64,000 bases of DNA from a virus. Shown here piece by piece: positions 1 to 64,000 of this stretch. Where the stretch lies: the UHGV virus genome UHGV-1370948, one strand, 5' to 3'. The notes beneath the pieces were generated by a model, which saw only the letters and a list, made by a program, of their open reading frames with translations, had not been told where the DNA came from and did not search any database. A program made the position numbers and the translations under genes. Within the stretch, counting starts at the first letter, position 1. The number at the start of each line of letters is the position of its first letter.

Positions 1-89
1 GTTCAGACGTCTAGTATCGGCGTACTGGCGTCAATGCGTGGTGGCCCCATTGGTCAAAGCATCACATCTTTATCTTGCTAAGGAAAAGC

Positions 90-335
90 ATGAAAATCGT
101 TATTTATGGAAAGGACAGCTGCTCTTACTGCAAACGTGCGGTAGAGCTGGCCAAGCAGTTAAAATCTCAGGGTCATGGTGACTATGAGTATATCGATATC
201 GTTGAAGCTGGCATTGATGCCGCTGCGCTGGGTGAGTTAGTGGGGAAGCCGGTGCGAACGGTTCCGCAGATCTTCGTCGAGGGCGAGCCTATCGGCGGCT
301 ACACGGAACTGGTTACTTTAACCTCCATCCTGTAA
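90..335 (+). CDS. glutaredoxin-like thioredoxin-fold protein (phage NrdC-like)
   Basis: CSYC redox motif close to the N-terminus after MKIVIYG. About 80 aa, with the GGY..L tail typical of glutaredoxins. RBS taaggaaaagc-ATG resembles the phage consensus used elsewhere in the window. Confidence 0.65.
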   Translation: MKIVIYGKDSCSYCKRAVELAKQLKSQGHGDYEYIDIVEAGIDAAALGELVGKPVRTVPQIFVEGEPIGGYTELVTLTSIL

Positions 336-340
336 GACAA

Positions 341-367
341 AGGGGCCATTCGGCCCCTTTTTTCTTT
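341..367 (+). terminator. rho-independent terminator after the glutaredoxin gene
   Basis: aggggcc-attc-ggcccct stem followed by a TTTTTTCTTT tract. Confidence 0.6.
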
Positions 368-424
368 GTGGACACACACAAAGAAAAGAGACTAAATTAG
401 CTCTAAATTTAGCACTATTTAGAG

Positions 425-682
425 GTGATTATGTTTACTGAAACTGTTCTAGCCAAGCACACATCTTCCATTAGCGAGTTTAAAAAGAACCCTTCTGCCG
501 CTATGAGCGAGTCTAATGGCGAGCCTGTGGCTGTACTTAGCCACAATAAACCTGCTTTTTACTGCGTCCCACCAGCACTGTTTGCTCTTATGATCGACCA
601 TATTGGCGACCAGATGCTTCTTGAGAAGGCCGTGGGTAGGCTGGACGATGAAGAGGTTGAAGTCAGCCTGGATCAGCTGTAA
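425..682 (+). CDS. Phd/YefM-family antitoxin-like small protein (no cognate toxin adjacent)
   Basis: About 85 aa with an N-terminal ISEFKKNPSAAMSESNGEPVAVLSHNKPAFY pattern typical of Phd/YefM antitoxins. Lies directly upstream of hsdM. An ATG at 431 is an alternative start. Confidence 0.4.
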   Translation: MIMFTETVLAKHTSSISEFKKNPSAAMSESNGEPVAVLSHNKPAFYCVPPALFALMIDHIGDQMLLEKAVGRLDDEEVEVSLDQL

Positions 683-836
683 TGAGTAGTGGTTTCAAGG
701 TAAAAATCATCAATGATTAACAGTCGACTCTATAGTTCTCACAATGTCCGCATAATCGTAATATACTAATCCTGTTAGTGATTTAATCTACCTACCAAAC
801 CGTGGGCAACACATTCTATTAATCAGGAAAACGCAG

Positions 837-2389
837 ATGACCAGCCTGCAACAACGCGCCGAATTACACCGTCAGATATGGGCTATTGCGAACGAGGTTC
901 GCGGTGCCGTTGACGGATGGGACTTTAAACAATACGTCTTAGGGGCGCTGTTTTACCGTTTTATCAGTGAGAACTTCACCAGTTACATCGAAGCCGGTGA
1001 TGACAGTGTTCAGTATGCCGGAATGGCTGACAGTGATATTGGTGATGAGATTAAGGACGATGCGGTCAGAACAAAGGGGTATTTTATCGCTCCAAGCCAG
1101 CTGTTCTGTAATGTGGCGAAGCGTGCCAATACGAATGACCACCTGAATGCTGATTTAAACAGTATCTTTGTTGCGATTGAAAGCTCTGCATCCGGTTATC
1201 CGTCAGAAGCCGCCATTAAGGGACTGTTTGCTGATTTTGATACGACCAGTAACCGGCTGGGCAGTACCGTTAAAGAGAAAAATATCCGGCTTGCTGCGGT
1301 ACTGAAAGGGGTTGAGGGGCTGGCTCTCGGGGATTTTGATGCCCATCAGATTGACCTGTTCGGTGATGCCTATGAGTTTCTGATATCCAATTATGCCGCC
1401 AATGCGGGTAAGTCCGGCGGTGAGTTCTTTACCCCGCAGCATGTCTCTAAGCTGATTGCTCAGCTGGCCATGCACGGACAGACCTCCGTCAATAAAATCT
1501 ATGACCCTGCGGCCGGTTCAGGTTCTCTGCTGCTTCAGGCCAAGAAACACTTTGATAATCACATTATCGAGGACGGTTTCTTTGGTCAGGAGATTAACCA
1601 TACGACCTTTAACCTGGCGCGTATGAATATGTTCCTGCACAACATCAACTACGACAAGTTTGATATCCGGTTAGGGAACACATTACTGGCCCCTGAATTT
1701 AAAGACCAGAAGCCGTTTGATGCGATTGTGTCTAACCCGCCGTACTCCGTGAAATGGGTGGGCAGTGATGACCCGACCCTGATTAACGATGACCGCTTTG
1801 CACCTGCGGGGGTACTGGCCCCGAAATCTAAAGCTGACTTTGCATTCGTACTTCACGCCCTGAATTACCTGTCTGCGAAAGGCCGTGCCGCGATTGTCTG
1901 TTTCCCCGGCATTTTCTACCGTGGCGGAGCTGAGCAGAAAATCCGACAGTATCTGGTTGATAACAACTATGTGGAAACCGTGATATCACTGGCCCCGAAC
2001 CTGTTCTTCGGTACCACCATTGAGGTTAATATTCTGGTGCTGTCAAAGCATAAGGCCGACACCAAAGTACAGTTTATCGATGCCAGCAGTCTGTTTAAGA
2101 AAGAGACCAACAACAACGTTCTTACCGATGCCCATATAGAACAGATTATGGCGGTGTTCGACAGTAAAGCCGATGCAGACTATCTGGCTAAATCTGTTAC
2201 TGCTGAAGCCATTGCAGCTAATGATTACAACCTGTCTGTCAGTAGCTACGTGGAAGCCAAAGATACCCGCGAAATCGTCAACATAGCCGAACTGAATGCT
2301 GAGCTGAAAAAGACCGTCACCAGAATAGACCAGCTTCGTACTGATATTGATGCGATTGTTGCTGAGATTGAAGGTAGCGAGGTACAGGC

Positions 2390-2393
<4 letters not shown>
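837..2393 (+). CDS. hsdM: type I restriction-modification methyltransferase subunit HsdM (EcoR124-like, type IC)
   Basis: 518 aa. Carries the N6-adenine MTase motifs ([15 protein letters not shown]). Overlaps the hsdS start by 4 nt. Confidence 0.92.
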
Positions 2394-3607
<1,214 letters not shown>

Positions 3608-3732
3608 CATAAACGCCCCTGCCAGAGAGAATATCTGGCTGGCAGGGTTGTTTGCATAGCTATAGCCCGATATTCACACTCTAAGGGCATCACCGTTTCA
3701 TTCTTCGCAGCATAACGACAGCAGGGAGCAGC

Positions 3733-6700
3733 ATGACACAGCAGACCAGAACCATCGCCGAATCCAATAACTTCATCGTGCTGGATAAATACGTTACAGA
3801 ATGGGAAGCCGGTGACCGCTACCAGAGTGAGTCGGAGTTAGAGCGCGAGCTGATTCAGGACTTGCGTAATCAGGGCTATGAGTTTGTGCCTGATTTAACC
3901 TCCCAGTCGGCGATGCTGGCGAATGTCAGGGTGCAACTTCAGACACTGAATCAGGTGGTGTTTAACGAAGGCGAATGGCGACGTTTTACCGAGCAGTATC
4001 TGGATAATCCGAGCGATACGATAGTCGATAAGACCCGTAAAATTCACACCGATTACATCTGTGACTTTACCTTCGATGACGGACGACTGGAAAACATCTA
4101 CCTGATTGACAAGAAAAGCCTTGTCCGTAACAAGGTGCAGGTTATCCAGCAGTTTGAGCAAACCGGCAGCCATGCCAATCGCTATGATGTCACGGTGCTG
4201 GTTAACGGCTTACCTCTGGTGCAAATCGAACTGAAAAAGCGGGGCGTAGCGATTCGGGAAGCCTTCAATCAGATACACCGCTACAGCAAAGAGAGCTTTA
4301 ATACCGAGAACTCCCTGTTCAAATATTTGCAGCTCTTCGTGATTTCAAACGGAACCGATACCCGTTACTTTGCCAATACCACAAAGCGGGATAAAAACAG
4401 CTTTGATTTCACCATGAACTGGGCGCGGTCTGATAACACCCTGATTAAAGACCTTAAAGACTTTACCGCCACCTTCTTCCAGAAACACACCTTACTCAAT
4501 GTTCTGTTCAACTACACCGTGTTTGATGTCAGCAACAATCTGCTGATTATGCGTCCCTACCAGATAGCAGCGACGGAGCGGATTTTGTGGAAAATCAACG
4601 GGGCTTATCAGGCAAAAAAATGGAGCTCCAGAGAGGGGGGCGGCTTTATCTGGCACACCACAGGTAGTGGTAAAACCTTAACCAGCTTTAAAGCCGCAAG
4701 GCTGGCAACTGAACTGGATTTCATTGATAAAGTGTTCTTTGTGGTTGACCGTAAAGACCTTGATTACCAGACTATGAAGGAGTATCAGCGTTTCTCACCT
4801 GACAGCGTTAATGGCTCTGACAGCACCGCAGGGCTGAAGCGTAATCTGGAGAAGAATGACAATAAAATCATTGTCACCACAATCCAGAAACTGAACAACC
4901 TGATGAAAGGTGAAGCCGATTTACCGGTCTATCAGCAACAGGTGGTCTTTATCTTCGATGAGTGTCACCGCAGTCAGTTCGGTGAAGCCCAGAAGAACCT
5001 GAAAAAGAAATTCAAACGTTTCTATCAGTTTGGCTTTACCGGTACACCGATATTTGTCGGTAAAAATGCCTTAGGGGATGAAGACACCGCCAGCGTATTC
5101 GGGGCAGAACTACACTCTTACATCATCACCGATGCTATTCGTGATGAAAAGGTGCTCAAGTTTAAAGTCGATTACAACGACGTTCGCCCGCAGTTCAAAG
5201 AGCTGGAAACGGAAACAGACGAAAAGAAACTCAGCGCCGCCGAGAATAAACACGCTTTGCTGCATCCGATGCGGATTAGCGAAGTCACGCATTACATCCT
5301 GAAGAATTTCCGTCAAAAAACACATCGGGCATTCTCTGGTGCTACAGGCTTCAATGCCATGTTTGCCGTCAGCAGTGTGGATGCAGCCAAAGCCTACTAT
5401 GAAGCGTTCAGAATCATACAGCAGTCGGCTGTTGAACAGGATAAGAACTACAAGCCTCTGAAGGTGGCGACCATCTTCTCCTTTGCCGCCAATGAAGAGC
5501 AGGACGCGGTCGGTGATATCAATGATGAAGGGTTTGATGTCACGGCGATGAACAGCAGTGCGCGGGAGTTTCTGGAATCGGCTATCAGTGACTACAATGC
5601 CATGTTTAAGGTTAACCATAGTACTGATGGCAACAACTTCCAGAACTACTATCGTGACCTCTCTGAGCGCGTCAAAAAGCAGGAAGTAGACCTGCTGATT
5701 GTGGTCGGGATGTTCCTGACCGGATTTGATGCCCCGACACTCAATACCCTGTTTGTGGACAAGAACCTGCGCTACCACGGCCTGATGCAGGCATTCTCCC
5801 GCACTAACCGGATTTATAACGCCACCAAAACCTTCGGGAATATTGTCACCTTCCGTGATTTAGAACAGGCCACAGTGGATGCCATTACCCTGTTCGGGAA
5901 GAGCAATACCCGAAGCGTGGTGATGGAAAAAAGTTATGACGAGTACATGGAAGGCTTCACGGACACGCTTACCGGAGAGGCGCGACGTGGCTTCACAGAT
6001 ATCGTGAGCGAGCTGGAGACGCGTTTCCCGAAACCCGCAGACATTGAGTCCGAAAAAGAGAAAAAAGCCTTCGTTAAGCTGTTCGGGGAATATCTTCGGG
6101 TAGAGAACATACTGCAAAACTACGATGAGTTTACCACGCTGAAAGCGCTGCAAACTGTTGACCTCAGTGACCCGGTAGCCGTGGAGGCGTTTAAAGCCGG
6201 GCACTATCTGGATGATGAGGCTTTCGCTGTGCTCCAGACAGTACGCTTACCCGCTGAGCGTAAAATTCAGGACTATCGCTCCAGCTACAACGATATCCGT
6301 GAGTGGCAGCGCCGTGAGCGTGATGCAAACACCAAAGATAAAAATAGCGTTGACTGGGATGATGTGGTCTTTGAGATTGATTTGCTGAAATCGCAGGAGA
6401 TTAACCTCGATTACATCCTGGGGCTGATTTACGAGCATCATCAAAAGAGTACGGATAAAGAGACGCTGAAAGAGGAAGTGAAGCGCTTAATCCGGGCCAG
6501 TCTGGGGAACCGTGCAAAAGAGGGGCTGATGGTCGATTTTATCGAACAGACGAATCTCGATGCCCTGCCGGGCAAAGAGGGCGTCATTGAAGCCTTCTAT
6601 ACCTTTGCACAACAGGCTCAGCAGCGTGAGGCAGAAGCCTTAATCAAAGAGGAAAACCTGAATGAGGACGCCGCCCGGCGCTACATCAGAAATTCTCTCA

Positions 6701-6855
6701 AGCGCGAATATGCCACGGAGAACGGCACTGCGCTGAATGAAACATTACCTAAGCTCAGTCCGCTGAACCCACAATACAGAACCAAAAAGCAGACGGTCTT
6801 TCAGAAGTTCGTGGCCTTTATCGATAAGTTCAAAGGCGTCGGTGGAAGTGTCTGA
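3733..6855 (+). CDS. hsdR: type I restriction endonuclease subunit HsdR (EcoR124-like)
   Basis: 1040 aa. SF2 helicase motifs (TGSGKT, DECH) and strong resemblance to R.EcoR124I as recalled from memory. Confidence 0.92.
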
Positions 6856-6950
6856 TACATCTGATATCACATGGGAGGCTTCGGCCTCCTGATTAAGTTC
6901 TCAGGATTTCTCTCCGCCATATGAAACCATACGGAATAGTTGTGCTGTAG

Positions 6951-7241
6951 GTGATTAAGTCATTTGCGAACAAGTGTCCAACTTATTTGCTAATAGGGGA
7001 TCAGATAAATGCGAATGCACAGGTATTGGCAAAGCGTATGGAGTCTCTTGGTGCCTTGACAATGCCGAAAAATAGGCTCTCACTTAAACACAATTGCTAC
7101 AAGATTAAGCTAAAGAATGACGGTTATCGTCTGGCCTATACGGTCAGAGACGACGAGAACGGGGAAGTTAGCGTTGTTGCCGTGGATAGACGTGATGAAA
7201 TTTACAACGAATTGAAGAAAAGGCTTGATGCTGATGTTTGA
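6951..7241 (+). CDS. RelE/ParE-superfamily (HigB 'killer'-like) toxin
   Basis: 96 aa. Starts MIKSF and has the C-terminal KHNCYKIKLKNDGYRLAYTVRDDENGEVSVVAVDRRDEIY pattern of RelE/ParE-fold toxins. Confidence 0.5.
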   Translation: MIKSFANKCPTYLLIGDQINANAQVLAKRMESLGALTMPKNRLSLKHNCYKIKLKNDGYRLAYTVRDDENGEVSVVAVDRRDEIYNELKKRLDADV

Positions 7242-7554
7242 TAGATTATCCCCAGAGCAAATTCGCGAGTTCCTGCTGGAACAAGGGTTTTTGAGAGTAC
7301 GCCAGCTCGAAGACAGTAGTTGGATCGGTGTGCTAAGGCTTGCTTTTACAACGTCGGTCTGTATGGATATTGACGAATTTTCGCCCTTTCGTTATCGCTG
7401 GTGTTTCGCTGACCCAGCAGAGGCAAACCACTTTTTCGAGACGGCCGTAGATTATGACGAAGCGCCGACGAAGCGCGATTCGTTGAAGGGGCACCGGTAT
7501 CGTGGTGAGCCGCTTCTGCGTGAAAAGGATGAGTTCGGCTTTGATAAGTGGTAA
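7225..7554 (+). CDS. hypothetical protein, possible antitoxin partner of the upstream toxin
   Basis: 109 aa. Overlaps the toxin ORF by 17 nt. No recognisable HTH motif. Confidence 0.3.
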   Translation: MMLMFDRLSPEQIREFLLEQGFLRVRQLEDSSWIGVLRLAFTTSVCMDIDEFSPFRYRWCFADPAEANHFFETAVDYDEAPTKRDSLKGHRYRGEPLLREKDEFGFDKW

Positions 7555-7637
7555 AAACTGTGGTTTTACTTGCACTGCGCTACAGTATAGAATGACAAGC
7601 GTTGTACATAGCCAGCAAAATGCGGGCGGTAAAAATT

Positions 7638-8162
7638 ATGAAAGAATCAATCACAAAAATTGCAATGGTTTTGGCGCTTGCCTTATCCGGGATAACGCAT
7701 GAATCGTGCGCTAAAGAAACTGTATGCGCTCAGCACATCGTTGCCCCTGGCATCGGCGTATCGTTCAGCGAGGAAGTTATGTCAAACATCAATAAGATGA
7801 ATGAGGTAACTGCAGAAGGTCGTGAACTTTACGCGAGAATTGATGAACTTGCAGAACGCGACTATGAAGCGGCAAAAATGGCTGCTGAGGGGATGCGTGC
7901 AGACATCATCGGAGCCTTGGCTATTGCTGAATTTTTATTCCAGGCACTGCCAGATGTTTCGGTGATCCGTTCATTCCCCAAAGACTCGATGCAGTACAAA
8001 CTTTGCAGAGCGGTCGCAGAAGCACGACACAATGCAAAAAATCTGGACAACCTGTTAAATCAGATACTGAACGTCAGCCCGTATCGTGAGTCAAACATCA
8101 ACCACGATGCACTGACATTACTAGCGGAACGTGGTACAAGGGCTGCGGCTAAATGGCATTGA
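7638..8162 (+). CDS. hypothetical secreted protein
   Basis: N-terminal signal-peptide-like segment MKESITKIAMVLALALSG, then a helical body. Overlaps the downstream toxin-like gene by 10 nt. The ORF could start earlier, at 7602. Confidence 0.35.
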   Translation: MKESITKIAMVLALALSGITHESCAKETVCAQHIVAPGIGVSFSEEVMSNINKMNEVTAEGRELYARIDELAERDYEAAKMAAEGMRADIIGALAIAEFLFQALPDVSVIRSFPKDSMQYKLCRAVAEARHNAKNLDNLLNQILNVSPYRESNINHDALTLLAERGTRAAAKWH

Positions 8163-8569
8163 TTGTCGAATTTAACCCGGATACAAGATCCGAGTTTTTA
8201 GACCCAACTTTCAAAAAGTACCCCGATTTAGAAAGCCAACTCAAAGCCGAATTTATTTATTGTAAGACGAAAAACGTCACAACGAATATTTTCGGCAACG
8301 ATGCCATTTTCACTTTCCCCTCTTACGCAGTAGAGGCACAGTTGTCTCGCGTTCATATCAAGCTGCCGAGCGAAGCGCCGTGGCCCCACGGCATACCCGA
8401 TCGTCAAAAGAAAAGTAACACTTACCTGGTTTACGCCCAGCATATGTGGAACCTTTCGAGCTATTCCATTCTGGCTCTTGTAACTCCAGCGCATGACCTA
8501 ATGAGTGCAGCAAACACTCAACTAATTTCTCGCTTTTCAGCCTACGCAGAGGCTTTTCACTCCCGTTAA
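8153..8569 (+). CDS. YafO-like toxin (ribosome-dependent mRNA interferase family)
   Basis: 138 aa. Blocks IFGNDA, RVHIKL, LVYAQ, ILALVTP and AEAF align with E. coli YafO as recalled from memory. Confidence 0.4.
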   Translation: MALIVEFNPDTRSEFLDPTFKKYPDLESQLKAEFIYCKTKNVTTNIFGNDAIFTFPSYAVEAQLSRVHIKLPSEAPWPHGIPDRQKKSNTYLVYAQHMWNLSSYSILALVTPAHDLMSAANTQLISRFSAYAEAFHSR

Positions 8570-8621
8570 TCTGCAAGACAGAGTCCCATAAAGACCATCA
8601 GATTTCATCAAAACGCCCTTT

Positions 8622-8654
8622 TGTGATTCCATACCTATAGAGTATGGAATCACA
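8622..8654. repeat. perfect 12-13-bp inverted repeat (tgtgattccatac / tatggaatcaca) with an 8-nt loop
   Basis: Direct read. No U-tract follows on either strand, so it is not a canonical terminator. Candidate operator or recombination site upstream of the integrase. Confidence 0.5.
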
Positions 8655-8704
8655 GGAAAAAAACGGTTATTCTGGGTTGACCTTATAGCTAAAATACCGT
8701 TAAA

Positions 8705-8724
8705 TACTGTATATACATACAGTT
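8705..8724. promoter_or_regulatory. LexA (SOS) box TACTGTATATACATACAGTT immediately upstream of the integrase start
   Basis: CTGT-N8-ACAG with an AT-rich spacer, about 18/20 matches to the E. coli consensus TACTGTATATATATACAGTA. Ends 2 nt before the annotated ATG at 8727. Confidence 0.7.
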
Positions 8725-8726
8725 AC

Positions 8727-9773
8727 ATGGAGGCGGCGATGTTAAATTCGTTCGAGATCGATAAAGCTTTGGAAAATTGTTCTGCTGAAACAGTTCAATA
8801 TCTCCAGCGCTGCCAAACCATGACCGGCTCACAAATGATGGCCATGGATGCCGATTCGAAATTCAGTGAAGCCTTTATGTTTTTCACGCGTTTATCACTC
8901 CTTGTGACTCGGCGGCGTCCTGAGCTGGGTGTTCACTGCATTCTCATTCACGCCATGCCGGTTATCGGCGACAAAAAAGTTTCGGACATCAACCGCCTCA
9001 CAGTTAACAGACTAATTAATGCCTTGGTGTTGGATGGCAAGTTAGTACAAAGCCGGCGCGTTTTTTCTGTTTTAAAACAGTTCCTTGGGTGGTGTGAGTT
9101 CCAGGGCGTGATCGAGACTTCCCCACTTGGAGCGATGTCTCTTAACAAAGTTGCTGGCGGACTGAAGCCAAGACCTCGGGAGCGTGTGTTGTCGGATGAT
9201 GAGCTGGAAAAATTTTGGCACATGTGGGACTTTGCCGATGTTTCAGAGAGCACGCGTTGGGCCGCGCGTTTCGTGCTCTGCTCAGCCAGACGGCCGGATG
9301 AAGTGCTCCGGGCTAAACGAGCTGAATTCGATCTCAATAATGATGTATGGAATCAGGGTAGTAGGAATAAGTCTGGTCGTGAACATTCACTACCCATTAG
9401 CCCCATAATGAAGCTGTGCATTAATAAAATGATGGCCGCAGCCGGGAATAGCGAGTGGCTAGTTCCCTCCCCAAAGAATGAGACGAAGCCTGCATCCAAG
9501 GTTCTGATAGCTCAGGCATCAAGAAGAATTATGAGTAGAGATTATCTTTCCGATAACATCCCGGCCCCCTTCGAAATCAGAGATTTACGAAGAACGGCCA
9601 GAAGCACACTCTCTCGACTTGGTGTAGAGCAAGACGTGGCTCGTAAAATCATGAACCACAGTCTTGAGGGAATAGATCGCGTCTATGACAGACACGACTA
9701 TCTTGACCGAATGTCCGAGGCAATGTCAGCATACTCTGAATTCTTAATTGAAACATGTAAGATCAATCAGTAA
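8727..9773 (+). CDS. tyrosine recombinase / phage integrase
   Basis: 348 aa. C-terminal catalytic region with conserved Arg (ARRPDE), an RRTARS box and the RVYDRHDY tyrosine motif. An ATG at 8739 is an alternative start. Confidence 0.8.
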   Translation: MEAAMLNSFEIDKALENCSAETVQYLQRCQTMTGSQMMAMDADSKFSEAFMFFTRLSLLVTRRRPELGVHCILIHAMPVIGDKKVSDINRLTVNRLINALVLDGKLVQSRRVFSVLKQFLGWCEFQGVIETSPLGAMSLNKVAGGLKPRPRERVLSDDELEKFWHMWDFADVSESTRWAARFVLCSARRPDEVLRAKRAEFDLNNDVWNQGSRNKSGREHSLPISPIMKLCINKMMAAAGNSEWLVPSPKNETKPASKVLIAQASRRIMSRDYLSDNIPAPFEIRDLRRTARSTLSRLGVEQDVARKIMNHSLEGIDRVYDRHDYLDRMSEAMSAYSEFLIETCKINQ

Positions 9774-10068
9774 TACCTAACTTACTCTTCAGAGCATCAT
9801 TTTCATTCTTTATTTTTTTAACAAATTCATAGATTTCGGGGAATCTCTCGGATAAGTACATCATCATAAAATCGTCTGGCGGCGCACCAACAGCTCTCGC
9901 GAATGGGATGACCTTGTCTAACGAAAGATGAGCACGGCCAGATTTGATGAGAGAAATGTTGTTAGCGTTCTCAAATCCAACTTCTTTTGCAATCTGAGCT
10001 TGTGTTTTGCCACAGGTGAGCATCGCTGCGGTCATAAACGGACGGTAACGCCCTTTGGGTTCGTACAT
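9763..10068 (-). CDS. XRE-family HTH transcriptional repressor (cI/C2-like)
   Basis: 101 aa. HTH segment TQAQIAKEVGFENANNISLIKSGR. Lies divergent to the early region, with direct-repeat operators just upstream. Confidence 0.7.
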   Translation of the reverse strand: MYEPKGRYRPFMTAAMLTCGKTQAQIAKEVGFENANNISLIKSGRAHLSLDKVIPFARAVGAPPDDFMMMYLSERFPEIYEFVKKIKNENDALKSKLGITD

Positions 10069-10092
10069 GTTATAGTCTGCCTTGTATTGAAT

Positions 10093-10149
10093 TATTTTAG
10101 TAAGTAAGTAACCACATACTATTAAATCATTTTAGTAAGTAATCACATA
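10093..10149. promoter_or_regulatory. two direct repeats ATTTTAGTAAGTAA(GTAAC/TC)CACATA, candidate operators of the divergent repressor
   Basis: Direct read at 10093-10117 and 10129-10149. Both contain the TAAGTAA half-site that is also found in the dispersed palindromes. Confidence 0.5.
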
Positions 10150-10369
10150 TTTACGTATTGTTCAAGACTAAACCACTAAACCAAAAATGTAAACCCACAC
10201 CGCCAACTTTGGGCTACGGCGCTAAATAACCACAAAATAGAATAAAAATCAATAGGCTAAGTCTGCTTTTTTGATGCAAATTTGTTGTAATCTTAAAAAA
10301 ATAATAGTAACTTTGACATGAATCATTTAAGACATACTAATAAGCAATAAACTATTTAATGGTATTAAC

Positions 10370-10588
10370 ATGAATGCAATTTTGAACTGGATGTCGACGG
10401 CGACAAAACTATCAGCAATATCTTTGAGTGACCAAATCGGAGCCGACATCATTTGCGAACTGGGCGCGAAAGATGGACACATAGCAGGCTCCGATGATCT
10501 TTTTTTCCATATTAATCATCTAGATAAAGATTTCGCTTTAGTACAGGGAATTTCGAACTACACTCTCATTTGCATTCACACCAACTAA
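10370..10588 (+). CDS. hypothetical protein, first gene downstream of the operator region
   Basis: 72 aa. TTGACA -35 at 10313-10318 with a TACTAAT-like -10 upstream. Occupies the position expected for a cro-like gene but has no obvious HTH. Confidence 0.3.
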   Translation: MNAILNWMSTATKLSAISLSDQIGADIICELGAKDGHIAGSDDLFFHINHLDKDFALVQGISNYTLICIHTN

Positions 10589-10635
10589 GATTTACCCTTC
10601 CTTTTTGGCTTTATACTTTCATTGATTGTGATTAT

Positions 10636-10672
10636 CATACCCATAAATAATAAGCATTTATTTATGGGTATG
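10636..10672. promoter_or_regulatory. perfect 15-bp inverted repeat CATACCCATAAATAA / TTATTTATGGGTATG ending 2 nt before the cobT-like start codon
   Basis: Direct read. The loop taagcat relates it to the ATAAGxxTTACTTAT palindrome family. Confidence 0.5.
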
Positions 10673-10674
10673 TC

Positions 10675-12663
10675 ATGAAAAAGACTTCAGTTAAAGATAT
10701 CACTAAGTTTCGCGAGGCGATTAAAAACGTCGTTTCAATGCTGGTAGCACGCAACATCCCCGTCATAGAACGTGGAGATAAGGCATATGTTGAATACAAC
10801 AAAGCCGGCGAACCTCTCTGCATCTGCATACCATCAATACCCGACGACGCCAGCGACAAGTTCCTGATGGCGGTACGCGGATTCATCGATCACGAAGTCG
10901 CTCACGTCCTTTTCACAGACAGTACGAAAGCCACCAGCTTCGTCTGGAACGCCGTAGAAGACACCTTCATTGAGCGAAAAATGGGGGAGATGTTCAAAGG
11001 CTCCAGAGCAAACCTCATCAACACACAAAAGCATGTCATCGATACGGTTTTCATTCCTAAAGAAATGGAGGCCATTGCTGAAAAGCTGGGCGATCAGACC
11101 CGTATGTTTATGGAGTTCTATCTGGTTCCCGTGCTGCGTGCTTGGAATGATCAAACGCCGTTCATCGACTACATGGAAGACCGCTGGGAGCGCGTTAAAG
11201 AGCCTGTATCAATCCTGATTAAACATGGCGTCGATAAGATGATCCCCAAAATATGCAGCACGAGCGATAGTGTGGCAGTGGCCTCGCTAATTGTCCGACT
11301 ACTGGTCGACAAGCCAATGGAAAGTGAAGACCCAGGTGAATCAAAGGAAAATGGGGAAGGTAAAGGAAAGTCTTCAAGCGAATCGTCTAATGACGATTGC
11401 GGTGATGGCGATCTACCCTGGCATGGCGATGATGAGCCTGAAGATAGTGAGGAAAAGGATTCCCCAGGATCAGTTGATAACGAAGAGGGGGAAACCGAAT
11501 CGGCCGACGACGGAGATGGCGGCTCTTCACAGTCAGAAGAAGACAAAAAGGCTGATGGTATCGGAGACGAACCTGGCGACCCGGAAAGCGGAGCGAGGGA
11601 TATACCAAAACCAACGAAAGGTGATCTGGAAAAGCTGGAGTCAACCAAACTTCCAAAAGGCGCCATGGATATGTCTATGGAAGGGGCAATGAAGATGATT
11701 ATTTCCAGCGAATCCGAATTGTCGACCGGCTATCGTCCGTATGAGCGCACTTACGACTTTATGGGGAGGCTTGAGCACGCATCGGAGTTCTTCAGAAACG
11801 TTCTGGCCACTTCGCCGAAAGGGTTCCACATGTACGGTGACGCTGATAACTACATGGTGATCCCAAAACATGAGGCCGTCTTCAATAAGAATATTAAGCC
11901 TCTAATTGGCGATGACATCGTCGCGACACTCGCTAAAGACCTTGAGCGAACGATAGCCAGCCAGAACCGCAATCAGTTTGTTCCAGGTCAGCGTCGCGGC
12001 CGACTGCATGGCCCAAGTCTGTATCGCCTGTCCGTCGATGATGACCGAGTTTTTCGCAAGCTGGAGGTCAAACGCGCGGTCAACTCATGCGTGCAGATTG
12101 TTATTGATATGTCTGGCTCCATGAGAGGGCAAAAAATCAAGACAGCTTGTGCAGCAGCCTACACACTGGCGGATGCATTGGCGCGTATCAACGTGAAAAC
12201 TATGATAACCGGCTTCACAACATCTTCTCTGGCGATGCCTGGGAAGTCCGAGTTTAACCGCTCTGAAGCGCTTTTTCTGCCAATTATCAAGGGGTGGGAG
12301 ACGCCGATATCCAGCAAACAAACGATATGCAACCTAGGTGCTCTCGCAGGTACGATGATACTGGCTGAAAATATCGATGGAGAAAGCATACTGGCCTTGC
12401 TTCAACATTTCTCTGGCCGCCAGGAAGATCGCAAAATCATGATTGTGCTTAGTGACGGAAGCCCAGCGGCTCAGGGGCGTGGTTTGACTGGCCACCTGAA
12501 AATGGTCACAAAACAGATTGAGCAGGATACCGATATCCATCTTCTAGGGATCGGGATTTTGACAGACGCTCCGCGTCACTTCTACCGCGACAACATCTGT
12601 CTGAACAATGTTGGTGATTTAGCCGAAACGCTCATCAAGCAAATGCAACGCCTACTTTCGTAG
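10675..12663 (+). CDS. CobT-like vWA-domain protein with a polyacidic disordered segment
   Basis: 662 aa. C-terminal vWA MIDAS motif (VQIVIDMSGSM). Long run of D/E/S/G-rich low-complexity sequence. Paired with an AAA+ protein downstream, as in phage CobS/CobT modules. Confidence 0.65.
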   Translation: MKKTSVKDITKFREAIKNVVSMLVARNIPVIERGDKAYVEYNKAGEPLCICIPSIPDDASDKFLMAVRGFIDHEVAHVLFTDSTKATSFVWNAVEDTFIERKMGEMFKGSRANLINTQKHVIDTVFIPKEMEAIAEKLGDQTRMFMEFYLVPVLRAWNDQTPFIDYMEDRWERVKEPVSILIKHGVDKMIPKICSTSDSVAVASLIVRLLVDKPMESEDPGESKENGEGKGKSSSESSNDDCGDGDLPWHGDDEPEDSEEKDSPGSVDNEEGETESADDGDGGSSQSEEDKKADGIGDEPGDPESGARDIPKPTKGDLEKLESTKLPKGAMDMSMEGAMKMIISSESELSTGYRPYERTYDFMGRLEHASEFFRNVLATSPKGFHMYGDADNYMVIPKHEAVFNKNIKPLIGDDIVATLAKDLERTIASQNRNQFVPGQRRGRLHGPSLYRLSVDDDRVFRKLEVKRAVNSCVQIVIDMSGSMRGQKIKTACAAAYTLADALARINVKTMITGFTTSSLAMPGKSEFNRSEALFLPIIKGWETPISSKQTICNLGALAGTMILAENIDGESILALLQHFSGRQEDRKIMIVLSDGSPAAQGRGLTGHLKMVTKQIEQDTDIHLLGIGILTDAPRHFYRDNICLNNVGDLAETLIKQMQRLLS

Positions 12664-12761
12664 CCGTTTTTTTGGGCAAGGATGATAAGTAAATACTTAT
12701 TTCCTTGTCTGTTATATATAAGTATCATTGACACATCAGAACTACTTCAAAAGGAAAACAC

Positions 12762-14012
12762 ATGTCGGTCGAATTGCAGAACAAAACAGTCGCTGAACAA
12801 GAAAAATCTCGCGAGATCGAAGAAAAGCCTATTTTGTGCAAATGGTGTGGCGGCGAGACCCATCATGTCGGTTCTCATTTCATTGGAAAAAAATGCTCTA
12901 GCATCCCGAAAGAGCACGAAAACAAGACGCCTAATGAATTGATGAAAATCTATGTTGCTGCATTTCCTGAAGCCCCGACTATGTCTGCAGCTGCCGCCAA
13001 ACGTCTGAAAGAGCACCAGGTCAAAAAGAAAGAAGAGCCATCTGTGACTCACGTCGGATATGCCGGTTTCGAAGACTACATGGTCGAAAAGGTTGCAGTG
13101 CATGAAATACTCGGTCTCGATGCTGACTTATTGAAGACGGCATCTGGCGAACCTTTGCGCATCACCGTAAACATCAACAAACCATTCCCGGAATTCGTGC
13201 CAAAAGCGAATCCTGACTATGTGTTCGGCGACATCGAGTTGCTTAAAGACGTGCTTATGATGATCGAGATGCGTATCCCTGGGTATCTATGGGGTCACGC
13301 AGGAACCGGCAAGAGCACGCTACCAACTCAGCTTTGCGCTCGACTAAACCGCCCTATCATCCGTGCGCAGCACACCGCGTCCACTGAAGAGTCGCATATC
13401 TGCGGGCAAATTCTTGTGCGCAGTGGTGCGACTTATTTCGAGCCAGGTCTTCTGGCAAGTGCAATGCGTAACGGGTGGGTTTATCTGGCAGATGAATATG
13501 ATTTCGCGTTCCCGCAAATCCTTGGCGTTTACCAGCCAGTGTTGGAAGGCGAACCACTGATCATCAAAGAAGCGACCCCGGAGTGGCGCTACGTCGAACC
13601 GCATAAACGATTCGCTTTCATCGGAACTGGCAACACCAATGGTTCCGGTGATGAAACTGGATTGTATCAGGGCACGAATATCCAGAACGCAGCTAACTTC
13701 TCTCGTTTCGGCATCGTCTCACACGTCAAGTACATGGACAGGTCTCATGAGTCCGCGATGCTGGAGAAAATGGGTTTACCGAAAGTGTACGCGACCATGC
13801 TTATCGATTTCGCAACCCGAATCCGTAGCGGGTATGAGGCAGGAAATATTAGCCAACCCATCGGGCCACGTGAACTGCGCAATGCAGCAGTGATTGGAAT
13901 GGCGCACAAAAACTTCAAGAAAGGCGTGACGAAGTCTTTCATCAATAAATTACCGTCCACCAGCGCGGTATCCGCAACCGAGATAGCGCAGCGCATCTTT
14001 GGTGATGAATAA
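12762..14012 (+). CDS. CobS-like / MoxR-family AAA+ ATPase
   Basis: 416 aa. Walker A HAGTGKST, plus Walker B and sensor regions typical of the CbbQ/CobS AAA_5 family. Confidence 0.7.
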   Translation: MSVELQNKTVAEQEKSREIEEKPILCKWCGGETHHVGSHFIGKKCSSIPKEHENKTPNELMKIYVAAFPEAPTMSAAAAKRLKEHQVKKKEEPSVTHVGYAGFEDYMVEKVAVHEILGLDADLLKTASGEPLRITVNINKPFPEFVPKANPDYVFGDIELLKDVLMMIEMRIPGYLWGHAGTGKSTLPTQLCARLNRPIIRAQHTASTEESHICGQILVRSGATYFEPGLLASAMRNGWVYLADEYDFAFPQILGVYQPVLEGEPLIIKEATPEWRYVEPHKRFAFIGTGNTNGSGDETGLYQGTNIQNAANFSRFGIVSHVKYMDRSHESAMLEKMGLPKVYATMLIDFATRIRSGYEAGNISQPIGPRELRNAAVIGMAHKNFKKGVTKSFINKLPSTSAVSATEIAQRIFGDE

Positions 14013-14193
14013 AGGTTGCTTTGGCTCAGCATTGACAGCCTCGGAAAAAAGCGAGATCTGCGCCCGATGTGGTGACAGATCTCGCTGTCATGATGAAGCC
14101 CGTAAAAACATTGAGGCTATGTTTGGGAAGTTTGTCGGATTCCCGATTGACAGCGTTAAAAATAAAAAAAGAACCACGAAGGAAAGCACATGA
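14005..14193 (+). CDS. hypothetical small Cys-rich protein
   Basis: About 62 aa. CARCGDRSRCH motif. Fills the gap between the cobS-like gene and dnaE. Start codon uncertain (TTG 13999, GTG 14002 or ATG 14005). Confidence 0.25.
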   Translation: MNKGCFGSALTASEKSEICARCGDRSRCHDEARKNIEAMFGKFVGFPIDSVKNKKRTTKEST

Positions 14194-16562
14194 AGGCATT
14201 AATGGTACGCACCGATTTTTCTCTTGGTGAATCGGCGCTGAAAGCAAGCCGCGTAGCGAAGGCTGCGAAAGAGTTAGGTTATTCAGCCATTATCAGCGCA
14301 GACACAATGAGTCTGGCTTCAATCATCCCGCTGCAGCAGTCGGCTGGTGATGACCTGGCTGTTATTTGCGGCGTCCGTCTGGTCATTAGTGACAATCCGC
14401 TTTATGAAGGCATGGTCAGAAAAGCCAAAGAGGAAGGTACAGAGATTCCGGTATGCAAGCCTGGTCGTCTGTACAGCTTCACAGCGTTGATAAAGAACGA
14501 TGAAGGGTATAAAGATCTGTGTGAGCTGATGACGTTGGGCAACCGCCGCGAACAGTTTTACTTTTTCCCGCGCATCTCGTTGGAGCAGCTGGCCGAAACG
14601 TATTCAAAGGGCAACATCCTTCTACTGACGTCTGATCGCGATAGCATATTTCATCGGCAGGACTTCGTTAAAATCCTGACTAAATTGCTGGAGGTTGGTG
14701 GGCGTGGCAACTTCTACAGCGTTGTGTATCCGATTGCTACGCCTCTCTACGATCAGTTGAACATGAAGGCGATGAAGGTGGCTAATGCGCTTAAAATCGC
14801 CCCTGTTGCGTTCTATCCAGCTTATTACGAGAAAGAAGAGGACGCAGACCTGCGCGACATTGCGCATATGGTTATCAATAACATCAAAACGGATCAGCCA
14901 TATCGTTTTCACATCCCACACCAGCGCGACAACTCAATCCAGAACCGCAAGCATTTGCTGGTTCGCTTGATGGAATTCTCGAAACGCATGGGTATCGAGG
15001 GTATTAGTTCCGCGATGGTTAACGAGACTCAGGACGAAATCATTGCGGCGTGCAGCTGGCGCTGGCATGAGATGCCGGTCAGTCTGCCAGTTATGGCGGA
15101 AGATGAGGGTGATTCGTTGACGCGAATGGCGGCAGAAGGATTGAAGCGTCGTTTAACAACGCTTGAATTTGGTTGGAAGCCACCAGCAGAGCAGTATCAG
15201 GTTTACATCAACCGTTTACGTTATGAGTTGAGTGTTCTGAAAAAGCTGGGATTTTGCGGCTACTTCCTGATGGTTGAAAATCTACTGTCATGGGCGCGTA
15301 AACAGGATATCCCGGTCGGGCCGGGTCGCGGATCGTCCGCCGGTTCACTTGTTGCGTGGGCGATTGGGATCACCAACATCGACCCGCTACGCCACGGTCT
15401 CCTGTTTGAGCGCTTCATCAACCCTGAACGTCTGGATTTGCCTGACGCGGATCTGGACTTTAGCCAGGCGCTCCGCCCCCGCGTTCTCGAATATCTTGAA
15501 GAGCATTACGGCGAAAAATATGTGGCTGGCATTCCAAACTTCTCTTATCTGGGTATGGCGTCGGCACTACGTGACACGGCACGTATCTACGGCGTGTCTA
15601 CCGAAGATATGGCGGTATCTAAGCAGTTGAAGCAATTCGATGATGAGGGATTATCTCTTGAAGAGACTCGTGAGCAGCTGGGCGCCCTCGACAAATACGC
15701 GAAAGCAAACCCGGAAGCATTCGACGCCGCGTGCAAACTCCAGTCACTGATGCGCAGCTATGGTAAGCACGCCGCGGGTGTCATCGTTTCTGGCGTACCA
15801 CTGACTGAGCGAACACCAGTTGAATTACGCAACGGGGTGCGCTGTATCGCGTTTGACAAGCGTTTCTGTGAATCTATGGGGCTTATCAAGCTGGACGTGT
15901 TAGGGCTGGCTACGCTCGATCTACTGGCTCTCGCTAAACGCTACATCAAAGAGAACGAGGGGATCGACGTTAACCTCGACGCAATCCCTCTCGATGATAA
16001 ACGCGTCCTTGAGGGTATGGCGTTGGGTGAAACAACTGGCGTGTTCCAGTTCGAGTCTGGCGGCATGAGAAACCTGCTTAAAAACCTTGGAAGCGGCATC
16101 AAACCAATGTCGTTTGAAATGGCCGTCGCCACTACCGCGCTATATCGCCCAGGCCCAATGCAGTCCGGCATGATGGATACCTACGTCAGCGTTGCGCGTG
16201 GTTATGAGGACGCTCACTCACTTCACCCAAGCCTTGACGAATTGACCAAAGAAACCAACGGGGTTTTGGTCTATCAGGAACAAATCATGAAAGCGTCGCA
16301 GATCCTCGCCGGCTTCTCTCTGTCGGAAGCAGATATGGTAAGGAAGGCGATTGGTAAAAAAGACATCGAGAAGATGAAAAAGATTGGTGCCGACTTTTCA
16401 GATCGTGCGCAGCTTGGTTGGTTGGAAGTCCAGACTGACGACGGCCAGATTGTCACTGTTCATCGCGCCGCGCTTCATCCGTGCTCTGATGGTAAGAAGC
16501 GCACTGTCGAGCAAGCCATGAAAGAAGATGCCGACATTATTGAATTTGACACCTCTAAGTAA
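14190..16562 (+). CDS. dnaE: DNA polymerase III alpha subunit, N-terminal piece (PHP, palm and part of the fingers domain)
   Basis: 790 aa. PHP domain at the N-terminus. Core motifs GPGRGSSAGSLVAWAIGITNIDPL, LFERFINPER and LYRPGPMQSGMMD match DnaE. Confidence 0.85.
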   Translation: MKALMVRTDFSLGESALKASRVAKAAKELGYSAIISADTMSLASIIPLQQSAGDDLAVICGVRLVISDNPLYEGMVRKAKEEGTEIPVCKPGRLYSFTALIKNDEGYKDLCELMTLGNRREQFYFFPRISLEQLAETYSKGNILLLTSDRDSIFHRQDFVKILTKLLEVGGRGNFYSVVYPIATPLYDQLNMKAMKVANALKIAPVAFYPAYYEKEEDADLRDIAHMVINNIKTDQPYRFHIPHQRDNSIQNRKHLLVRLMEFSKRMGIEGISSAMVNETQDEIIAACSWRWHEMPVSLPVMAEDEGDSLTRMAAEGLKRRLTTLEFGWKPPAEQYQVYINRLRYELSVLKKLGFCGYFLMVENLLSWARKQDIPVGPGRGSSAGSLVAWAIGITNIDPLRHGLLFERFINPERLDLPDADLDFSQALRPRVLEYLEEHYGEKYVAGIPNFSYLGMASALRDTARIYGVSTEDMAVSKQLKQFDDEGLSLEETREQLGALDKYAKANPEAFDAACKLQSLMRSYGKHAAGVIVSGVPLTERTPVELRNGVRCIAFDKRFCESMGLIKLDVLGLATLDLLALAKRYIKENEGIDVNLDAIPLDDKRVLEGMALGETTGVFQFESGGMRNLLKNLGSGIKPMSFEMAVATTALYRPGPMQSGMMDTYVSVARGYEDAHSLHPSLDELTKETNGVLVYQEQIMKASQILAGFSLSEADMVRKAIGKKDIEKMKKIGADFSDRAQLGWLEVQTDDGQIVTVHRAALHPCSDGKKRTVEQAMKEDADIIEFDTSK

Positions 16563-16575
16563 TAAGTAAAATGTG

Positions 16576-16615
16576 AAAACAAGTTGTTTTTTAGTTTCTG
16601 AAAACAACTTGTTTA
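16576..16615 (+). promoter_or_regulatory. two tandem copies of the AAACAAnTTGTTT palindrome in the 70-nt gap that splits dnaE
   Basis: aaaacaagttgtttt at 16576-16590 and aaaacaacttgttta at 16601-16615. Preceded by taataagtaa stop codons. Followed by the consensus RBS. Confidence 0.5.
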
Positions 16616-16632
16616 ATGACAAAGGAAAACAC

Positions 16633-17793
16633 ATGAAGATTACTAAAATCATCTCAGAGAAGCCCGGACTCAGCGAATCAAAAGCAAAAGAGGTCTGGGA
16701 TGCTTTCGAGAAATTCGGGTCGTATGGCTTTAACAAATCACACGCCGTGGCCTATACCGCAATCAGCTACCAGGCAATGTATCTGAAGACTCACCATCCG
16801 GCTGCATTCTTCGCCGCCGCACTGACAATTCAGGATGATGAAAAACACCGAGCTGTTGTAAAGGATGCACTGGCACGCGGCGTTATTGTGATGCCGCCAG
16901 ACATCAATCTCTCAACTGACCGCATCGAAATAGTCGAACTGAAGGATGGCCGGGCGGCGCTATATGCCCCCTTCTCAGCTGTCAAAGGTTGTTCTGAAAA
17001 AGGCAGCTTAGCCATTATGCGTGCTCGCGAGCGTGTAGGTGGTAAGTTTGAGTCGCGAGCACAATTCAAGGAAGCGATAGAGGCCAGACTTTGCAATATC
17101 CGAGTTCAGGAGGCTCTGGAAGCCGTTGGTGCATTTGCCAGTATTGAGCCTGGCAGCGAACCGGCGATGGCAGAATCCCGCCGCAAGGCTCAATCAGAGC
17201 TGATGGGAAGCCTCATTATCGATGCGGTAAAAGTGAGTCGCCCGTTCGAGATGAATCCGAAACGCCAGGCAGAAGTGTCGATGTTGATGGAAGAGCTGCG
17301 TAAAGAGGTCGGGGTGGGCGAAGATCTGGTTACTCCGCATATCGGCGTATCGCCAAAAATAATGATTATCCTCGACACAGCAAACGGCAACGATATCAGG
17401 ACGGGGATCTTCATGGAGAACGGCTACGAAGATTTTAAGGCGAAAATGCTCGTTAATGGCGATCTGCGCATGAGCGAGGTGTACGTTACCGGCGTCATTA
17501 AGCAAGATAAGAAGTTGCCACTGTCCCGCGACGCAGAGAACACCTACATCGAGTTTATGAAGAAAGAGCTTGAGCTGGTTAAACCAACCTACGTCCTGAC
17601 GTGTGGTCGCCTATCGGCCAGTCTCTTCAACGACAAAACCAAGGCAACGGATTTGGTCGGACGTAAGGAATACTTTGGCGCAATGGACTTGACCGTGTTT
17701 TACGGATTCAATCCGGGCATACTTCACTTCAGACCGGAAGAAGGTGAGAAATTGGAACTTATTATGGAAGACATTAAGGAAGCATTGTCATGA
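16633..17793 (+). CDS. dnaE: DNA polymerase III alpha subunit, C-terminal piece
   Basis: Starts at the consensus aaaggaaaacac-ATG. SYGFNKSHAVAYTAISYQAMYLKTHHPAAFFAA aligns with DnaE residues around 750-790. About 387 aa from this start. Confidence 0.8.
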   Translation: MKITKIISEKPGLSESKAKEVWDAFEKFGSYGFNKSHAVAYTAISYQAMYLKTHHPAAFFAAALTIQDDEKHRAVVKDALARGVIVMPPDINLSTDRIEIVELKDGRAALYAPFSAVKGCSEKGSLAIMRARERVGGKFESRAQFKEAIEARLCNIRVQEALEAVGAFASIEPGSEPAMAESRRKAQSELMGSLIIDAVKVSRPFEMNPKRQAEVSMLMEELRKEVGVGEDLVTPHIGVSPKIMIILDTANGNDIRTGIFMENGYEDFKAKMLVNGDLRMSEVYVTGVIKQDKKLPLSRDAENTYIEFMKKELELVKPTYVLTCGRLSASLFNDKTKATDLVGRKEYFGAMDLTVFYGFNPGILHFRPEEGEKLELIMEDIKEALS

Positions 17794-18212
17794 GCGAGGT
17801 TACAGTGTCACAGGAGTATATCGATAAGGCAATTATCGCTCTAAATAAGTCAGCATTCTGGGAGTTCGCAGACTGTCCCGTCACCATTCGTCTCGCTATG
17901 CGGCAGGCGGAGCTTGATGGGCGCCGAGCGAATAGCGCAGCACGTAGCGCAGCAAAGATAATTCTGAAGCGCGTGCGCGACCCGATGGTTCGAGATTATG
18001 TCGCTGTGATAGCTAAATCAAGCAATGTCAAAAAACACCTTGCTGAGTTTGAGGCTTATCGAGACCGACTGATATCAAAGGTTGCGGAGGAATTTGTCGA
18101 GGTAGGTAAAGCGGCCAGCGTCAAAGACTACCGTCTCCAGCGTGCTCAGCGTATAGCCATTACCGGGCGGGGAGTCGGAAAAAGAACGCTGGCAGAAATG
18201 TACGTAGCCTAA
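17790..18212 (+). CDS. hypothetical protein
   Basis: 140 aa. Start overlaps the stop of the dnaE C-terminal piece. Confidence 0.5.
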   Translation: MSEVTVSQEYIDKAIIALNKSAFWEFADCPVTIRLAMRQAELDGRRANSAARSAAKIILKRVRDPMVRDYVAVIAKSSNVKKHLAEFEAYRDRLISKVAEEFVEVGKAASVKDYRLQRAQRIAITGRGVGKRTLAEMYVA

Positions 18213-18257
18213 TTGTTCGTGTTAATATTTAAGCTCAAAGATAAGTAAGGATTTACT

Positions 18258-18422
18258 ATGGATTTAACCATTCCAATGTTCGTTTTAGCCTACTTAATCG
18301 CTGGCATCGGTTTCGCGAAAATCTGGTCTGAAGCGGCGAGTTGCGGTGATGTTGAGCTGAAGATAATCGGCTGCATCTTCTGGCCGATTGGACTGTTTGT
18401 TAGCGCTTTCTGGAGCTGGTAA
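18258..18422 (+). CDS. small membrane protein (54 aa, two predicted TM segments)
   Basis: Translated by hand as MDLTIPMFVLAYLIAGIGFAKIW...FWSW. RBS taagga. Its stop overlaps the next ATG. Below the 60-aa ORF-track cutoff. Confidence 0.4.
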   Translation: MDLTIPMFVLAYLIAGIGFAKIWSEAASCGDVELKIIGCIFWPIGLFVSAFWSW

Positions 18423-18862
18423 TGGATAAGGCGATCATCAAAGAAGTGATGGATGACATCAGGCTTGATACGCATGATTTGGACGCTGTCTGGCGTCGTC
18501 AGCCGGAGCTTGTCGCCATTTATGGTTTTAAACAGGTTGAGGCTGAAAGCGCCGCGAATGCTGCAAAGCGAGATTTAGAATCCATCGAAGCACGTCTCTA
18601 TTCGACGACGCGTGCCGGTCTGAGTTTCGACGGTGTGAAGATCAGCGAATCGACGATTGAAGCCAAAATAAAGTCGTCTCCGGCGTATCTTTCGGCTCGC
18701 CAAAAGTACGATGACGCGAAGTATCTCGCTGAGTTTTACAAGCAGGTTGTAAACGCACTCGGACACCGTCGAGACATGATCGTTCAGGCGTCTAAAAAGG
18801 CAATTTCCGAATACGAAAGAACAGGTGTTGAACGATTCAACGCCCCTAAAAATGTATCTTGA
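18422..18862 (+). CDS. hypothetical protein
   Basis: 146 aa ORF. Confidence 0.5.
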   Translation: MDKAIIKEVMDDIRLDTHDLDAVWRRQPELVAIYGFKQVEAESAANAAKRDLESIEARLYSTTRAGLSFDGVKISESTIEAKIKSSPAYLSARQKYDDAKYLAEFYKQVVNALGHRRDMIVQASKKAISEYERTGVERFNAPKNVS

Positions 18863-18928
18863 TAATAAGTGATCGCTTATCTATCATAACCAAGTGCAAT
18901 AAAAGCCATTAACAATAAAGGAAAACAC

Positions 18929-19906
18929 ATGTCCGCTTTAATGAACCTTCTGAAGAAAAGCCAAGAAGTTGCGAAAAACGCACGCGGCAATCGCGGGAAC
19001 GATCTGCAAAAGATGCAACCAGGCGAAAACTACGTTCGCATCATCCTGAACAAAGACGACCCTGACAATATTCCATTCTCCCACAAGTACGGCATTCACT
19101 ATGCCAAATCTAAAGGCGAAGATGGGAAGGACGTATACAGCGCTCATCTGTGCTTTCAGCATACCCATGATAAGCCGTGCGAAATGTGCGAAATGGTTAT
19201 GGAAGCTAAAGCGAAGTACAAAGGCAACAAAGCCATGGAAAAAGTCATTGACGATATGCGTGCCTCTCCGCGCATGGCTGTTGTCGGCATGTGGTCTCAG
19301 AAAGAAGACTTCAGCGACACCGACAAGACTTCTCTCATCGATATGCCTATGTCCGTGTTTGACGACCTGATGGACGCCATTATGCAGGATATGAACGATG
19401 AGATCGGCGAGCCGCTGAGCCGCGAAAAAGGTTACGCGTATCAAATTACTCGCACCGGCTCTGGTCTGGACACTGATTACAAAGTCAAACCGATGCGTAA
19501 AAACAAAACAGCCGTTCCGGCTAAGTTCTGGGATAACCAACCGTCTCTGGAACAGTTTGTAAACCAGACCGATCCGACAAAACTGATGGCGACCTCCAAA
19601 ATGATTGCTCGCGCGACCGGCATCGCACTGCCAGCGTCTATGGGTTCAAGCGCCGGCGCTCTGCCAACCCCAACCGGCAAAGCAGCTGCATCTCTTCCGG
19701 GCATGACCATTACCGGAGTTGATGACTCAACTGCCGAAGCCTCTTTGCTGGATAAAGAAGTTGAATACGCGAAAGAAGCCGTATTCGAGCCAGAAGAGAA
19801 AGAGGTAAAAGAAGTAAAAGAAGCGCCAGCAAGCGAGCCAGCAGCTGAGCCGGAAAACGAAGATCTGGATGACATTTACGCGCAACTTAACGCGCTTTCA
19901 ATGTAA
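18929..19906 (+). CDS. single-stranded DNA-binding protein, T4 gp32-like (putative)
   Basis: 325 aa. H-x-C-x6-H-x3-C-x2-C zinc-site-like motif (HLCFQHTHDKPCEMCE). Acidic C-terminal tail EPEEKEVKEVKEAP...EDLDDIYAQLNAL. Confidence 0.45.
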   Translation: MSALMNLLKKSQEVAKNARGNRGNDLQKMQPGENYVRIILNKDDPDNIPFSHKYGIHYAKSKGEDGKDVYSAHLCFQHTHDKPCEMCEMVMEAKAKYKGNKAMEKVIDDMRASPRMAVVGMWSQKEDFSDTDKTSLIDMPMSVFDDLMDAIMQDMNDEIGEPLSREKGYAYQITRTGSGLDTDYKVKPMRKNKTAVPAKFWDNQPSLEQFVNQTDPTKLMATSKMIARATGIALPASMGSSAGALPTPTGKAAASLPGMTITGVDDSTAEASLLDKEVEYAKEAVFEPEEKEVKEVKEAPASEPAAEPENEDLDDIYAQLNALSM

Positions 19907-19923
19907 GCCAGCCGTTGATTTTA

Positions 19924-19950
19924 AAGGCGTCTTCGGACGCCTTATTTATT
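19924..19950 (+). terminator. rho-independent terminator
   Basis: aaggcgtc-ttcg-gacgcctt followed by atttatt. Confidence 0.55.
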
Positions 19951-19951
19951 C

Positions 19952-20929
19952 GTGGAGAACAATGCCGTGAACATTTTAATAATCGACGGAAATAGCCTCG
20001 GTTACTACCACCAGCAGCAACCAAAAAAACTCCATAGCGGCGATATGGAGACCCACGCAGTGTTTGGTTTTATCACCAACATGCGCCGCTATGCTTCGCT
20101 TCTGAAGGCTCGACCAATAGTTCTGTGGGATGGTTTCAGCGATAAGCGTCGCGAGTTTTACCCGGACTACAAAGCCAATCGTGACGACAACGCAGAAATG
20201 AAACAGATGAAAGAAGGTTTTGCAGTCCAAAAGCCCTTCATCAAAAAAGCAATCACCTCGCTGGGTGTTGATCAGATTACTGCAATCGACGGTGAAGCTG
20301 ACGATTTGGCCGGAATTCTGAAGAAGCGTTATGTTGCGTCGAAAGACGTCGAGCACATCTACCTGTTAACCGCGGACTCCGACTGGATTCAGCTGGTTGA
20401 CGAAAAGGTAACATGGGTCAGTTTGCGCGAGGATACTAAGCATAAGCGCATCAATATCGAGGCGTTCCCTGAGTTGACTGGCTACCCAACGCCACGCGGC
20501 TATCTGGAAGGTAAAGCGCTGCAGGGTGACAAGTCGGACAACATTCAGCAAGTCGGTGGCATTGGTGACAAAGGCGCGATGGATCTGATTAACGAGTATG
20601 GCTCCATTGTTACGCTGGTTAAGGGGATTTGCGATGGATCTATTGTCATGGACAAAGGTCGCAACAAAACGGCAGTGAATAACCTGGCAAAGAACGCTTT
20701 CAATGAGAAAACCGGCTGTCGGATGCTTGAAGCGTTTATGCGGAATATTAAGTTGATGGATCTCATCGACACCAAATTCGCCCCGGAGAAGCTGGAGATT
20801 ATTCGCGGTGAGCAAAGTCTGGAAGCATTTAAGCAAATCTGTATGCAGTTAAATTTCCAGTCAATCCTCAGCGATCTGGATGTTTTTGTCGTGCCGTTCG
20901 TTAAGCGCTGCGGGTTGGTGGCTGAATGA
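19952..20929 (+). CDS. 5'-3' exonuclease / flap endonuclease (T5 D15 / T4 RNase H family)
   Basis: IIDGNSL motif and acidic metal-binding clusters. GTG start at 19952. A GTG at 19967 with a GGAGA RBS is an alternative. Confidence 0.7.
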   Translation: MENNAVNILIIDGNSLGYYHQQQPKKLHSGDMETHAVFGFITNMRRYASLLKARPIVLWDGFSDKRREFYPDYKANRDDNAEMKQMKEGFAVQKPFIKKAITSLGVDQITAIDGEADDLAGILKKRYVASKDVEHIYLLTADSDWIQLVDEKVTWVSLREDTKHKRINIEAFPELTGYPTPRGYLEGKALQGDKSDNIQQVGGIGDKGAMDLINEYGSIVTLVKGICDGSIVMDKGRNKTAVNNLAKNAFNEKTGCRMLEAFMRNIKLMDLIDTKFAPEKLEIIRGEQSLEAFKQICMQLNFQSILSDLDVFVVPFVKRCGLVAE

Positions 20930-21186
20930 TTGCGTCAATTATTACTGGAAAATCCACTACGCCGACCGCGCTGGCGAAGGAGTTAGTCTTCACCTATGGC
21001 GAGTATGTCGTGTCTGATTTTAACGCGTGCATCGTCGGTCACAAAATCGCTCTGACAGCGCGTGAAGTAGATATCGTGAAAGGCCATATTCTCACCATCA
21101 TTGAGCGATCCGCAAAAATGATGAACTGCGACACCATCACATTTAACCGTGAACAAGCCGAAAAAGAAATCGGCTTAACTAAATAA
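20926..21186 (+). CDS. hypothetical protein
   Basis: 86 aa. Start overlaps the upstream stop. Confidence 0.45.
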   Translation: MIASIITGKSTTPTALAKELVFTYGEYVVSDFNACIVGHKIALTAREVDIVKGHILTIIERSAKMMNCDTITFNREQAEKEIGLTK

Positions 21187-21202
21187 AACCAAAGGAAAAC
21201 AC

Positions 21203-22270
21203 ATGAAAAAGTCACCATTAGCAGTAGCCATGAAAAAACGTATCGGCGGAAATGATGAGATCCAGAAAGTCGAGCAATGGCTGGACACCGGTTTTCCCCC
21301 GTTAAACGAAGCCGTTTCTGGTGATCTGGAAGGCGGTCTTCCTTGTGGGCGTATTGTGGAGATTTTTGGACCTCCGTCTGCAGGCAAAACTTTCCTCGCA
21401 ACCCGCGCGATGATTGCAGCGCAGAAGGTCGGAGGTATCGCCGTATTCCTCGATCATGAAAACAGTTTTGACGTTGGTCTGGCTGAAGTTATGGGACTTC
21501 AATCTGATGAAGATGAAGGTAATTGGGTCTATAAGCAGCCTGACACCTTTGAGGATGCCATCGACTTGACCGGGCAAATCTTGTCTCTGGTTCGCAAGGA
21601 GAGTCTGATCCCAGCTGAAGCGCCCATCGTCATTGTCTATGACTCGCTGGCCTCAATGGTTCCGCGCCAGAAGTTCGAGAAGTTCGAGAAGATGGCGGAT
21701 GGCACGGCCAAAGAGAAAGACGAGCTGAATATGAACGACAACACGGCACTGGCTCGCGCGACTTCGGCAAATCTCCCAACGCTGGCTAAGTGGGCGCAGA
21801 AGTACAATGCCTGCCTCATTTTCCTGAACCAGGTTCGTACAAAAATGGGCGTCATGTTCGGAGACCCTACCACTTCACCAGGCGGCGACTCCCCGAAATT
21901 CTACGCTTCCGTCCGCATCAAGCTGGGTGGCGGTCAGTTGAAAGAAGGCGGCGATCGTGTTGGTCAGCTGGTTAAAGCAGAGTGCGTCAAAAACAAGGTG
22001 GCGCCACCGTTCCAGAAATGTGAATGGAACTTCTACTTCGACCCTTCGCGTGGTCTGGACGTCGTAGAATCGCTTGTAGAGTACATGCTTGATAAGGGAT
22101 ACATTCCGAAGACGTCCACCGGGCGCATCGAGATTGGCGACAAGAAGTATACAAAGTCCCAGATCGTCGATATGTACCGCGAGAAGGATTTGAGCGAAAT
22201 CGTGAAGGCTATTAAGTCGATTCAGGCGAAGATGAAGTCAAAGGACGAATTAGAGCCAGCTGACGCGTAA
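21203..22270 (+). CDS. RecA/UvsX-family recombinase
   Basis: 355 aa. Walker A GPPSAGKT. RecA-like core order with loop L1/L2 regions. Confidence 0.7.
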   Translation: MKKSPLAVAMKKRIGGNDEIQKVEQWLDTGFPPLNEAVSGDLEGGLPCGRIVEIFGPPSAGKTFLATRAMIAAQKVGGIAVFLDHENSFDVGLAEVMGLQSDEDEGNWVYKQPDTFEDAIDLTGQILSLVRKESLIPAEAPIVIVYDSLASMVPRQKFEKFEKMADGTAKEKDELNMNDNTALARATSANLPTLAKWAQKYNACLIFLNQVRTKMGVMFGDPTTSPGGDSPKFYASVRIKLGGGQLKEGGDRVGQLVKAECVKNKVAPPFQKCEWNFYFDPSRGLDVVESLVEYMLDKGYIPKTSTGRIEIGDKKYTKSQIVDMYREKDLSEIVKAIKSIQAKMKSKDELEPADA

Positions 22271-22287
22271 ATCACCAGAGAGCGACC

Positions 22288-23013
22288 TCAGTCGCTCTCT
22301 TTACTTCCCTTTCTAACACCAACTTTAGAGAAATGACCATACATTGCGCCAAGGCTGGCAAATGGAAATTTTTCGCCCATTTGAGACCGAATGTCCTTGC
22401 CTGTATATTCGCCAGATGCCCACATATCAGTACATACAGCTCTAAGTTGAACACGAGGATTTACCGGTTTCGGTTTAGGGGGCTTCTCACGAGGTTTTCT
22501 CGGATGCTCAGGTACGATGCCATTTTTCTTAAACCAGCGTCTAAGTGCGCCGACGTTTTTCATACCTAACTCGGGAGAGAGTTCATCAAAGATTTGTCGG
22601 GTTGTGTGCTGGCCGGCTTTCCTTAATTCCACGGCTCTTTCTCTCAAAATTGCTCGCGGATTCTTCGGAGCGTCGGTCGACTCCGAGTTTCTTACGTATC
22701 CATTTTGCCGGAACCAGAAAAGAAGAGATTCCTTGCGCTGTATACCCAGACGGCCTTTAAACATTTCAAGTAATTCGGGGGCGCTATACAGACCTGAAAT
22801 CCATAACTCGGCAGCTTTATGCCTGTTTTCATTAATTTTTTCTTTGGACTTGGAGCCTCGGATCGTGCCTTGTGATGAAAGCCAATGAACGAGTTCAGCT
22901 GAAGAACTCATGCCCATTCGTTTTCCTAACACCATAAGGATCATGTCAGCATCAAAGGCCCCATTCTCCCATAGCTCAATGGCTTTTAACCCCGCCAACT
23001 CTCTGTCTGTCAT
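22288..23013 (-). CDS. hypothetical protein built from four tandem repeats of about 55 aa (A-x-ELW-x-x-G ... L-x-x-W-x-x-x-G), HTH-like
   Basis: 241 aa on the opposite strand. Internal repeats visible by eye: AIELWENGAF..., AAELWISGLY..., AVELRKAGQH..., AVCTDMWASGEY.... Confidence 0.5.
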   Translation of the reverse strand: MTDRELAGLKAIELWENGAFDADMILMVLGKRMGMSSSAELVHWLSSQGTIRGSKSKEKINENRHKAAELWISGLYSAPELLEMFKGRLGIQRKESLLFWFRQNGYVRNSESTDAPKNPRAILRERAVELRKAGQHTTRQIFDELSPELGMKNVGALRRWFKKNGIVPEHPRKPREKPPKPKPVNPRVQLRAVCTDMWASGEYTGKDIRSQMGEKFPFASLGAMYGHFSKVGVRKGSKESD

Positions 23014-23136
23014 TCGTCTTCCCGGCCGTTAAAACGATCATGGTATGCAGGATAAAAACAGGGTTCAACATGTTTTGCTTGATGATAAGTAAGCGCTTAT
23101 CTATTATGTGTAAGCTTTTCAACAAGAGAAAACACA

Positions 23137-23348
23137 TGACCACAAAACTGTATTTGAAAATCTGCGTCACGATCGGGTTTGCGATGACGATGGTAGGGTT
23201 AGTTATCCCCTATCTCATCTCTCAAAAAAGCGACATCACTGTCCTGATTGGCTTCGTGCTGATGTTCGCAACCCCCTTCGCTTCCTATAAAGCGGCTAAA
23301 AGCATTATCCATCAACTAATTCTCTTCACGGCACATTCACAGAGGTAA
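23137..23348 (+). CDS. small membrane protein (about 70 aa)
   Basis: Starts after gagaaaacac-ATG. Two hydrophobic segments. Confidence 0.45.
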
Positions 23349-23472
23349 AAAACAGTGACATTGCAGAGTAATAGGTAAGTAGAAAGATAATTCTGTGACC
23401 GCGTAACATTTTTGATTCACCTCAATTAAGAACATAAGATAACAACTTGTTTATTACAACAAAGGAAAACAC

Positions 23473-23745
23473 ATGAAAGCCTTATTACACGTCCACGCTT
23501 CACTGAACTCTTCGTACTCCCCCTATTCCATTCTGGAATTTCCTGAAGGGACGGACGAAGATCAGCTTCAATCCTTGGCCATTAAATTTCTTCCGTCTCT
23601 TTACGGTGACGAGGAAACCGTTTTCGTTGACGAGGACGGTGTTTGCTGGAACAACGGAGAGTGTTGGTATATCGAGGACTTACGTCTCATTAGTGAAGAA
23701 GACGCGGCGCACTTGACCCGTATTCTGGGCATTTCCACGCTCTAA
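23473..23745 (+). CDS. hypothetical acidic protein
   Basis: 90 aa. Consensus RBS. Its own upstream AACAACTTGTTTA motif. Confidence 0.5.
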   Translation: MKALLHVHASLNSSYSPYSILEFPEGTDEDQLQSLAIKFLPSLYGDEETVFVDEDGVCWNNGECWYIEDLRLISEEDAAHLTRILGISTL

Positions 23746-23779
23746 ATAATAAGTAGACATTTATTTAATGAGGTGTAAT

Positions 23780-23938
23780 ATGCCGCTCCTGTATTTGACC
23801 ACGTCGATTTTTCTGCTCTTTGATAGTGTTTTTGTTGGGAGTTTTCGCAAAGCACTGGCTCCCGTGAATGGTCGGATCATAGACGTACTCGTGGGCGTTT
23901 TTCTGGCCATCGCTTTAGGGAAGTGCTTCGCATCATGA
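23780..23938 (+). CDS. small membrane protein (52 aa)
   Basis: Hand translation MPLLYLTTSIFLLFDSVFVG...LAIALGKCFAS. Its stop overlaps the next gene's ATG. Confidence 0.35.
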   Translation: MPLLYLTTSIFLLFDSVFVGSFRKALAPVNGRIIDVLVGVFLAIALGKCFAS

Positions 23939-24273
23939 AAAAGATTATTGCAGCCTCTATGATCCTCTTCTCATCCGTGGCGTTTGGAGAGAGTGAGACC
24001 GTCATGAAGTGCCAGATGAACATTATGCGTATAAGCAGCGGAAAAATGATCGGAGATCCGCATCAGTTGGCGGAGGCGATTCTGACAGCGGATACGCGAC
24101 AGTTCTATGCTGTCATCGGTGAGCGAATCATCAGTTCACCAATACTTTCAGAGCAAAAAGGTGGTTTAGCCGCATACCAAGCTGGCGCCGCTTACTTTAT
24201 GCGTAAAGACACCTTTGGTGTTATTTATGATGACTTCGGATATGTGTTTGATGAATGTGAAAAGGTTGCGTAA
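23935..24273 (+). CDS. hypothetical secreted protein
   Basis: Signal peptide MKKIIAASMILFSSVAFG. GTG at 23923 is an alternative start. Confidence 0.5.
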   Translation: MKKIIAASMILFSSVAFGESETVMKCQMNIMRISSGKMIGDPHQLAEAILTADTRQFYAVIGERIISSPILSEQKGGLAAYQAGAAYFMRKDTFGVIYDDFGYVFDECEKVA

Positions 24274-24488
24274 TGAACAACATCGCTAACAGCATGGAAA
24301 TTGAAAAAATAAGACCATACTGGCGTGCAAAAGGATTTACTCGCCCGGAAGACTTCTCAACAAGACTGGAGCGTGACGACTGCCAGATTGTGTACCGCTA
24401 TCGTTCGTGGCAGATGATTGAAATCGGCGAGACAAAAGCAAAGGCTAAATCACATCGCCTCTACAACCTTCTGTCTTCAATCACCTGA
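24273..24488 (+). CDS. hypothetical protein
   Basis: 71 aa ORF with an overlapping start. Confidence 0.4.
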   Translation: MNNIANSMEIEKIRPYWRAKGFTRPEDFSTRLERDDCQIVYRYRSWQMIEIGETKAKAKSHRLYNLLSSIT

Positions 24489-24516
24489 CATTAGATAAAT
24501 TGTTAGTGGTTACTAA

Positions 24517-24552
24517 CCCTTTGATATCAACATCTCACAGGTTAGTAACCAC
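24517..24552. promoter_or_regulatory. two 11-bp palindromes GGTTAcTAACC / GGTTAgTAACC, 25 bp apart
   Basis: Direct read, within larger inverted repeats (ttagtggttactaacc ... ggttagtaaccactag). Confidence 0.4.
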
Positions 24553-24597
24553 TAGGGGGCTAAATGGAACCCTCTAAAAATGAATCCTGATCGAAGT

Positions 24598-24852
24598 CAC
24601 CGCTGACGGCATAGTGTACCGCTAACAGCATATCAATTACCGCTGGTAACATACATTGAGCCGCTGACAGCATATCCACAACCGCTGACAGCATACGAAA
24701 TAAAAAAGCCCTCTATTCGAGGGCTTAAATTTGGTGTGAATAAACGATTCCAGACCTTCCTAATCACCGCTGACAGCATATCTAATAGTCAAATCACCGC
24801 TGGCAGCATACCATTTGCCGTTCACAGCATATATTGCACCGCTCAGAGCATA
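24598..24852. repeat. nine 15-bp iterons (consensus ACCGCTGACAGCATA) downstream of repA, in blocks of 5 and 4 split by a hairpin
   Basis: Direct read. Copies at about 24598, 24618, 24639, 24660, 24681, 24765, 24794, 24817 and 24837. Spacing of about 21 bp within each block. Confidence 0.8.
24703..24735 (-). terminator. rho-independent terminator (minus strand) between the iteron blocks
   Basis: gccctcgaatagagggc stem, followed on the minus strand by ttttttatt. Confidence 0.55.
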
Positions 24853-25965
24853 TCAAAGCAACTTCAGACCGTTACTAAGTATCTCAATTAGCTTTATATT
24901 CTCAGGCGTCAAATCTGCAGAAAGTTCAGCTATCTTCTTGATCATGTTTTGTTTTACGACGTCCAGCTCGCCGCTCTCTTGTGGCCCTTCCACTTGCTCT
25001 GCAGGCTTCTCAGGCTTCGACGGTTTCTCTTCACCAATGACTTTAAGTTTCGGGTTGCGTCCATGAATCTGAATAAATACAGAGCGACCACGCTTCACCT
25101 CTGAGTAATCGAGGTAGCCAAGCTCTTTAAGAGACTTCAGACCGTTTCGAATGGTCTGATTTTGGGAGCTGATGCTTGAGCTATTCAGATTCAACCTCGC
25201 ACGCAAACGAGCCAGAGATATTGGCGCCGGCCGCGCCGGAAGACTTTCAATGAAGGTGTATAGCGCCTGGGCGGTTTCTTTACGTGGAAGTTTGTTGATG
25301 ACCTTCAGTTGGAGAAGAACTTTGTGGTCAAACCGGTATAGCTCTGACAGCTTTGGTTCGGCGTGAAATATGATGGTGTTATTTTTCTCATTGTAATCCA
25401 CGCTATTCACCAGATGAACCATGAGCAGAGATATCTTGTTCGAGCCGTCCACGTTCTTCTCTTCGTATGTGCGCTGGAACGAAAGCGTTGTGCGCATTAT
25501 CTTCAGCAGGCTGTTCGTAATCCTGTCTCGCAGCGTCTTGCGTATCTGGGAAGATGGATACCCACAGAACTTGGCAAACTTCGTGATGCTTAGCTCAACG
25601 CGCCCACTGGCCTCCCCATACTCGGCAAGTGATCGGACGACACCAACCCACGTCTTGAAGTCGTGATCCATATCGAGACGTGGACCGGTTATTTTGATAT
25701 CGGAATAACCCTCAGATCTCGCAACCTCCAGTTGCACCAGTTCTTTTGAGGCGTCTATCTGGTTGGAGTTATTTCGTTTACTATTCTTCGTGCCTTTGAG
25801 CGTGGGAACGAACAATCCAAGTCTCATCAACGCAATGGGTTGTACGGTATTGTTGCTGTTAGGGGTGAGGTCGCCTGTGAATAACGCCGGAACACTTTCG
25901 TCGATCGCGTCATCATCATCGATTAACGGTATGTTTTCTTTCTTCTTTTTTTTGCCTGTGGACAT
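24853..25965 (-). CDS. repA: RepA-like iteron-binding replication initiator (putative)
   Basis: 370 aa. N-terminal Lys/Asp-rich stretch. Flanked on both sides by iterons. Not alignable from memory, so the call rests mainly on context. Confidence 0.55.
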   Translation of the reverse strand: MSTGKKKKKENIPLIDDDDAIDESVPALFTGDLTPNSNNTVQPIALMRLGLFVPTLKGTKNSKRNNSNQIDASKELVQLEVARSEGYSDIKITGPRLDMDHDFKTWVGVVRSLAEYGEASGRVELSITKFAKFCGYPSSQIRKTLRDRITNSLLKIMRTTLSFQRTYEEKNVDGSNKISLLMVHLVNSVDYNEKNNTIIFHAEPKLSELYRFDHKVLLQLKVINKLPRKETAQALYTFIESLPARPAPISLARLRARLNLNSSSISSQNQTIRNGLKSLKELGYLDYSEVKRGRSVFIQIHGRNPKLKVIGEEKPSKPEKPAEQVEGPQESGELDVVKQNMIKKIAELSADLTPENIKLIEILSNGLKLL

Positions 25966-25985
25966 GTGGACACCTCATTGCTTAA

Positions 25986-26086
25986 ACCGCTGGTAGCATA
26001 CTTCATTTACCGTTAGCAGCATACACAAAACAGTCCACAGCATATCGCACGCCGCTCGCAGCATATATTTTTCCGCTGACAGCATA
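25986..26086. repeat. five iterons of the same family immediately upstream of repA, overlapping its promoter region
   Basis: accgctggtagcata, accgttagcagcata, (c)agtccacagcata, gccgctcgcagcata, tccgctgacagcata. Confidence 0.75.
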
Positions 26087-26127
26087 CGCCAATGGTCTTT
26101 CAGAGCAGGCGTGGCGCGGGTTGCGAG

Positions 26128-26208
26128 GATCGGGGATCTCTTTTGATCTAATGTATGATCTATATAGGGATCTTATTATTGGGATCTATCCAGTTGATAT
26201 GTGGATAA
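26128..26208. promoter_or_regulatory. origin-like region: six GATC sites within 59 bp (five inside GATCT heptamers) plus a perfect DnaA box TGTGGATAA
   Basis: Direct read. GATC at 26128, 26135, 26145, 26157, 26169 and 26183. DnaA box at 26200-26208. Confidence 0.65.
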
Positions 26209-26281
26209 CTTTTCAAGGCATTTTAGTACGTGAGCCTTGTTTTTGGTTTAATGTGATAAAAAATACAAGGCCAAGCATCAA

Positions 26282-26929
26282 ATGAATATCAAACAGTCGC
26301 GTTACATCAGAAGACTTGAAGATGGGACTTACACCATCAAGTCTGACTCTAAACTGGTTGCTTCCAGGGACATGTGTGAGGTTTGCGGCATCAAAACCGC
26401 CTGCCCGATCTACAAAACCCGGGCATCACTGCTGGAACAAGGTGCGTCATTTGAAATCAACACATGCGCACGATACGTTCCACTCATTTCCTTCAGAAAA
26501 CCTTATCTTGGCTTAAAGGAAGCTTACTTCAACACAATGCGCAGCGGCGTAACCTGGGTCAACCGCGTCAGTGAAAATTCTGTCGTTTGTCTGGTTGGCG
26601 CTGAGAACGGCGAGATAATTCGCTTTGCTCGCGTCGCGAAGGTATTCTCTGGCCCCGTCGACAAAATGCTCAAGATAAACGCCAGGTTCAACCATCTGTG
26701 TCTCGGCGGCAAAACGCAGGATGAGGTAAGAACCGTTATTCAAAAGTCATACGGTCACTTCTTAAAAGAAGACAGCTTGCTGACGGTGATCTACCTGAAA
26801 AGCCTAAAGCACGAGTACGATTGGGAGTATCATACCGAAGAAGAAATCCGAATGATGGAGGACATCACCCCTCCAGATAACGTCGTGAGTCTCGATGAGT
26901 TAAGACGCAGGTTCGAAGAGAAGATTTAA
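26282..26929 (+). CDS. hypothetical protein with a CxxC...C motif
   Basis: 215 aa ORF next to the origin. Confidence 0.5.
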   Translation: MNIKQSRYIRRLEDGTYTIKSDSKLVASRDMCEVCGIKTACPIYKTRASLLEQGASFEINTCARYVPLISFRKPYLGLKEAYFNTMRSGVTWVNRVSENSVVCLVGAENGEIIRFARVAKVFSGPVDKMLKINARFNHLCLGGKTQDEVRTVIQKSYGHFLKEDSLLTVIYLKSLKHEYDWEYHTEEEIRMMEDITPPDNVVSLDELRRRFEEKI

Positions 26930-27164
26930 CCGCGCATATTCCTCCCCCTCCGCTATTGTGAGGGGTTTTCTCGCCCAACCCAAACATTCCCCCAACTTAA
27001 TCACAAAACCTCACTGAGAGCGTCTGGTGGCCTCGCTCCTTCCTTTATGATGAAAAATAGATAAGCATTTACTTATCTAATGGTGTTTAATATGCACCTG
27101 ATGAAGTCGCTTGGTGGCCTGTTAACCCACTCTATCATCGAATAAAACAACAACAGGAAAACAC

Positions 27165-28250
27165 ATGAAAACGATATACGGTGTGATTTCAGACCCACAC
27201 TATCATAGCTGGTCTGCGTTCTCGACAATCAGCGTCAGCGGTCTGAATTCTCGTTTAAAAATTCAGCTCGATGCAACCATCGAGGCGGCAAAAGCGATCA
27301 AAGCTTCTGGCGCAAAATACATGTTTGTTGCCGGCGACACATTCCATACGCGCGGCTCTATAACGCCTTCCGTACTCCACTTCGTCACTGAAGCATACAA
27401 AACCATCATTAACGAAATCGGTCTGGAAGTCTGGATGCTGGCAGGCAATCACGATCTGGAAACCAATGACTCAGTATTTTCGGCAAATGCGGCAGCATCA
27501 TTGCAGTCAATTGGCGTAAACATCGTTTGTGGCCCGGCCCAGAGCGTGAAAATTGATGATGTAACAGTCCACTTTATCAGCTGGCGTAACAGTCATGCCG
27601 AACTGCTGGCGGATATGAAATCGCTTCGTGAGAAAGCTGGTGCCGGAATCCACGACATCGTGATCCACACAGGTATCAACAAAGCCATTCCGACAATGCC
27701 AGACGTTGGCATTGAGGCGAATGATTTGAAGGAACTCGGCTTCCGTCTGGTTCTTTCCGGCCACTATCACAATCACAAAGAGATAATCCCTGGTGTCGTG
27801 TCAGTCGGTGCGTTAACCCACCAGAATTGGGGCGACGTTGGTACGTTGGCCGGGTTCATGTTGGTTCAGGAAGACGGTTCATTCACGCAGCACGAAACAT
27901 CGGCACCGAAGTTTGTATCTCTGGAAGGCGATGTGACTGAAGACGATATTCGCGGCAATTATGTTCGCTATCGCGCAGTCATTGAGAACGACGCCGAGGC
28001 AGTGCAAATAAAAGAGCAACTGGCGACGCTGGGTGCCGCGGGTGTTGTGACAAATCTCATCAAAAAAGCGTCGATGATGGCTGGAACTGCAAGCACCGAA
28101 TCCACCAGCAAAATCGACAGTCTCTCTGAATCAATCAGTGCCTACTGCAAGGTTGTCCACGATACGGATGGCGGCTTCGATCTGGCTAAGCTCGACTCAC
28201 TATGCAACGAAATCCTATTAGAAGCGGAAAGCGCGGGGACGTCTGAATGA
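27165..28250 (+). CDS. sbcD: SbcD/Mre11-family nuclease (T4 gp47-like)
   Basis: Calcineurin-like phosphoesterase motifs DPHY, GDTFH and GNHD. Confidence 0.8.
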   Translation: MKTIYGVISDPHYHSWSAFSTISVSGLNSRLKIQLDATIEAAKAIKASGAKYMFVAGDTFHTRGSITPSVLHFVTEAYKTIINEIGLEVWMLAGNHDLETNDSVFSANAAASLQSIGVNIVCGPAQSVKIDDVTVHFISWRNSHAELLADMKSLREKAGAGIHDIVIHTGINKAIPTMPDVGIEANDLKELGFRLVLSGHYHNHKEIIPGVVSVGALTHQNWGDVGTLAGFMLVQEDGSFTQHETSAPKFVSLEGDVTEDDIRGNYVRYRAVIENDAEAVQIKEQLATLGAAGVVTNLIKKASMMAGTASTESTSKIDSLSESISAYCKVVHDTDGGFDLAKLDSLCNEILLEAESAGTSE

Positions 28251-30163
28251 AATTCCTAAATCTGAAAGTTGAAAACTTTATGGTCATTGCTGAGGCCAGC
28301 GTTGATTTGGATAGCCGAGGCTTGGTTCTGATTCAGGGCATTAACGCCGCGGACTCCAGTGCAGCGAGTAATGGCGCCGGCAAATCAACGCTGATGAATG
28401 CTTTGATGTGGTGTTTGTACGGGGAAACAGCCACTGGATACAAGGGCGATGACGTTCTGAACTCAACGACGCCAAAGAACTGCCGCGTTTCCGTGACCAT
28501 TGAAGACGAAGGTAAGCAATATGCGGTAATTCGTCACCGTGCTCACAAAGAATTCAAAAATCGTCTCATTGTCCGCAGTGAAGACGGTGATTTGACCAAA
28601 GGCAAGGACACGCTGACTCAGGAACTGGTTGAGCGGCTGATCGGCTCTTCGAAAGAAGTATTCATGGCATCCATCTATGCCAGTCAGGAAGCCATGCCGG
28701 ATTTACCAGGTATGACGGATAAAAACCTGAAGGCAATTGTTGAAGAAGCAGCTGGCATCGACCGTCTGACAAAGGCTTATGCTATCGCTCGCGACAGAGC
28801 TAATGCGATGAGCGCTCGACTGGACAGAGCAAACGCACAAGCCGAAAGCACAGTGTCGCTTATCACTTCGACAGAGACAGAGATTGAGACCAGTACAGCA
28901 GCAGCCGAGGCGTGGGAGAGAACGCGTTCCGTTCGTCTCGACGAAGCACGAGCTGAAGCGACTATGATCGAAGTCAAGGTAACAGAGGCCAGCATGGAAA
29001 TGGCCGACATCCCGGCCACCATCAGCAAAATTGAGAATCAAATCACGGATGAAAAGAAAAAGCTTTCCGGCAGGGCTGAACATGATAAGAAAGTTCAGGC
29101 AGCGAACACAATGGTGGCTGATGCAGCGGCGGAGATCCGAGCGACTGAATCAGCCCGCGACAGAGCCGTTAGCGCAGCAAAAAAAGCCAAGCTGAATGCG
29201 GATAATGTCAATTCAAGCGTAGGCAAGCCATGTTCGACGTGCGGTAAGCCATACACTAGCGGTGATCTGTCTCACGTTCATGACAACTACGTCGGCGAAG
29301 TCCGTAAGTATGTAGGCGAAGCTAAATCACTAACAGCGGATTTAGCGGCCAAAACGGAGCGTCACGATAAAATCGTCGTGCTGCGTGATCGTCTTGTCGC
29401 CTCGACCCCCGACGTCTCCGCAATCACTGAGCGCATTTCTGAGCTTACCCGTAGTCTGGGTAACGTAAAGTCACGACAAGTTGAAATAAAAGCGGCAGAG
29501 AGTGCTCTGGCTCGCGCAAACGCACAAGTGAAAGCGATCTCGGAAGAAGTTAACCCTCACAATGCAGCCATTTCCCGTCATCGCGAAAATCTGGCAATCC
29601 ACAAAGAGAAGCTGAAAGAGATCCGACGCGAAATCGAAGGGATGAAAGATCAGGCACTGCTGCTTGAGAAGGCGCGTCAGGTTTACTCTCCGGCCGGAGT
29701 TCGTTCACATATTCTGACGGCGGTAACACCATTCCTGAACGATAAAACGGCGGAATATCTGAGCACGATGTCGGACGGCAACATCTCTGCCATCTGGTCG
29801 ACGATGGATACCACGAAGAAAGGAGAGATCCGCGACAAATTCAACATTGCCGTTGAGAAGACCGGATTCAGTAAAGACTTCCGCGGTCTGTCCGGTGGTG
29901 AAAAGCGGAAAGTGCGTCTGGCTTGTGCGCTGGCTCTTCAGGATATGGTCGCGAACCGGGCCAGCAAAAGCATTCAGTTGTTTATCGGCGATGAGATCGA
30001 TGATGCACTGGATTCGGCGGGACTTGAGCGTCTGATGGGGATTCTGGAAGCGAAGGCGCGTGAGCGTGGTACGGTGATGATCGTCTCGCACAAGGAGATG
30101 AAGTCGTGGTTCCGCGAAACGGTGACGCTGGAAGTCAAAGAGGGCCGCAGCTATGTCGTTTAA
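28247..30163 (+). CDS. sbcC: SbcC/Rad50-family ATPase (T4 gp46-like)
   Basis: 638 aa. N-terminal Walker A GAGKST. Long coiled-coil middle. C-terminal signature and D-loop region (LSGGEKRKV... DEIDDALD). Confidence 0.8.
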   Translation: MKFLNLKVENFMVIAEASVDLDSRGLVLIQGINAADSSAASNGAGKSTLMNALMWCLYGETATGYKGDDVLNSTTPKNCRVSVTIEDEGKQYAVIRHRAHKEFKNRLIVRSEDGDLTKGKDTLTQELVERLIGSSKEVFMASIYASQEAMPDLPGMTDKNLKAIVEEAAGIDRLTKAYAIARDRANAMSARLDRANAQAESTVSLITSTETEIETSTAAAEAWERTRSVRLDEARAEATMIEVKVTEASMEMADIPATISKIENQITDEKKKLSGRAEHDKKVQAANTMVADAAAEIRATESARDRAVSAAKKAKLNADNVNSSVGKPCSTCGKPYTSGDLSHVHDNYVGEVRKYVGEAKSLTADLAAKTERHDKIVVLRDRLVASTPDVSAITERISELTRSLGNVKSRQVEIKAAESALARANAQVKAISEEVNPHNAAISRHRENLAIHKEKLKEIRREIEGMKDQALLLEKARQVYSPAGVRSHILTAVTPFLNDKTAEYLSTMSDGNISAIWSTMDTTKKGEIRDKFNIAVEKTGFSKDFRGLSGGEKRKVRLACALALQDMVANRASKSIQLFIGDEIDDALDSAGLERLMGILEAKARERGTVMIVSHKEMKSWFRETVTLEVKEGRSYVV

Positions 30164-30851
30164 TCCGACAGGCAATCAGTTTGGTCAGATCGTTACCTGC
30201 GTTGCTGCAGCGCGGGTAATGGCTATGCGTTTTGGCGGTATTGTAGACTTCGGTTCTTTCACAAGCCATTACAAAGACAAGCTGACACACCAGCGCATTG
30301 CCGAGACAAGCGAAGCTCTGTTTGACGCTCAATGGATAGGCGATTCATCGCTTGTTTACATGGGGAATGTATTTGGTGTCGATCATATGGGCGACAGCAT
30401 CATCATTTCGAGCAAGGAAGACACTGATATTGTCTTTAACCCGGTGAAGTCCGTCAAAATGTCTGGCCGTATCCAGCATATGAGCGCAAGGATGGCTGTT
30501 CGCCGCGTTCAGAATGACATGGCTCGATTTGGGCAACGACATAAATCAAAGGCATTTTCGAAGGTGGAGATGCCGGTAACGCTGATTAGCGATGGTGTTC
30601 TGCACTTCGGCATATGCTTCGATGACAAAGTTGAAACAGGTTTCATCGTGTCGGCTGCTGACCCAGATGACGCAAATGAAAGCCTTCAGTACGCCAGTGA
30701 AACTATGAAAAAACTGGCCGTTTGTATCACTGAAATATGGCCCGATATCATTGCCGGCTTCTCAGAAATTCGGGCATCGGACTGCGAACTTGATGAATTT
30801 AGCGAGGTGAGAGAGCTTCGAAAAGCTAACCCCATTTGGGGAACGTGGTAA
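30153..30851 (+). CDS. hypothetical protein
   Basis: 232 aa ORF overlapping the sbcC stop. Confidence 0.5.
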   Translation: MSFNPTGNQFGQIVTCVAAARVMAMRFGGIVDFGSFTSHYKDKLTHQRIAETSEALFDAQWIGDSSLVYMGNVFGVDHMGDSIIISSKEDTDIVFNPVKSVKMSGRIQHMSARMAVRRVQNDMARFGQRHKSKAFSKVEMPVTLISDGVLHFGICFDDKVETGFIVSAADPDDANESLQYASETMKKLAVCITEIWPDIIAGFSEIRASDCELDEFSEVRELRKANPIWGTW

Positions 30852-30867
30852 CAACAAAGGAAAGCAC

Positions 30868-31440
30868 ATGAGTAATAAAATTATTAAATTCGCCGGGTTT
30901 GACCCAAGTCTTCGCAACTTTGGGATCGTCACTGGCTCATTAAACCTCGATACGTCAGAAGTGTCCGATGTGTCAATAAAACTGATTGAAACAGAGGCTA
31001 CTTCAGCAAAAAAAACTGTTCGAACCAATAGCGATGATCTGCGTCGGGCGAACGAAATATGGCGAGGCATTAAGCCAATCGTTGATAGCGTAAATATCGT
31101 GTTTGCAGAGCTGCCTGTGGGTAGCCAGTCTTCCCGCGCCCAAACGTCATACGGCCTGTGTCTCGGCGTTCTGGCGTGTATCGATAAACCCATTATTCAG
31201 TTGACACCAAATGACATCAAAATGCATATCGGCGGAAAAAAAGACACCTCCAAAAACACCATCATTGAATGGGCGGTATCTAAGCATCCGGATGCTGGCT
31301 GGTTTACGAAGAAGGTTAAAGGTGAAGTGAGTATTGTCAGCAAAAACGAACATCCGGCCGACGCATTGGCTGCGGTTTATACCGGACTGGAGACGGATCA
31401 ATACCGTCAAGCTGTCTCTATGATGAGAGCATTCTTTTAA
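30868..31440 (+). CDS. RuvC-like Holliday junction resolvase (putative)
   Basis: 190 aa. N-terminal FAGFDPSLRNFGIV resembles the RuvC ILGIDPG motif. Acidic residues at the expected positions. Confidence 0.55.
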   Translation: MSNKIIKFAGFDPSLRNFGIVTGSLNLDTSEVSDVSIKLIETEATSAKKTVRTNSDDLRRANEIWRGIKPIVDSVNIVFAELPVGSQSSRAQTSYGLCLGVLACIDKPIIQLTPNDIKMHIGGKKDTSKNTIIEWAVSKHPDAGWFTKKVKGEVSIVSKNEHPADALAAVYTGLETDQYRQAVSMMRAFF

Positions 31441-31480
31441 GTTAGCTTTATTGATAAGTAAGAGTTTACTTATTACTATA

Positions 31481-31510
31481 GGCCACTACATTTAGTGGCC
31501 TTTTTCTTTT
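31481..31510 (+). terminator. rho-independent terminator
   Basis: ggccact-acattt-agtggcc followed by tttttctttt. Confidence 0.6.
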
Positions 31511-33848
31511 GGATAACAACATGATTCGAATCATCAAACGGAATGGCAGTGTCGAAGCACTGTCTGAAGAGAAGTATAACCGCGTCGTTATGTGGGCAAC
31601 GGACGGTGTTGATGGCGTAAGCGCCTCTGCCGTCGCTATGGGAGCCGCAGCGAGTATCGTTGACGGCATGACGACAAGCCAAGTACACGACGCTCTAATC
31701 AAAGCTGCCGCCGATCTTATCAGTGCCGACACACCTAACTACAGCCAGGTTGCTGCGCGTCTGAGTATTTTCAAAATTCGCAAAGATGCCCACGGCCAAT
31801 ACGAATACCCTGACTTCTACGAACACATCCTGAAGAACGTTACTCGCGGCGTTTATGATGACGAAATCATGCATAAATACAGCTGCGAAGAGATCGACGA
31901 GCTGGGCGCGTACATGAAGCCTGAGCGTGACGACAACTTCGGTTACGCGGCCACGACCCAGCTGCGCGGCAAATATCTGGTACAACATCGAGTCAGCGGG
32001 GAAATCTATGAGTCACCTCAACATATCTACATGCTGGTGGGCATGTGTCTATATCAGGACTGGGCTGACGGTGATATGGGCAAAACACGGCTGGAAATGG
32101 TCAAAGGCTTTTACGATGTCACTAGTACATTCAAGCTGTCGTTACCTACTCCAATTATGGCCGGTGTCCGCACTCCTACTCGCCAGTTCTCAAGTTGCGT
32201 CCTGATCGAGTCCGGTGATTCACTGAAGTCCATCAATGCAACGACCTCGGCCATTGTGGAGTACATCTCCCAGCGTGCCGGCATCGGCGTTAACTTCGGT
32301 TCTATTCGTGCGCTGGGTAGCCCTATTCGCAACGGTGAAGCGACCCATACAGGTGTTATTCCGTTCCTGAAGCTGTTCCAGGCGGCTGTTAAGTCCTGTT
32401 CTCAAGGTGGTGTCCGCGGTGGTGCGGCAACGGCTTATTATCCGCTATGGCATCTGGAGGCGAATAGTTTGCTGGTGCTGAAGAATAACCGTGGTGTCGA
32501 AAGTAACCGTGTTCGCCACATGGACTACGGTGTTGAATTGAACCGCTTAATGTACCGTCGTTTGATCGAGGGTGGAGCTATCACGCTGTTTAGCCCTCAT
32601 GATGTTCCCGGTCTTCTGAATGCCTTCTATGCTGACCAGGATGAGTTTGAGCGTCTATATGTTCAGTACGAAAATGACCCGTCAATCCGCAAAGAGTCTG
32701 TGCCTGCAGTGGAGCTATTCTCTTCGCTTATGCAGGAACGAGCATCTACCGGCCGTATCTACATCGCCAACATCGACCATATGAATACGCATGGCGCTTT
32801 CGATGAGGCTGTGGCGCCTATTAAGCAATCTAACCTTTGCGCCGAAATTGCCCTGCCGACTAAGCCGCTGGCATTTACTGACGATCCGAACGGCGAAATC
32901 GCGCTGTGTACTCTGTCCGCATTCAATCTTGGCGCTCTTGAGTCTCTGGCAGATCTGGAAGAAGTAGCCTTCTACGCTGTCTCTGCGCTGGACTGTCTGC
33001 TTGATTATCAGGACTATCCGATGTTTGCGGCGGAAACACCAGCCAAGGCGCGTCGTAGTTTGGGGATTGGTGTAACCAACTTCGCTTACTGGCTGGCTAA
33101 GAACGGTGCAAAGTATTCCGGCGTTGATGGAAACAAACTGGTTCACGAAACATTTGAAGCGGTTCAGTTCTATTTGCTGAAGGCCAGTAACCTGCTTGCA
33201 TCAGATAAGGGAGCGTGCGAATGGTTTAGCCAGACGAAATATGCGAAAGGTTTGCTGCCTATCGATCACTACCGCAAGCAGCTGGACGCCCCAGAACTGA
33301 ATGCCAACCACCCTCTTCTTCTGGATTGGGATGGGTTGCGAAAAGATATTGAGCGATACGGTCTACGCAACTCCACTCTGTCCGCTCAAATGCCCTGTGA
33401 GACCTCCAGCCAAATTACCAACTCTACCAATGGCATTGAGCCGCCGCGTGGCCCGGTATCCGTGAAGTCGTCCAAAGATGGTGTCGTGAAGATGGTCGTG
33501 CCGGAATTTTCTCGCATTGGCGACGCTTACGAGTACCTGTGGGACATCGCTGATAACTTTGGCTACCTGACCAAAGTGGCGATCATGCAGAAGTTCATCG
33601 ATCAGTCTATTTCTGCCAATACCAACTATGACCCGACGCGCTTCCCCAATGGCCGCGTGCCAATGCAAAAGATGCTGACTGATTTGCTGGATGCGTATCG
33701 CATGGGGGTGAAGACGCTTTATTACCACAACACCCGCGATGGCGCCGGCGCTCGCGAAGACGACAAGATCACACATCAGGCGCATCTTCCATCTTCGACC
33801 GAATTTGTCGAGGAAGAGGATGAGTGCGGCGGCGCTTGCAAAATCTGA
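31509..33848 (+). CDS. nrdA: ribonucleoside-diphosphate reductase class Ia alpha subunit
   Basis: 779 aa. N-terminal ATP-cone. Catalytic region motifs (SNLCAEI, CTLSAFNLG). C-terminal CGGACKI tail. Confidence 0.9.
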   Translation: MDNNMIRIIKRNGSVEALSEEKYNRVVMWATDGVDGVSASAVAMGAAASIVDGMTTSQVHDALIKAAADLISADTPNYSQVAARLSIFKIRKDAHGQYEYPDFYEHILKNVTRGVYDDEIMHKYSCEEIDELGAYMKPERDDNFGYAATTQLRGKYLVQHRVSGEIYESPQHIYMLVGMCLYQDWADGDMGKTRLEMVKGFYDVTSTFKLSLPTPIMAGVRTPTRQFSSCVLIESGDSLKSINATTSAIVEYISQRAGIGVNFGSIRALGSPIRNGEATHTGVIPFLKLFQAAVKSCSQGGVRGGAATAYYPLWHLEANSLLVLKNNRGVESNRVRHMDYGVELNRLMYRRLIEGGAITLFSPHDVPGLLNAFYADQDEFERLYVQYENDPSIRKESVPAVELFSSLMQERASTGRIYIANIDHMNTHGAFDEAVAPIKQSNLCAEIALPTKPLAFTDDPNGEIALCTLSAFNLGALESLADLEEVAFYAVSALDCLLDYQDYPMFAAETPAKARRSLGIGVTNFAYWLAKNGAKYSGVDGNKLVHETFEAVQFYLLKASNLLASDKGACEWFSQTKYAKGLLPIDHYRKQLDAPELNANHPLLLDWDGLRKDIERYGLRNSTLSAQMPCETSSQITNSTNGIEPPRGPVSVKSSKDGVVKMVVPEFSRIGDAYEYLWDIADNFGYLTKVAIMQKFIDQSISANTNYDPTRFPNGRVPMQKMLTDLLDAYRMGVKTLYYHNTRDGAGAREDDKITHQAHLPSSTEFVEEEDECGGACKI

Positions 33849-33942
33849 TAACTAGGTGGGCGAAAGCCCGCCTTTCTTCTCTGTTTGAGAGCCTGCTAAG
33901 CCCACATACCATTACGTTACTGACAACTGAAGCGAATAAAAA

Positions 33943-34347
33943 ATGACTGTTTACGATCTGTCTGAGTTCGAAATCAACATCCGCCTGGCGAAGTTGATGA
34001 AATTGCAGGTTCAGGAAATTGATGACAGCCGATCAACCGGCATGACGTCGTGGTATCACCACCAGATGCCGCATACAGTCTGGGTTACGGACGGCGAATC
34101 ACCGTGGCGCCAGTTTTGCGCGACGCGTTCATGGGAAGACATTGGCCCGGTGATAACAGATTTGCAGATCGCGCTTATTCCAGAAGCCCACGAAGGTCGT
34201 TTAGGCACTGAAGACTCTGAAATGTGGGGTGCAAACGTCTATTACTCTGGCGGCGAAGAGTTTACTACTCGATATGTCCAGCGACCTGAGCTGGCCGCGT
34301 CTATTGCCGCACTTGTCGCGTTAAGCGGCACTGAATTTATTAAATAA
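33943..34347 (+). CDS. hypothetical protein between nrdA and nrdB
   Basis: 134 aa ORF. Confidence 0.45.
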
Positions 34348-34360
34348 CAAAGGAAAACAC

Positions 34361-35503
34361 ATGTCATATTCAACCTTCCGTCTCGGCGCAAACGACGCGA
34401 CGAAAGAACCAATGTTTCTCGGCAACTCCGTTAACGTTTCGCGCTACGACGTTCAAAAGTACCGTGAATTCGAAAAGCTGATTGAGAAACAGCTGTCATT
34501 CTTCTGGCGCCCGGAAGAGGTCGATATCTCGCAAGACCGAATCGACTACATGACGAAATTGGCCGATCATGAGCGGCATATCTTCACCAGTAACCTGCGC
34601 TACCAGACACTATTGGACAGCGTTCAAGGCCGTAGCCCTAACGTTACGCTGCTGCCGCTGGCTTCCATCCCGGAGCTTGAAACGTGGATTGAAACCTGGG
34701 CCTTCTCCGAGACCATTCACAGCCGCAGCTACACCCATATCATTCGAGGCATGGTTGATGATCCAAGCGAGATTTTCGACGGCATCGTAACTGATGAACA
34801 GATTATCAGCCGCGCATCGAGCGTATCGGCAGAGTACGACAAGCTTTATCAAATGGTCTGCGCTCGCGAGCATCTCGGGGAAGATGAATTTGAGCGTCTG
34901 TACGCGTCTGAGTTCGGCGGGAAGCCATACCCGATGCAACGCCAGCTGTTCCGCACCCTCGTGTCTGTAAACGCGCTGGAAGCGATTCGTTTTTATGTCA
35001 GTTTTGCCTGCACGTTCGCGTTTGGCGAGCGAAAGCTGCTGGAAGGCAACGCGAAGATTATGCGACTGATTGCGCGTGACGAGGCGCTGCACTGCGAAGG
35101 CACTGAGCGCATGTTGCGAAATATGCGAAATGGTCGCGAAGGTTTGCTGTGGAAGCAGATCGCCGAAGAAGAAGAGCCGTTTGTCTACCAGACGATGCTC
35201 GACGTGGCCGAGCAGGAAATGCGTTGGGCTGATTATCTGTTCAAAGACGGCTCGATGATTGGTCTGAATGCGAAGATCCTGAAACAGTACGTGAAGTACC
35301 GCACAAATCTGGCGATGAAGCGACTTCATCTCAACCCTCTGTTTGACGATGTCACTTTCGATCCGCTGCCGTGGATGAACAGCTGGCTGTTCACCGACAA
35401 CGTTCAGGTGGCGCCGCAGGAAACGGAGATCCCTTCGTATCTGGTGGGGCAAATTGACGCAGCCGTTGATACATCAATGCTTGGCGGATTTGGCGATCTG
35501 TAA
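34361..35503 (+). CDS. nrdB: ribonucleoside-diphosphate reductase beta subunit
   Basis: 380 aa. Di-iron ligand helices (ExxH motifs). Tyrosyl radical region. Confidence 0.9.
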
Positions 35504-35577
35504 GCCTTTTAGTTTGTTTTTGTGACCTGGTTCGCTGGGTCACAATAATCACATCATTCAAATGCACGGAATTAAAA

Positions 35578-36444
35578 ATGTTAAAGAAAGTATTAGAGAA
35601 ATCTCGCCTGAAATCTGAAGCCAAAAATGGTGCAGAAATCGACACGCTTTACGAGATCTACCCTGGCGGCTTCGACATTACGATGAAAATCGGCGAGATG
35701 GTGTCAGAGTTTCATGAATTATTTCAGCATCCGATCGCGGTCGACGTCACGCCTGAGCTTTTAGAACTGCGGGCTGGTCTTATCCGTGAAGAGGCTGTAG
35801 ACGAAGCTGCCGAAGCCGTTGAACGCCTGGACATGGATAAGGTTCTGGACGCTATGGCCGATGGTTTATACGTTGGTATTGGCACATTGATCAGCGTGCG
35901 TGGCGGTGTGGCTAACACCATGGCCCACTTCACAAAAGAGCAGAGCGAAGACATTTACACCAGCTATGTTCATGCTCATAGCAAAAAGCCGCAGGAAGAC
36001 ATCATCCTCGGGCTATCTCAGTTTGGTGTGGCCGTAGAAGAGCTTGAAATTATTGCGGCCAAAATCCGATCTGGGTATGCGGATACCACCAGTCTGGCCG
36101 TGGACTTGCGTGGCGCAATGAATCGCATCTACGTGGCGTCACAGATGGTTTATCACCTGGCGGATTTGATGAATGTCCCTGTTGTTGATCTGGTGGCCGA
36201 AGTCCATCGCAGTAATATGACTAAGCTTTGGCCGGCTGACGCCGAACTGCGCATGAAGTTGGTTGCGAAGTGCAAATACGACAAAGATGACCTGGCATTC
36301 CGTGTTGCTGAAGGTCGGGATGGCATGATCGGATATCGAATTTCTGATGGCAAGATCCTGAAATCGCCGACATATGACTCGGCGGACTTGTCCCGGTTTG
36401 TTGATATGGCAATGAACTCAATAATCGGGCGTCACTTTTTCTAA
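35578..36444 (+). CDS. MazG-like nucleotide pyrophosphohydrolase (putative)
   Basis: 288 aa. Helical EExxExxxA...D acidic ladders (REEAVDEAAEAVERLD). Assignment is tentative. Confidence 0.35.
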   Translation: MLKKVLEKSRLKSEAKNGAEIDTLYEIYPGGFDITMKIGEMVSEFHELFQHPIAVDVTPELLELRAGLIREEAVDEAAEAVERLDMDKVLDAMADGLYVGIGTLISVRGGVANTMAHFTKEQSEDIYTSYVHAHSKKPQEDIILGLSQFGVAVEELEIIAAKIRSGYADTTSLAVDLRGAMNRIYVASQMVYHLADLMNVPVVDLVAEVHRSNMTKLWPADAELRMKLVAKCKYDKDDLAFRVAEGRDGMIGYRISDGKILKSPTYDSADLSRFVDMAMNSIIGRHFF

Positions 36445-36547
36445 AAAAGATGAATTATGCCTTGATAAGTAAATACTTATTGATGTATATTCTTTCCCGC
36501 CTTGTATTATTTTGTTTTGCTTAAACACCACCCCGTAAGAACCTTAG

Positions 36548-36579
36548 CGGTCGGCCATTTGGTCGACCGTTTTTTTTTC
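36548..36579 (+). terminator. rho-independent terminator
   Basis: cggtcggcc-attt-ggtcgaccg followed by a T9 tract. Confidence 0.6.
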
Positions 36580-36639
36580 TGCAATACCTCTTGTTGTTGT
36601 GTAAAATAAGTAAATCATTACTTACCAACGAGAGACGAA

Positions 36640-37731
36640 ATGAACGAACTATTCGAAAACGGCCTTTTGACCGATTCATCCTACGCCTGTGTTCTCGCGG
36701 AAGCCGCCTCCTCCAACATTAAGTCAGACAATCGCACTGGAACTCCTACTATTGGCACCTGCTATGTGAATTCACAGTATCCGCTCTGGGGCGCTGCCGT
36801 TCCGCTTATCTCCGCCAAAGCCGTCAATCTGAAGCCTCTACTTGTAGAGCTTGAGTGGTATTTGAAAGGAACCGGTGATGTCTCTTTTCTGCGCGAACAC
36901 AACGTAAAAATCTGGGATGCATGGGTAAAAGAAGACGGCACGCTTGGCCCGGTATATGGCAAGCAATGGCGTCGCTGGAACGATACCCGGATCGTCAATC
37001 GATATGAATTCGTTAAAAACGGTCTGGACTATCGCAAGCGCGGCTACAAAGTCGAGGGTTATCTGGGCCACGAAGAAGATCGCGTCGTTCTCTCTCGTGA
37101 AATTGACCAGTTACAGCGCATCGTCGACAAGCTGCGAAGCAACCCGACTGATCGTCGCATGATGATGAGCGCGTGGAATGTTGGAGAACTCGAAGACATG
37201 GCACTGCCGCCGTGCCACTTCATGTATCACGTTTGGAGCCGCGAACTCGGCTTTGAAGAGCGTCTGCGCCAGGCCAATGCCATCGGTGAGGTTCATGCAA
37301 AATATCTCCACGAGTCACGCTATACGGCTCTACTGGCCGAGATTGAGCGCCGCGGCGAAGCCAGCGAAGAAATGCTGGACTCATTAAACATCCCCCGCCG
37401 TGCGCTCTGTTCGGCAATGATTCAACGTAGCGTCGATGTGTTCGTCGGTATGCCATTCAATATCGCCGGCTACGGCATCCTGACGTCTCTGATTGCTCAG
37501 ATCACCAACCACATGCCGATGATGTTCTCTCACTTCGGTATGGACGTTCACGTCTACGAAAACCACATGGACGGTGTTAACGAGATGATGGATCGCGACA
37601 TCCCGGAAAATTCAGACCCGGTCGTCATTTTTCCCGAGTCGTGGAAAGAGATTGATGACTTCTGCTGGCAGGACGTTCGCATCGAAGGTTACGCGCCGCA
37701 TCCGTGGATCAAAGTGCCGGTGGCTGTTTGA
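36640..37731 (+). CDS. thyA: thymidylate synthase (ThyA family) with two insertions
   Basis: 363 aa. GPVYGKQWR, catalytic ALPPCH, DVFVGMPFNIAGY (Asn, dUMP-type) and the ThyA-like C-terminus IEGYAPHPWIKVPVAV. Insertions of about 35 aa and about 55 aa relative to E. coli ThyA. Confidence 0.8.
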   Translation: MNELFENGLLTDSSYACVLAEAASSNIKSDNRTGTPTIGTCYVNSQYPLWGAAVPLISAKAVNLKPLLVELEWYLKGTGDVSFLREHNVKIWDAWVKEDGTLGPVYGKQWRRWNDTRIVNRYEFVKNGLDYRKRGYKVEGYLGHEEDRVVLSREIDQLQRIVDKLRSNPTDRRMMMSAWNVGELEDMALPPCHFMYHVWSRELGFEERLRQANAIGEVHAKYLHESRYTALLAEIERRGEASEEMLDSLNIPRRALCSAMIQRSVDVFVGMPFNIAGYGILTSLIAQITNHMPMMFSHFGMDVHVYENHMDGVNEMMDRDIPENSDPVVIFPESWKEIDDFCWQDVRIEGYAPHPWIKVPVAV

Positions 37732-37732
37732 T

Positions 37733-38146
37733 ATGGCTAAGGGAATGTTCGCGCTCGTGGAGCTGGATGACGTAGTCGCAGACAGCAGACACCGCGCCTC
37801 CGTAGACATTGAAAAAGACCGCATCGACATGATGTCCGGTGACGAGCTGATTTACCCAACGAGCAGGATGCTGAAAGGCTTCTATCGCTCGGGTATTGAA
37901 ATCGTGCTGGTCACAACCAAACGTCTTTTGAAAGAAGAGCGGGAAGTTACCCGGGCGTGGCTTTCCGCTCACGGCGTCAGTTACGACTATTTGGTTCAGG
38001 CCGAAAGCGTGGAGCATCTGGCTCGATGGATCAAAGACAACCAGCGGGAAAATATTTTTGTCATGGCGATTTGTGCTGGCAACAAGCTAATCAGCATGGC
38101 GAATAACCACCCGCACAAGCCTCATATTTACCAGGTTCAACGATGA
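37733..38146 (+). CDS. HAD-superfamily phosphatase (possible nucleotidase)
   Basis: Begins MAKGMFALVELDDVVAD, a DxDxV motif I. About 137 aa. Confidence 0.4.
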   Translation: MAKGMFALVELDDVVADSRHRASVDIEKDRIDMMSGDELIYPTSRMLKGFYRSGIEIVLVTTKRLLKEEREVTRAWLSAHGVSYDYLVQAESVEHLARWIKDNQRENIFVMAICAGNKLISMANNHPHKPHIYQVQR

Positions 38147-38625
38147 GAATGATAGCGGCCGTTGGCCGAAATTTTGAAATAGGCAGAGGAAATGATCTGC
38201 CTTGGAAATGCCCCGCAGAACTGAGTCTCTTCAGACAGTTGACGCATGGGTTCACCGTAATCATGGGCAGAAAAACAGCCGAGAGTCTGGGTAAGGCATT
38301 GCCGGGTCGACGCAACGTAATGCTGACACGTTCACCAGCTGTAGTGGCGCCTCAAGGCATCCAGAACGCCTCAGTCGAACGCTGTTTGCGCGAGTTCCCC
38401 AATGCGTGGGTTATCGGTGGCGCCGTCGTGTATGAGGTGATGCTTCCGCATGTGACGGAAATTTGGCTGAGCCATATCAATATTGAAGTGCCGGATGCAG
38501 ACGCTTTCTTCCCGTTTGAAGCAATGCGTCAGATGGGTTTTGAAGCGGTTGATAAGGTGAATGAATTTGCTGGTGATGAGAATTCACCATCGTTTAAACA
38601 AATTGTTTACAGGAAGTTGAAATGA
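38143..38625 (+). CDS. dihydrofolate reductase
   Basis: 160 aa. MIAAVGRNFEIG...LPW...VIMGRKT..S.G..LPGRRNV aligns with FolA. Confidence 0.8.
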   Translation: MRMIAAVGRNFEIGRGNDLPWKCPAELSLFRQLTHGFTVIMGRKTAESLGKALPGRRNVMLTRSPAVVAPQGIQNASVERCLREFPNAWVIGGAVVYEVMLPHVTEIWLSHINIEVPDADAFFPFEAMRQMGFEAVDKVNEFAGDENSPSFKQIVYRKLK

Positions 38626-39272
38626 AAATTGGCCTTTGTGGTGCGCAAGGAACGGGTAAAACGACGCTGGCGAAAGCTTACAGTGAAGTGTCAGGTATCC
38701 CATACATCGACGCTAAAGTCGGCGATTTTCTCAACGAGATAGACGTAGATTTGTCACGAAGCGATATGCCGATTGTTGAACGGATGAAGGCGCAATTAAT
38801 GGTGGCCGGCCACATCGCGAGCATAACTGAGGCGCCAGATCTCCTCAAAACCGGGTTTATTATCGACCGCACGCCTATCGACGTCATGGCGTACACCCAC
38901 GACATTGCCGTTCCACACTACAAAAATGATGAGGTGCTGGAGCTGTATGCTCAGACGCATATGGTATGTATGGACGCGGTCTCGGAGAATTTTAATCTGT
39001 GTCTCATGCTGCGCCCCGGTGTCCAGCTTTCCTCGCAAGACCATTACCGAAAGCAGAGAGCCTCACTGCAGCCGTTCTACGTTAACCACATCGATATGCT
39101 CATGGTTTCGATGATCATGTCGTTTTCAACGAAAGTGGTTGCCGGCTCACTATCTCGATTTGCGTTTATGCAGGACGACGTTGTTGACCTGAGCCTCCGC
39201 GTCGATGCCCTGGAGGACATCGTGAGAAATATCGCTTTAAATTCTGTTACGAAGCGCGAGCCTTGTCATTGA
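38622..39272 (+). CDS. P-loop NTPase, probable (d)NMP kinase
   Basis: GAQGTGKTT Walker A at the N-terminus. About 216 aa. Confidence 0.5.
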   Translation: MKIGLCGAQGTGKTTLAKAYSEVSGIPYIDAKVGDFLNEIDVDLSRSDMPIVERMKAQLMVAGHIASITEAPDLLKTGFIIDRTPIDVMAYTHDIAVPHYKNDEVLELYAQTHMVCMDAVSENFNLCLMLRPGVQLSSQDHYRKQRASLQPFYVNHIDMLMVSMIMSFSTKVVAGSLSRFAFMQDDVVDLSLRVDALEDIVRNIALNSVTKREPCH

Positions 39273-39327
39273 TATTGATCCCCTGTTCGCATGAGTCAGA
39301 ATAATAAAAAAAAACAGAGGAAAGCAC

Positions 39328-39735
39328 ATGTATAGCGCTGCCGAAGAACTTGACAGAAAAGTTTCAGAAACCCTTGTGGACATAATCAAAAAGCAGACTG
39401 GCGGTTTGATGACGACGAATGAGGCGAAAGCAGCCATTCATTCGGTGTTCTGTTCTGTCATGGGTCTGGTAGGCCCGGATGTCGCCGAACTTCTAGAAGA
39501 GGCAATGAATACGATAGAGAAGGAGCGACCGTCGCCGTTCCCTCTCTATCTGAAAACTGCCAATGGCGTTTATATCTCGGTAACGCCAGACCCTATGATC
39601 AGGAGAGTTTTCGTCAGGGTTATGGCTGGTGAATATCGAACAATGAATTACGAGTGCGAAAGCGCAAGCAGCACGATTAAAAAGGCACTTGAAGTGGTGC
39701 AGTTACTTGTCAAACAGGGTGCAAAACGACTATGA
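39328..39735 (+). CDS. hypothetical protein
   Basis: 135 aa. Consensus RBS. Confidence 0.5.
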   Translation: MYSAAEELDRKVSETLVDIIKKQTGGLMTTNEAKAAIHSVFCSVMGLVGPDVAELLEEAMNTIEKERPSPFPLYLKTANGVYISVTPDPMIRRVFVRVMAGEYRTMNYECESASSTIKKALEVVQLLVKQGAKRL

Positions 39736-40274
39736 CAGTTGCAACAGGTGTGGATATTGAGACCACTGGTCTCGATGTTTACTCAGGTCATAAAATTATT
39801 GAGATCGCTCTTGTCTCATATGAGTTAGAGACCTCGCGGAAAATTCATGAAGTGTCGCTGAGGTTCAACCCACGGCGCAGCATTGACGCGAAAGCCCAGG
39901 CAGTCCACCACATCTCGCTTGAGATGCTGGCCGACTGTCCACTGTTCGAAGATAAAGCCGCTGCGCTGGCTAAAGCATTGGCAGCGGCGGATGTGTGGGT
40001 CGCGCACAACGGTCGACAGTTCGATATCCCCTTCATCACCAAGCAAATGAGTGATTGCGGCGTAGAGCTACCGCAGCGTCCGCTGGTGGACACCATGGAT
40101 GCGCGGTGGGCATGTGAGAACGGCAAGATCCCCCGATTACAGGAACTAGCCGTCGCCATGGGATTCGTCTATGACGAGGAAAAGGCGCATGGGGCGCTTT
40201 ATGATACTGACCTCATGATGAAGTGTTTTATGAAGGCCAGAAACGATTACGGATTCTTCCCAATACCTTCCTGA
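39732..40274 (+). CDS. DnaQ-like (DEDDh) 3'-5' exonuclease
   Basis: Exo I motif DIETTGL. Exo II (HNGRQFDIPF) and Exo III (HGALYD) regions. Confidence 0.7.
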   Translation: MTVATGVDIETTGLDVYSGHKIIEIALVSYELETSRKIHEVSLRFNPRRSIDAKAQAVHHISLEMLADCPLFEDKAAALAKALAAADVWVAHNGRQFDIPFITKQMSDCGVELPQRPLVDTMDARWACENGKIPRLQELAVAMGFVYDEEKAHGALYDTDLMMKCFMKARNDYGFFPIPS

Positions 40275-40295
40275 TTACCACCACACCAAAAAGTC

Positions 40296-40315
40296 GCCGC
40301 CTGGCGGCTTTTCTT
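40296..40315 (+). terminator. short GC hairpin followed by a T-tract (weak terminator)
   Basis: gccgc-ctg-gcggc followed by ttttctt. Confidence 0.4.
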
Positions 40316-40416
40316 ATGCCTCAAAACAAGATGTTTACCTGATTGATTTATCTTTTATGCCTGCTGTCGCATGTCAAAATAACTTCATTGAAACGATTAC
40401 AACAAAGGAAAAACAC

Positions 40417-41211
40417 ATGAGCGCTACACATTCAACTAATAAAGAAAACAGCAACGCAGACCTGATCGCAATGCTGTCAGAGCTAGATGGCTTAAACCCC
40501 ATTGAAGAGCACGAAGAGGTTGCGGGTGAAGTTGTTGAGGTGAAAAAACCTACGACCTACACGACTGATGATCTGTTCAGCGAACTCTTGCCGCTGGTCT
40601 CATCTGAAAAGCCCGTCAGAAGTGAAGAAGAGGCGATACAGGAGCTTCTAAGTAATATTGATGATGAAATTAAGCCGATTGAGAAATCGATAGAAGTGGT
40701 TGAAGAGCCGGTTGAAGCTGTTGCAGCGCCAGTAGCTGAAGAACAGGCATCGGATACAAAGTCAGAACCTGAAAAGCCGAAACGCTCACCATCTTCAACC
40801 GGCGCTCGCAAAAAACGGTTCTCAATGGATCAACTTTCAGACGAAGTCATGGCTGAGCTAGGTTTTGAACGCAAAGCCTTCATGGATGCATATAATGCTT
40901 GTCCGGTAAAAGCGATGGACAAGGTGCAGAACTTTATGGCCTGGAGTCAGGGGTTGGCTGAGCTTAGCGTATATACCCAGATATCGGTCACTCATCTCAT
41001 TAACGCAGGCACCAGCGATACGGCAGGATTCCGTCTGGCTATGATGAGCAATCCAACAAAGCCATACCCTTCATCGACCGCGTCAGCGCAGGCGGGGCAG
41101 ATGATGAGCATCCTTCCGGTGTTGGGGATGGCGATCAAAGATGGTAAAACGCTCACGTTGAATGAAGATTCACCGTTGGTTAAGAAATTTAGAAGAGAAA
41201 TACTTTTGTGA
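40417..41211 (+). CDS. hypothetical acidic protein
   Basis: Consensus RBS. E/D-rich middle region. Confidence 0.5.
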   Translation: MSATHSTNKENSNADLIAMLSELDGLNPIEEHEEVAGEVVEVKKPTTYTTDDLFSELLPLVSSEKPVRSEEEAIQELLSNIDDEIKPIEKSIEVVEEPVEAVAAPVAEEQASDTKSEPEKPKRSPSSTGARKKRFSMDQLSDEVMAELGFERKAFMDAYNACPVKAMDKVQNFMAWSQGLAELSVYTQISVTHLINAGTSDTAGFRLAMMSNPTKPYPSSTASAQAGQMMSILPVLGMAIKDGKTLTLNEDSPLVKKFRREILL

Positions 41212-41481
41212 AGAAACATTATCATGCATAGCTATTTTTCGGTAAAGTTACGGTTTTGCTTATGTCTGATGCTGTGATATGTACAATTCTTTTGAAAGGA
41301 AGTTGTGTATGTTTGAAAACACAAGCGGCCGCTTTCTTACCTTGTTACATGCTTTCATGAGTTATGTTATGCTGCTTGAGGTATCATAAGGCTAAGAATC
41401 TTAAGCACTTAGTCAGTGAATTGGTTAAGTTATCTACGATTTGTGTATTAACAAGATGGATAAATGAAAATGGTTGTAAAA

Positions 41482-41898
41482 ATGAAAAAACAAATCATCG
41501 CATCCTTGCTGCTTATGGTTGGCTTTAATGCGTCGGCAGAACCTGTTTGTCGTTACGCAGCATTTCAATTAAATGATCCTTCGACAGAAGTATTGCTTTG
41601 TAAAAATACAACTGGAAATCTAATAATAGCAAGTAGAGTAAATGGAAGGATAGATAATCATTTTTGGGGCGTTCCAGATAAACAACTGAAAAAAATAGAA
41701 AAGATAGAAAACGGCTCAAATGTAAAGGGCTATCAAGTTACTTACTATAATTTATTGAATCATAAGGTGGTTGTTTCTCTCTTAGTTAAAGATAATAATG
41801 GAAAAATAACATCTGAAATGAGAAAGGTGAATAAACAAGAACATGTGGATGACACTATCAAAATGAATCCAAATGGTATGACATTCAATTTTTATTGA
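41482..41898 (+). CDS. hypothetical secreted protein in an AT-rich block
   Basis: Signal peptide MKKQIIASLLLMVGFNASA. Beta-rich. ATG at 41464 is an alternative start. Confidence 0.5.
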   Translation: MKKQIIASLLLMVGFNASAEPVCRYAAFQLNDPSTEVLLCKNTTGNLIIASRVNGRIDNHFWGVPDKQLKKIEKIENGSNVKGYQVTYYNLLNHKVVVSLLVKDNNGKITSEMRKVNKQEHVDDTIKMNPNGMTFNFY

Positions 41899-41939
41899 AA
41901 TGTCGTCGATGGGCAAGCCTATTAAAGGAATGATTTTCA

Positions 41940-43025
41940 ATGAAAGAGCAAATAGACCTAGCAATAAAAGAAGATAAGATTTTTTTTCTTGGTAAAAAAT
42001 TACAAGATGATTGGTATCAGGCTTTTGCTGAGTGGTCTGATATAGCCCGGAAGGATAATAATCCTGAAGCATATTTCAATATGGCGTATTGCTATTTAAC
42101 AAGCAATGGAACCAAAAAAAATATAGAGAAGGCTATTGAATATTATGAACTTGCTGGCTCATTAGGTTTAAATGAAGCCTACACTCACGCTTACAAAGCA
42201 AGAGCGGAATATATTTTCAAGGATGACATTAATGATTATATTTCTTATCTAGAATCTTTGAAAGAAAAGGGTGTTTGGAGTCATGACCCTGACGAAAAAG
42301 GGTGCAGAACTTATTTTTCTTGTGAGCACGAAGCATTGCAATTTCAGGATGTTATGATACAACTCTCACTGAGATCATCGCCTGGCGATAGAGCGGCAAA
42401 AGCTAAAGAGCTGCGGGGAAAATATAAGGCCCACTACATAAATTTGGTTTTAGATCATTTCATTGCAATATCTGAAGTTTCAGCTGAAGTGGAGTACAGA
42501 GAATCAAAAATTAGCCACCTAGAACATAAAGGAAGAATACATAAAGGCAATTCATTGTTAAGCACAAGATATTCATATAAGGTTGAATATTTGGCTAAGC
42601 TAAAAAATAATGGCAAGGGAGATGCACATTTTGATTTTACATTCCGCGCTGCGAATATGGCAGAGATGAAGGCAGCACATGACAAAGACCCACTCAATGG
42701 GTTGAACAAGCTGTATACAAAAATCTCCAATATAATGTTAAAGCCAGGGGAGCAGGTAGAGAAAATATTGGTAACTGATTTGCCAGTAAAAAACCTGAGT
42801 TCAAACTGCGTAAACTTTTCTTATGATTTTAAAAGAAATTTTGAGAGGTATTACGTGTCAAGTAGTTATAGAGGCTATATCACCTATGATTTTGACATCA
42901 AACCTGGGAGTATTTCAGTTGTCAGAAAGGCAAGTGAAACTGAAAAATATAAGATAAAGCAATTTATAGCTTATGCGGTAGTGATCTTGGGTATCTATCT
43001 CTACATAAAGCACTTATTGGGTTGA
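41940..43025 (+). CDS. Sel1/TPR-like repeat protein with a C-terminal transmembrane anchor
   Basis: Sel1-like repeat NNPEAYFNMAYCYLTSNGTKKNIEKAIEYYELAGSLGLNEA. C-terminal hydrophobic IAYAVVILGIYLYI. Lies in the AT-rich block. Confidence 0.55.
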   Translation: MKEQIDLAIKEDKIFFLGKKLQDDWYQAFAEWSDIARKDNNPEAYFNMAYCYLTSNGTKKNIEKAIEYYELAGSLGLNEAYTHAYKARAEYIFKDDINDYISYLESLKEKGVWSHDPDEKGCRTYFSCEHEALQFQDVMIQLSLRSSPGDRAAKAKELRGKYKAHYINLVLDHFIAISEVSAEVEYRESKISHLEHKGRIHKGNSLLSTRYSYKVEYLAKLKNNGKGDAHFDFTFRAANMAEMKAAHDKDPLNGLNKLYTKISNIMLKPGEQVEKILVTDLPVKNLSSNCVNFSYDFKRNFERYYVSSSYRGYITYDFDIKPGSISVVRKASETEKYKIKQFIAYAVVILGIYLYIKHLLG

Positions 43026-43224
43026 ACACTCCTAGGCCGTTCCACTACTTTGCCAGACTTTCTAAAAAGCCCCATGTGGGCTTTTTCTCTTGACTAGCAC
43101 CATCGCATCACTCACCACAGAAAAACGCGATCCCGAGCGTTACAGAGAAGATCCCGATACGCCCTCTTGTCAGTTACAATTAATCCTGTAAAATAAGTAA
43201 GCATCTACCTATTTAAGTTATCCA

Positions 43225-43857
43225 GTGAACGGTTCTCAGAAAATAAAAAACAGAGAGCGCGATGGCAATCTACGCGACCTCTGGCGAACGCCTCTGTGGT
43301 TGTTTCATGCTTTCGAAGTTTATCTCGGCATGAAGTTCCAGGTCGACGTCGCGTGCAACAAAGACAATGCGATCCTGCCTGACTTTATCGGCGTAGAACG
43401 TGACGCGCTAAAGTCCAGCTGGTGCGAAGCCGGTACAATCGCATTCCTCAACCCGCCCTACTCCAAAATCAAACCATGGATAGACGCCGCGGCGCGTGAA
43501 CAGGTCAATGGTGTTACAACTGTCATGCTGGTTCCTCAGTCCCTCGACACTCAGTGGTATCTGGACGTTAAGCGCAGCGCGAATCAGACCGTACTTATTG
43601 TTGGCGGTCGCGTCGCTTTTATGGAGCCAGATACAACGCTGGGATTGGTTGAAGTTCGCGAGAATACTGGCGGTAGCATGTTGCTGGTCTTCCGGGGCTT
43701 CTATGGCGCTGCTGGACACCAGACGACGGAGATCGACATCGGCGTGATGAAATTGTTGGGTGGCTATGATCCACTAACGGCGAAACGGAAGCCACGTAAG
43801 AAGCCTGTTAAGAAAGCATCTCCACCCCTTAATAAAAAGACTTTAAAAGCGCTTTAA
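43225..43857 (+). CDS. phage Dam-family DNA N6-adenine methyltransferase
   Basis: WRTPLWLF...NPPYS...VMLVPQS pattern of the phage N6A-MTase (Dam) family. Lys-rich C-terminal tail. Confidence 0.8.
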   Translation: MNGSQKIKNRERDGNLRDLWRTPLWLFHAFEVYLGMKFQVDVACNKDNAILPDFIGVERDALKSSWCEAGTIAFLNPPYSKIKPWIDAAAREQVNGVTTVMLVPQSLDTQWYLDVKRSANQTVLIVGGRVAFMEPDTTLGLVEVRENTGGSMLLVFRGFYGAAGHQTTEIDIGVMKLLGGYDPLTAKRKPRKKPVKKASPPLNKKTLKAL

Positions 43858-43881
43858 ATAATATACAGAGCCAGGCTTATT

Positions 43882-43925
43882 TAAGAGATTCAGGCACTTG
43901 CGTGCCTTAATCTCTCTTTTGTCTG
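43882..43925 (+). terminator. long hairpin followed by a T-rich tract
   Basis: agagattcaggcac-ttgc-gtgccttaatctct followed by cttttgtc. Confidence 0.5.
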
Positions 43926-44013
43926 GAGTGTATTCAAAAGAACCTCAAACACCAGCTTTGTAGCCTGTTTAATGGCTTTAAGATGGCTTTAACAAAACGA
44001 AAAGGATCGCAAA

Positions 44014-44238
44014 ATGACTTATGAAACAAACATCGTCGCCCTGGCGGAGAACGAATTTCTGGACAACACTCGGAAGCTGATGGAGAAGCGAGATACGGCC
44101 TTTAGTCTTTATCAATGGGTCGTTGATAGTCTGCGTGAAGGAAAACACACTGAAGAGATTGGGATGCTGGTTGGCGACCTGATTAACTCAAACTTTGCTC
44201 TTGAGGTGCAGCTCAAGGGTCGTTCTGAGGCTCGATGA
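44014..44238 (+). CDS. hypothetical protein
   Basis: 74 aa. Its stop is immediately followed by an ATAAGTAA...TTACTTAT palindrome. Confidence 0.4.
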   Translation: MTYETNIVALAENEFLDNTRKLMEKRDTAFSLYQWVVDSLREGKHTEEIGMLVGDLINSNFALEVQLKGRSEAR

Positions 44239-44888
44239 TAAGTAATTATTTACTTATAAATATCTGGCATGTATCATTGCTGGGCTACCAATGGTAGCCC
44301 AAATTTTTTAGCAGCCAAGCTAACACAAAATGGCAACGACACCAGTCTCTCGGTGAGAAACGGTCGGGACTGGTGGAGCAGTAAAGAACCTTGAGCAAGC
44401 GCTCTTGGGAAGGCCCAGACGGGATTTGTAGCATAGGGTCTGTATTGCCGGTGTGGACGCGAAGTGGTAACTCGCGTCGGTTGAGGGCAAAAGCTACAGG
44501 GCTGTGAGACAGGGGGAGCGACTTAGATACCTGACTCACAGAATAAAAGCTCAACCATTAAATTCTAAGAGGAACCTATACGAGTAAGCCCTTTCCACGA
44601 GAATGAAAGTGCTTACCAGTAGGGGGAGTTGCTGGACTTACGCCTAACTTTTTCGATTAAAAAGACACTGATTCGACCGAACCGTTAAACAATATGGGTC
44701 GAAGTTTTTTTAACGAAATCGTTAGGATAAGTATGTCCAGCAGCCCCTACCGAGAAGATTAAAAACATCAGCGAAACGGCGAAACAGAGAAGCGTAAGGC
44801 AACGAACTGGAAAGGCGAAATGGCGAAAAAACCAACAAAACAAAAAGGCATCAAATACAACCGGCAGAAACATATCTCTGACAAAAAC

Positions 44889-45389
44889 ATGGCGACAAAA
44901 TTTGACCCGCGTTTGAAAGAGGTTGTTCTGTATACGGACGGATCATGCCTGAAGAACCCAGGCGGTGCTGGTGGAGTTGCGGCCATCGTTCGTTTTGGCG
45001 AACACTATAAAACAGTTCAAGAAGGTTTTCGCTCCACAACCAATAACCGCATGGAAATGCTCGCTGCGATCCGAGGGTTGGATCTACTTAATCAAAAATG
45101 CAACGTGACGATCTACACGGATAGCCAGTACCTAATTAATGGCATTTCGCTGTGGATTAAAGGTTGGAAAAAGCGCGGCTGGAAGCTGGCGAACGGTGAG
45201 CGGGTTAAAAATGTGGATCTCTGGCAGGAGCTGGATGCTGCGGTATCCGGTCATCGTGTCCGTTGGTGTTGGGTTAAAGGTCATGATGGAAACCCAGACA
45301 ATGAGCTGTGCGACATGATGGCGCGATCGGCTGCTGAATCGCCAACGATGGTTGATCGTATTTACGAATCTATTTGTGCCTATAATTAA
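44889..45389 (+). CDS. rnhA: ribonuclease HI
   Basis: YTDGSC, RMEMLAAIRGL, YTDSQY and the WVKGHDGNPDNELCD motifs. ATG at 44820 would add a basic 23-aa N-terminal extension. Confidence 0.75.
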   Translation: MATKFDPRLKEVVLYTDGSCLKNPGGAGGVAAIVRFGEHYKTVQEGFRSTTNNRMEMLAAIRGLDLLNQKCNVTIYTDSQYLINGISLWIKGWKKRGWKLANGERVKNVDLWQELDAAVSGHRVRWCWVKGHDGNPDNELCDMMARSAAESPTMVDRIYESICAYN

Positions 45390-45487
45390 TAAGTAAGTGT
45401 TTACTTATTCGCTGGCGTGTTGTATCTTTGGTCTGCAAGGATGATAGCGCGGTTAGCGCTTGTCTCATGGAAGAGACGACCTGTAAG

Positions 45488-45517
45488 CGGCTGAGTTTTC
45501 TCAGCCGCAACTATTTT
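45488..45517 (+). terminator. rho-independent terminator
   Basis: gcggctgag-tttt-ctcagccgc followed by aactatttt. Confidence 0.5.
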
Positions 45518-45539
45518 AAGGCTCCTGTTAAGAGGCTTT

Positions 45540-46034
45540 ATGATTAATTACCTCTCCGATCTTCTTCGAAATAAGCGGTTTGAGCGAAATGTCATCTCAA
45601 ATCTAAACTTCCTCGAAAGTCGTATCCAAAACCTCAATGAGCGAATCCGAGTGCTTGAAAGCACCGTAGTGTCACAAGCCAACACGATCACCTCTCTCAC
45701 GAAGAGCAGTGATTCGACGCCGCGCCCCGACCCGTTCCCTGATAAAAACTTTGCCCATGGAAAATTACCAAAGAAAAAGACTACAGCCGCTGGCGCTTCT
45801 GGTTATCGGGCTGACTCTGTCACCTCTCGGCATCGCGCCAGTTACGCAGATGATGCAGCCGGCGCTCAGCAATTCACGGAAAACAGAAGCCAAGTCCACG
45901 AGGACAGCGCATCTGTCTCCAGACATCACGGCTCATCCCACCACCACGACTCCAGTTCCTGCTACAGCAGCCACGGGGACGTTGGAGGGTATGACTCTGG
46001 ATGCTCCGATTCGTCGTCCGGGTCTTTTGACTGA
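45540..46034 (+). CDS. hypothetical protein (coiled-coil N-terminus, Ser/His-rich disordered C-terminus)
   Basis: 164 aa ORF. Its own upstream AAACAAATTGTTTA motif lies downstream, ahead of the next gene. Confidence 0.4.
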   Translation: MINYLSDLLRNKRFERNVISNLNFLESRIQNLNERIRVLESTVVSQANTITSLTKSSDSTPRPDPFPDKNFAHGKLPKKKTTAAGASGYRADSVTSRHRASYADDAAGAQQFTENRSQVHEDSASVSRHHGSSHHHDSSSCYSSHGDVGGYDSGCSDSSSGSFD

Positions 46035-46102
46035 GTCATTAGCCTGATATTTAAACCTAAAAAACAAATTGTTTAACAGCATAAGAAAACAAAGGAAATC
46101 AC

Positions 46103-46528
46103 ATGTTTGGTATGTTTAAAAAGAAAGTCCGCAAAGCAGCCGTTGAAGTTAAGAAAATGGAGAACCGCGATGCTGTAGAAGCAACCGTATGGGGCGCTTA
46201 TGCGATCGCCTATGCGGATGGCTCATGCGACGCGAAAGAGATCAGCGTTCTGGAAAAAACCATCTCCGCTCTGCCCTCTTTCTCCCCGTTTGCTGGCGAG
46301 ATTGCCCAGATGAGCGCCAATATTCGCTCTCGCTACGAAGCATCCCCTCGCTCCGCAAACGCTGAAGCCATGCGCCAGCTGGCCGACGTTGCCGGTACAA
46401 CCGATGCGGTCGACGTTTTATGTCTGTGCCTGGATATCGCTGATAACGACGGCATCGATGAGAAAGAAGAGGTGATGCTGAAGAAGATCGCTCAGGCGTT
46501 GCAGTTGTCGCTGGATCAGTATCTGTGA
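46103..46528 (+). CDS. TerB-like domain protein (putative)
   Basis: 141 aa. WGAYAIAYADGSCDAKEISVLEKTIS ... DGIDEKEEVMLKKIAQAL pattern typical of TerB / DjlA-N domains. Confidence 0.45.
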   Translation: MFGMFKKKVRKAAVEVKKMENRDAVEATVWGAYAIAYADGSCDAKEISVLEKTISALPSFSPFAGEIAQMSANIRSRYEASPRSANAEAMRQLADVAGTTDAVDVLCLCLDIADNDGIDEKEEVMLKKIAQALQLSLDQYL

Positions 46529-46683
46529 TGGCTCGCGTCAGCATTGCGCTGGCGCTGCTGGTTTTGTCTGTGCTGGTGGATTTCACCAGCCGGATTCTGT
46601 CAGTGGCCGCGGACGGTGTTTTGGTCATAACAGGCATAACTCTATTACTGCCTGCTCTGATTAAAGGTGCCAAGACAAAGTAA
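46528..46683 (+). CDS. small membrane protein (51 aa)
   Basis: Hand translation MARVSIALALLVLSVLVDFTSRILSVAADGVLVITGITLLLPALIKGAKTK. ATG overlaps the TerB-like stop. Followed by a strong terminator. Confidence 0.35.
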   Translation: MARVSIALALLVLSVLVDFTSRILSVAADGVLVITGITLLLPALIKGAKTK

Positions 46684-46703
46684 GGAGCTTCGGCTCCTTT
46701 TTT
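46684..46703 (+). terminator. rho-independent terminator
   Basis: ggagc-ttcg-gctcc followed by a T6 tract. Confidence 0.65.
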
Positions 46704-46781
46704 ATCGAACTGTGAAATTTCCGTAGTTTGTTTTTTCGCCCTGCTCTGCTGAGCGAGAATGTACGCTTCAATTATTAAAGA

Positions 46782-47468
46782 GTGAAAACGTTGGAAGACT
46801 TAACTCCTGCAGAACCTAAATCCATGAAGTCAGTTGGATATATTTACGTCATTGAAGATGTTCAAAGAGGGCTAGTAAAGATTGGGAAGAGCGTCGATCC
46901 AGTCGCCCGGATATCCAATATTGTCAACATCAGCGGAATTACCAAGATAAAACAATTCATATCACACCGTATCGCTGGCTATAGCCAGGTAGAGCATCGA
47001 ATGCATGTCATCTTTACAGACCATCGGGTACGAGGTGAATGGTTTCGCTGTGACTTCGAGGAGGCTAAATCAGCCCTGATTTCTATCCTCCCCGCAGAGA
47101 TAACCGAAGAGGAGGTTGTCGAGACGAGAAAGCGAGACATGGAGCGTTCCGCATCGGCCTTAGAGACTATGCGTGAAAAGTTTTCAGGCTCATCAACCGA
47201 TATACGGCGAACTCCAATGGACTGGACGCTCGAATTTTTGTCGTCAGCCCATCAATTCGTTTTAGCTCAGCAAAAGCTTTATGGCGATGTGAGAGCGCTG
47301 GGCCGGCTTGGGGTCGTTTACGAGGGCTATCTCGAGTTATTTGCGGCCCTAGAGGACTGCATCTCAATCGCGCAAGAGATAAACGAGGAAGAGGCTATAG
47401 CAAGTCTCACGAAATACGAAAGAGCCTGCTTTATAGATAAAGCGCGCAAAGCTGCTGAGTATATCTAA
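46782..47468 (+). CDS. T5orf172 / GIY-YIG-like domain protein
   Basis: GYIYVIEDVQRGLVKIGKSVDPVARI...EWFRCDFEEA matches the T5orf172 (MUG113) GIY-YIG-like domain. Helical C-terminal domain of about 110 aa. Start is GTG 46782 or ATG 46824. Confidence 0.55.
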   Translation: MKTLEDLTPAEPKSMKSVGYIYVIEDVQRGLVKIGKSVDPVARISNIVNISGITKIKQFISHRIAGYSQVEHRMHVIFTDHRVRGEWFRCDFEEAKSALISILPAEITEEEVVETRKRDMERSASALETMREKFSGSSTDIRRTPMDWTLEFLSSAHQFVLAQQKLYGDVRALGRLGVVYEGYLELFAALEDCISIAQEINEEEAIASLTKYERACFIDKARKAAEYI

Positions 47469-47560
47469 GCCTAATTAAACATGGACTGGCGCCTTTAGAG
47501 TCAGTTCATAATTAATCACATCAGAAAACAACTTGTTATCAAAACAAAAAAGGAAAACAC

Positions 47561-47995
47561 ATGTGCATTCGCTGTGAAGAACGTAAAGCCAAAAAAGAAG
47601 AAGTCCTGAGCCGTGCCAACGAAATCGCTGATATTGCCACCTTAGCTACTGGAGAAATCAACAACATTCCCGATGCGCTGCGGATGACAGCTCGTCTTGA
47701 GGCATTGGGTAGCGAAGGGCTGCTTGAACCTGCGAACTTGTTCCTCCTGATCGCCCACTTTGCCAGCCAGAACAAAGAGCTGGAGGCTCACAACAAGCGA
47801 CTTCATGAGACTCTGAATTATATGACGATGAGCGAAAAAGCTGCGCCGGCGGACGGTAATAAAATGTCGAATGAAGAGGCTCTGCGTATCGTCGAAACGG
47901 TCGTGAATACCTTTGAGCTGGCCCAGGCACGAGCAATGGAAGGTGCGAATGCTCAGATCCGGGAGCTGAAGAATCGCTTTGGGATTAATAAGTAA
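47561..47995 (+). CDS. hypothetical coiled-coil protein
   Basis: 144 aa. Consensus RBS and upstream AACAACTTGTTA motif. Confidence 0.5.
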   Translation: MCIRCEERKAKKEEVLSRANEIADIATLATGEINNIPDALRMTARLEALGSEGLLEPANLFLLIAHFASQNKELEAHNKRLHETLNYMTMSEKAAPADGNKMSNEEALRIVETVVNTFELAQARAMEGANAQIRELKNRFGINK

Positions 47996-48000
47996 AGCCA

Positions 48001-48030
48001 AGGCGCAGCTGTTCCGCTGCGCCTTTTCTG
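48001..48030 (+). terminator. rho-independent terminator
   Basis: aggcgcagc-tgttcc-gctgcgcct (perfect 9-bp stem) followed by tttctg. Confidence 0.55.
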
Positions 48031-48039
48031 GAGCATTCT

Positions 48040-48357
48040 ATGAAAATACCGATCATTCTTTTAGCCGTTGCGTTGGCCGGCTGTAGCACTCGACCTGTTA
48101 ACACAATCAAGTTCCCGGATCGCGCGTATCAATACGGTGTCTATGGCACTGTTCATGTGCAATACGACGTCAACAAAGACGGCCGCATAGAAAATATCGT
48201 GGTCAACGGCGACGGCGACGGCTTTTTTACAAAGCAGATCGTCAATGACATGAAGCATTGGCGGCTTGAGAAAGGCCATCCGATGAAAGCCCAGAAGCTT
48301 ACCGTAGCTTTCGAAAGAGATCGTGTTCGAGCTAAAGGTGGATTCCTTGAAAATTAA
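48040..48357 (+). CDS. lipoprotein with a TonB C-terminal-like domain
   Basis: Lipobox LAGC in MKIPIILLAVALAGCST. Body KFPDRAYQYGVYGTVHVQYDVNKDGRIENIVV...W resembles the TonB-C fold consensus. Confidence 0.5.
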   Translation: MKIPIILLAVALAGCSTRPVNTIKFPDRAYQYGVYGTVHVQYDVNKDGRIENIVVNGDGDGFFTKQIVNDMKHWRLEKGHPMKAQKLTVAFERDRVRAKGGFLEN

Positions 48358-48405
48358 ACTTCCCGGTCGTCACGGCGGCTGGCTATTAGTGGCGGAGACC
48401 CGAAA

Positions 48406-48945
48406 ATGATTAATGGAAATGTAATTCGTCAGGCAAATGACGGCGGCAATACCTGGATAGATTGCTCAGAAGAAGCCTTCAAACGAGCGAAAGAAAACGG
48501 TACGCCGGTGCGAGAAGTCCATTTGAATGACGAATCCTTCCGTGCGGCATTTGATGTCTGGCAGGATAAGACGGATTGGGTTCAGAAAGACCGGCGTTTT
48601 AATGTGTTAAAGCCTTGGGGGTGGCATCGTGCCGATGTGCTGAAGGCATTTATTGAGCATCTGGAAGAAAGCAACGCTCAGGTCATCCAGTCACGCGACC
48701 ACTACAAGCGCATGGCCGAGGAATCGCTGAAATGCGCAGCAGGTTGCCAGGTGGAAGTGGTTTCTGCGCCAGGTGGAGAGCGAGTGATTAAAGAGCCTAT
48801 GGCGAAACTACCGCCTCACATTTATCGTGAGCTGGTTTCTGAACTGACGCAGACCGCAAAGAAGCACTGCGGAACCGGTTCAATGAGAGAGGCACTGAGT
48901 TACGTGCTTTCTCGCTACGTAGAACCGGATCACTCGAAGAAATGA
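48406..48945 (+). CDS. hypothetical protein
   Basis: 179 aa ORF. Confidence 0.5.
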   Translation: MINGNVIRQANDGGNTWIDCSEEAFKRAKENGTPVREVHLNDESFRAAFDVWQDKTDWVQKDRRFNVLKPWGWHRADVLKAFIEHLEESNAQVIQSRDHYKRMAEESLKCAAGCQVEVVSAPGGERVIKEPMAKLPPHIYRELVSELTQTAKKHCGTGSMREALSYVLSRYVEPDHSKK

Positions 48946-48948
48946 ATA

Positions 48949-48970
48949 AGGGGCAAAAGCCCCTTTTTGT
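48949..48970. terminator. bidirectional rho-independent terminator between convergent genes
   Basis: aggggc-aaaa-gcccct, with a T-tract on one side and an A-tract on the other. Confidence 0.6.
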
Positions 48971-49620
48971 TAATACCCCTGGAAGTAGGCATAGGGGATT
49001 TTTAACCCCCCTCTTCCGCCAAATGATTGTGAGAAGTTTTTTTGATATTTTGACGTATACTTCACCTGGATTTCAGAGCCAGTCCATTTAATGAGAAGAC
49101 CAGAATAACCTGTCGATTCACCATCGTCAGAAATATTGCCAGGCACCATGTTCATCAAAATCCACGGATTGAAGCCCGGAGAGAAAGACACTATCTGACT
49201 ATCGACCGGCGAGTTTGCTGGTAGATCGATAAAGCCCCTGACGCGAGGCACACGACTGGCGCTTTTTGCACTCCATATCAGATCGCCGTTACCATTCATC
49301 ACATCAAGATATCCGCTCTCAACGCCAAGGTTTCGAGTTGTCCTGATGATTTGCCCGCTTCCGTTCTGAAAGCTAAAGGCGCCAGGCATGGCGAAGGCAC
49401 CGGCATTTAAACGAAACCAGTATAGGTAGCCTGGTACTGGCGTGTCTGCTGGTTTTAGAAAACCAAATGGGTATGACCCCCCGAACGGGTTGTCGATTTT
49501 GTAGTACCCGTTATCTGTCAGCCCGTCGATGTTTCTGATGTCAGAAAAGAGCGTTGTCTTGTTGTCTGAGTCTATTTGCAGCGCACCTGCGTCGTTATAG
49601 ACCTCAAATCCGTAACTCAT
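48970..49620 (-). CDS. hypothetical Gly/Asn/Ser-rich beta protein
   Basis: 216 aa. N-terminus MSYGFEVYNDAGALQID is paralogous to the upstream neighbour. Confidence 0.5.
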   Translation of the reverse strand: MSYGFEVYNDAGALQIDSDNKTTLFSDIRNIDGLTDNGYYKIDNPFGGSYPFGFLKPADTPVPGYLYWFRLNAGAFAMPGAFSFQNGSGQIIRTTRNLGVESGYLDVMNGNGDLIWSAKSASRVPRVRGFIDLPANSPVDSQIVSFSPGFNPWILMNMVPGNISDDGESTGYSGLLIKWTGSEIQVKYTSKYQKNFSQSFGGRGGLKIPYAYFQGY

Positions 49621-49629
49621 ATCTTATCC

Positions 49630-49926
49630 CTAAGCATATCGATATACTTCTACTGTGAAAGTCTGGGACGTGCCGTATCCAGACAGCGTAAATAAGGTAA
49701 ATGCATTGTCGCTTACTGCGCAAAAAGCCTCGTTAAAGGCGCTTCCATAAGAACCGGCAACAATCACAGCGTAGGCGTTGCTGGCGTTGATACCCGAAAC
49801 GCCTTGAGTAACTGAATTGCCACCGCCTGTTCCCACATTGTAAGTCCCTATGTACCTGCAGTTATAATCACTGGTATCGACAACAAGGTTCCCATTTTCG
49901 TCCCAGCATTGAAGCCCGAATCCCAT
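49630..49926 (-). CDS. hypothetical Gly-rich protein, N-terminal paralog of the downstream gene
   Basis: 98 aa. N-terminus MGFGLQCWDENGNLVVD. Confidence 0.5.
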   Translation of the reverse strand: MGFGLQCWDENGNLVVDTSDYNCRYIGTYNVGTGGGNSVTQGVSGINASNAYAVIVAGSYGSAFNEAFCAVSDNAFTLFTLSGYGTSQTFTVEVYRYA

Positions 49927-50018
49927 AGCTAAATCCTTTGCAATGACCCGGTTTCAGTTCCTAAATTTTACAACCTAATAAAATAACCAAACAACTTGTT
50001 TTCTGCCTTTTTATACGT

Positions 50019-50318
50019 GTGATAATAAGTGAAACAAGAAAACAATTGGGCCAAGACATGATTTTCAGACAGCGTCACTATCTCTTTATCCGCGAGCACT
50101 ACAAACACGACCGCTTCGAGGGGCGCAACGATGCCACTTGGGGGCGCGACTACTCTTATCGCGTGGCCCAGAGCGGTCTGGACTCACTAGCGAAGTATGG
50201 CTACAGCCTCATCTCGCAGCATGAATCGAAAACTGGCGAAGCAGTGTATTACGATCGCAACCTGAATATCCTGACCGGCGACCAGATTAAGGTCGCTCTC
50301 AGAGGGGAACTGGTATGA
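50019..50318 (+). CDS. hypothetical protein, translationally coupled to the downstream HD hydrolase
   Basis: 99 aa. ATGA overlap with the next gene. Confidence 0.45.
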   Translation: MIISETRKQLGQDMIFRQRHYLFIREHYKHDRFEGRNDATWGRDYSYRVAQSGLDSLAKYGYSLISQHESKTGEAVYYDRNLNILTGDQIKVALRGELV

Positions 50319-50953
50319 ATATTATCGACAAGGCGCACATGTTTGCAGCCGGCGCCCATGCTGGCGTAGGTCAAAAGCGGAAGTATACCGGCGAGGACTA
50401 CATTCACCACCCGGTTGCCGTTGCGGAGATTGTGCGGAATCACGGTGGCACTGATGAAATGGTTGCGGCGGCGATGCTGCATGACACCATTGAAGATACT
50501 CAGGTGACGTTCGGCCACATCTTCAGTCTGTTTGGGGACCGCGTCGCCGAGATGGTCGATGCGATCAGCAATAAAGCACTGCCTGAAGACGGAAATCGCG
50601 AGACGCGCTTCTTCATTAACGTGAAAGCCCTGCGTGAGCGTCTGGACATGCAGAGCCGCGTCATTAAGTTGGCTGACCTGATTCATAACACTCAGTCTAT
50701 CACCAGGCACGACCAGGAATTTGCAGCGCAGTACCTTGCTGAAAAGGCTTTTAAGCTGCGTGTGCTGTTCACCGACGCTGAGATTGGTGTGTCGGGCGAA
50801 GAGATAGAGTCCAGAACCGGCGACCACCCTCTTTTGATTGAAGCGGAGAAGATGGTTGCCACGGCGCTTTCTCAGCTTCCCGACGAGCTATTCCTCAAAT
50901 CAGATCGAATTAATGCCGAACTGATGGAGAAGTGGGAAAAGACGGAAGCCTGA
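50315..50953 (+). CDS. HD-domain (p)ppGpp hydrolase-like protein (SpoT/Mesh1-type small alarmone hydrolase)
   Basis: HHPVAVAEIV...AAAMLHDTIEDT...LFGDRVAEMVDAIS...KLADLIHN aligns motif by motif with the SpoT hydrolase domain. Confidence 0.75.
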   Translation: MNIIDKAHMFAAGAHAGVGQKRKYTGEDYIHHPVAVAEIVRNHGGTDEMVAAAMLHDTIEDTQVTFGHIFSLFGDRVAEMVDAISNKALPEDGNRETRFFINVKALRERLDMQSRVIKLADLIHNTQSITRHDQEFAAQYLAEKAFKLRVLFTDAEIGVSGEEIESRTGDHPLLIEAEKMVATALSQLPDELFLKSDRINAELMEKWEKTEA

Positions 50954-50966
50954 CACTATCAACCGA

Positions 50967-50990
50967 AGACCGCCGTCGCGGTCTTTTCTT
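50967..50990 (+). terminator. rho-independent terminator
   Basis: agaccgc-cgtc-gcggtct followed by tttctt. Confidence 0.5.
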
Positions 50991-51073
50991 AATGCCTTAA
51001 ACAATTTGTTTTTTGCCTTATCTGGTGTGAAATAATATCAACAATAAGAAAACAAATTGTTTAGGAGTTAACT

Positions 51074-52738
51074 ATGTCGACCGCCATTTCAATCATCAAC
51101 AACACAGCTGGCGCCGTGGATTTCCGCAAGGAAATGAACGTCATTCATGACATCGTGGCGGAGTGCGAAAGCGAGATCGCCTTGATGAATCAGGTGCATG
51201 ATTTCGTTTATTCCGGCTCGCGCGTGTCGATGATCAACCGCCTGCAGGAATTGAGCCGCAGACCGAACGATGAGAATCTCCGCAGCGTGCCGAAGTTGAG
51301 CGCAGTTGATTTGGATTTCGTAAAGCAAAACATCTGGGCGGAATACTGGCGCAAGGTTACTGATATGACCGGTGCTCTTCTCATCATGCCAGCTGAGCGC
51401 CGCGACCAGTGGCGTGCCCAGTTCACGCTAGGCGTCCAGAAGACCGTTAAAAAAGATTTTGGCGGATTTGAGCGCCGCGTTGACGAGTTCGTTGGCGTGC
51501 CAGAGTTCACGGCCGAAACAGTTATCCCGACGATGACCTCGCTACTGAATGACCGTCATAAGTATCTGGCTGAGCGCGTATATGGCTTGTTCAAGGCACT
51601 GAGTCCTACGCACAAAACCAACAAAACATACGGCTTCAGTGAAAAGTTGATCATCGCGAACTGCATTACCGATTTCTGGAACCGGAGCGTCTCGGTTAAT
51701 TACCACAAGTCGGACATCATCGACGACCTGCGCGTACTACTGCACTTCTTTGCGCACAAAGAGTTTATCACCATCAATCCCTGCGCCGAGGCACTGTCAG
51801 CCGCATACAGAACGCATAACTGTGAAACCGGTGAATGGATGAACATCGACGGTAACTTACTGCGCGTGAAGATTTTCAAAAACGGTAACGCCCATTTTGA
51901 GATCCACCCCGACGTCGCCTGGAAGCTTAACGAGGTACTGGCACACAGTATGCCTGCAGCTATCCCGGCACCATGTCGAAAGGCACCAACAACAAAGGCG
52001 CCAAAAGAGTTCGGTTACATCCAGAAGACCGTATCTGAAAGAACCAGAGGTGTTATTCGCGATCGCCGCCATAGTAAAGACAATACGTGGTACTTCCCGG
52101 ACTCGTCACTGCAAAAGGCTCAAATAGAAGACCTTGAGCGCACGCTGAGATTTATCGGTGGCGTGAAGGAGCGAGGCAGTTGGCTGTTCCCGTATGAGCC
52201 AACCGCAACATTCGACAGCATCGTGTCCATGGGCCTCATTCCAGAGGTTAAGTCACACCAGTTCTACCCAACACCGGCATCCATTGCTCAGTACGTCGCG
52301 CAGATCCTGAAATGCACGCCAACTGACCGAGTGCTGGAACCATCCGCGGGTCGTGGTGATTTGCTGGCATTCCTCAATGCGACGCCGGAGAACGTGACCT
52401 GCGTGGAAATATCGCCACTGTTTTGTGACATCCTGTCTGCAAAGGGGTACGACGTTCATAACAAAGACTTTATCGACTGGTCGAAGCAGCTGCCTTATGA
52501 CTACGACAAGATCGCAATCAACCCACCGTATTCAGAAGGTCGAGCAAAAGAGCACACGCTCACGGCACTAAATCATCTCAGCGAAGATGGGATGATGGCG
52601 GCAGTCCTGCCAGCCGGGTACAAGCCGGAAGAATGGATAGGCAATCAGTTCGTATGTGCTAAATCAGGCCGAGAGTTCTCAGGTGAGTTTGAGGACACCG
52701 GCATCACAGTCGCAGTATTCGTTTTCAAAAGAGCATAG
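51074..52738 (+). CDS. N6-adenine DNA methyltransferase (gamma-class C-terminal domain) fused to an unknown 350-aa N-terminal domain
   Basis: C-terminal FYPTP...VLEPSAGRGDLL (motif I) followed by INPPYS (motif IV). N-terminal 350 aa not recognisable. Confidence 0.65.
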   Translation: MSTAISIINNTAGAVDFRKEMNVIHDIVAECESEIALMNQVHDFVYSGSRVSMINRLQELSRRPNDENLRSVPKLSAVDLDFVKQNIWAEYWRKVTDMTGALLIMPAERRDQWRAQFTLGVQKTVKKDFGGFERRVDEFVGVPEFTAETVIPTMTSLLNDRHKYLAERVYGLFKALSPTHKTNKTYGFSEKLIIANCITDFWNRSVSVNYHKSDIIDDLRVLLHFFAHKEFITINPCAEALSAAYRTHNCETGEWMNIDGNLLRVKIFKNGNAHFEIHPDVAWKLNEVLAHSMPAAIPAPCRKAPTTKAPKEFGYIQKTVSERTRGVIRDRRHSKDNTWYFPDSSLQKAQIEDLERTLRFIGGVKERGSWLFPYEPTATFDSIVSMGLIPEVKSHQFYPTPASIAQYVAQILKCTPTDRVLEPSAGRGDLLAFLNATPENVTCVEISPLFCDILSAKGYDVHNKDFIDWSKQLPYDYDKIAINPPYSEGRAKEHTLTALNHLSEDGMMAAVLPAGYKPEEWIGNQFVCAKSGREFSGEFEDTGITVAVFVFKRA

Positions 52739-52746
52739 AGGCGCAG

Positions 52747-52926
52747 ATGATTGAGTTAACGCTGAAGGAGTACAACGCCATCCACACAGACTATCGGGGC
52801 GTATGGTCAACGGAGCGAACCGACTGGCCCGATTGGGAAAGCGTGAGAGAGAAATTCATGGGCAAACGAACCATGATGAAGCACGGTGGTCTGTTGATTG
52901 AAGATCTTCACTTTCGTATTGTTTAG
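52747..52926 (+). CDS. hypothetical small protein (59 aa)
   Basis: Hand-translated ORF MIELTLKEYNAIHTDYRGVW.... Start overlaps the MTase stop region. Confidence 0.25.
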   Translation: MIELTLKEYNAIHTDYRGVWSTERTDWPDWESVREKFMGKRTMMKHGGLLIEDLHFRIV

Positions 52927-52967
52927 AATGAAACGGCTTGTAAAAAATCCACTAATCAGAGATTGAA

Positions 52968-53579
52968 ATGAAAATTAAAAACATTGGCATCGTTGCAATA
53001 CTTTTTCTGGCTTCAGGTTGTAATGATGTAGCCGTTAAACCATATGAAATGGTGCTCAACAAAACACCATCTCAGGTGGATATGGCAGGTTATACGATGG
53101 TTGATCAGGACGGGGAGGCAACGGACAAACCAATCAAAGCCAAGGATCGTTTTTCTCAGTATCTATACGCACCATCAGAATACGTAGGCAAAGCCCTCAA
53201 GGAAGAGAAAGACGCAGATTTAGTCATCTTTGGCACATTAGACGGGAAAATTGCGTTCTCCATCGTCAATGTGAGTGTGAATGAGATGAAGACGGTGCAG
53301 GATGTGCTGAAGAGTAAATATGGCCCAGCTCAGGCGACTCGCGCTGGCGTGAGAGATCAAGCCGCTTTCGAGTCAAGTCCAGGCTTCTGCAAAGCGTACA
53401 ATCCAGAAGCAGGGTTAGAACAGAACCACTGCCCTATGGACTATTACGAAATTTACGGCAATGTAGATGAGGCATATATGCTGGTTAAGACTAAGAGCAT
53501 CTACGCTAACGGCCCTGAGAAGTTGACAGTGGTAGGAATAACCAGAGACGCAAAAAACTACGAGGACAGCGTTAAGTAA
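52968..53579 (+). CDS. hypothetical lipoprotein
   Basis: MKIKNIGIVAILFLASGCND lipobox. Confidence 0.5.
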   Translation: MKIKNIGIVAILFLASGCNDVAVKPYEMVLNKTPSQVDMAGYTMVDQDGEATDKPIKAKDRFSQYLYAPSEYVGKALKEEKDADLVIFGTLDGKIAFSIVNVSVNEMKTVQDVLKSKYGPAQATRAGVRDQAAFESSPGFCKAYNPEAGLEQNHCPMDYYEIYGNVDEAYMLVKTKSIYANGPEKLTVVGITRDAKNYEDSVK

Positions 53580-53652
53580 TCACCTTAAACAATTTGTTTT
53601 CTACCTTTTCTGGTTTGTGATAATAACGTCAACCAGAAAAGGAGAACCCAAC

Positions 53653-53880
53653 ATGACCCCTTCCAACACATACCTGACAGTCAGCTTGACCCACCCAGAA
53701 AAAGTAACCTCAGAGAACCTCGCTGAACTTTACCGTGACTGGATGAACAACTACCTTTCCGTCTCCGCGTTCGCAGAGGATTACGGCATCACAGTGCCAC
53801 AGGCGGAGATGACCATCGCAAAAGGTCGCATGGTTCACGAAGCAGCCGCCGAGTGGTTGAAAGAGTTCAACAAAGCCTAA
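53653..53880 (+). CDS. hypothetical protein
   Basis: AAGGAG RBS 7 nt upstream of the ATG. About 75 aa. A promoter motif lies at 53587. Confidence 0.4.
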   Translation: MTPSNTYLTVSLTHPEKVTSENLAELYRDWMNNYLSVSAFAEDYGITVPQAEMTIAKGRMVHEAAAEWLKEFNKA

Positions 53881-53950
53881 AACAACTTGTTTTCTGCCTA
53901 TAGCAAGTTCAGATAATAAAACCATTAAGAAAACAACAAAGAGAAAACAC

Positions 53951-54271
53951 ATGAGCCTGAATATCACTGAGTCATATAAAGTCGCCGTTATCAGCACCGC
54001 CCATGTCACCCAGGCTGATTCCGAGATACTGCCTCAAATCTCCTTCGACCCGATTACTGATCGCGGCCACAACTGGATTCACGGCACTGAGTATGGCTGG
54101 ATTGTTCGTGCCGGGCTTCATGCTGAGGCATGGAAGGAGTCTTTACGTGAAGCGGGGATCAGCTGGTCGGCGATCGAGAACATCGAGAAAGTCTTGGGCG
54201 CTGGTTTTGAGGTCGTGCATTTTGACTGCGACGCAGATACGATTGACGGCTTGCAAGTTTGGGATTGGTAA
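53951..54271 (+). CDS. hypothetical protein
   Basis: 106 aa. Consensus RBS agagaaaacac-ATG. Confidence 0.45.
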   Translation: MSLNITESYKVAVISTAHVTQADSEILPQISFDPITDRGHNWIHGTEYGWIVRAGLHAEAWKESLREAGISWSAIENIEKVLGAGFEVVHFDCDADTIDGLQVWDW

Positions 54272-54273
54272 CT

Positions 54274-54450
54274 ATGCCTGAAGATGTAGTGAATGACTGT
54301 CTGGTCGAACTGGACAGAGAGATTACCCCGGAGATCATCGCCAAGATTGTACAGATGCTGCCGTCCGACATAACCCACCTCGCTGAAGAGTGGGGGTGGA
54401 ACGACACTGAGGTTGGGGATAAGGTTTACACGTTCATCAAGTCGCACTAA
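54274..54450 (+). CDS. hypothetical small protein
   Basis: About 58 aa in the ORF-track frame starting at an internal ATG. Confidence 0.3.
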   Translation: MPEDVVNDCLVELDREITPEIIAKIVQMLPSDITHLAEEWGWNDTEVGDKVYTFIKSH

Positions 54451-54461
54451 TGGAGATAGTA

Positions 54462-54773
54462 ATGAAGAAAGTAGGCATTCTCGTTTTAGCACTTATGGCA
54501 AGTTTCGGTGCTTCAGCTAAACCTCTTACGGAAGCCGGTTTGAAAAAACATGCTGAGAACGTTTGTGGAATGAGAGATACATTGGATCTAAAAGTACCTT
54601 TCGATAACAAAGCTCCAACTGAGCCATTGAACACTGTAAACCGTGGTGTTGTTCATGCTGCCAGAGATGCTGCTCAAGTAAACAAAAAGGTCATTAACGG
54701 GAGTCTTTCTGACTGCCAGGACATCGTTGCAAAGCAATACAGTTCTGACGAGAAAAAATACGCCGCTGATTGA
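54462..54773 (+). CDS. hypothetical secreted protein
   Basis: GGAGAT RBS. Signal peptide MKKVGILVLALMASFGASA. Confidence 0.45.
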   Translation: MKKVGILVLALMASFGASAKPLTEAGLKKHAENVCGMRDTLDLKVPFDNKAPTEPLNTVNRGVVHAARDAAQVNKKVINGSLSDCQDIVAKQYSSDEKKYAAD

Positions 54774-55689
54774 CCTTTCACTGACGTAAACAGTCAACCT
54801 CTTGCAGTTTCTATAAGGAGAGGTTGATCATCACTTTCCCACCTAATCAACCACTCACCAACCCGCCACACCGCTATAAACAAGGCAATAACACACACAA
54901 GAAAACAACTTGTTTGCAGATCAACGTAACGTCAAACCAAAACCACTTTTTTCCCTCATTTTTTGACATTTCGCCATCGCCACTCTTACACCGCCAGAAT
55001 CCCCACCAGAACGCACAGGTTTCGATTAAACAGGAAAAGCCACACCAACACCCAATCACAAAACAGAATCGTTTAAAACGCGTTACAGAGCGTTTAAGAG
55101 GATAAGCCAATCAGCTCGAAAATCGAGAGAAGAACCACCAACAACACATTCAGGCAAAACCTTTTATCATAACCGAAAGAGCGGAACCGGCATACCACCA
55201 ACCAGAGGAAGTGAGGCTCAAAAATTCCCAAGAACACCACTCGACTTATCGCAGGCATTGAGACACCCGCCAAACCCCAACAGGCACGAAAACACCATCC
55301 AGCTTTCCCCAGGCACACGAGAGAAACGATGAAGAGATAATCCCATACCTGCCATTCCTCGATAGCAGAGCAACCTCAAATTCCCAGAATTGCGGAAAGC
55401 AGTCAGGACAAGGCTTAAAGCTACATTCACCCAGATAACAACTTGTTTAAGCGCACAAGAAAACAAACAGTCGGCTACCTGCCATCTCCCAGAACAAAAC
55501 GACGAAACAATCACTTCGCCTATATGCCATTACCCAAGGTAAAACGAATCCCGGATAAGAGAACAACCCAGAGGAAAACCACCAGGAAAGAACAACCACA
55601 TCACAGGAAGCGATAGAAGGAAATCCCGTAGAGAAGAACACTCCCAGATACACACTCACTATAGGAACGATAGAGAAGGTCAGAAGAAA

Positions 55690-55763
55690 TTTGGGAAGAT
55701 ACCCAGAACAGTTTGGGAACAGGAAAGGGACAGTTTGGGAAGGTCATTTACCGTTTTGGGAAG
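55690..55763. repeat. four direct repeats TTTGGGAAG/C with 21-23-bp phasing
   Basis: Direct read. Copies at 55690, 55713, 55734 and 55755. Confidence 0.7.
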
Positions 55764-55940
55764 GTAGCGTTAAGGGAGTTCTGGGGTATTGGGATTAAGG
55801 CGTTATAGAGGGAAGAGGTTTGGGCGTTTAGGCGTTTGTGTAAGTAGGGTCAGAAAAAAAGTCGCGCTTCCGTTTTCGTAGAAATTCAAGCTGTGATTTT
55901 CCAGCCCTGCAAAAACGTTGGCGCCGTCCAGTCACCCTAC

Positions 55941-56027
55941 GGTCAGAAAACGGGTCGGTAGCCTTTTAGCCGCGGTAAAACGGGGAACGGCCAGATACAG
56001 CCTACGGTCGGGAAACGGGGAGGTTGC
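55941..56027. repeat. three roughly 22-nt direct repeats GGTCAGAAAACGGGTCGGTAGCC / CGGTAAAACGGGGAACGGCC / GGTCGGGAAACGGGGAGGTTGCC at about 32-bp spacing
   Basis: Direct read. A fourth, degenerate copy lies at about 56150 (ctgtcagaaaatcgacgggtgtc). Confidence 0.6.
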
Positions 56028-56281
56028 CGTGTAGATGAGGCAGCTTAATGGAAGGTTAGCCGAGTGGCCGCGGGAGTTGGGAGGCTGGTGGCATGAGGCG
56101 ACCCAGGCATAGGTCCGTATAAATACGGTCACACCACCAGCGAGATTCATTCTGTCAGAAAATCGACGGGTGTCAATGAGTTAAGTCCGGCCATTTTATC
56201 GTGTTCCCCTTTCTAATGTGCTTTTTCGCCGCTGTGTTATTGCGATAATAACCAGCATAAGAAAACAACGGAGTAAAGCAC

Positions 56282-56491
56282 ATGTACAAGCATTTAAATA
56301 TCAGCATCACACTTCAAGGCGTGGACACTGATGAGATTTCTTTGGATGACGTTATTCGCTCTGAGGATGTAGCGGGGCGCATTGGTTCACTAATTGGCGA
56401 AGGATATCGCGAAGGCTCGTTTGACTTCTCTATCTCTGACGAACCACTGTCAGTGGCCTGGAATTGCACCACGACGGAGACACCTGAATGA
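56282..56491 (+). CDS. hypothetical protein
   Basis: 69 aa. RBS gagtaaagcac-ATG. Overlaps the next gene. Confidence 0.4.
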   Translation: MYKHLNISITLQGVDTDEISLDDVIRSEDVAGRIGSLIGEGYREGSFDFSISDEPLSVAWNCTTTETPE

Positions 56492-56856
56492 GTCTGGAAA
56501 TTAAACCCCTGCTGGAGCCAACGAAGGCTGTGATGGGCGCCTGTAACGATTTGCGGTTCGTGTTTCCGTATACCGGCAATCTGACGGCGGAGAAGAAGAC
56601 GGAGATGGCCCGTAAACTCTGTGGCTGGTGGAATAGTGACGCCGGGTGGGAAGCGCTGAAAAAGAACGGCCGCTTTCGAACGGACATTCGCCTTGATATG
56701 GCTAATAGCCTGTCTTTCTTCGATCGCTTCTGTGGCCGGTACAAATCTGTTGAGGCGAAGATTATGGTCATGACGACCGGCGAAGAGATGGTGAGCTATA
56801 CCGGCGACAACTGCGGCGGAAGCAATCACCTGCATAACTTTGTGATTATCAGGTAA
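56488..56856 (+). CDS. hypothetical protein
   Basis: 122 aa. Translationally coupled to the upstream gene. Confidence 0.45.
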   Translation: MSLEIKPLLEPTKAVMGACNDLRFVFPYTGNLTAEKKTEMARKLCGWWNSDAGWEALKKNGRFRTDIRLDMANSLSFFDRFCGRYKSVEAKIMVMTTGEEMVSYTGDNCGGSNHLHNFVIIR

Positions 56857-56861
56857 GACAT

Positions 56862-56886
56862 GCCACCAGCAACGGTGGCTTTTATG
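56862..56886 (+). terminator. rho-independent terminator
   Basis: gccacc-agcaac-ggtggc followed by ttttatg. Confidence 0.5.
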
Positions 56887-56982
56887 CGATAGCTCCCTGC
56901 GGCGGTTTTCTTTGTTTTCTCGCATTGTTTGTTTTCTTAACGCCTTAAACAAGTTGTTTTCACCCTCATCAGCGCTGCTAAC

Positions 56983-57348
56983 ATGTATCTCAACGAAACA
57001 CGAAGCGAGATTTACACCATGAACAACACTGAACGCCTTTTTGCTGCTTTCTACGCTACCCAGCGCAACACGTTTAAAGAGGAACGAAATAGCCTAGTCT
57101 CTATCGTCACTCTGCTGGACATTGTTGCAAACGGATCTGCGATACGAGTATTCAAAGAAAGCACCGTGTCGTTCGATGATGGAATTTCTCGTCGCGTTGT
57201 CGTTAGTGTGCGCCGCAGTAAACTGAAGTCGGGTTGGACTGCTGTGCAGAAAATTTTCCCTATTTCGCAGCTTGAGACAGCCATCTTGTATGCAAACAAA
57301 GTGGCTCAGAAAGAGATTTCAAGAGAGTCCCTTGCTGCTATCGCATAA
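56983..57348 (+). CDS. hypothetical protein
   Basis: 121 aa. Promoter motif at 56947. ATG at 57019 is an alternative start. Confidence 0.4.
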   Translation: MYLNETRSEIYTMNNTERLFAAFYATQRNTFKEERNSLVSIVTLLDIVANGSAIRVFKESTVSFDDGISRRVVVSVRRSKLKSGWTAVQKIFPISQLETAILYANKVAQKEISRESLAAIA

Positions 57349-57379
57349 TCATGTGCTTAGTAGTCGCAGAATTGTCTAC

Positions 57380-57408
57380 AGCCCCTTCTTCCTTTTGGGG
57401 CTTTTTTG
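57380..57408 (+). terminator. rho-independent terminator
   Basis: agcccc-loop-ggggct followed by tttttg. Confidence 0.55.
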
Positions 57409-57473
57409 CGTTTGTATTGTAAGTGTTTACTTACCGGTATATATTTACCTTGCTCAACAACATGGAGGTAGCA

Positions 57474-57920
57474 ATGAGCCTTAAACGTACCGATTTGGTA
57501 TACGACCTGTTTTACGCATCTAACACTGACCCGATGACCGCGGATCGCATCGCAACGCTGACCATTCAGCTGCGCGACGAAGCCGGCGTAACTCAACTAT
57601 CAACCCAACTGTCTCGCACCGTTCTGCGCTCCAATAAGCAGAAAGTCTATGCCGTAGGGCAGCAGATGATTAACGACGGCGGCGACCCGCTGCTGGTGGC
57701 CGCAGAAGCATTCTTCCGCAAAGACACCGCAACACTGACCGAAGGGCTGATTTCCGAGGTACTGGACTTCATCGAAGGGAATCTTGCCGCCGGCAGTACC
57801 TGGATGGGTGTTTACGGTATGAAGATTTACTCCGGCGAAGCACTGACCGAGCTGCTGCCCGTAGACGTTCTGAAAGCCGACGGGACCGATTCAGCGACAA
57901 CCGGTGCAACCACCGCCTAA
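57474..57920 (+). CDS. hypothetical protein
   Basis: GGAGGT RBS upstream of ATG 57474. About 148 aa. Thr/Ala-rich C-terminus. Confidence 0.45.
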   Translation: MSLKRTDLVYDLFYASNTDPMTADRIATLTIQLRDEAGVTQLSTQLSRTVLRSNKQKVYAVGQQMINDGGDPLLVAAEAFFRKDTATLTEGLISEVLDFIEGNLAAGSTWMGVYGMKIYSGEALTELLPVDVLKADGTDSATTGATTA

Positions 57921-57939
57921 CGGCTATAACGCCTGTCAA

Positions 57940-57968
57940 AGCCACGCTAAGCCGTGGCTTTTTTCTTT
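57940..57968 (+). terminator. rho-independent terminator
   Basis: agccacg-ctaagc-cgtggct followed by tttttcttt. Confidence 0.6.
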
Positions 57969-58151
57969 GATACCCTTCGAACACCACCAGGCTACCGCAC
58001 GGCTAAAACACCACTCAATTACCCTTCGGCTGCAGCCAGGCTACAGGCATTGCACCGTCATTGTTTCCTCGCTGCCTTAAACAACTTGTTTATTGCCTCA
58101 GTACCACTGCGATAATGCTTTCCATCAAAACAAAAACACAAAGGAAAGCAC

Positions 58152-58634
58152 ATGAACCAGTTACTGACCGTTAATACTCGCTTTGGCACATCCACCGCGC
58201 TGTTCAACACTATCCATAAGCGCTTAATAACTGTCATGCACGGCGATGAGGATGTAACCACCAGCCTGCAGGAATGGGAAAGGAATTCATTACAGCAGGA
58301 TCTGGCAAATGGCTTCGGTTACACGCAAACCTTTAAAGCCGCTCGCGTCGTCTCCACCGGGTTCGGAACGTTTATTTTCCCACTGCGCGGGAGAGACTGT
58401 GAAAGCCGCCGTTTCGAAATGGCTGTGCAGATCGCAGGATGGTTGGCCGAAACACGACCGCATCAGGATTCAGCCTACCAGACAAGCGCAGCCGTTCGAG
58501 CTGTCGAAAATAGTGAGCGGTACACCAACGTCGTCTACAAAGCCGGTCACGACCAATTCAGTATCGTCATAAACGGCAACACGCTGGGGAAAACGCGTAT
58601 CAAATCCGACATTATCGTGCTGGAAGGTAAGTAA
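58152..58634 (+). CDS. hypothetical protein
   Basis: 160 aa. Consensus RBS. Promoter motif at 58078 followed by a TGcGATAAT -10. Confidence 0.5.
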   Translation: MNQLLTVNTRFGTSTALFNTIHKRLITVMHGDEDVTTSLQEWERNSLQQDLANGFGYTQTFKAARVVSTGFGTFIFPLRGRDCESRRFEMAVQIAGWLAETRPHQDSAYQTSAAVRAVENSERYTNVVYKAGHDQFSIVINGNTLGKTRIKSDIIVLEGK

Positions 58635-58647
58635 AGCGGAAAGAGAA

Positions 58648-58670
58648 GGGGAGACGATGTTCTCCCTTTT
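58648..58670 (+). terminator. rho-independent terminator
   Basis: ggggaga-cgatgt-tctccc followed by tttt. Confidence 0.55.
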
Positions 58671-59114
58671 CACCGTTTAAGTGGCGCCGCAGGGAAACGG
58701 GCAAAAAGCCTATTAAGGTGAAAATTTCGGGAAACGGCTGGGTTTGCATATACAGCGGCGGAAATGTGTAGAGGTGTCCCTACGGACTACCCAGAAGGCC
58801 ACGCCAAGGCGTCGTTTTTAAGGGTGGGGGTTAGAATGTGACGAGCCATCTTTAACGCTAAATGGCTTTAACGCTAAATGGCTGGATAGCCAGCTTTTAG
58901 CCAGCGCCCACGGAAAAAATAATACAGAAAGCCACGCGGGATCGGTTAAAACGCCTCGCAAAACATGAAATATCGCTAAAACGAACTGTAAGCCATTTTA
59001 AGCGCTTTTTATTGTTGGCAATATGATTGGCTGTCTATGGCTATAAAAAGCGCTTAGAATCGATTTGGCGCGTTCTGTTTTGTGTCGTCTCTGTTATTGT
59101 TTAGCGTATAACGC

Positions 59115-59240
59115 AAAAAGCGCCATCGTGGGCGCTTTTCTTTCGTCTGGTATGCTCGGATCACTGGAAACGCAAAAAGCGCCCATAGTGGGCGCTGGTG
59201 GCTGTATAGCGGAAACGAAAAAAGCGCCCATGGTGGGCGC
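59115..59240 (-). repeat. three tandem copies of a roughly 35-bp unit, each containing the hairpin AGCGCCCA-nnn-TGGGCGCT flanked by an A/T run. These act as stacked rho-independent terminators for the minus-strand gene ending at 59247
   Basis: Direct read. Hairpins at 59115-59140, 59174-59196 and 59217-59240. On the minus strand each hairpin is followed by TTTTT. Confidence 0.7.
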
Positions 59241-59246
59241 TAGATG

Positions 59247-59900
59247 TTACTTGTTAAAGCTGGTAGCGATATGATTAAACAAATCATTTTTAACAAATTT
59301 GAATTTTGCCATGCCAAATTCAGATTTTCCGCCATCTTTGATCGCTTCCACAATTCCCAAATCACGGAAGAGTTTAATCAATTGATTTGCTTGCGTATAT
59401 GTTGCATCTGGCTTCATCTCGTTCTCTTGTTTAGCTTTATTCATGATTTTGAAAACGTCGCCATTGCTAAACGTCGTCGGATCTTTCTTGATAAGCTCAA
59501 TCATTGCGAAAACGCGTGAGTTAGTAGAAAGCGCGCTATTGAATGAACATTTACCAGAAGCCATCGACGCCATCAGATAAGCCAGCTTTTCGAGCGCATA
59601 GCTATTCGCTAATGTTTCACGGAAAAACAGCTCTGGATCTTTTTTAGCAATCTTAATGGAGAAGTAGAAAACGCCACACTGTTTATCATCGCGCATCGCT
59701 TCCAGAATGTTGTTATCAAAGTAAGCGCTTTTTGTTTGCGCAGCACGTAGATCCGCTTTGTCCTTCTTGGTATCCATGCCAGCAGATAAACGCTCGTTAA
59801 ATTTGATTTCCATCGCTTTCGCGCTTGCGCTCAATTCTTTTGATACAACGATCGCAGCATTCAGGACGTCGGATTTTTTGAGATTGTTAAGAGTAGTCAT
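59247..59900 (-). CDS. hypothetical protein
   Basis: 217 aa. Minus-strand RBS aaaggaaaataaa-ATG. TTGCGT -35 and GATAAT -10 lie in the AT-rich 59900-60170 region. Confidence 0.5.
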   Translation of the reverse strand: MTTLNNLKKSDVLNAAIVVSKELSASAKAMEIKFNERLSAGMDTKKDKADLRAAQTKSAYFDNNILEAMRDDKQCGVFYFSIKIAKKDPELFFRETLANSYALEKLAYLMASMASGKCSFNSALSTNSRVFAMIELIKKDPTTFSNGDVFKIMNKAKQENEMKPDATYTQANQLIKLFRDLGIVEAIKDGGKSEFGMAKFKFVKNDLFNHIATSFNK

Positions 59901-60175
59901 TTTATTTTCCTTTATTTAAATTGATTGGCTTTCGCCAGATTCGAAACGTTTATTTGTTTGCGTCGTTTCGTTGAGTTCCATTATCGATATATAAAAATTT
60001 TACGCAAGCTTTTTTTTTGATGAATTGCAAAAAAGTAAAGTCTTAGAAAAAAACGCACATAGCTGGAAGGTGTTCCCTAAATAAATAACCAAACGAGGCT
60101 TTTACCCTTATATATTACGAGAGGCTAGGGAGGTGGGATTTAATTAATTAAAGGGTTGTGATACATAAAAAAATA

Positions 60176-60190
60176 CCGACACTTGGTCGG
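60176..60190 (-). terminator. rho-independent terminator (minus strand)
   Basis: ccgac-acttg-gtcgg preceded on the plus strand by aaaaaaata, which is a U-tract on the minus strand. Confidence 0.55.
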
Positions 60191-60200
60191 CATTATTACC

Positions 60201-60749
60201 TTATATTTCTTGATTAAGGGGAATGATTCGGTCAACCCAATCATAGAAAATCTGGACGACTCTGCCGTCCGACAACCTTATACCTGCTGACTGCTCATTC
60301 ATGCCGGTGGACACGCCATTCAAGACTCGGTTGTCTGAGAGATAGACCCTTATAGGCTTTCCCTGCTGGTGGGCGTATCGGATAACTTGAAAGAAATCTT
60401 TCCCCGAACGCACAAAGCCACCATCCTCAAAATCCCCGCGCTTCAGTGTCGTTTGACCCTTATAGGCTGTGTCGACTTCAGAGGCGGCAATGCGCTCTGC
60501 CGAGATGATGTAATCGACGGGTATGATGACGCGATTAGCCTTATGGTCGTCGGTTAATGGGCTGAGATAGATACGATGGGACTTGATGTCAAATCCAGTA
60601 ACAAGCATCGAGAAAACCAGCTCGTTCGCTGTAACCACCCTTACAGGTAATTTTCTGCGTTGCGCGTTCTTGAAATAATCCATCGTTGTGTTTAGGTTTC
60701 TTTCTTTCTCAGCGTCTATGCCGTAAGTGAAGTCTGTAGGTGCGTTCAT
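60201..60749 (-). CDS. hypothetical protein
   Basis: 182 aa. Third gene of the helicase operon. Confidence 0.5.
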   Translation of the reverse strand: MNAPTDFTYGIDAEKERNLNTTMDYFKNAQRRKLPVRVVTANELVFSMLVTGFDIKSHRIYLSPLTDDHKANRVIIPVDYIISAERIAASEVDTAYKGQTTLKRGDFEDGGFVRSGKDFFQVIRYAHQQGKPIRVYLSDNRVLNGVSTGMNEQSAGIRLSDGRVVQIFYDWVDRIIPLNQEI

Positions 60750-60814
60750 GATATTAACCAGACATTAGAATTAAAATAAATAGTACGCCCACCATGAGCG
60801 TACTATCAAATATT

Positions 60815-61165
60815 TTATTTTTGTGTATTTTCTATTGCCATCTTTTTTAATATTCTTAAATCATCATCATTCATTTCTGAATTTAGAAATACCTGAACAA
60901 TGTCGTTTCTAATCTTGTCACCGAAAATATCAGATAAATCTTTACTGAAGTGTTTGACGTTAAGGTTTTCAAGCAGGAGGTTGATGATGCATGTTTTTGA
61001 CAGCTTTATATTTTCTGCACGTAGCAAGTGTTGAATTTTAAGAAGCTTACCATCAGCCTTTGCAGAAAGTTTGAGATGGCAGTTTACTGGTCTATCAGTC
61101 ACTGCCTCTTGGCGCCCACGATCTGAGTCGGTTTTGGATGGTTGATGTTGCATTTGCTCTTTCAT
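60815..61165 (-). CDS. hypothetical protein
   Basis: 116 aa. Second gene of the helicase operon. Confidence 0.45.
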   Translation of the reverse strand: MKEQMQHQPSKTDSDRGRQEAVTDRPVNCHLKLSAKADGKLLKIQHLLRAENIKLSKTCIINLLLENLNVKHFSKDLSDIFGDKIRNDIVQVFLNSEMNDDDLRILKKMAIENTQK

Positions 61166-61210
61166 AAACTTTACCCTAAAGGAGCCGGCTCAAAAGACCG
61201 GCCACACACT

Positions 61211-62788
61211 TTACGATTCAAGAATCGAGAAGTCGAATTTCCCGTCTATATCTAAAATGCCTTCAGAAAAACCAGGCGTAGTGGAAATGATGTGTTTTCT
61301 CTCGTAAGAGTGAGACATCAGATGTTTGTTGGACGTATCCAGAAAATCGGCAATGAAACATACGTTCGCTTTCCCCTTTTTCTTTCGTAGACCACGACCC
61401 ACGCGTTGTCGAAGTTCAACTTCAGCCTTGCCACCACCGGCTATGATGACCGCGCCTACGCTTGGCACATCTACGCCGACGTCCAGAATTGTCGAGCCGA
61501 TAAGAACGTCGATTTTCCCCGCGGCCAGTTCTGCCAGTTTTGCGGAACGAGTTGCGGCAGATGACTTGCCGTTGATAAAGCTCGAAACCAGCCCACGCTC
61601 TTCCAACATAGTCTTTAGAATCTGCCCATGCCGTTCATGTCTAACCAGCGTCATGCAGCTCAGATTGTGGCGCTTAAACTCTTCAGCAGTATCCACGATA
61701 GCTCGGTTTCTGGCGAGATTATACGTGATACCTAACTGATAAGCTTTTTGGTATGCGGTCGACATACTAACGCGGAAGTTGACATGTTTGCCTGTTAATT
61801 CCTTGTTTAGAAGCTCGATATCTGGAACGTACCCGATTTTACGATAAAGGAAAACTGGTTTTGCTAAAATACCCTTATCAATCAGATATTTTTCAGACAC
61901 TTTGATTTCTATTCGACCAGATACAGCCATCAGACGCATGTTATCTTCGGTACTGTCCTTCATGAAAGGCGTCGCGGTTAGCGCAAGACGATAGTCTGCG
62001 TTTTTGCAGAGTCTGGCGATTTCATAAAAACTCTCACCCGACGCCTCATGAGCTTCCTCAAGGATTAGAAGCGAGACCTTAGACAGCATTTGTTTCATCA
62101 GTTCACGTCGACGTAGATGAAATTCTCGTTTCTCTTTCGACAGATCGCTACCAGGCTCGCTCAGGAAGCTGGATAGCGTCTGGACAGTCGCCACGTTAAT
62201 AAATCGAGAGAACTTCAGCTCGCCGGAACCAATGATACCGACCTTTTCGTTTTTGAGCCACGGCTCACCATGGGCAGCTCGATAATCGATGGACTCCTGG
62301 AAATTGTCAGCCATCTGGAACATTAGCATCGAGCGAGTGGTGATAAACAGCGTCATCCTGCCGATCCTTGCTGCGGCTTTGCACGCGATTTGCGATTTGC
62401 CGCCACCGGTGGCAACCTGAGCAATCATTCCACCAAATCGAACCAGGCGCTCACAAGTCTCGTCCTGATAGGCGTAATCAGGATTGTATGGGAATGGGCT
62501 TACGACGGGGTTTGGGTTGCCTAGAGGTTTGGTCAGTTCTTTTCGAACCAGAGCACATTTGATGCCAGACCGGCCAAGATCTGCAGCAACGGCACGAGCG
62601 AACCCGGCCGGAAATACACCGTTGGCCCAGCTGAACATTGAGCTTTGACCATCCCAGCCACTTCCGCCGCCGCCGTATCTTCCGCCGTCTACTTCATAGC
62701 TGAGCATTTTCTGTATTTTCAATTTCACATCGTCATTTGCTCCCTTGACGATGGCATTGACTGCGTCAAACACGATTCTGACTGTCAT
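61211..62788 (-). CDS. SF2 DEAD/DEAH-box helicase (type III restriction res-subunit-like) with a 190-aa N-terminal extension
   Basis: Motif I ATGGGKS, motif II LILEEAHE, motif III LTATP, motif VI QRVGRGLR. The N-terminal Gly-rich segment is of unknown function. Confidence 0.75.
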   Translation of the reverse strand: MTVRIVFDAVNAIVKGANDDVKLKIQKMLSYEVDGGRYGGGGSGWDGQSSMFSWANGVFPAGFARAVAADLGRSGIKCALVRKELTKPLGNPNPVVSPFPYNPDYAYQDETCERLVRFGGMIAQVATGGGKSQIACKAAARIGRMTLFITTRSMLMFQMADNFQESIDYRAAHGEPWLKNEKVGIIGSGELKFSRFINVATVQTLSSFLSEPGSDLSKEKREFHLRRRELMKQMLSKVSLLILEEAHEASGESFYEIARLCKNADYRLALTATPFMKDSTEDNMRLMAVSGRIEIKVSEKYLIDKGILAKPVFLYRKIGYVPDIELLNKELTGKHVNFRVSMSTAYQKAYQLGITYNLARNRAIVDTAEEFKRHNLSCMTLVRHERHGQILKTMLEERGLVSSFINGKSSAATRSAKLAELAAGKIDVLIGSTILDVGVDVPSVGAVIIAGGGKAEVELRQRVGRGLRKKKGKANVCFIADFLDTSNKHLMSHSYERKHIISTTPGFSEGILDIDGKFDFSILES

Positions 62789-62853
62789 TTTTTGATTTCC
62801 TTCGTGCCTTATTTGTGTTAATTGGGTATTCTATGTAAGTAATCATTTACTAA

Positions 62854-63567
62854 ATGGATTGTATCAAAAATATGGACGTTAAAATCAGTATTTTGACGGT
62901 GGAGACAGCGCAGTTACGGCCGAATCCCTGGAATACGAATGTCGTTGGCGCTCGAAACTTCGACAAGCTGAAAAACTCAATCGACCGGCTTGGCTTTTTT
63001 AAGCCGATTCTGGTTCGTGAGTTGCTGGACGGCACTTACGAAATTCTCGGTGGGGAGCACCGCTGGCGTGCCGCTATTGAGCAGGGTATGGCAACCGTTC
63101 CAGTCACCTCCGTTGGCGTGATTGATGACAACACCGCCAAGCAGATGTCACTGGTTGATAATGAGCGTTACGGTGAAGATGATGCCGTCGAGCTGCAGCG
63201 CCTTATTGAAAGTATTCAGGCTGAAATTGACTATTCGCTGGCAGATATTGCCCCGTATGACGAGGAAATGACTGAAACGCTGGCGCGTGAGTCCAGTATC
63301 GACCTGGAAGAGCTGGGTCTGTTGGGCGAAGAGGAAGATCACGTCGTTGAGCCGGACACTCGCGAGAAGAAGGAGCGTCTTGGCGTTGAACACCAGACTA
63401 TGCGCTTCAAGGTTTCGTTTGACACGGCAGAGAGCGTGACGGAAGTCATCAAAACTATCATCCGGGAGCAGGGGATTAAAACCGGCAGCGAAATGGAAGA
63501 CGCTGGCGAAGCTCTGGTGTGGCTCACTCAATATTACAAGGACGTGACCGATGAAAAAGTCGTTTGA
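62854..63567 (+). CDS. ParB N-terminal-domain (ParB/Srx-like) protein
   Basis: ILGGEHRWRAA motif. 237 aa. Acidic C-terminal half. Confidence 0.6.
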   Translation: MDCIKNMDVKISILTVETAQLRPNPWNTNVVGARNFDKLKNSIDRLGFFKPILVRELLDGTYEILGGEHRWRAAIEQGMATVPVTSVGVIDDNTAKQMSLVDNERYGEDDAVELQRLIESIQAEIDYSLADIAPYDEEMTETLARESSIDLEELGLLGEEEDHVVEPDTREKKERLGVEHQTMRFKVSFDTAESVTEVIKTIIREQGIKTGSEMEDAGEALVWLTQYYKDVTDEKVV

Positions 63568-63570
63568 AAT

Positions 63571-64000
63571 TCAGTATCTCGATCCGCGTACTCTCATCCC
63601 GTATGAGAAAAACGCCAAAAAGCACGATGAGCGCCAGATTAAAGACCTGGCTGCAGCCATCATTAGTCGTGGATTTGACCAGCCAATCACCGTTGACAAG
63701 CATCGTGTAATCATTACCGGCCATGGTCGTCGTGAAGCGGCTCTGGTGGCTGGTTTGGCTCTTGTGCCTGTCATTGTTCGTGACGATCTGACAGAAAGCG
63801 CTGTGCGAGCGAAACGTCTCGAAGACAACCGCTTAGCCAGTATCGATTATGACGCTATTCGTATGCAGGAAGAGCTAAACGAACTACTTCAGGACGAAGA
63901 CGTTGAGATCTACGGCTTTGACGAGCGTGAGTTGAAGGTTTTCATCGAAGACCTGACCGAAAAAATGGCTGACGATACGTTGATCGACGACCTGAATGAA
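63571..64000 (+). CDS. second ParB-like nuclease-domain protein (truncated by the window end)
   Basis: ITGHGRREAA motif. The ORF continues past the window end. Confidence 0.55.

Follow-up and report, generated by a model that had tools for sequence, protein, structure and literature searches.

A conserved LexA box overlaps the candidate promoter of a backbone tyrosine recombinase gene in SSU5-type phage-plasmids

In phage P1, the Cre recombinase acts at loxP to resolve multimers to monomers, and we know of no description of LexA control of cre. Other temperate elements are linked to the SOS response of their host: the antirepressor genes antC of N15 and tum of coliphage 186 are controlled by LexA, and in GIL01 LexA acts by co-repression. 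Among the genes encoding tyrosine recombinases, the SOS-controlled promoter PintI of class 1 integrons and of Vibrio cholerae intIA was reportedly described by Guerin and colleagues in 2009. The LexA motif of Beta- and Gammaproteobacteria is a 16-bp palindrome, CTGT-N8-ACAG, with an AT-rich centre, and in intI promoters the LexA box partly overlaps the -10 element of PintI (Cambray et al., 2011; PMC3108266). The window analysed here, a stretch of 64,000 nt of the virus genome UHGV-1370948, a Klebsiella phage-plasmid, contains a tyrosine recombinase gene preceded by a box of this type and by a palindrome that resembles a recombination site. A search of the literature on SSU5, pHCM2, pMT1 and phage-plasmids in connection with LexA or integrase gave no description of either the box or the site.

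The original prediction that a near-consensus LexA box precedes the recombinase gene was borne out by the sequence. The element TACTGTATATACATACAGTT (8705-8724, no strand assigned) differs from the 20-nt LexA consensus TACTGTATATATATACAGTA by two mismatches (18/20 matches), with the CTGT-N8-ACAG core intact and an AT-rich centre. A match to the consensus with three or fewer mismatches was found in none of 100 dinucleotide shuffles of the window. Two matches to the looser pattern CTGT-N8-ACAG are present in the window (at 8707 and 14469), where about 0.64 occurrences are expected by chance, and the copy at 14469, which has a GC-rich core, is probably a chance occurrence. On a position weight matrix that we compiled from 25 E. 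coli LexA sites, the box scored 27.7 bits and thereby exceeded all 25 training sites (maximum 26.3). The second-best site in the window and the remainder of the closest complete plasmid reached 11.9 bits, and the shuffle maxima ranged from 10.5 to 20.2 bits. Judged by these scores, 8705-8724 is the sole credible LexA box on the replicon of approximately 115 kb. The yafNOP genes of E. coli are located in the LexA-controlled dinB operon, and a box belonging to a YafO/cargo module was considered as well; this was rejected, since relatives with unrelated cargo have the box in the backbone.

A candidate sigma-70 promoter was assigned by our own reading of the sequence on the + strand, with a -35 element TTGACC at 8677-8682 (TTGATC in most relatives) and a -10 element TTAAAT at 8700-8705 (TAATAT in most relatives), separated by 17 nt. 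A generic promoter scanner made no call here, because the -10 element has no A at position 2. The final T of the candidate -10 is position 1 of the LexA box, and the two elements are in fixed register across all box-bearing lineages. By its sequence, a box overlapping the candidate -10 in this way would occupy the classic position of an operator. The box is followed after 4 nt by a Shine-Dalgarno sequence GGAGG (8729-8733, + strand), itself located 5 nt ahead of the conserved start codon ATG at 8739, and GGAGG followed by ATG or GTG is kept in relatives of 80-99% identity. It had been proposed that the box abuts the start codon. There is indeed an ATG 2 nt past the box (8727), but it is merely the first ATG of the longest open reading frame. 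We rejected it as a start codon because it lacks a Shine-Dalgarno sequence and is not conserved (L117 has ATT at this position, and L031 is without an upstream ATG and starts at GTG), and because the PGAP annotation of the identical gene in NZ_CP084809.1 begins at 8739. Fourteen nucleotides separate the end of the box from the conserved start codon, and the overlap is with the candidate promoter, not with the start codon. No structured leader RNA was detected (z-score 0.65).

Both box and candidate promoter are conserved among relatives. Of 113 related phage-plasmid-type loci, which share 56-100% protein identity and include Yersinia pestis, 103 have a LexA box scoring at least 19 bits at the same register; scores at the conserved position are 19-28 bits, with only six further hits of at least 15 bits elsewhere in 1.13 Mb. 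In 54 distinct upstream sequences, column conservation is 0.98 for the CTGT and 0.995 for the ACAG half-site, compared with 0.76 for the inner 8 nt of the box and about 0.71 for the flanks. The inner 8 nt occur in about 16 versions while the half-sites remain intact, the pattern of purifying selection acting on the half-sites relative to spacer and flanks in orthologous promoters. The -35 (0.96) and -10 (0.93) elements likewise stand out from the promoter spacer, the inner 8 nt and the leader (0.71-0.76). Variant boxes were found as CTGG..CCAG in one locus (L109) and as CTGG..ACAG in two others (L034 and L081), forms that we take to occur among genuine E. coli LexA sites. The operator geometry, the conserved islands and the presence of the box in 103/113 loci speak for the direct SOS control that had been predicted for this gene. 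Control of the recombinase gene by LexA thus appears well supported at the sequence level, and DNA damage very probably turns the recombinase on. The box is missing from about 9% of the phage-plasmid loci and, beyond the clade whose palindrome (described below) has TGATTCCATAC arms, from every homolog, a Xenorhabdus phage-plasmid included. Because such box-less homologs exist, SOS control seems to be a layer added to the recombinase and not one inherent in it. In the lineage with a box-less upstream region, a 16.8-bit box is located inside the recombinase gene; it represents one evolutionary event and is within the range expected by chance.

The regulated gene (8739-9773, + strand) encodes a tyrosine recombinase of 344 amino acids that belongs to the lambda/P4 lineage. 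It matches Pfam family PF00589 (E 1.5e-8), and the NCBIfam P4-type model covers only residues 72-337, from profile position 138 onward. The arm-binding domain PF13356 is absent in all of the approximately 106 family clusters and present in the next relatives. As in simple-site tyrosine recombinases, the catalytic residues are in place: R185, K211, R284, H307 and Y316 show no or almost no variation among 59 sequences, with R284 located in xDLRRT and position 281 being Arg, not His. The AlphaFold2 model (pLDDT 91.9) predicts that a helical N-terminal part is followed by a core-binding and a catalytic domain, i.e. a two-domain clamp without an arm-binding domain, and its best structural match is to residues 75-356 of lambda Int (Foldseek E 3e-7). 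Cre was matched with an E value of only about 2e-2, IntI4 (2a3v) was a weaker match than lambda Int, and a search of PDB sequences gave no hit at E up to 1. Neither sequence nor closest structural relationship places the protein in the Cre family, and the only hit to an Xer/integron-type NCBIfam model reached 16.6 bits where the cut-off is 220 bits. Its nearest outside relatives, at 27-31% identity, are integrases of the P4/CP4-57 type (PRK09692; PF13356 + PF22022 + PF00589), with which it shares the core-binding and catalytic domains; the 7-bp centre of the adjacent palindrome is likewise similar to lambda-type overlap regions. In contrast to these integrases, the N-terminal arm-binding domain is replaced by a helical region of about 70 residues, and arm-type sites, attL/attR pairs and an integrated state are not seen here. 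With one symmetric site and an enzyme lacking the arm-binding domain, the locus does not represent an integrative integrase of the lambda/P4 type.

Upstream of the candidate promoter, at 8622-8654 (no strand assigned), lies a perfect 13-7-13 inverted repeat, TGTGATTCCATAC-CTATAGA-GTATGGAATCACA. This palindrome accompanies every homolog examined, 74-136 nt upstream and always on the same side, and the homologs of Xenorhabdus, Erwinia and Pantoea likewise have it upstream. Its association with the homolog extends to replicons that have no other gene in common, namely an Erwinia plasmid, a Pantoea megaplasmid of 507 kb and replicons of Rahnella/Ewingella. Conservation is 97-98% in the arms, which change together as a palindrome from clade to clade (TGATTCCATAC or TGACTCCAGAC), whereas the 7-bp spacer is free to vary (71%). 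The site thus has inverted arms of 13 bp each that flank a short asymmetric spacer, and it lies close to the gene, as expected for the cognate site of such a recombinase, and we infer that it is probably the core (crossover) site of the adjacent enzyme. The recombinase and the 33-bp palindromic site are a compact, undescribed pair that has spread across phage-plasmids, plasmids and megaplasmids of Enterobacterales. On comparison with relatives, recombinase, box and palindrome are part of the conserved backbone and not of the cargo island. A second full site was found neither in the window, where the next-best candidate scores 17/26 (shuffle maxima 16-18), nor in the remainder of the closest complete plasmid, where the next-best candidate is an isolated arm (19/26). 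The palindrome was also considered as an intrinsic terminator, which was rejected as no T-run follows the stem on either strand. Pairs of reverse-complement spacers in close relatives were not accepted as proof of recombinase activity, since template switching at a hairpin loop gives the same result.

At 13-28 nt to the left of the palindrome lies a degenerate A/T-rich motif, CAGATTTCATCAAAAC (8594-8609, + strand), and CAGA(A/T)TT(T/C)AAAAAA variants recur at that distance in many otherwise unrelated left flanks. Isolated arm half-elements are present 1.2-7.3 kb to the left of the full site in the same orientation, with variable cargo in between. They occupy conserved backbone positions, at the start of a small gene and upstream of a tRNA gene. 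Since the half-elements persist in SSU5, which is without the recombinase gene, the arm may be recognized by another protein. In Xenorhabdus no half-elements were found whose co-variation with the arm type could be followed. An exact arm copy within the recombinase gene (9345-9355) was rejected as a half-site, as it mostly reflects a conserved V/I/L-W-N-Q motif with drifting codons (GTT in 38 loci). The 14-nt antisense match of the recombinase gene to the half-element (9342-9355) is an odd feature.

The arrangement of gene and site resembles Cre/loxP of P1, and also Flp/FRT, in that a tyrosine recombinase of about 340 amino acids without an arm domain is encoded near a single site. As in loxP, this site has two 13-bp inverted arms and a short asymmetric spacer, and it is carried by a low-copy plasmid prophage for which multimer resolution would be expected. 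It differs from the P1 system in that the recombinase has no detectable sequence relationship to Cre and is structurally closer to lambda Int, in that the spacer is 7 bp and not 8 bp long, and in that the site directly precedes the candidate promoter. Integron integrases, to which the original prediction compared the gene, are an apt parallel, as LexA boxes partly overlap the -10 of PintI (PMC3108266), and the box here would do so if the candidate -10 is genuine. As with PintI of class 1 integrons and V. cholerae intIA, a CTGT-N8-ACAG box lies at the candidate promoter of a tyrosine recombinase gene, the gene lies beside a probable primary recombination site and a variable region, and the box has been lost in some lineages. 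Unlike in integrons, the recombinase is of the lambda/P4 lineage and not an IntI, the site is a simple duplex 13-7-13 palindrome, and the host is a phage-plasmid backbone. Neither attC-type cassettes nor other repeated cassette-boundary sites were found in the replicon, which has a single full site.

The reading that we favor, and hold to be reasonably probable, is that of a LexA-repressed sigma-70 promoter of a backbone recombinase which has the single palindrome as its site and multimer resolution as its likeliest role. In an undamaged cell, a dimer of host LexA bound to 8705-8724 would cover the end of the -10 element and the likely transcription start, and the recombinase gene would be nearly silent. 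After DNA damage, RecA-stimulated self-cleavage of LexA would free the promoter and the level of recombinase would rise. The two-domain recombinase would then act on the 13-7-13 palindrome, 50 nt upstream of the promoter. Because there is one site per replicon, the available reactions would be those between copies of the element, and for this reason we infer that the resolution of multimers to monomers is the likeliest role. Resolution would be boosted at the time when recombinational repair and induced replication produce multimers. Tight repression by LexA fits poorly with a housekeeping resolvase that is needed continuously.

A different use of the recombinase had been proposed, namely that SOS-coupled expression drives excision or rearrangement of the restriction-modification/toxin cargo. 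In its wider form, the SOS-induced recombinase would excise, invert or capture this cargo, or would integrate and excise the whole element, in an integron-like manner. The palindrome marks the right border of a hypervariable region, with 38 unrelated left-flank clusters versus few right-flank types; half-elements in the same orientation lie to its left, with variable cargo between them and the full site; and the combination of a LexA-controlled recombinase with a primary site next to it is reminiscent of intI/attI. We nevertheless consider this reading improbable. Excision is unsupported because only one full site is present per replicon, the next candidates (17-19/26) being at or barely above the shuffle level. 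No att-like partner was found at the island boundaries near 400 or 10080, and what is repeated near 10085-10150 is a set of unrelated direct repeats ahead of the neighboring regulator gene. The 7 nt following the half-element arms never equal the spacer of the full site, so that the half-elements share no overlap region for strand exchange. They are also at backbone positions and not at cargo junctions, and the homology break is about 30 nt to the left of the arm, outside the site. The recombinase is not an IntI and lacks an arm-binding domain, and phage-plasmids of this group are reported to be exclusively extrachromosomal (PMC9600943). Highly improbable, in our estimate, is that the palindrome at 8705-8724 is no LexA operator and represents a chance AT-rich repeat or the site of an element-encoded protein. 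Short palindromes are frequent in AT-rich promoter regions, but no shuffle yielded such a match, conservation in more than 50 distinct sequences follows exactly the LexA half-sites with a free spacer, and even the three variant loci have forms that occur among E. coli sites.

The gene convergent to the recombinase gene raises a further possibility. It encodes an XRE-type HTH regulator of 101 amino acids (9763-10068, - strand), and the two genes overlap by 11 nt at their 3' ends. The protein is matched weakly by Pfam HTH_31 and HTH_3, in both cases short of the curated cut-offs, has a PHROG hit to a transcriptional regulator, and is 48% identical to a Cyrano protein annotated as putative repressor. 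The LexA-gated promoter could serve as SOS sensor for the exit from the plasmid-prophage state, which is possible though not probable, and which would be compatible with multimer resolution. Derepressed transcription would run through the recombinase gene and head-on into the HTH gene, and lytic development would follow either from a fall in the HTH regulator, caused by transcriptional interference or antisense RNA, or from an action of the recombinase protein. In line with such a sensor, the box is the only credible one on the replicon, and no self-cleaving (S24) protein of the LexA/CI/UmuD type was detected on it by tblastn, a search of low sensitivity. The tail-to-tail overlapping pair is present in 101/101 phage-plasmid loci with enough sequence and in 0/21 chromosomal-type loci, and the whole site-recombinase-HTH block is missing from virulent SSU5. 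No intrinsic terminator is predicted on the + strand after the recombinase stop codon, which is weak evidence. Mitomycin C induces four of five SSU5-like phage-plasmids by a mechanism that was not given (PMC9600943), and a LexA-controlled induction gene has a precedent among phage-plasmids in the N15 antirepressor (PMC11652158). As in N15 antC, 186 tum and GIL01, the SOS state of the host would be read via a single LexA box at one promoter, in a plasmid prophage without a detectable self-cleaving repressor. Unlike in N15 and 186, the regulated gene encodes a recombinase and not a recognizable antirepressor, and the link to induction would need convergent transcription or a second activity of the recombinase. 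Against the sensor, it is an assumption that the HTH protein is a lysogeny repressor, the convergent pair is also found in box-less lineages (the short-upstream lineage and Xenorhabdus), and a relative from Klebsiella could not be induced as a phage (PMC8969562). The large SSU5/pKpn/pSLy3/pMT1 supergroup is mitomycin-inducible and shows neither a self-cleaving repressor nor a recognizable antirepressor. Somewhat more doubtful is the extension to this whole supergroup, in which the single box would be the only SOS input and the recombinase locus would double as lysis-lysogeny switch, triggered by transcription into the HTH gene or by a regulatory activity of the recombinase at the left half-elements.

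Whether or not the locus has this second function, the reading of a LexA-repressed recombinase that resolves multimers bears on a widespread group of elements. SSU5-type phage-plasmids are frequent in clinical isolates of Klebsiella, E. coli, Salmonella and Enterobacter, and pMT1 of Yersinia pestis belongs to the group. Resistance and defence cargo adjoins their recombinase locus, and the searchable literature gave no description of how SSU5-type elements sense DNA damage. The conserved single LexA operator offers a concrete and easily testable entry point to SOS sensing, as the SOS control of recombination, of plasmid maintenance and of induction should become separable by a point mutation in CTGT. 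The recombinase and its 33-bp site are in addition a candidate recombination tool. SOS-inducing antibiotics are predicted to raise recombinase activity in strains that carry such phage-plasmids.

We identified a LexA box, TACTGTATATACATACAGTT, at 8705-8724, close to the consensus as the original prediction had claimed. It has two mismatches to the 20-nt LexA consensus, and both tetranucleotides of CTGT-N8-ACAG are complete. Consensus matches with at most three mismatches were found in none of 100 shuffles of the window. The bare 16-mer CTGT-N8-ACAG has a second copy at 14469, with a GC-rich centre, at a chance expectation of ~0.64 matches. A weight matrix made from 25 E. coli LexA sites, which gives approximate scores, was run over the window and the remainder of the closest complete plasmid (NZ_CP084809.1). 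The box scored 27.7 bits, exceeding all 25 training sites, and the runner-up scored 11.9 bits, which is within the range of shuffle maxima; we therefore conclude that the replicon has no other credible LexA box.

The tyrosine recombinase gene had been proposed to start at the ATG located 2 nt past the box (8727). This ATG exists but simply opens the longest ORF, and relatives of 80-90% identity have no ATG at 8727. The start was corrected to 8739, where the identical gene begins in the PGAP annotation and which is preceded by GGAGG (8729-8733). On the plus strand, the sequence and its conservation indicate a candidate -35 (TTGACC, 8677-8682) and, after a 17-nt spacer, a candidate -10 (TTAAAT, 8700-8705). 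The generic promoter scanner did not call this promoter because it accepts only -10 hexamers whose second base is A, and the candidate assignment is based on conservation. No significant structure was predicted in the leader RNA. The box begins with the final T of the candidate -10, and LexA, if bound, would therefore occlude both the end of this hexamer and the region around the start site. The box is very probably a LexA operator on the recombinase promoter, and the predicted SOS control of the recombinase is well supported by sequence. The window also encodes its own RecA-like protein (21203-22270, plus strand, 355 aa; 35% identity to E. coli RecA over 289 residues), which could affect host LexA control of this promoter.

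The window is 99.8% identical over its first 25 kb, and ~90% at the far end, to the Klebsiella quasipneumoniae plasmid pKqq_SB1124_3, a non-mobilizable phage-plasmid of ~115 kb and of the SSU5/pHCM2 type. Loci from species genomes (25), annotated phage records (3) and IMG/VR contigs (111) were compared, which yielded 80 distinct upstream sequences, and 54 distinct sequences were aligned with MAFFT. CTGT-N8-ACAG, positioned relative to the -10 as in the window, was present in almost all phage-plasmid upstream sequences among the 80, with recombinases 56-100% identical to that of the window, and the inner eight bases of the box occurred in ~16 versions. In the MAFFT alignment, column conservation was 0.97 and 0.98 for the arms of a palindrome upstream of the promoter, 0.96 for the -35, 0.93 for the -10, 0.98 for CTGT and 0.995 for ACAG, and 0.71-0.76 for the palindrome spacer, the DNA between the elements, the promoter spacer, the inner 8 nt of the box and the leader. 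A box of at least 19 bits was located at the same position in 103 of the 113 phage-plasmid-type loci; the exceptions were two decayed boxes and eight loci of a lineage whose upstream region is different and short. The clade carrying the box includes phage-plasmids of Klebsiella, Escherichia, Salmonella, Kluyvera, Yersinia pestis and others. The box was absent from all 21 Rahnella/Ewingella/Hafnia loci and from the regions upstream of the homologs on a Xenorhabdus phage-plasmid, an Erwinia plasmid and a Pantoea megaplasmid. Just six other matches of at least 15 bits were present in 1.13 Mb of fetched DNA. This pattern is as expected for a functional LexA operator that would have been gained in one phage-plasmid clade and occasionally lost. 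In one boxless lineage (loci L030, L032, L054, L119 and L126), a 16.8-bit LexA-like sequence, CACTGTACAAATACTCAGTA, lies ~976 nt into the 376-aa recombinase gene, in its 3' part; it represents a single evolutionary event and its score is in the chance range.

The recombinase (344 aa) has a Pfam Phage_integrase match, with R185, K211, R284, H307 and Y316 conserved. The P4-type integrase model matches residues 72-337 only, leaving the arm-binding part outside the match. A database search defined a family of ~106 clusters with 46-98% identity, all from Enterobacterales, none of which contains the arm-binding domain PF13356; beyond this family, identity drops to 27-31%, to P4-type integrases that do have PF13356. 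No sequence relatives were found in the PDB. The AlphaFold2 model was confident (pLDDT 91.9), and its top structural matches were lambda integrase (residues 75-356), Tn1549 Int and XerH, with IntI4 and Cre weaker. The domain matches, family survey and structural matches thus identify a simple two-domain tyrosine recombinase from the integrase lineage.

A perfect palindrome, TGTGATTCCATAC-CTATAGA-GTATGGAATCACA, with 13-bp arms and a 7-bp centre, is located at 8622-8654. In all collected loci one perfect inverted repeat is found 74-136 nt upstream of the recombinase homolog, always on the same side, and it accompanies every homolog, whether on phage-plasmids, plasmids, a megaplasmid or chromosomal-type contigs. 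The arms are nearly invariant in the phage-plasmid clade and show a compensating change to TGACTCCAGAC / GTCTGGAGTCA in distant homologs; the centre is free to vary, with at least 13 versions. Palindrome and recombinase also occur without other shared genes, beside genes for an MCP, an ABC transporter, an EgtB/D-like fusion, a TonB-dependent receptor or H-NS. We propose that the palindrome is probably an undescribed core crossover site of the lox/FRT/att-core type, and a centre of 7 bp is consistent with the lambda lineage. A role as terminator is rejected, since neither strand has a T-run after the palindrome. Among close relatives the centres form exact reverse-complement pairs, CTATAGA/TCTATAG (window 8635-8641 versus loci L043, L080 and L140), CTACTAT/ATAGTAG (L027 versus L029) and CTATTAA/TTAATAG (L002 versus L005), which could reflect either recombinase activity or hairpin-loop template switching. 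A degenerate CAGA(A/T)TT(T/C)AAAAAA motif 13-28 nt left of the palindrome (window 8594-8609) recurs in many otherwise unrelated left flanks; it could serve the site as an accessory element or mark a module end that these flanks share. In Rahnella and Ewingella (L008 4206-6383; L023 4168-6351), site and recombinase are followed by a conserved 725-aa DinB_2/FGE-sulfatase/methyltransferase fusion (EgtB/EgtD-like) and preceded by differing genes; this may be a small two-gene island.

Single arms also occur on their own. Many phage-plasmids have one or two elements of the form (A/G)TGATTCCATAC-ATC, in constant orientation, 1.2-7.3 kb from the full site on its left side. In the Klebsiella lineage a single copy precedes the window by 2.7 kb, and the Xenorhabdus element has none. 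The arm plus ATC, ATGATTCCATACATC, was located in L029 (726), L141 (22528-22545), SSU5 (3051, 4074 and 8598 of the fetched locus L147) and many IMG/VR loci. In one class the element coincides with the point where a small hydrophobic ORF (MIPYI..., SSU5_047) has its start codon, and in the second class a tRNA-Asn gene is located downstream. The 15 nt of these elements lack synonymous variation although the next codons vary, and SSU5 retains three copies with the recombinase gene missing. In the Klebsiella lineage, a 14-nt antisense arm copy also lies within the recombinase gene (9342-9355). The bases past the isolated arm never equal the full-site spacer, and productive crossover with the full site is therefore unlikely. 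The isolated copies, which may be read by the recombinase or by a different protein, slightly weaken confidence in the palindrome as solely a crossover site.

On its left the palindrome borders a hypervariable region, for which 38 unrelated left flanks were found, and homology breaks ~30 nt beyond the arm, past the degenerate A/T-rich motif. In the window, the glutaredoxin gene and the palindrome enclose a cargo (~450-8569) made up of a Phd/YefM antitoxin, a type I R-M system (hsdM, hsdS and hsdR, the last at 3733-6855), a ParE-like toxin (6951-7241) and a YafO-family toxin (8153-8569) overlapping an upstream 186-aa ORF with no family match (7602-8162). Relatives have unrelated cargo at the equivalent position, e.g., a colicin/pyocin DNase with immunity gene and ParE/Phd in Xenorhabdus. 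SOS-triggered excision of this cargo, as originally suggested, is not supported. A single full palindrome was found in the window plus the remainder of the closest plasmid, the cargo has no partner site at its boundary, and a monomer with one site offers no segment for excision or inversion. SSU5-like elements have been reported as exclusively extrachromosomal (PMC9600943). Taken with the single site and the lack of a partner, this makes multimer resolution, as by Cre/loxP in P1, the best-supported role that we infer for the recombinase. LexA would couple extra recombinase to multimer-forming conditions, namely recombinational repair and induced replication. A tightly repressed promoter is not an obvious design for a housekeeping resolvase, and we hold the full explanation, LexA operator, recombinase and multimer resolution together, to be only somewhat favoured.

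Alternatively, SOS-gated transcription into the neighbouring XRE-type HTH gene (9763-10068, minus strand) could be part of a prophage induction switch. The recombinase gene is convergent with this gene, with an 11-nt overlap, and terminator prediction gave no plus-strand hit past the recombinase stop codon. The convergent pair is found in 101 of 101 phage-plasmid loci and is absent from chromosomal-type loci, but it occurs in boxless lineages too. SSU5-like phage-plasmids were mitomycin C-inducible in four of five strains tested (PMC9600943), whereas one Klebsiella relative was not inducible as phage (PMC8969562). A low-sensitivity search revealed no LexA/CI/UmuD-type protein on the replicon, which has no second LexA box, and virulent SSU5 lacks the whole cargo-site-recombinase-HTH block. 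Inducible relatives, a sole LexA box, the convergent overlap, the lack of a predicted terminator and the absence of the block from SSU5 therefore make a switch role possible, although the HTH protein as lysogeny repressor is a candidate role that found no support here.

In SSU5 (NC_018843.1 38273-49597), DNA ligase, small ORFs and tRNA-Asn are directly followed by CobT; phoH and grx are missing together with the block, which agrees with SSU5 being described as virulent. Two tandem direct repeats of ~31-35 bp, TATTGAATTATTTTAGTAAGTAACCACATAC / TATTAAATCATTTTAGTAAGTAATCACATAT, and a partial third copy (10085-10150 and 10223-10239) adjoin the HTH gene upstream; they are unrelated to the recombinase site and are candidate operators or iterons. 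A perfect 15-7-15 inverted repeat, CATACCCATAAATAA-TAAGCAT-TTATTTATGGGTATG (10636-10672), ends 2 nt short of the start of a CobT-like gene (10675). In NZ_CP084809.1, beyond the window, the IS5-family element ISEc35 (108125-109042; 19026-19943 of the fetched locus L142) splits the tape-measure gene, and this plasmid is therefore probably defective as phage.

Integron integrase promoters with the same LexA motif and a box likewise partly overlapping the -10 have been documented (PMC3108266). The promoter described here resembles SOS-controlled intI promoters in regulatory logic, and recombinase plus palindrome resemble Cre/loxP in enzyme-plus-site logic, but the recombinase belongs to neither family by descent. 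No description of the box or the palindromic site was found in searchable papers on SSU5, pHCM2, pMT1 or phage-plasmids. The putative LexA-repressed recombinase promoter would be of a known kind, and the simple-site recombinase family attached to it appears to be undescribed.

Follow-up and report, generated by a model that had tools for sequence, protein, structure and literature searches.

The immunity system of phage P1 comprises one repressor, C1, a protein of 283 aa, and more than ten operators scattered round the phage-plasmid genome, each an asymmetric 17-mer of the ATTGCTCTAATAAATTT type. Repressors of the Cro/CI type (434, P22 c2, lambda) have palindromic operators of 14-18 bp. KorB of RK2, which belongs to the ParB family, is a global regulator acting on 12 OB palindromes, while SopB of N15 has four scattered centromeres. 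The late promoters of P1 contain an inverted repeat centred near -22, which is used by the Lpa activator. The cluster A mycobacteriophages (L5, Bxb1) possess a repressor with 20-30 "stoperators" per genome (PMC6550527).

The DNA analysed here, a window of 64,000 nucleotides, belongs to a Klebsiella phage-plasmid of the SSU5/pHCM2-like type and carries a dispersed palindrome that is probably the operator of the element's own lysogeny repressor, the XRE protein encoded at 9763-10068, within a multi-operator immunity regulon. Such a regulon would work like that of P1 C1 or mycobacteriophage L5, though its protein is a different one and its site symmetric. As in P1, the element is a plasmid prophage in which the putative operators are dispersed over the whole genome at the promoters of separate lytic operons; the repressor gene itself is equipped with them, as are genes for replication and DNA metabolism. 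Unlike in P1, whose asymmetric 17-mer the earlier note had already contrasted with the symmetric palindrome found here, four-base units form a symmetric 20-mer, and the candidate binder is an XRE-type protein of 101-154 aa; no homologues of C1, Coi or Lxc were seen among the window proteins scanned. The likeness to cluster A phages concerns the number of sites per genome (20-30), their location mostly in short intergenic gaps, the occurrence of some sites in promoters and of many without an evident promoter, and the presence of a site upstream of the repressor gene, and the L5 "stoperator" system may be as close a functional analogue as P1 C1. The sites of L5 are, however, asymmetric 13-mers oriented with transcription, whereas those described here are palindromic; neither the hosts nor the repressor families are related, and the elongation block is a conjecture in our case.

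A scan of the window with the pattern ATAAGTAANNNNTTACTTAT, allowing up to 3 mismatches, retrieved 14 copies of ATAAGTAA-N4-TTACTTAT where 0.20 were expected, the largest count in a shuffle being 3. Twelve of the 14 are located in non-coding DNA, which represents 13.2% of the sequence (binomial p = 2e-9), and in four genomes the non-coding share of the sites was 82-93% against a non-coding fraction of 11-18% (p 2e-9 to 1e-19). The half-site TAAGTAA was likewise in excess, with 27 occurrences in the window versus 4.9 expected. The dispersed palindrome at gene boundaries that the earlier note had described is therefore real. All nine of its "clear" copies were found (12685, 18865, 23085, 27057-27076, 31454, 36465, 36606, 44238 and 45389), two of them at corrected positions, since the note had placed them at 23095 and 27061. 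Among the copies it called degenerate, those at 43193, 57420 and 62835 are genuine members of the family and have orthologous sites in relatives, while the one at 10651 turned out to be the loop of a separate inverted repeat with a 13-bp stem, ATACCCATAAATA...TATTTATGGGTAT. Two weak copies, at 18241 and 23749, were not in the earlier list. A match at 9766, within coding sequence, is probably due to chance.

Symmetric and 20 bp long, the palindrome is composed of four-base units in the arrangement A-(TAAG)(TAAn)-nn-(nTTA)(CTTA)-T and has a conserved 14-bp core, RGTAA-N4-TTACY, and weakly and symmetrically A/T-rich flanks. The centres of the half-sites are about 9 bp apart, a spacing that fits a helix-turn-helix dimer on adjacent major grooves. 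Two spacing sub-classes, TAAGT-N8-ACTTA and ATAAG-N6-CTTAT, are present side by side in the window, which counts against the operator reading, as a rigid dimer would not be expected to take both. Typically, the copies lie 0-30 bp past the upstream stop codon, and in the relatives this codon is often inside the motif. In the window, the stop overlaps or abuts the motif at 44238 and 45389 and is 2-3 nt ahead of it at 18865 and 23749.

Arm positions 4 and 17 of the palindrome combine as AT (25 sites), AC (16), GT (15) and GC (8), as expected from independence. This independent variation of the arms implies that base pairing is not selected and that the palindrome is a protein site on double-stranded DNA rather than an RNA hairpin. 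We consider it very improbable that the copies act at the RNA level, as weak hairpins at transcript ends or in 5' leaders with a role in RNase III-type processing, attenuation or mRNA stability. Even though they stand directly after stops or ahead of starts, and some fold better than shuffled sequences (the copy at 31454 reaches -7.2 kcal/mol, z = -5), A-C mismatches are as common as chance would give (16, with about 15 expected), stability is low in most stems (-1.3 to -7.2 kcal/mol) and a T-rich tail follows only 10 of 69 sites (2/14, 6/30 and 2/25 by genome). Moreover, some copies are found in promoter regions from which transcription diverges, where a single transcript would not have to span them, namely that at 62835 and those upstream of the XRE gene. 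The weak hairpin, which the earlier note had put forward as the alternative to a repressor site, is thus rejected on the grounds of absent arm covariation, low stem stability and scarce T-tails.

The sites are associated with promoters. In the window, 7 of 12 coincide with sigma-70-like calls, of which there are 22 on the plus strand in 40 kb; in four genomes, 34 of 95 sites overlap sigma-70-like promoters in gene direction, about four times the 8.5 obtained when the flanks of identical motifs were shuffled. Measured by the palindrome centre, 15 of these sites fall at -18.5 to -22.5, 5 at +1.5 and 7 at -36 to -43, the -35/-10 spacer being the commonest placement. Against the operator reading, the other 61 of the 95 sites (~60%) have no strong promoter call, and some sites run straight into terminators or precede a start codon by 1-15 nt.

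Spacer placement is illustrated on the plus strand by the promoter-like sequence TTGATA-N17-TATCAT (18859-18887; 10/12 hexamer matches), whose spacer is filled by the motif at 18865-18884 and which precedes a gp32-like SSB gene starting at 18929 (gp32 Pfam match), and by TTGATG-N17-TATTAT (23079-23107), with the motif at 23085-23104 within its spacer. On the same strand, TTGATA-N17-TACTAT (31451-31479), upstream of nrdA, contains a perfect motif (31454-31473) and is directly followed by an intrinsic terminator (31480-31501), and its orthologous sites in a typical Klebsiella relative, KpTyp (78676), and in E. coli phage Cyrano (67883) are accompanied by the same terminator; TTGATA-N18-TATATT (36462-36491) contains the motif at 36465-36484, after which comes a terminator at 36546-36571. 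Other plus-strand arrangements are a weak copy (23749-23768) over TAGACA-N16-TAATAT (the pair spanning 23749-23781); a copy at 43193-43212 (KpTyp 89043, Cyrano 77436) that covers the predicted transcript start of TTGTCA-N16-TAAAAT (43167-43194), with the adenine methyltransferase gene dam downstream; and a perfect copy (44238-44257) abutting the upstream stop codon, whose right arm holds the -35 box of TTTACT-N17-TATCAT (44249-44277), followed by a terminator at 44281-44301.

Further copies occupy gene boundaries of several kinds. A copy with a perfect 16-mer, ATAAGTAAATACTTAT, lies at 12685-12704 between the cobT-like and cobS-like genes (orthologues at KpTyp 57377, Cyrano 45264 and Acinetobacter 22634), and a weak copy with 3 mismatches (18241-18260) is just ahead of a small ORF (18258-18422). 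The copy at 27057-27076 (KpTyp 73984, Cyrano 63199) is 88 bp 5' of a gene for an SbcD-like metallophosphoesterase, that at 36606-36625 (KpTyp 83429, Cyrano 72595) is 14 nt ahead of the start of thymidylate synthase (thyX), and the perfect copy at 45389-45408 (KpTyp 92918, Cyrano 79651) abuts the upstream stop codon. A core copy, TAAGTGTTTACTTA, at 57420-57433 (KpTyp 103673, Cyrano 96691) comes directly after a terminator-like GGGGC-T6 run, and the copy at 62835-62854 (KpTyp 110411, Cyrano 105107, Acinetobacter 75202) is in the 65-bp divergent gap between a UvsW-like helicase operon (minus strand) and parB (plus strand).

The preference for a position around -20, seen in 15 of the 34 promoter-associated sites, together with the copies preceding structural, lysis and replication operons alike, could indicate that the palindrome serves an activator or is a promoter element specific to the phage, similar to that of P1 Lpa, and marks genes that are switched on. 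This explanation appears unlikely to us. Many of the promoters already have good -35 boxes (TTGATA, TTGAAA, TTGCCA) at 17-18 bp spacing, so that an activator should be unneeded; the offset to the -10 box is variable, with groups also at +1.5 and about -40 and a flank profile lacking a -10 at constant offset; and there are copies upstream of the lysogeny repressor gene. Lpa-type promoters, in contrast, show a fixed offset of about -22 and no -35 box, whereas here the offsets range from -43 to +1.5. For a repressor, on the other hand, these positions are typical, and their use, the co-occurrence of the motif with the XRE gene and the copy upstream of that gene are among the results that support our operator reading. 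Together they speak for the multi-operator repressor suggested in the earlier note.

That note had made its reading depend on positional conservation in relatives, and the motif is indeed kept where nucleotide identity is only about 75% or lower (in Klebsiella pZ0117KP0017-4 and Cyrano); its positions are orthologous between genomes of Klebsiella, E. coli and Acinetobacter. In both KpTyp and Cyrano, a copy precedes each of parB, nrdA, dam and the repressor gene. With an R/Y consensus, two complete relatives contain 30 and 25 copies against at most 1, including copies at the terminase/portal, capsid, tail and holin regions. More distantly, in Acinetobacter and Rhizobium elements, the corresponding gene boundaries carry a form altered by one base; it is built of TCAG units with the architecture unchanged, A-(TMAG)2-TA-(CTKA)2-T; TCAGT-N4-ACTGA occurs 24 times in Acinetobacter (0.13 expected) and AGTCA-N8-TGACT 5 times in Rhizobium phage RHEph10 (0.01 expected). 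In L210 and L214, two RepC-type contigs of 58% GC, TAAGT-N8-ACTTA was found 6 and 5 times per 20 kb, versus 0.009 and 0.005 expected. Unit preference follows lineage, with TAAG in enterics and TCAG in Acinetobacter, although both units are mixed within some genomes. Among the cluster A phages the motif diverges between lineages together with the repressor, and here it is the TAAG/TCAG preference that varies by lineage, with mixing of units. We found no clean rule of residue-to-base covariation between the XRE recognition helix and the operator unit; leucine versus methionine in this helix as the determinant of the unit was refuted by L210.

The difference in unit preference between host groups might suggest a site for a host transcription factor or nucleoid protein exploited by the element. 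This is highly improbable, as one motif family spans elements with 42-60% GC from both alpha- and gamma-proteobacteria, TAAG-type sites are shared by enterics and the 58%-GC RepC-type contigs, and the motif is missing from virulent cousins of related hosts. To our knowledge, the palindrome matches none of the enterobacterial sites for Fur, TyrR, LexA, CRP or IHF.

These virulent syntenic cousins, nickie from Pseudomonas and ANB28 from Stenotrophomonas, are devoid of the XRE/integrase/rep module. No enriched palindrome was detected in a scan of the whole nickie genome (best dyad p ~1e-4), nor any palindrome in a 42-kb sample of ANB28, a length over which scanning for exact words has little power even in KpTyp and Cyrano. 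Conversely, every lineage with the XRE homologue in the cobT context carries the palindrome. Virulent cousins would still need their activator promoters, yet they carry no palindrome, a further point against an activator site. They also bear on the ParB-like protein (62854-63567) as a possible binder, for which the palindrome would be a dispersed centromere or a global operator of the KorB type. The window does encode a protein with a ParB_N domain, a copy is located about 20 bp upstream of parB in 4/4 complete genomes, and palindromes of 13-16 bp are typical of ParB or KorB sites; as with RK2 KorB, a short palindrome is dispersed at or near many plasmid promoters and one protein would control most operons. 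Nevertheless, nickie keeps both ParB-like genes (33% identity, tblastn) and a divergent helicase in unchanged synteny and nowhere shows an enriched palindrome, contrary to what would be expected if the sites persisted with ParB. Their concentration in promoter cores at nearly every operon head, which differs from KorB, and the copy at the XRE gene itself, unneeded by a centromere, also disfavour ParB, and we regard its involvement as a slim prospect.

The XRE repressor is the most likely binder of the palindrome, on a link that is correlative. Its gene (9763-10068, minus strand; XRE family, HTH_3/HTH_31-like) encodes 101 aa with Pfam scores below the gathering threshold for both HTH_31 (E=3.5e-4, 21.3 bits against a cut-off of 27) and HTH_3 (E=1.1e-3, 19.4 against 23). 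The only family matches were these two and HTH_19 in Pfam, plus PHROG 8 ("transcriptional regulator"), 19579 and 3, and a PDB profile search gave weak XRE-type matches (E = 0.035-0.07). The helix-turn-helix pattern is clear in the alignment, and alleles sharing 24-48% identity have kept the recognition helix ENANNISLIKSGR. Syntenic homologues adjoin cobT in all temperate relatives, and members of the family occur almost exclusively on phage-plasmid-type contigs of about 100-120 kb. For the Cyrano orthologue, CYRAN_45, expression in the lysogen is reported to exceed the prophage background about 10-fold, and the protein is treated there as the master repressor (PMC9928086, Table 1). The resemblance to Cro/CI systems includes a putatively XRE/HTH_3-type protein, a palindromic site whose half-sites are spaced by about one helical turn, and sites over promoter cores and in the divergent control region beside the repressor gene. 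Phages of that type have two or three clustered operator regions, as opposed to the ~25-30 genome-wide sites here; nor do they share the tandem four-base substructure with two spacing sub-classes, or a repressor without a peptidase or an obvious oligomerisation domain.

Two direct repeats, TTTTAG(TAAG)nTAA..CACATA, occupy 10093-10153, 25-85 bp 5' of the XRE start; TAAGTAA is their core, as noticed earlier, and they include degenerate motif copies at 10101-10118 and 10136-10153. The copy number of the unit differs in the near-identical allele L128, the units are rearranged in alleles of 80-86% identity, and those of 39-48% have one palindrome, GGTAAGTRCTTACC, in this position, located 33-35 bp from the XRE start in KpTyp and Cyrano. 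With copies also at 19665 in Acinetobacter and about 100-130 bp upstream in L210 and L214, every lineage examined has a palindrome upstream of the XRE gene. XRE homologues outside phage-plasmids showed no such palindrome upstream, so the link between the two rests on the phage-plasmid background.

Between the XRE gene and cobT, every lineage has an ORF of about 70 aa, represented in the window by a 72-aa ORF (10370-10588, plus strand) without a family match, and elsewhere by CYRAN_46 of Cyrano, gp042 of RHEph10, L210 10573-10785 and L217 3408-3629. Judging from its position, its product is possibly a Cro-like partner or an antirepressor, and it could be this protein, not the XRE protein alone, that acts as binder or co-binder. 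On the other side, the integrase gene converges on the XRE gene and overlaps its 3' end. Just upstream of the integrase gene there is a near-consensus LexA (SOS) box, TACTGTATATACATACAGTT, at 8705-8724, which is kept in KpTyp (52950) and Cyrano (41044) and is possibly an induction input.

Under the operator reading, copies in or next to sigma-70-type promoter cores would mark the heads of lytic transcription units, those that would be controlled in the window being cobS, ssb, sbcD, nrdA, thyX, dam and parB. Binding would result in repression: in the plasmid (lysogenic) state the repressor would sit on ~25-30 sites and shut all lytic promoters at once, while the copies ahead of its own gene would let it keep its synthesis in check. 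Promoter-less copies near start codons or terminators may be roadblocks to read-through, and the SOS-controlled integrase transcript converging on the repressor gene would presumably add to induction.

More tentatively, and with considerable doubt about the whole, these elements can be joined into a single scheme, in which one small XRE repressor would govern nearly the whole lytic programme of a phage-plasmid of ~110 kb through ~25-30 operators. As the operators would consist of tandem four-base TMAG units, slippage could create, strengthen or weaken sites or shift their register. Certain copies would be roadblocks to elongation; the embedding of others with terminators would leave each operon reliant solely on its own repressible promoter. 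Induction would involve the LexA-controlled integrase transcript running antisense into the repressor gene.

In summary, our analysis points to a repressor circuit on dispersed palindromes that would be new for the SSU5-like phage-plasmids, a clinically common plasmid family in which it was previously undescribed. If the joint scheme is true, the preference for TAAG or TCAG units would define immunity groups across the elements of alpha- and gamma-proteobacteria.

The symmetric 20-bp palindrome ATAAGTAA-N4-TTACTTAT occurred 14 times in the window when up to three mismatches were allowed, against 0.2 copies expected, and its half-site TAAGTAA 27 times against 4.9. All nine copies that the earlier note had regarded as clear were present, and of the four it had considered degenerate those at 43193, 57420 and 62835 are real, since an orthologous site exists in relatives for each; the fourth, at 10651, forms the loop within another inverted repeat. 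The proposed preference for gene boundaries held: 12 of the 14 copies were non-coding in a sequence that is only 13% non-coding (p = 2e-9), and most lay 0-30 bp from the preceding stop codon. Two spacing sub-classes coexist, TAAGT-N8-ACTTA (31454, 36606, 44238 and 45389) and ATAAG-N6-CTTAT (12685, 18865, 23085, 27061 and 36465), which should not be expected of one rigid dimer.

The window covers part of a Klebsiella phage-plasmid of ~110 kb that belongs to the SSU5/pHCM2 type. Its segment 9000-29000 is 100% identical to plasmid pKqq_SB1124_3 (NZ_CP084809.1) and 40000-63796 is 99.6% identical to OW968253.1, and in a phage collection only short stretches matched, at 74-79% identity, SSU5-like phages such as Escherichia phage Cyrano. 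Nearly all genes lie on the plus strand. Among the genes are those of a type I restriction system, the integrase, the XRE regulator, cobT/cobS-like genes, dnaE, a gp32-like SSB, recA, repA with iterons, sbcCD, nrdAB, thyX, dhfr, dam, numerous small ORFs, a UvsW-like helicase and parB. The product encoded at 18929, annotated as a regulator, is instead the gp32-like single-strand DNA-binding protein and no transcription factor. About 15 iterons (ACCGCTGACAGCATA-like) at 24560-26090, on both sides of repA (24853-25965, minus strand), mark this region as the plasmid replication origin. A translation-start context, AAAGGAAAACAC, is repeated directly 5' of the ATG at 12749, 18915, 23460, 27152, 39315, 46083, 47548 and 58140, and was also found in Cyrano and in a typical Klebsiella relative (KpTyp, NZ_CP098158.1).

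When the window, KpTyp and Cyrano were searched de novo for inverted words separated by a spacer, two palindromes emerged in all three genomes, TAAGT...ACTTA and a separate one, AAACAAnTTGTTT. In KpTyp the first is sharper (ATARGTAAGTACTTACYTAT), with 30 copies at up to three mismatches from the R/Y consensus against fewer than one expected, distributed genome-wide, among other places at the junction of terminase and portal, at the 3' end of portal and in the capsid, tail and holin regions. Positional conservation was also evident, as sites are orthologous among the three genomes upstream of parB, nrdA (with the same terminator downstream), dam and thyX, in the cobT-cobS gap, 3' of a conserved terminator and in the region upstream of the XRE gene. 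In this last region KpTyp and Cyrano carry a single GGTAAGTRCTTACC, at a distance of 33-35 bp from the XRE start. The number of units beside this gene varies between near-identical alleles (TAAGTAAGTAAC in the window, TAAGTAAC in the related locus L128), which suggests slippage.

More distant relatives carry variants of the same site. The Acinetobacter baumannii phage-plasmid NZ_CP115640.1 had neither TAAGT palindromes nor AAACAAnTTGTTT; it contains 24 copies of TCAGT-N4-ACTGA against 0.13 expected, with the consensus A-(TCAG)(TCAG)-TA-(CTGA)(CTGA)-T, at the same kinds of position as the TAAG type and frequently within TTGAAA-N18-TATACT promoters. Rhizobium phage RHEph10 (60% GC, with repC) has TCAGTCAATATTGACTGA-type sites, the RepC-type contigs L210 and L214 (58-59% GC) carry TAAGT-N8-ACTTA at 6 and 5 copies per 20 kb, where 0.009 and 0.005 would be expected, and in L217 the units are mixed. 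The architecture of the element is therefore conserved: each arm consists of two four-base units (TMAG), and the preference for A or C depends on the lineage. All of 80 viral-contig loci around XRE homologues were of the enteric type with TAAGT, and no new specificity variants appeared among them.

The earlier note had offered an RNA hairpin as the alternative to a protein-binding site, and a hairpin or terminator was rejected on the basis of the sequences. At the R/Y position of 64 informative sites the two arms combined as expected under independence (AT 25, AC 16, GT 15, GC 8), with no avoidance of A-C mismatches between them; folding energies were weak (-1.3 to -7.2 kcal/mol), and a T-rich tail followed only 10 of 69 sites. 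The constraint therefore acts on each double-stranded DNA half-site and not on pairing, the type of constraint predicted for a dimeric protein.

The relation of the motif to promoters is consistent with an operator. A consensus scan for sigma-70-like promoters gave calls on the plus strand at 7 of the 12 sites located at 10-50 kb: 18865 (TTGATA-17-TATCAT), 23085 (TTGATG-17-TATTAT), 23749 (TAGACA-16-TAATAT), 31454 (TTGATA-17-TACTAT), 36465 (TTGATA-18-TATATT), 43193 (TTGTCA-16-TAAAAT) and 44238 (TTTACT-17-TATCAT). Only about 0.3 overlaps were expected by chance, because there are just 22 plus-strand calls in these 40 kb. With the same criteria in four genomes, 34 of 95 sites bore a promoter call in the gene direction, against 8.5 for motifs placed in shuffled flanks; therefore, the -35 and -10 boxes come on top of the motif itself. 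The centre of the palindrome fell at -18.5 to -22.5, in the spacer, in 15 cases, at -36 to -43 in seven and at +1.5 in five. A fixed promoter element or an activator site would need a fixed geometry, and we rejected both, as the flank profile showed no -10 at a constant offset from the motif and positions ranged from -43 to +1.5; such variable placement across promoter cores is what would be predicted of a repressor operator. Around 60% of the sites lack a strong promoter call, some of them lying 1-15 nt 5' of a start codon or just 5' of a terminator, and these may correspond to weak promoters or roadblocks.

Two intrinsic terminators, at 31480-31501 and 44281-44301, have stems that start 1-4 nt past the -10 of the palindrome-bearing promoters at 31454 and 44238, so that the predicted transcript start falls within the 5' arm of the stem. 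Transcripts originating there would not contain the complete 5' arm, making the terminator ineffective on the operon's own RNA; these terminators would thus block read-through from upstream while sparing the operon's own transcripts. Upstream of thyX, a strong terminator (36546-36571; 11 pairs and T9) stands about 55 nt past the promoter at 36462-36491, and beyond this terminator lies a second copy of the palindrome, at 36606. This arrangement predicts an RNA of ~80 nt or an attenuated leader.

As to the protein that reads the motif, the best candidate is the product of the XRE gene (9763-10068, minus strand). A homologue of this gene adjoins cobT in every lineage bearing the motif (enteric, Acinetobacter, RHEph10, L210, L214 and L217), and in each of them a copy of the motif lies upstream of it. 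The family numbers just 108 clusters, nearly all of them from contigs of 100-120 kb, and its recognition helix is kept although overall identity is only 24-48%; an XRE homologue is carried by ~870 plasmids. Searched against PDB sequences, the XRE profile yielded no more than marginal matches. Two syntenic virulent cousins without the XRE/integrase/replication module, Pseudomonas phage nickie and Stenotrophomonas phage ANB28, showed no enriched palindrome. Nickie, covered as a whole genome, keeps both ParB-like genes and the helicase, and its best dyad reached p ~1e-4, compared with 1e-11 to 1e-46 for the temperate genomes; ANB28, of which 42 kb were sampled, is a weaker control. The lack of the motif in these phages ties it to the lysogeny module and, given that nickie retains ParB and has no palindrome, makes a ParB-like protein an unlikely binder. 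The type I restriction-modification system at 837-6855 was discarded as the motif reader, since the annotation of KpTyp lacks such a system and the motif is present there. As for host factors, the motif is not known to match the sites of Fur, TyrR, IHF, CRP or LexA.

Two possible determinants of TAAG or TCAG specificity were considered. That the choice of L (S-L-I-K) or M (S/T-M-I-K) in the recognition helix sets the unit was refuted, as L210 and L214 have M together with TAAG. A role of the first helix residue, N vs R/Q, is a post-hoc fit to few lineages that is not contradicted; TAAG and TCAG units occur mixed within genomes. XRE homologues outside phage-plasmids (L211-L213, L215 and L216) had no palindrome upstream, and are uninformative on the link between XRE and the motif. 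Among these, the more distant homologues on the metagenomic contigs L212 and L213, located in defence islands with GmrSD and type I restriction-modification genes as neighbours, had no TMAGT palindrome upstream.

In a study of strain LF82 (PMC9928086, Table 1), lysogens were reported to express the Cyrano orthologue of the XRE gene at a level ~10-fold above prophage background, and this orthologue is regarded there as the master repressor. Taken together, the reading put forward in the earlier note is the best supported: the palindromes are probably the operators of one repressor, which would bind them to silence the plasmid prophage genome-wide.

A possible induction route is suggested by a near-consensus LexA (SOS) box, TACTGTATATACATACAGTT, at 8705-8724, directly upstream of the integrase gene; the box is kept at this place in KpTyp (52950) and Cyrano (41044). 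The integrase and XRE genes are convergent, with their ends overlapping at 9763-9773 (the 3' end of XRE); therefore, SOS-induced transcription could run antisense into the XRE gene, and the integrase transcript might in this way lead to induction. The XRE protein has no peptidase domain.

The palindrome AAACAAnTTGTTT looks like a second regulon. In the window it formed 15 exact-word pairs against 0.17 expected, with 13-bp sites at 16577, 16602, 23440, 38596, 46062, 47526, 49989, 50999, 51050, 53587, 53880, 54903, 56947 and 58079. The sites are often paired, one lying ~20 nt 5' of a GATAAT -10 and its partner (AAGAAAACAAnTTGTTTAA) within the 5' leader, at ~20 nt from the start codon, as at 50999 and 51050; those at 53587 and 58079 are -35-type sites alone. 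The inverted repeat at 10637-10671 (ATACCCATAAATA-ataagca-TATTTATGGGTAT, 13-bp stem), directly 5' of the cobT-like start codon, stands where KpTyp and Cyrano have a AAACAAnTTGTTT leader site. The leftward helicase operon ends with a gene (60201-60749, minus strand) for a FljA-like protein of 182 aa, of the repressor of phase-1 flagellin family (Pfam Flag1_repress PF03614, E = 3e-27; PHROG 1444). Like AAACAAnTTGTTT, this protein was found in the three enteric genomes (window, KpTyp and Cyrano) but was not detected in Acinetobacter, and it is therefore a better candidate for this palindrome. The copies of AAACAAnTTGTTT in 5' leaders would be in keeping with the action of FljA on mRNA.

Two short non-coding stretches keep 91-93% identity in otherwise diverged relatives: 53583-53631, which corresponds to a AAACAAnTTGTTT promoter and is shared with E. 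coli plasmids, and 59159-59203, kept in >200 Klebsiella plasmids. Separate from the operator motif are the long inverted repeats CCTGCTTCTGTATATA ... TATATACAGAAGCAGG (3300-3345 and 89695-89745 in the reverse complement of KpTyp; 31160-31215 and 108340-108379 in Cyrano), with an A/T-rich loop containing TAAGT-like words; one of them lies near the genome end, 5' of the small terminase gene, and these repeats could serve in packaging or partition.

With many operators around a plasmid prophage, this system resembles the C1 immunity of phage P1, and also that of the L5/cluster A repressor, where 20-30 operators and 'stoperators' occupy intergenic gaps (PMC6550527). It differs from both in the symmetry of its site and in its candidate repressor, a small protein of the XRE type and not a homologue of C1 or gp71, and is a member of neither family. 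In protein and site geometry the closest are repressors of the Cro/CI type, whose operator regions are normally clustered and number just two or three. A full-text literature search found no description of the motif, of operators in the SSU5 family or of their control circuit, and thus no earlier account of how SSU5/pHCM2-like elements keep their lytic programme in check.

Phage-plasmids of this kind rank among the most common large plasmids of clinical Klebsiella, E. coli, Salmonella (including pHCM2 of Typhi) and Enterobacter, and are able to carry resistance genes. If our reading is correct, it would represent a third, independently evolved case of genome-wide silencing by a single repressor, after P1 and the cluster A mycobacteriophages, with an operator that is, unusually, modular and symmetric. 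Furthermore, the operator sequence, a map of ~25-30 controlled promoters, a candidate repressor and a candidate SOS input would be in hand, and the immunity groups, induction and superinfection exclusion of this family would become directly testable.

Follow-up and report, generated by a model that had tools for sequence, protein, structure and literature searches.

A DnaE-type polymerase gene in two pieces in an SSU5-like Klebsiella phage-plasmid: a probable endonuclease-fractured gene from which the endonuclease has gone

The stretch of DNA analyzed here (the window, 64,000 nucleotides) comes from an SSU5-like Klebsiella phage-plasmid of ~115 kb. In the window sequence a DnaE-type polymerase is encoded by two adjoining genes on the + strand which keep their original order and lie 70 nt apart. 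The first, dnaE-N (ORF1, 14190–16562, + strand, 790 aa), encodes the PHP domain, the palm/NTPase, most of the fingers and most of an insertion module within the fingers. The second, dnaE-C (ORF2, 16633–17793, + strand, 386 aa), is read in a frame shifted by +1 from that of ORF1 and encodes the last strand of that module, the end of the fingers with the FNKSH motif, a helix-hairpin-helix (HhH) and a uracil-DNA-glycosylase (UDG)-like domain. An earlier note on this DNA had described a dnaE split by a 70-nt gap containing stops, a pair of palindromes and a consensus RBS, and both its coordinates and its sequence were borne out. It had also placed the restart of ORF2 about 25 residues before a GYGFNKSHA motif; the restart is there, although the distance is ~29 residues before YGFNKSHA.

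Four domains of a family-C alpha subunit are present: PHP, palm (Pol III alpha NTPase) and fingers in ORF1 and HhH in ORF2. Pfam matches in ORF1 were to PHP (PF02811, residues 6–151), DNA_pol3_alpha (PF07733, 309–572) and DNA_pol3_finger (PF17657, 575–740), the last covering positions 1–162 of the 166 in the finger-domain profile. Against PHROG 405 (1190 positions) ORF1 corresponds to 47–773 and ORF2 to 766–1172, and Foldseek gave matches to Pol III alpha structures with E ~1e-17. In ORF2, HHH_6 (PF14579) occupies residues 83–172 (16879–17148, + strand; Pfam E 1.4e-12) and is followed by a family-4 UDG-like domain at approximately 17245–17790 (+ strand; Foldseek against the PDB, 4zbx, TM 0.80, E 7e-10). 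The Pfam UDG match was below the cut-off in the ORF2 of the window and was recorded for its relatives. The UDG-like domain occupies the place that OB and tau-binding domains have in cellular DnaE, and Pfam gave no match to the OB fold (PF01336) in ORF1 or ORF2, so the C-terminal OB fold and clamp- and tau-binding region assigned earlier must give way to an HhH and a family-4 UDG-like fold. Stand-alone homologs of ORF2 are 385–417 aa in length and conserve an MKI.K(I/V) start down to 31% identity.

The end of ORF1 (residues ~744–790; 16419–16559, + strand) had been considered a 45-aa tail not found in DnaE. We found that these ~47 residues belong to a lineage-specific beta-module, an insertion of 55–60 residues in the fingers which is present in the fused polymerases of SSU5 and Cyrano and missing from those of RHEph10 and nickie. 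Predicted structure models give the tail four short beta-strands and a helix, and Pfam at E up to 10 returned only noise for the module, with no domain or intein match. The tail motif GW..(V/L)..EDG...VH....C.DG..RT..EA....ADI(I/V).F is conserved in split relatives as far as Acinetobacter, and because the fused relatives have the tail, most of it predates the break. In a model of the joined halves, residues 3–10 of ORF2 (ITKIISEK; 16639–16662, + strand) form a beta-strand (227–234) which corresponds to the last strand of the module (158–165, DYVEIVSE) in the model of a fused relative. These models suggest that the start of ORF2 would donate the last strand to the module built by the tail of ORF1, and that the first helices of ORF2 would complete the fingers domain.

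Each half has a signal of its own at the junction. ORF1 ends in a stop cluster, TAATAAGTAA (16560–16569, + strand), with three stops, of which two are in frame with ORF1 and the third is in frame with ORF2; the cluster is kept in K. oxytoca. Within the gap proper (16563–16632, 70 nt, + strand) there follow palindrome 1, AAAACAAGTTGTTTT (16576–16590), an operator-like motif of the element, and palindrome 2, AAAACAACTTGTTTA (16601–16615), which can pair with palindrome 1 to form a 15-bp RNA hairpin (z-scores of −3.2, −4.1 and −5.8 in three lineages). The consensus translation-initiation region of ORF2, AAAGGAAAACAC-ATG, lies at 16621–16635 (+ strand), and this exact consensus start supports the earlier claim that ORF2 is separately translated. 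Two elements recur in the window far beyond chance: the palindrome (26 strand-matches at ~15 sites versus 0.39 expected) and the 15-mer AAAGGAAAACACATG (7 exact copies and 16 at two or fewer mismatches versus 0.15 expected), every copy of the latter being on the + strand and at a gene start. As ORF1 and ORF2 lie inside a tight + strand gene array, it is most likely that the two are co-transcribed and translated apart, and that their products would assemble non-covalently.

Did the element insert a cassette of its own regulatory modules here and thereby bring the C-terminal part under separate control? This was the origin proposed in the earlier note, and we consider it improbable. In its favor, three lineages of the clade, though diverged, all keep the palindromes and the RBS (both palindromes are found in the K. 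oxytoca and K. variicola gaps, with a variable spacer), copies of the palindrome elsewhere in the window lie near promoters and 5′ UTRs, and among all loci examined the palindrome is confined to the gap of the clade that is split and empty. Against it, the gap has neither a −10 element at workable spacing nor a consensus promoter: scanning 16300–16800 for −35/−10 hexamers at 16–18 nt, or for an extended −10, detected no sigma-70 promoter, with a scan that also misses the putative class A promoters elsewhere in the window, whose promoter status is our own reading. The TGnGATAAT-like element of class A sites elsewhere in the window is absent 3′ of either gap palindrome and both copies sit in a 5′-UTR-type context, so that to call them promoter palindromes was, for this gap, an over-reading; a scan for a terminator consensus in the gap was also negative. 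Moreover, the target proposed for such control (OB fold and tau-binding domain) is wrong, and a regulatory origin leaves unexplained why the endonuclease gene of relatives is found at the identical codon position and why the junction residues are shared. The palindromes fit a later co-option of the gap better than its origin, and it was the endonuclease, for which this very junction is the insertion site in relatives, that the regulatory proposal overlooked.

The split is real and old. We found 29 complete and independent colinear plasmids, with 80–100% nucleotide identity, in which the gap has identical length, and the identical split occurs in K. oxytoca (81% nucleotide identity) and K. variicola relatives. 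Relative to K. oxytoca, dN/dS is 0.036 for ORF1, 0.076 for the tail and 0.023 for ORF2, with dS saturated at ~1.6–2.2, and both halves are intact and under strong purifying selection; the 386-aa ORF2 protein sits in a cluster of 247 member sequences. That the split is an error of assembly or sequencing, or that the gene became a pseudogene recently, is thus highly improbable and is effectively already refuted by these data, even though fused relatives exist and RefSeq-derived tables show no CDS for the halves. The latter include NZ_CP084809, in which the locus tags RS27550 and RS27555 are skipped, and this suggests that the pipeline flagged the halves as pseudogenes. The earlier note had held that an uninterrupted ORF in relatives would indicate an artefact or recent pseudogenization; such an ORF does exist in some relatives, yet the split is neither. 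Its assertion that the split is not a simple frameshift error was upheld by the same 29 plasmids and by the K. oxytoca and K. variicola relatives.

Are the two halves joined after all, by split-intein trans-splicing, frameshifting or ribosomal bypass? A metagenomic precedent exists in endonuclease-fractured dnaE genes with split inteins (PMC2677866), and bypass could be imagined from the matched AAG codons (take-off at 16557, landing at 16636), the stop right after take-off, the hairpin and the SD-like sequence before landing. Nevertheless, we regard joining by any of these routes as extremely improbable. The standard for a split intein is a pair of Hint-fold halves flanking the break, at least ~130 residues in total, whereas here there are ~58 extra residues in total. 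Pfam at E up to 10 gave no Hint or intein match, neither junction has the residues expected of an intein (Cys/Ser at the N-junction, HN-C/S/T at the C-junction), and the insertion persists in the fused relatives. The exclusion of a split intein in the earlier note therefore stands. Since there are stops in both relevant frames, a simple frameshift cannot join the ORFs, while for bypass the codon match is lost in K. variicola (take-off AAC versus landing AAA, in an AAA/ATT context), and the conserved consensus start accounts for ORF2 without recoding. A group I or group II intron fares no better, as the gap matched no Rfam family at E up to 1 and 70 nt is too short. (The Rfam search also gave a sub-threshold isrJ match inside ORF1, which we took as chance.) With the split conserved, the halves intact and selected and no split intein, a putative two-subunit polymerase, as the earlier note had read it, is a reasonable interpretation.

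The same locus takes several forms in related elements, which we surveyed by tblastn with the junction peptide; a protein search with the end of ORF1 gave only short fragments. The gene is uninterrupted in SSU5 (1172 aa), Cyrano (1168 aa), RHEph10, nickie and Y. pestis pMT1, and many E. coli, Salmonella, Y. pestis and Klebsiella plasmids have a one-piece junction match spanning 561–573 nt. In five loci (L008, L014, L009, L017 and L018) a NUMOD4-HNH homing endonuclease gene lies exactly at the junction, the endonucleases having 30–41% pairwise identity, and ~240 plasmids fall in an identity band where nine of nine sampled records carry the endonuclease. One further junction (L010) holds a different HNH and another (L012) three unrelated ORFs. 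Decay was seen twice with the fracture kept: L013 has a 63-codon endonuclease remnant with the HNH core deleted and frameshifted, and L016 has a 72-aa in-frame remnant. All split forms share the same junction, an ADI(I/V).F-stop end upstream and an MKI.K(I/V) start downstream.

We conclude that this replicative polymerase gene was probably fractured by an endonuclease ("genes in pieces") which is no longer present, with the window clade as the end state in which the fracture is retained and the endonuclease absent. According to this explanation, the end of the beta-module in the polymerases of SSU5-like phage-plasmids would be the home site of a free-standing NUMOD4-HNH endonuclease, whose cassette would end the upstream frame and supply the RBS and ATG (the MKI.K start) downstream. 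The Klebsiella clade would then have lost the endonuclease gene, leaving a gap of 67–70 nt with stops, two operator-like palindromes and a consensus RBS between halves that are probably co-transcribed from one + strand array, translated separately and assembled without covalent joining. That the endonuclease was lost rather than never gained we infer from the relatives, because the gap of the window has no endonuclease coding trace (tblastn of five endonucleases and three gap ORFs against the window, E > 0.9).

The principal competitor is that an unrelated intercistronic insertion split the gene first and that endonucleases and other genes colonized the gap later, the window clade never having had an endonuclease. 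We judge this order of events unlikely. It is compatible with the lack of an endonuclease remnant in the window and with gap contents that differ by lineage, as two HNH families and three unrelated ORFs were found, and these last (L012), together with the different HNH of L010, may mean that the gap simply tolerates insertions. PMC2988022 acknowledges the same ambiguity for T4-like gp43 in phage 44RR versus phage 25. An endonuclease-first origin is favored over it, however, by three observations: one endonuclease family occupies the site across polymerases that are only ~40% identical, with comparable divergence among the endonucleases; the two independent cases of decay make plain that sites do pass from occupied to empty; and the 3′ segment of the gap, TAATGAC..GGAAAACAC-ATG, is similar to the sequence that separates the endonuclease stop from the start of ORF2 in the occupied forms L008 and L014. 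Also, across the junction the window has 62% identity to endonuclease-bearing forms versus 55% to fused forms, while overall it is equidistant from both (69%). Against our reading, fused SSU5 and Cyrano are nested within the clade of split forms in the polymerase tree, which requires repeated invasions or re-fusions. In SSU5, where the gene is fused, no fossil RBS was found ahead of the internal Met. When fused Cyrano is compared with endonuclease-split L008, identity falls at the junction (0.68 and 0.48 versus ~0.80), a drop that overlaps the less constrained module.

How does this locus compare with other divided genes? Cyanobacterial DnaE is likewise a family-C catalytic subunit made from two genes, DnaE-N and DnaE-C, but these are at separate loci and their products are joined by a naturally split intein through protein trans-splicing, whereas the halves here are adjacent and unspliced and the break is at a different site. 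Another case is gp43 of the Aeromonas phages 25 and 44RR (summarized in PMC2988022 from Petrov, Ratnayaka and Karam 2010), a family-B polymerase encoded by the adjoining cistrons 43A and 43B, between which one relative has a seg homing endonuclease and another only untranslated intercistronic sequence, and whose products co-purify and are active. Both cases present a phage replicative polymerase as two adjacent cistrons with occupied and empty gaps among relatives. They differ in polymerase family (B versus the DnaE-type C), in endonuclease (GIY-YIG versus NUMOD4-HNH) and in host elements, the present ones being temperate phage-plasmids found in Enterobacterales and Acinetobacter, and the present family has the whole series of fused, occupied, decayed and empty forms. 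In the nrdA-a/mobE/nrdA-b ribonucleotide reductase of Aeh1 an HNH insertion lies between adjacent beta-strands and the enzyme works as separate polypeptides (PMC3045599). As here, an HNH-type insertion struck an essential replication-related gene and both polypeptides have short extensions at the break, but Aeh1 retains its endonuclease, and its tails, which came with the insertion, were proven essential (PMC3045599), whereas in our locus most of the tail is older than the break and only ~6–10 residues are extra. T4 topoisomerase genes 39/60 with mobA also arose when an HNH insertion split a gene, one which related phages have in a single piece (PMC2988022); unlike the 50-nt translational bypass of gene 60, the matched take-off and landing codons are not conserved here.

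Dassa et al. (2009; PMC2677866) described marine metagenomic fractured genes, three dnaE loci included, in a model where the cassette gives an upstream stop and a downstream Met. They also described how the endonuclease can be lost while the fracture stays, a hairpin then lying upstream of the C-terminal part. As in those loci, the pieces here keep their order and location; there a free-standing endonuclease lies between them. Because the window lacks the endonuclease and its relatives have it or decayed remnants of it, our locus corresponds to the post-loss stage of that model rather than the occupied stage. The dnaE insertion points differ, and the metagenomic dnaE pieces are expected to be re-ligated by split inteins, whereas here, with no intein, the enzyme would have to function as two separate polypeptides. 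The locus is therefore a further case of the already known process of gene fracture by endonucleases, although our search of the literature on SSU5 or phage-plasmids, homing endonucleases and polymerases found no description of it.

What would keep the gene in two pieces once the endonuclease had gone? One possibility, which we consider rather doubtful, is that the empty fracture is a selected state. The target site would be kept disrupted, giving immunity to re-invasion or cleavage by SSU5-like elements that carry the endonuclease and circulate alongside in Klebsiella, and the gap would have been co-opted, so that a master regulator or the RNA hairpin of the palindromes sets the amount of the C-terminal subunit. 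If this were true, polymerase activity could be switched to serve either lytic replication or the maintenance of the plasmid.

It appears that annotation pipelines either discard both halves as pseudogenes or name the second a "uracil-DNA glycosylase", and as a result the replication module of these plasmids is misread. Read correctly, the locus brings together, in one compact natural series, the stages through which a homing endonuclease passes in an essential gene (un-invaded, occupied, twice independently decayed, and empty but fractured) in phage-plasmids common in clinical Klebsiella, E. coli, Salmonella, Yersinia and Acinetobacter. To judge from the conserved coding sequences, a family-C replicative polymerase would appear to tolerate being broken within its fingers, with no intein at the break. 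The structure models suggest a simple strand-donation clasp by which the two chains may be held together, and which might find use in engineering split polymerases.

The polymerase gene of the window is split as the earlier note laid it out, with sequence and coordinates borne out on direct reading. ORF1 (dnaE-N; 14190-16562, + strand, 790 aa) contains the PHP, Pol III alpha NTPase and finger domains and ends at the + strand stop cluster TAATAAGTAA. A 70-nt gap (16563-16632) with two palindrome copies, AAAACAAGTTGTTTT (16576-16590) and AAAACAACTTGTTTA (16601-16615), separates it from ORF2 (dnaE-C; 16633-17793, + strand, 386 aa), which starts at the + strand initiation region AAAGGAAAACAC-ATG and is read in frame +1 with respect to ORF1. 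Because ORF1 covers positions 47-773 and ORF2 positions 766-1172 of PHROG 405, a phage DNA polymerase profile of 1190 positions, the two abut within one protein family. Both belong to a tight array of + strand genes from ~7.6 to 22 kb whose first convincing terminator (19924-19943) is 3' of the SSB gene. The 3.6-kb polymerase region is 100% identical to that of the Klebsiella quasipneumoniae plasmid pKqq_SB1124_3 (115.6 kb) and 80-99% identical to that of 28 further Klebsiella plasmids, which are ~110 kb and non-mobilizable. Genes nearby encode CobT/CobS-like ATPases, an exonuclease and an SSB of the gp32 type. As the closest phages are SSU5-like (~66% protein identity), the element is an SSU5-like phage-plasmid.

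Could the split be an assembly artefact, or the polymerase gene a pseudogene? The alignment is colinear over exactly 3604 nt in 29/29 plasmids, both ORFs recur at identical coordinates in a K. oxytoca plasmid with 81% nucleotide identity, and a K. variicola relative (86% amino acid identity) retains both around a gap of 67 nt. Between the window and K. oxytoca, dN/dS is 0.036 for ORF1, 0.076 for its C-terminal tail and 0.023 for ORF2, at a dS that is saturated (about 1.6-2.2), and an intact 386-aa ORF2 protein is on record in a cluster of 247 member sequences. Together, the colinear plasmids, the retained ORFs, the low dN/dS and the intact ORF2 effectively rule out both readings. In RefSeq records of the clade, NZ_CP084809.1 (locus L020) among them, neither polymerase half has a CDS and the locus tags jump over RS27550 and RS27555; the pipeline of RefSeq probably treats both halves as pseudogenes. 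GenBank submitters name the first half ‘DNA polymerase III subunit alpha’ and the second ‘uracil-DNA glycosylase’.

The last ~47 residues of ORF1 (about 744-790) had been described as a tail foreign to DnaE but are not a tail: they form the larger part of a fingers-domain insertion of 55-60 residues that, on alignment, is common to the whole SSU5-like group, fused or split, and runs from the helix ending ...FSDRAQ to the helix leading to the FNKSH motif. The polymerase is a single uninterrupted ORF in SSU5 (1172 aa), Cyrano (1168 aa), Rhizobium phage RHEph10 and Pseudomonas phage nickie, the last two of which lack the insertion in the alignment. In an AlphaFold model of a fragment of the fused relative P0006 (mean pLDDT 87.8), the insertion is a small module in which four short strands and a helix precede a longer closing strand, DYVEIVSE. 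When ORF1 567-790 was modeled joined to ORF2 (mean pLDDT 88.6), ORF2 residues 3-10 (ITKIISEK) became that closing strand and the last ~eight ORF1 residues were mostly coil of lower confidence; the break is therefore placed where the last strand begins, in a surface module specific to this lineage. The split polymerases are ~6-10 residues longer than the fused ones.

ORF2 itself completes the fingers domain and continues with an HHH_6 domain (E 1.4e-12) and, at its C-terminus, a domain with a family-4 uracil-DNA-glycosylase fold (17245-17790; TM 0.80 and E 7e-10 against 4zbx); the OB fold that had been expected in the second subunit was not found there. The enterobacterial glycosylase-like domains are without the cysteine cluster of distant homologs (CDKCNLC in P0029, CEDCSL in P0037) and none of the domains compared shows a canonical GE.PG motif, and for both reasons the ORF2 domain may not be a working glycosylase.

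What do relatives carry at the junction? ORF2 has stand-alone homologs, 385-417 aa long and down to 31% identical, whose start, MKI.K(I/V), is conserved. The halves are separated by a NUMOD4-HNH endonuclease in loci L008 and L014, of the Klebsiella/Enterobacter type (231 aa), in L009 of Acinetobacter brisouii (190 aa) and in L017 (238 aa; ORF2 homolog 44% identical), and by an endonuclease of the L008 family (235 aa, 35% identity) in L018 (ORF2 homolog 31% identical); the NUMOD4-HNH proteins of L008, L009, L017 and L018 share 30-41% pairwise identity. A Klebsiella NUMOD4-HNH protein is on record as WP_072042169.1. A different endonuclease, HTH-NUMOD3-HNH, occupies L010 (ORF2 homolog 37% identical). 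In L012 (ORF2 homolog 51% identical) three unrelated small ORFs separate the halves (2613-3986; 172, 95 and 184 aa), which match nothing in Pfam and do not resemble the endonucleases. Two loci hold remnants: an A. baumannii plasmid (L013) has 63 codons in which residues 1-23 are joined out of frame to 148-186, the HNH core being deleted, and L016 (ORF2 homolog 55% identical) has an in-frame remnant of 72 aa made of the N-terminal 19 aa and the C-terminal 45 aa. In all nine of these loci ORF1 ends in ...ADI(I/V).F plus 0-4 residues. As judged from these comparisons, the polymerase junction is a homing-endonuclease site.

A census of junction states by tblastn of PLSDB with the junction peptide found the fused form, in one piece of 561-573 nt, in E. 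coli, Salmonella, Y. pestis, Klebsiella, Enterobacter and Citrobacter; pJN2-26, too, has a fused allele. About 240 records fell in the endonuclease-occupied identity band, which was defined by samples (in 9/9 records the match covers 1307 nt and the annotation is NUMOD4-HNH), and Acinetobacter plasmids were further occupied records. The split-and-empty state occurred in this census only in the window's 29-record clade; the fused and occupied states are also present among isolated phages. Other selfish elements lie in the same replication module: the A. brisouii locus (L009 1-3352 and 8517-9254) has the N-terminal part of dnaE in further pieces, with a faint Hint match, and a recA with an intein, and L016 has a LAGLIDADG domain in its CobS-like ATPase gene (1-732). 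Two transposase genes shortly downstream of the polymerase genes of K. oxytoca pCAV1752-111 (L001 7111-8231) are absent at the matching position of the window.

A neighbor-joining tree on 757 ungapped columns gave the topology (L012, ((window, K. oxytoca), (SSU5, (Cyrano, L008)))), with 98-100% bootstrap at these nodes, a second clade of L009 and L010, and a root that is ambiguous among outgroups. In this tree, then, fused forms branch from within the split ones, which calls either for repeated site-specific invasions, as expected for homing, or for re-fusions. Did the window's clade, then, once harbor an endonuclease? Its junction is 62% identical to occupied forms versus 55% to fused ones, against an overall identity of 69% to both alike. 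This closeness, with the two decay intermediates, leads us to consider endonuclease loss the probable history of the clade; that its gene was split without ever having been occupied strikes us as unlikely. The last ~20 nt of the gap 5' of the ATG (TAATGACAAAGGAAAACAC) resemble the spacer from endonuclease stop to ORF2 in L008 and L014 (TAATGACGGGAAAAACAC).

The gaps of the window, K. oxytoca and K. variicola have their stops, the palindrome pair and the ribosome-binding site in common, and differ in their spacers. Among 18 loci compared, the gap palindrome is exclusive to the window's clade. The window contains about 15 sites of AAACAA(N)TTGTTT (26 strand-matches versus 0.39 expected), and away from the gap the palindrome recurs at 23440 and, within 46000-58200, at 46062, 47526, 49989, 50999, 51050, 53587, 53880, 54903, 55436, 56947 and 58079, in two fixed contexts. 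Class A is ‘ccttAAACAA.TTGTTTtctgcc’, followed ~19-20 nt on by TGnGATAAT-like extended -10 elements, and its sites are read as putative promoters, although a scan for consensus promoters leaves them uncalled; class B, ‘(a)gaAAACAA.TTGTTT’, is followed by a ribosome-binding site 8-25 nt further on. The two copies in the gap belong to class B, and no -10 element, promoter or terminator was found in 16563-16632; to call them promoters over-reads the sequence. Overall, the earlier note holds in what it observed and only partly in how it interpreted it. Within each of the three lineages, pairing between the copies could give an RNA hairpin of 12-15 bp (z-scores -3.2 to -5.8), which any palindrome present twice would automatically allow. 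The sites in the two contexts together look like the regulon of one dimeric phage-plasmid regulator. The 15-mer AAAGGAAAACACATG, a translation-initiation block, has 7 exact copies, and 16 with up to 2 mismatches versus 0.15 expected, always at + strand gene starts (e.g., 12750, 16621, 18917, 21191, 23461, 34349 and 47549). A match to isrJ inside ORF1 (15143-15207, - strand; 29.4 bits against an Rfam gathering score of 37, E 0.013) was taken as chance.

The window's arrangement matches a model from the literature, by which an endonuclease cassette invades, provides an upstream stop and a downstream Met, and can later be lost with the fracture kept (PMC2677866). The closest experimental precedents are two. 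The 43A/43B polymerases of Aeromonas phages 25 and 44RR, whose halves are separated in one phage by a seg endonuclease and in the other by an untranslated spacer only, give products that co-purify and are active (PMC2988022); in Aeh1, the NrdA-a/NrdA-b reductase is split by mobE and its terminal tails are essential (PMC3045599). The window differs from these in its family-C polymerase, its lack of an intein and its phage-plasmid hosts, and in that most of the tail is older than the break. Our literature search found no paper describing the split locus of an SSU5-like polymerase. We envisage that both genes are co-transcribed, that translation of ORF2 begins at a consensus start of its own, and that the halves would associate through fingers-domain helices contributed by ORF2 and through its N-terminal strand, donated to the module built by the ORF1 tail. 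The regulator that acts at the other ~13 sites would probably bind the gap palindromes as well, or else these would fold into a hairpin in the mRNA, and either could modulate ORF2 output.
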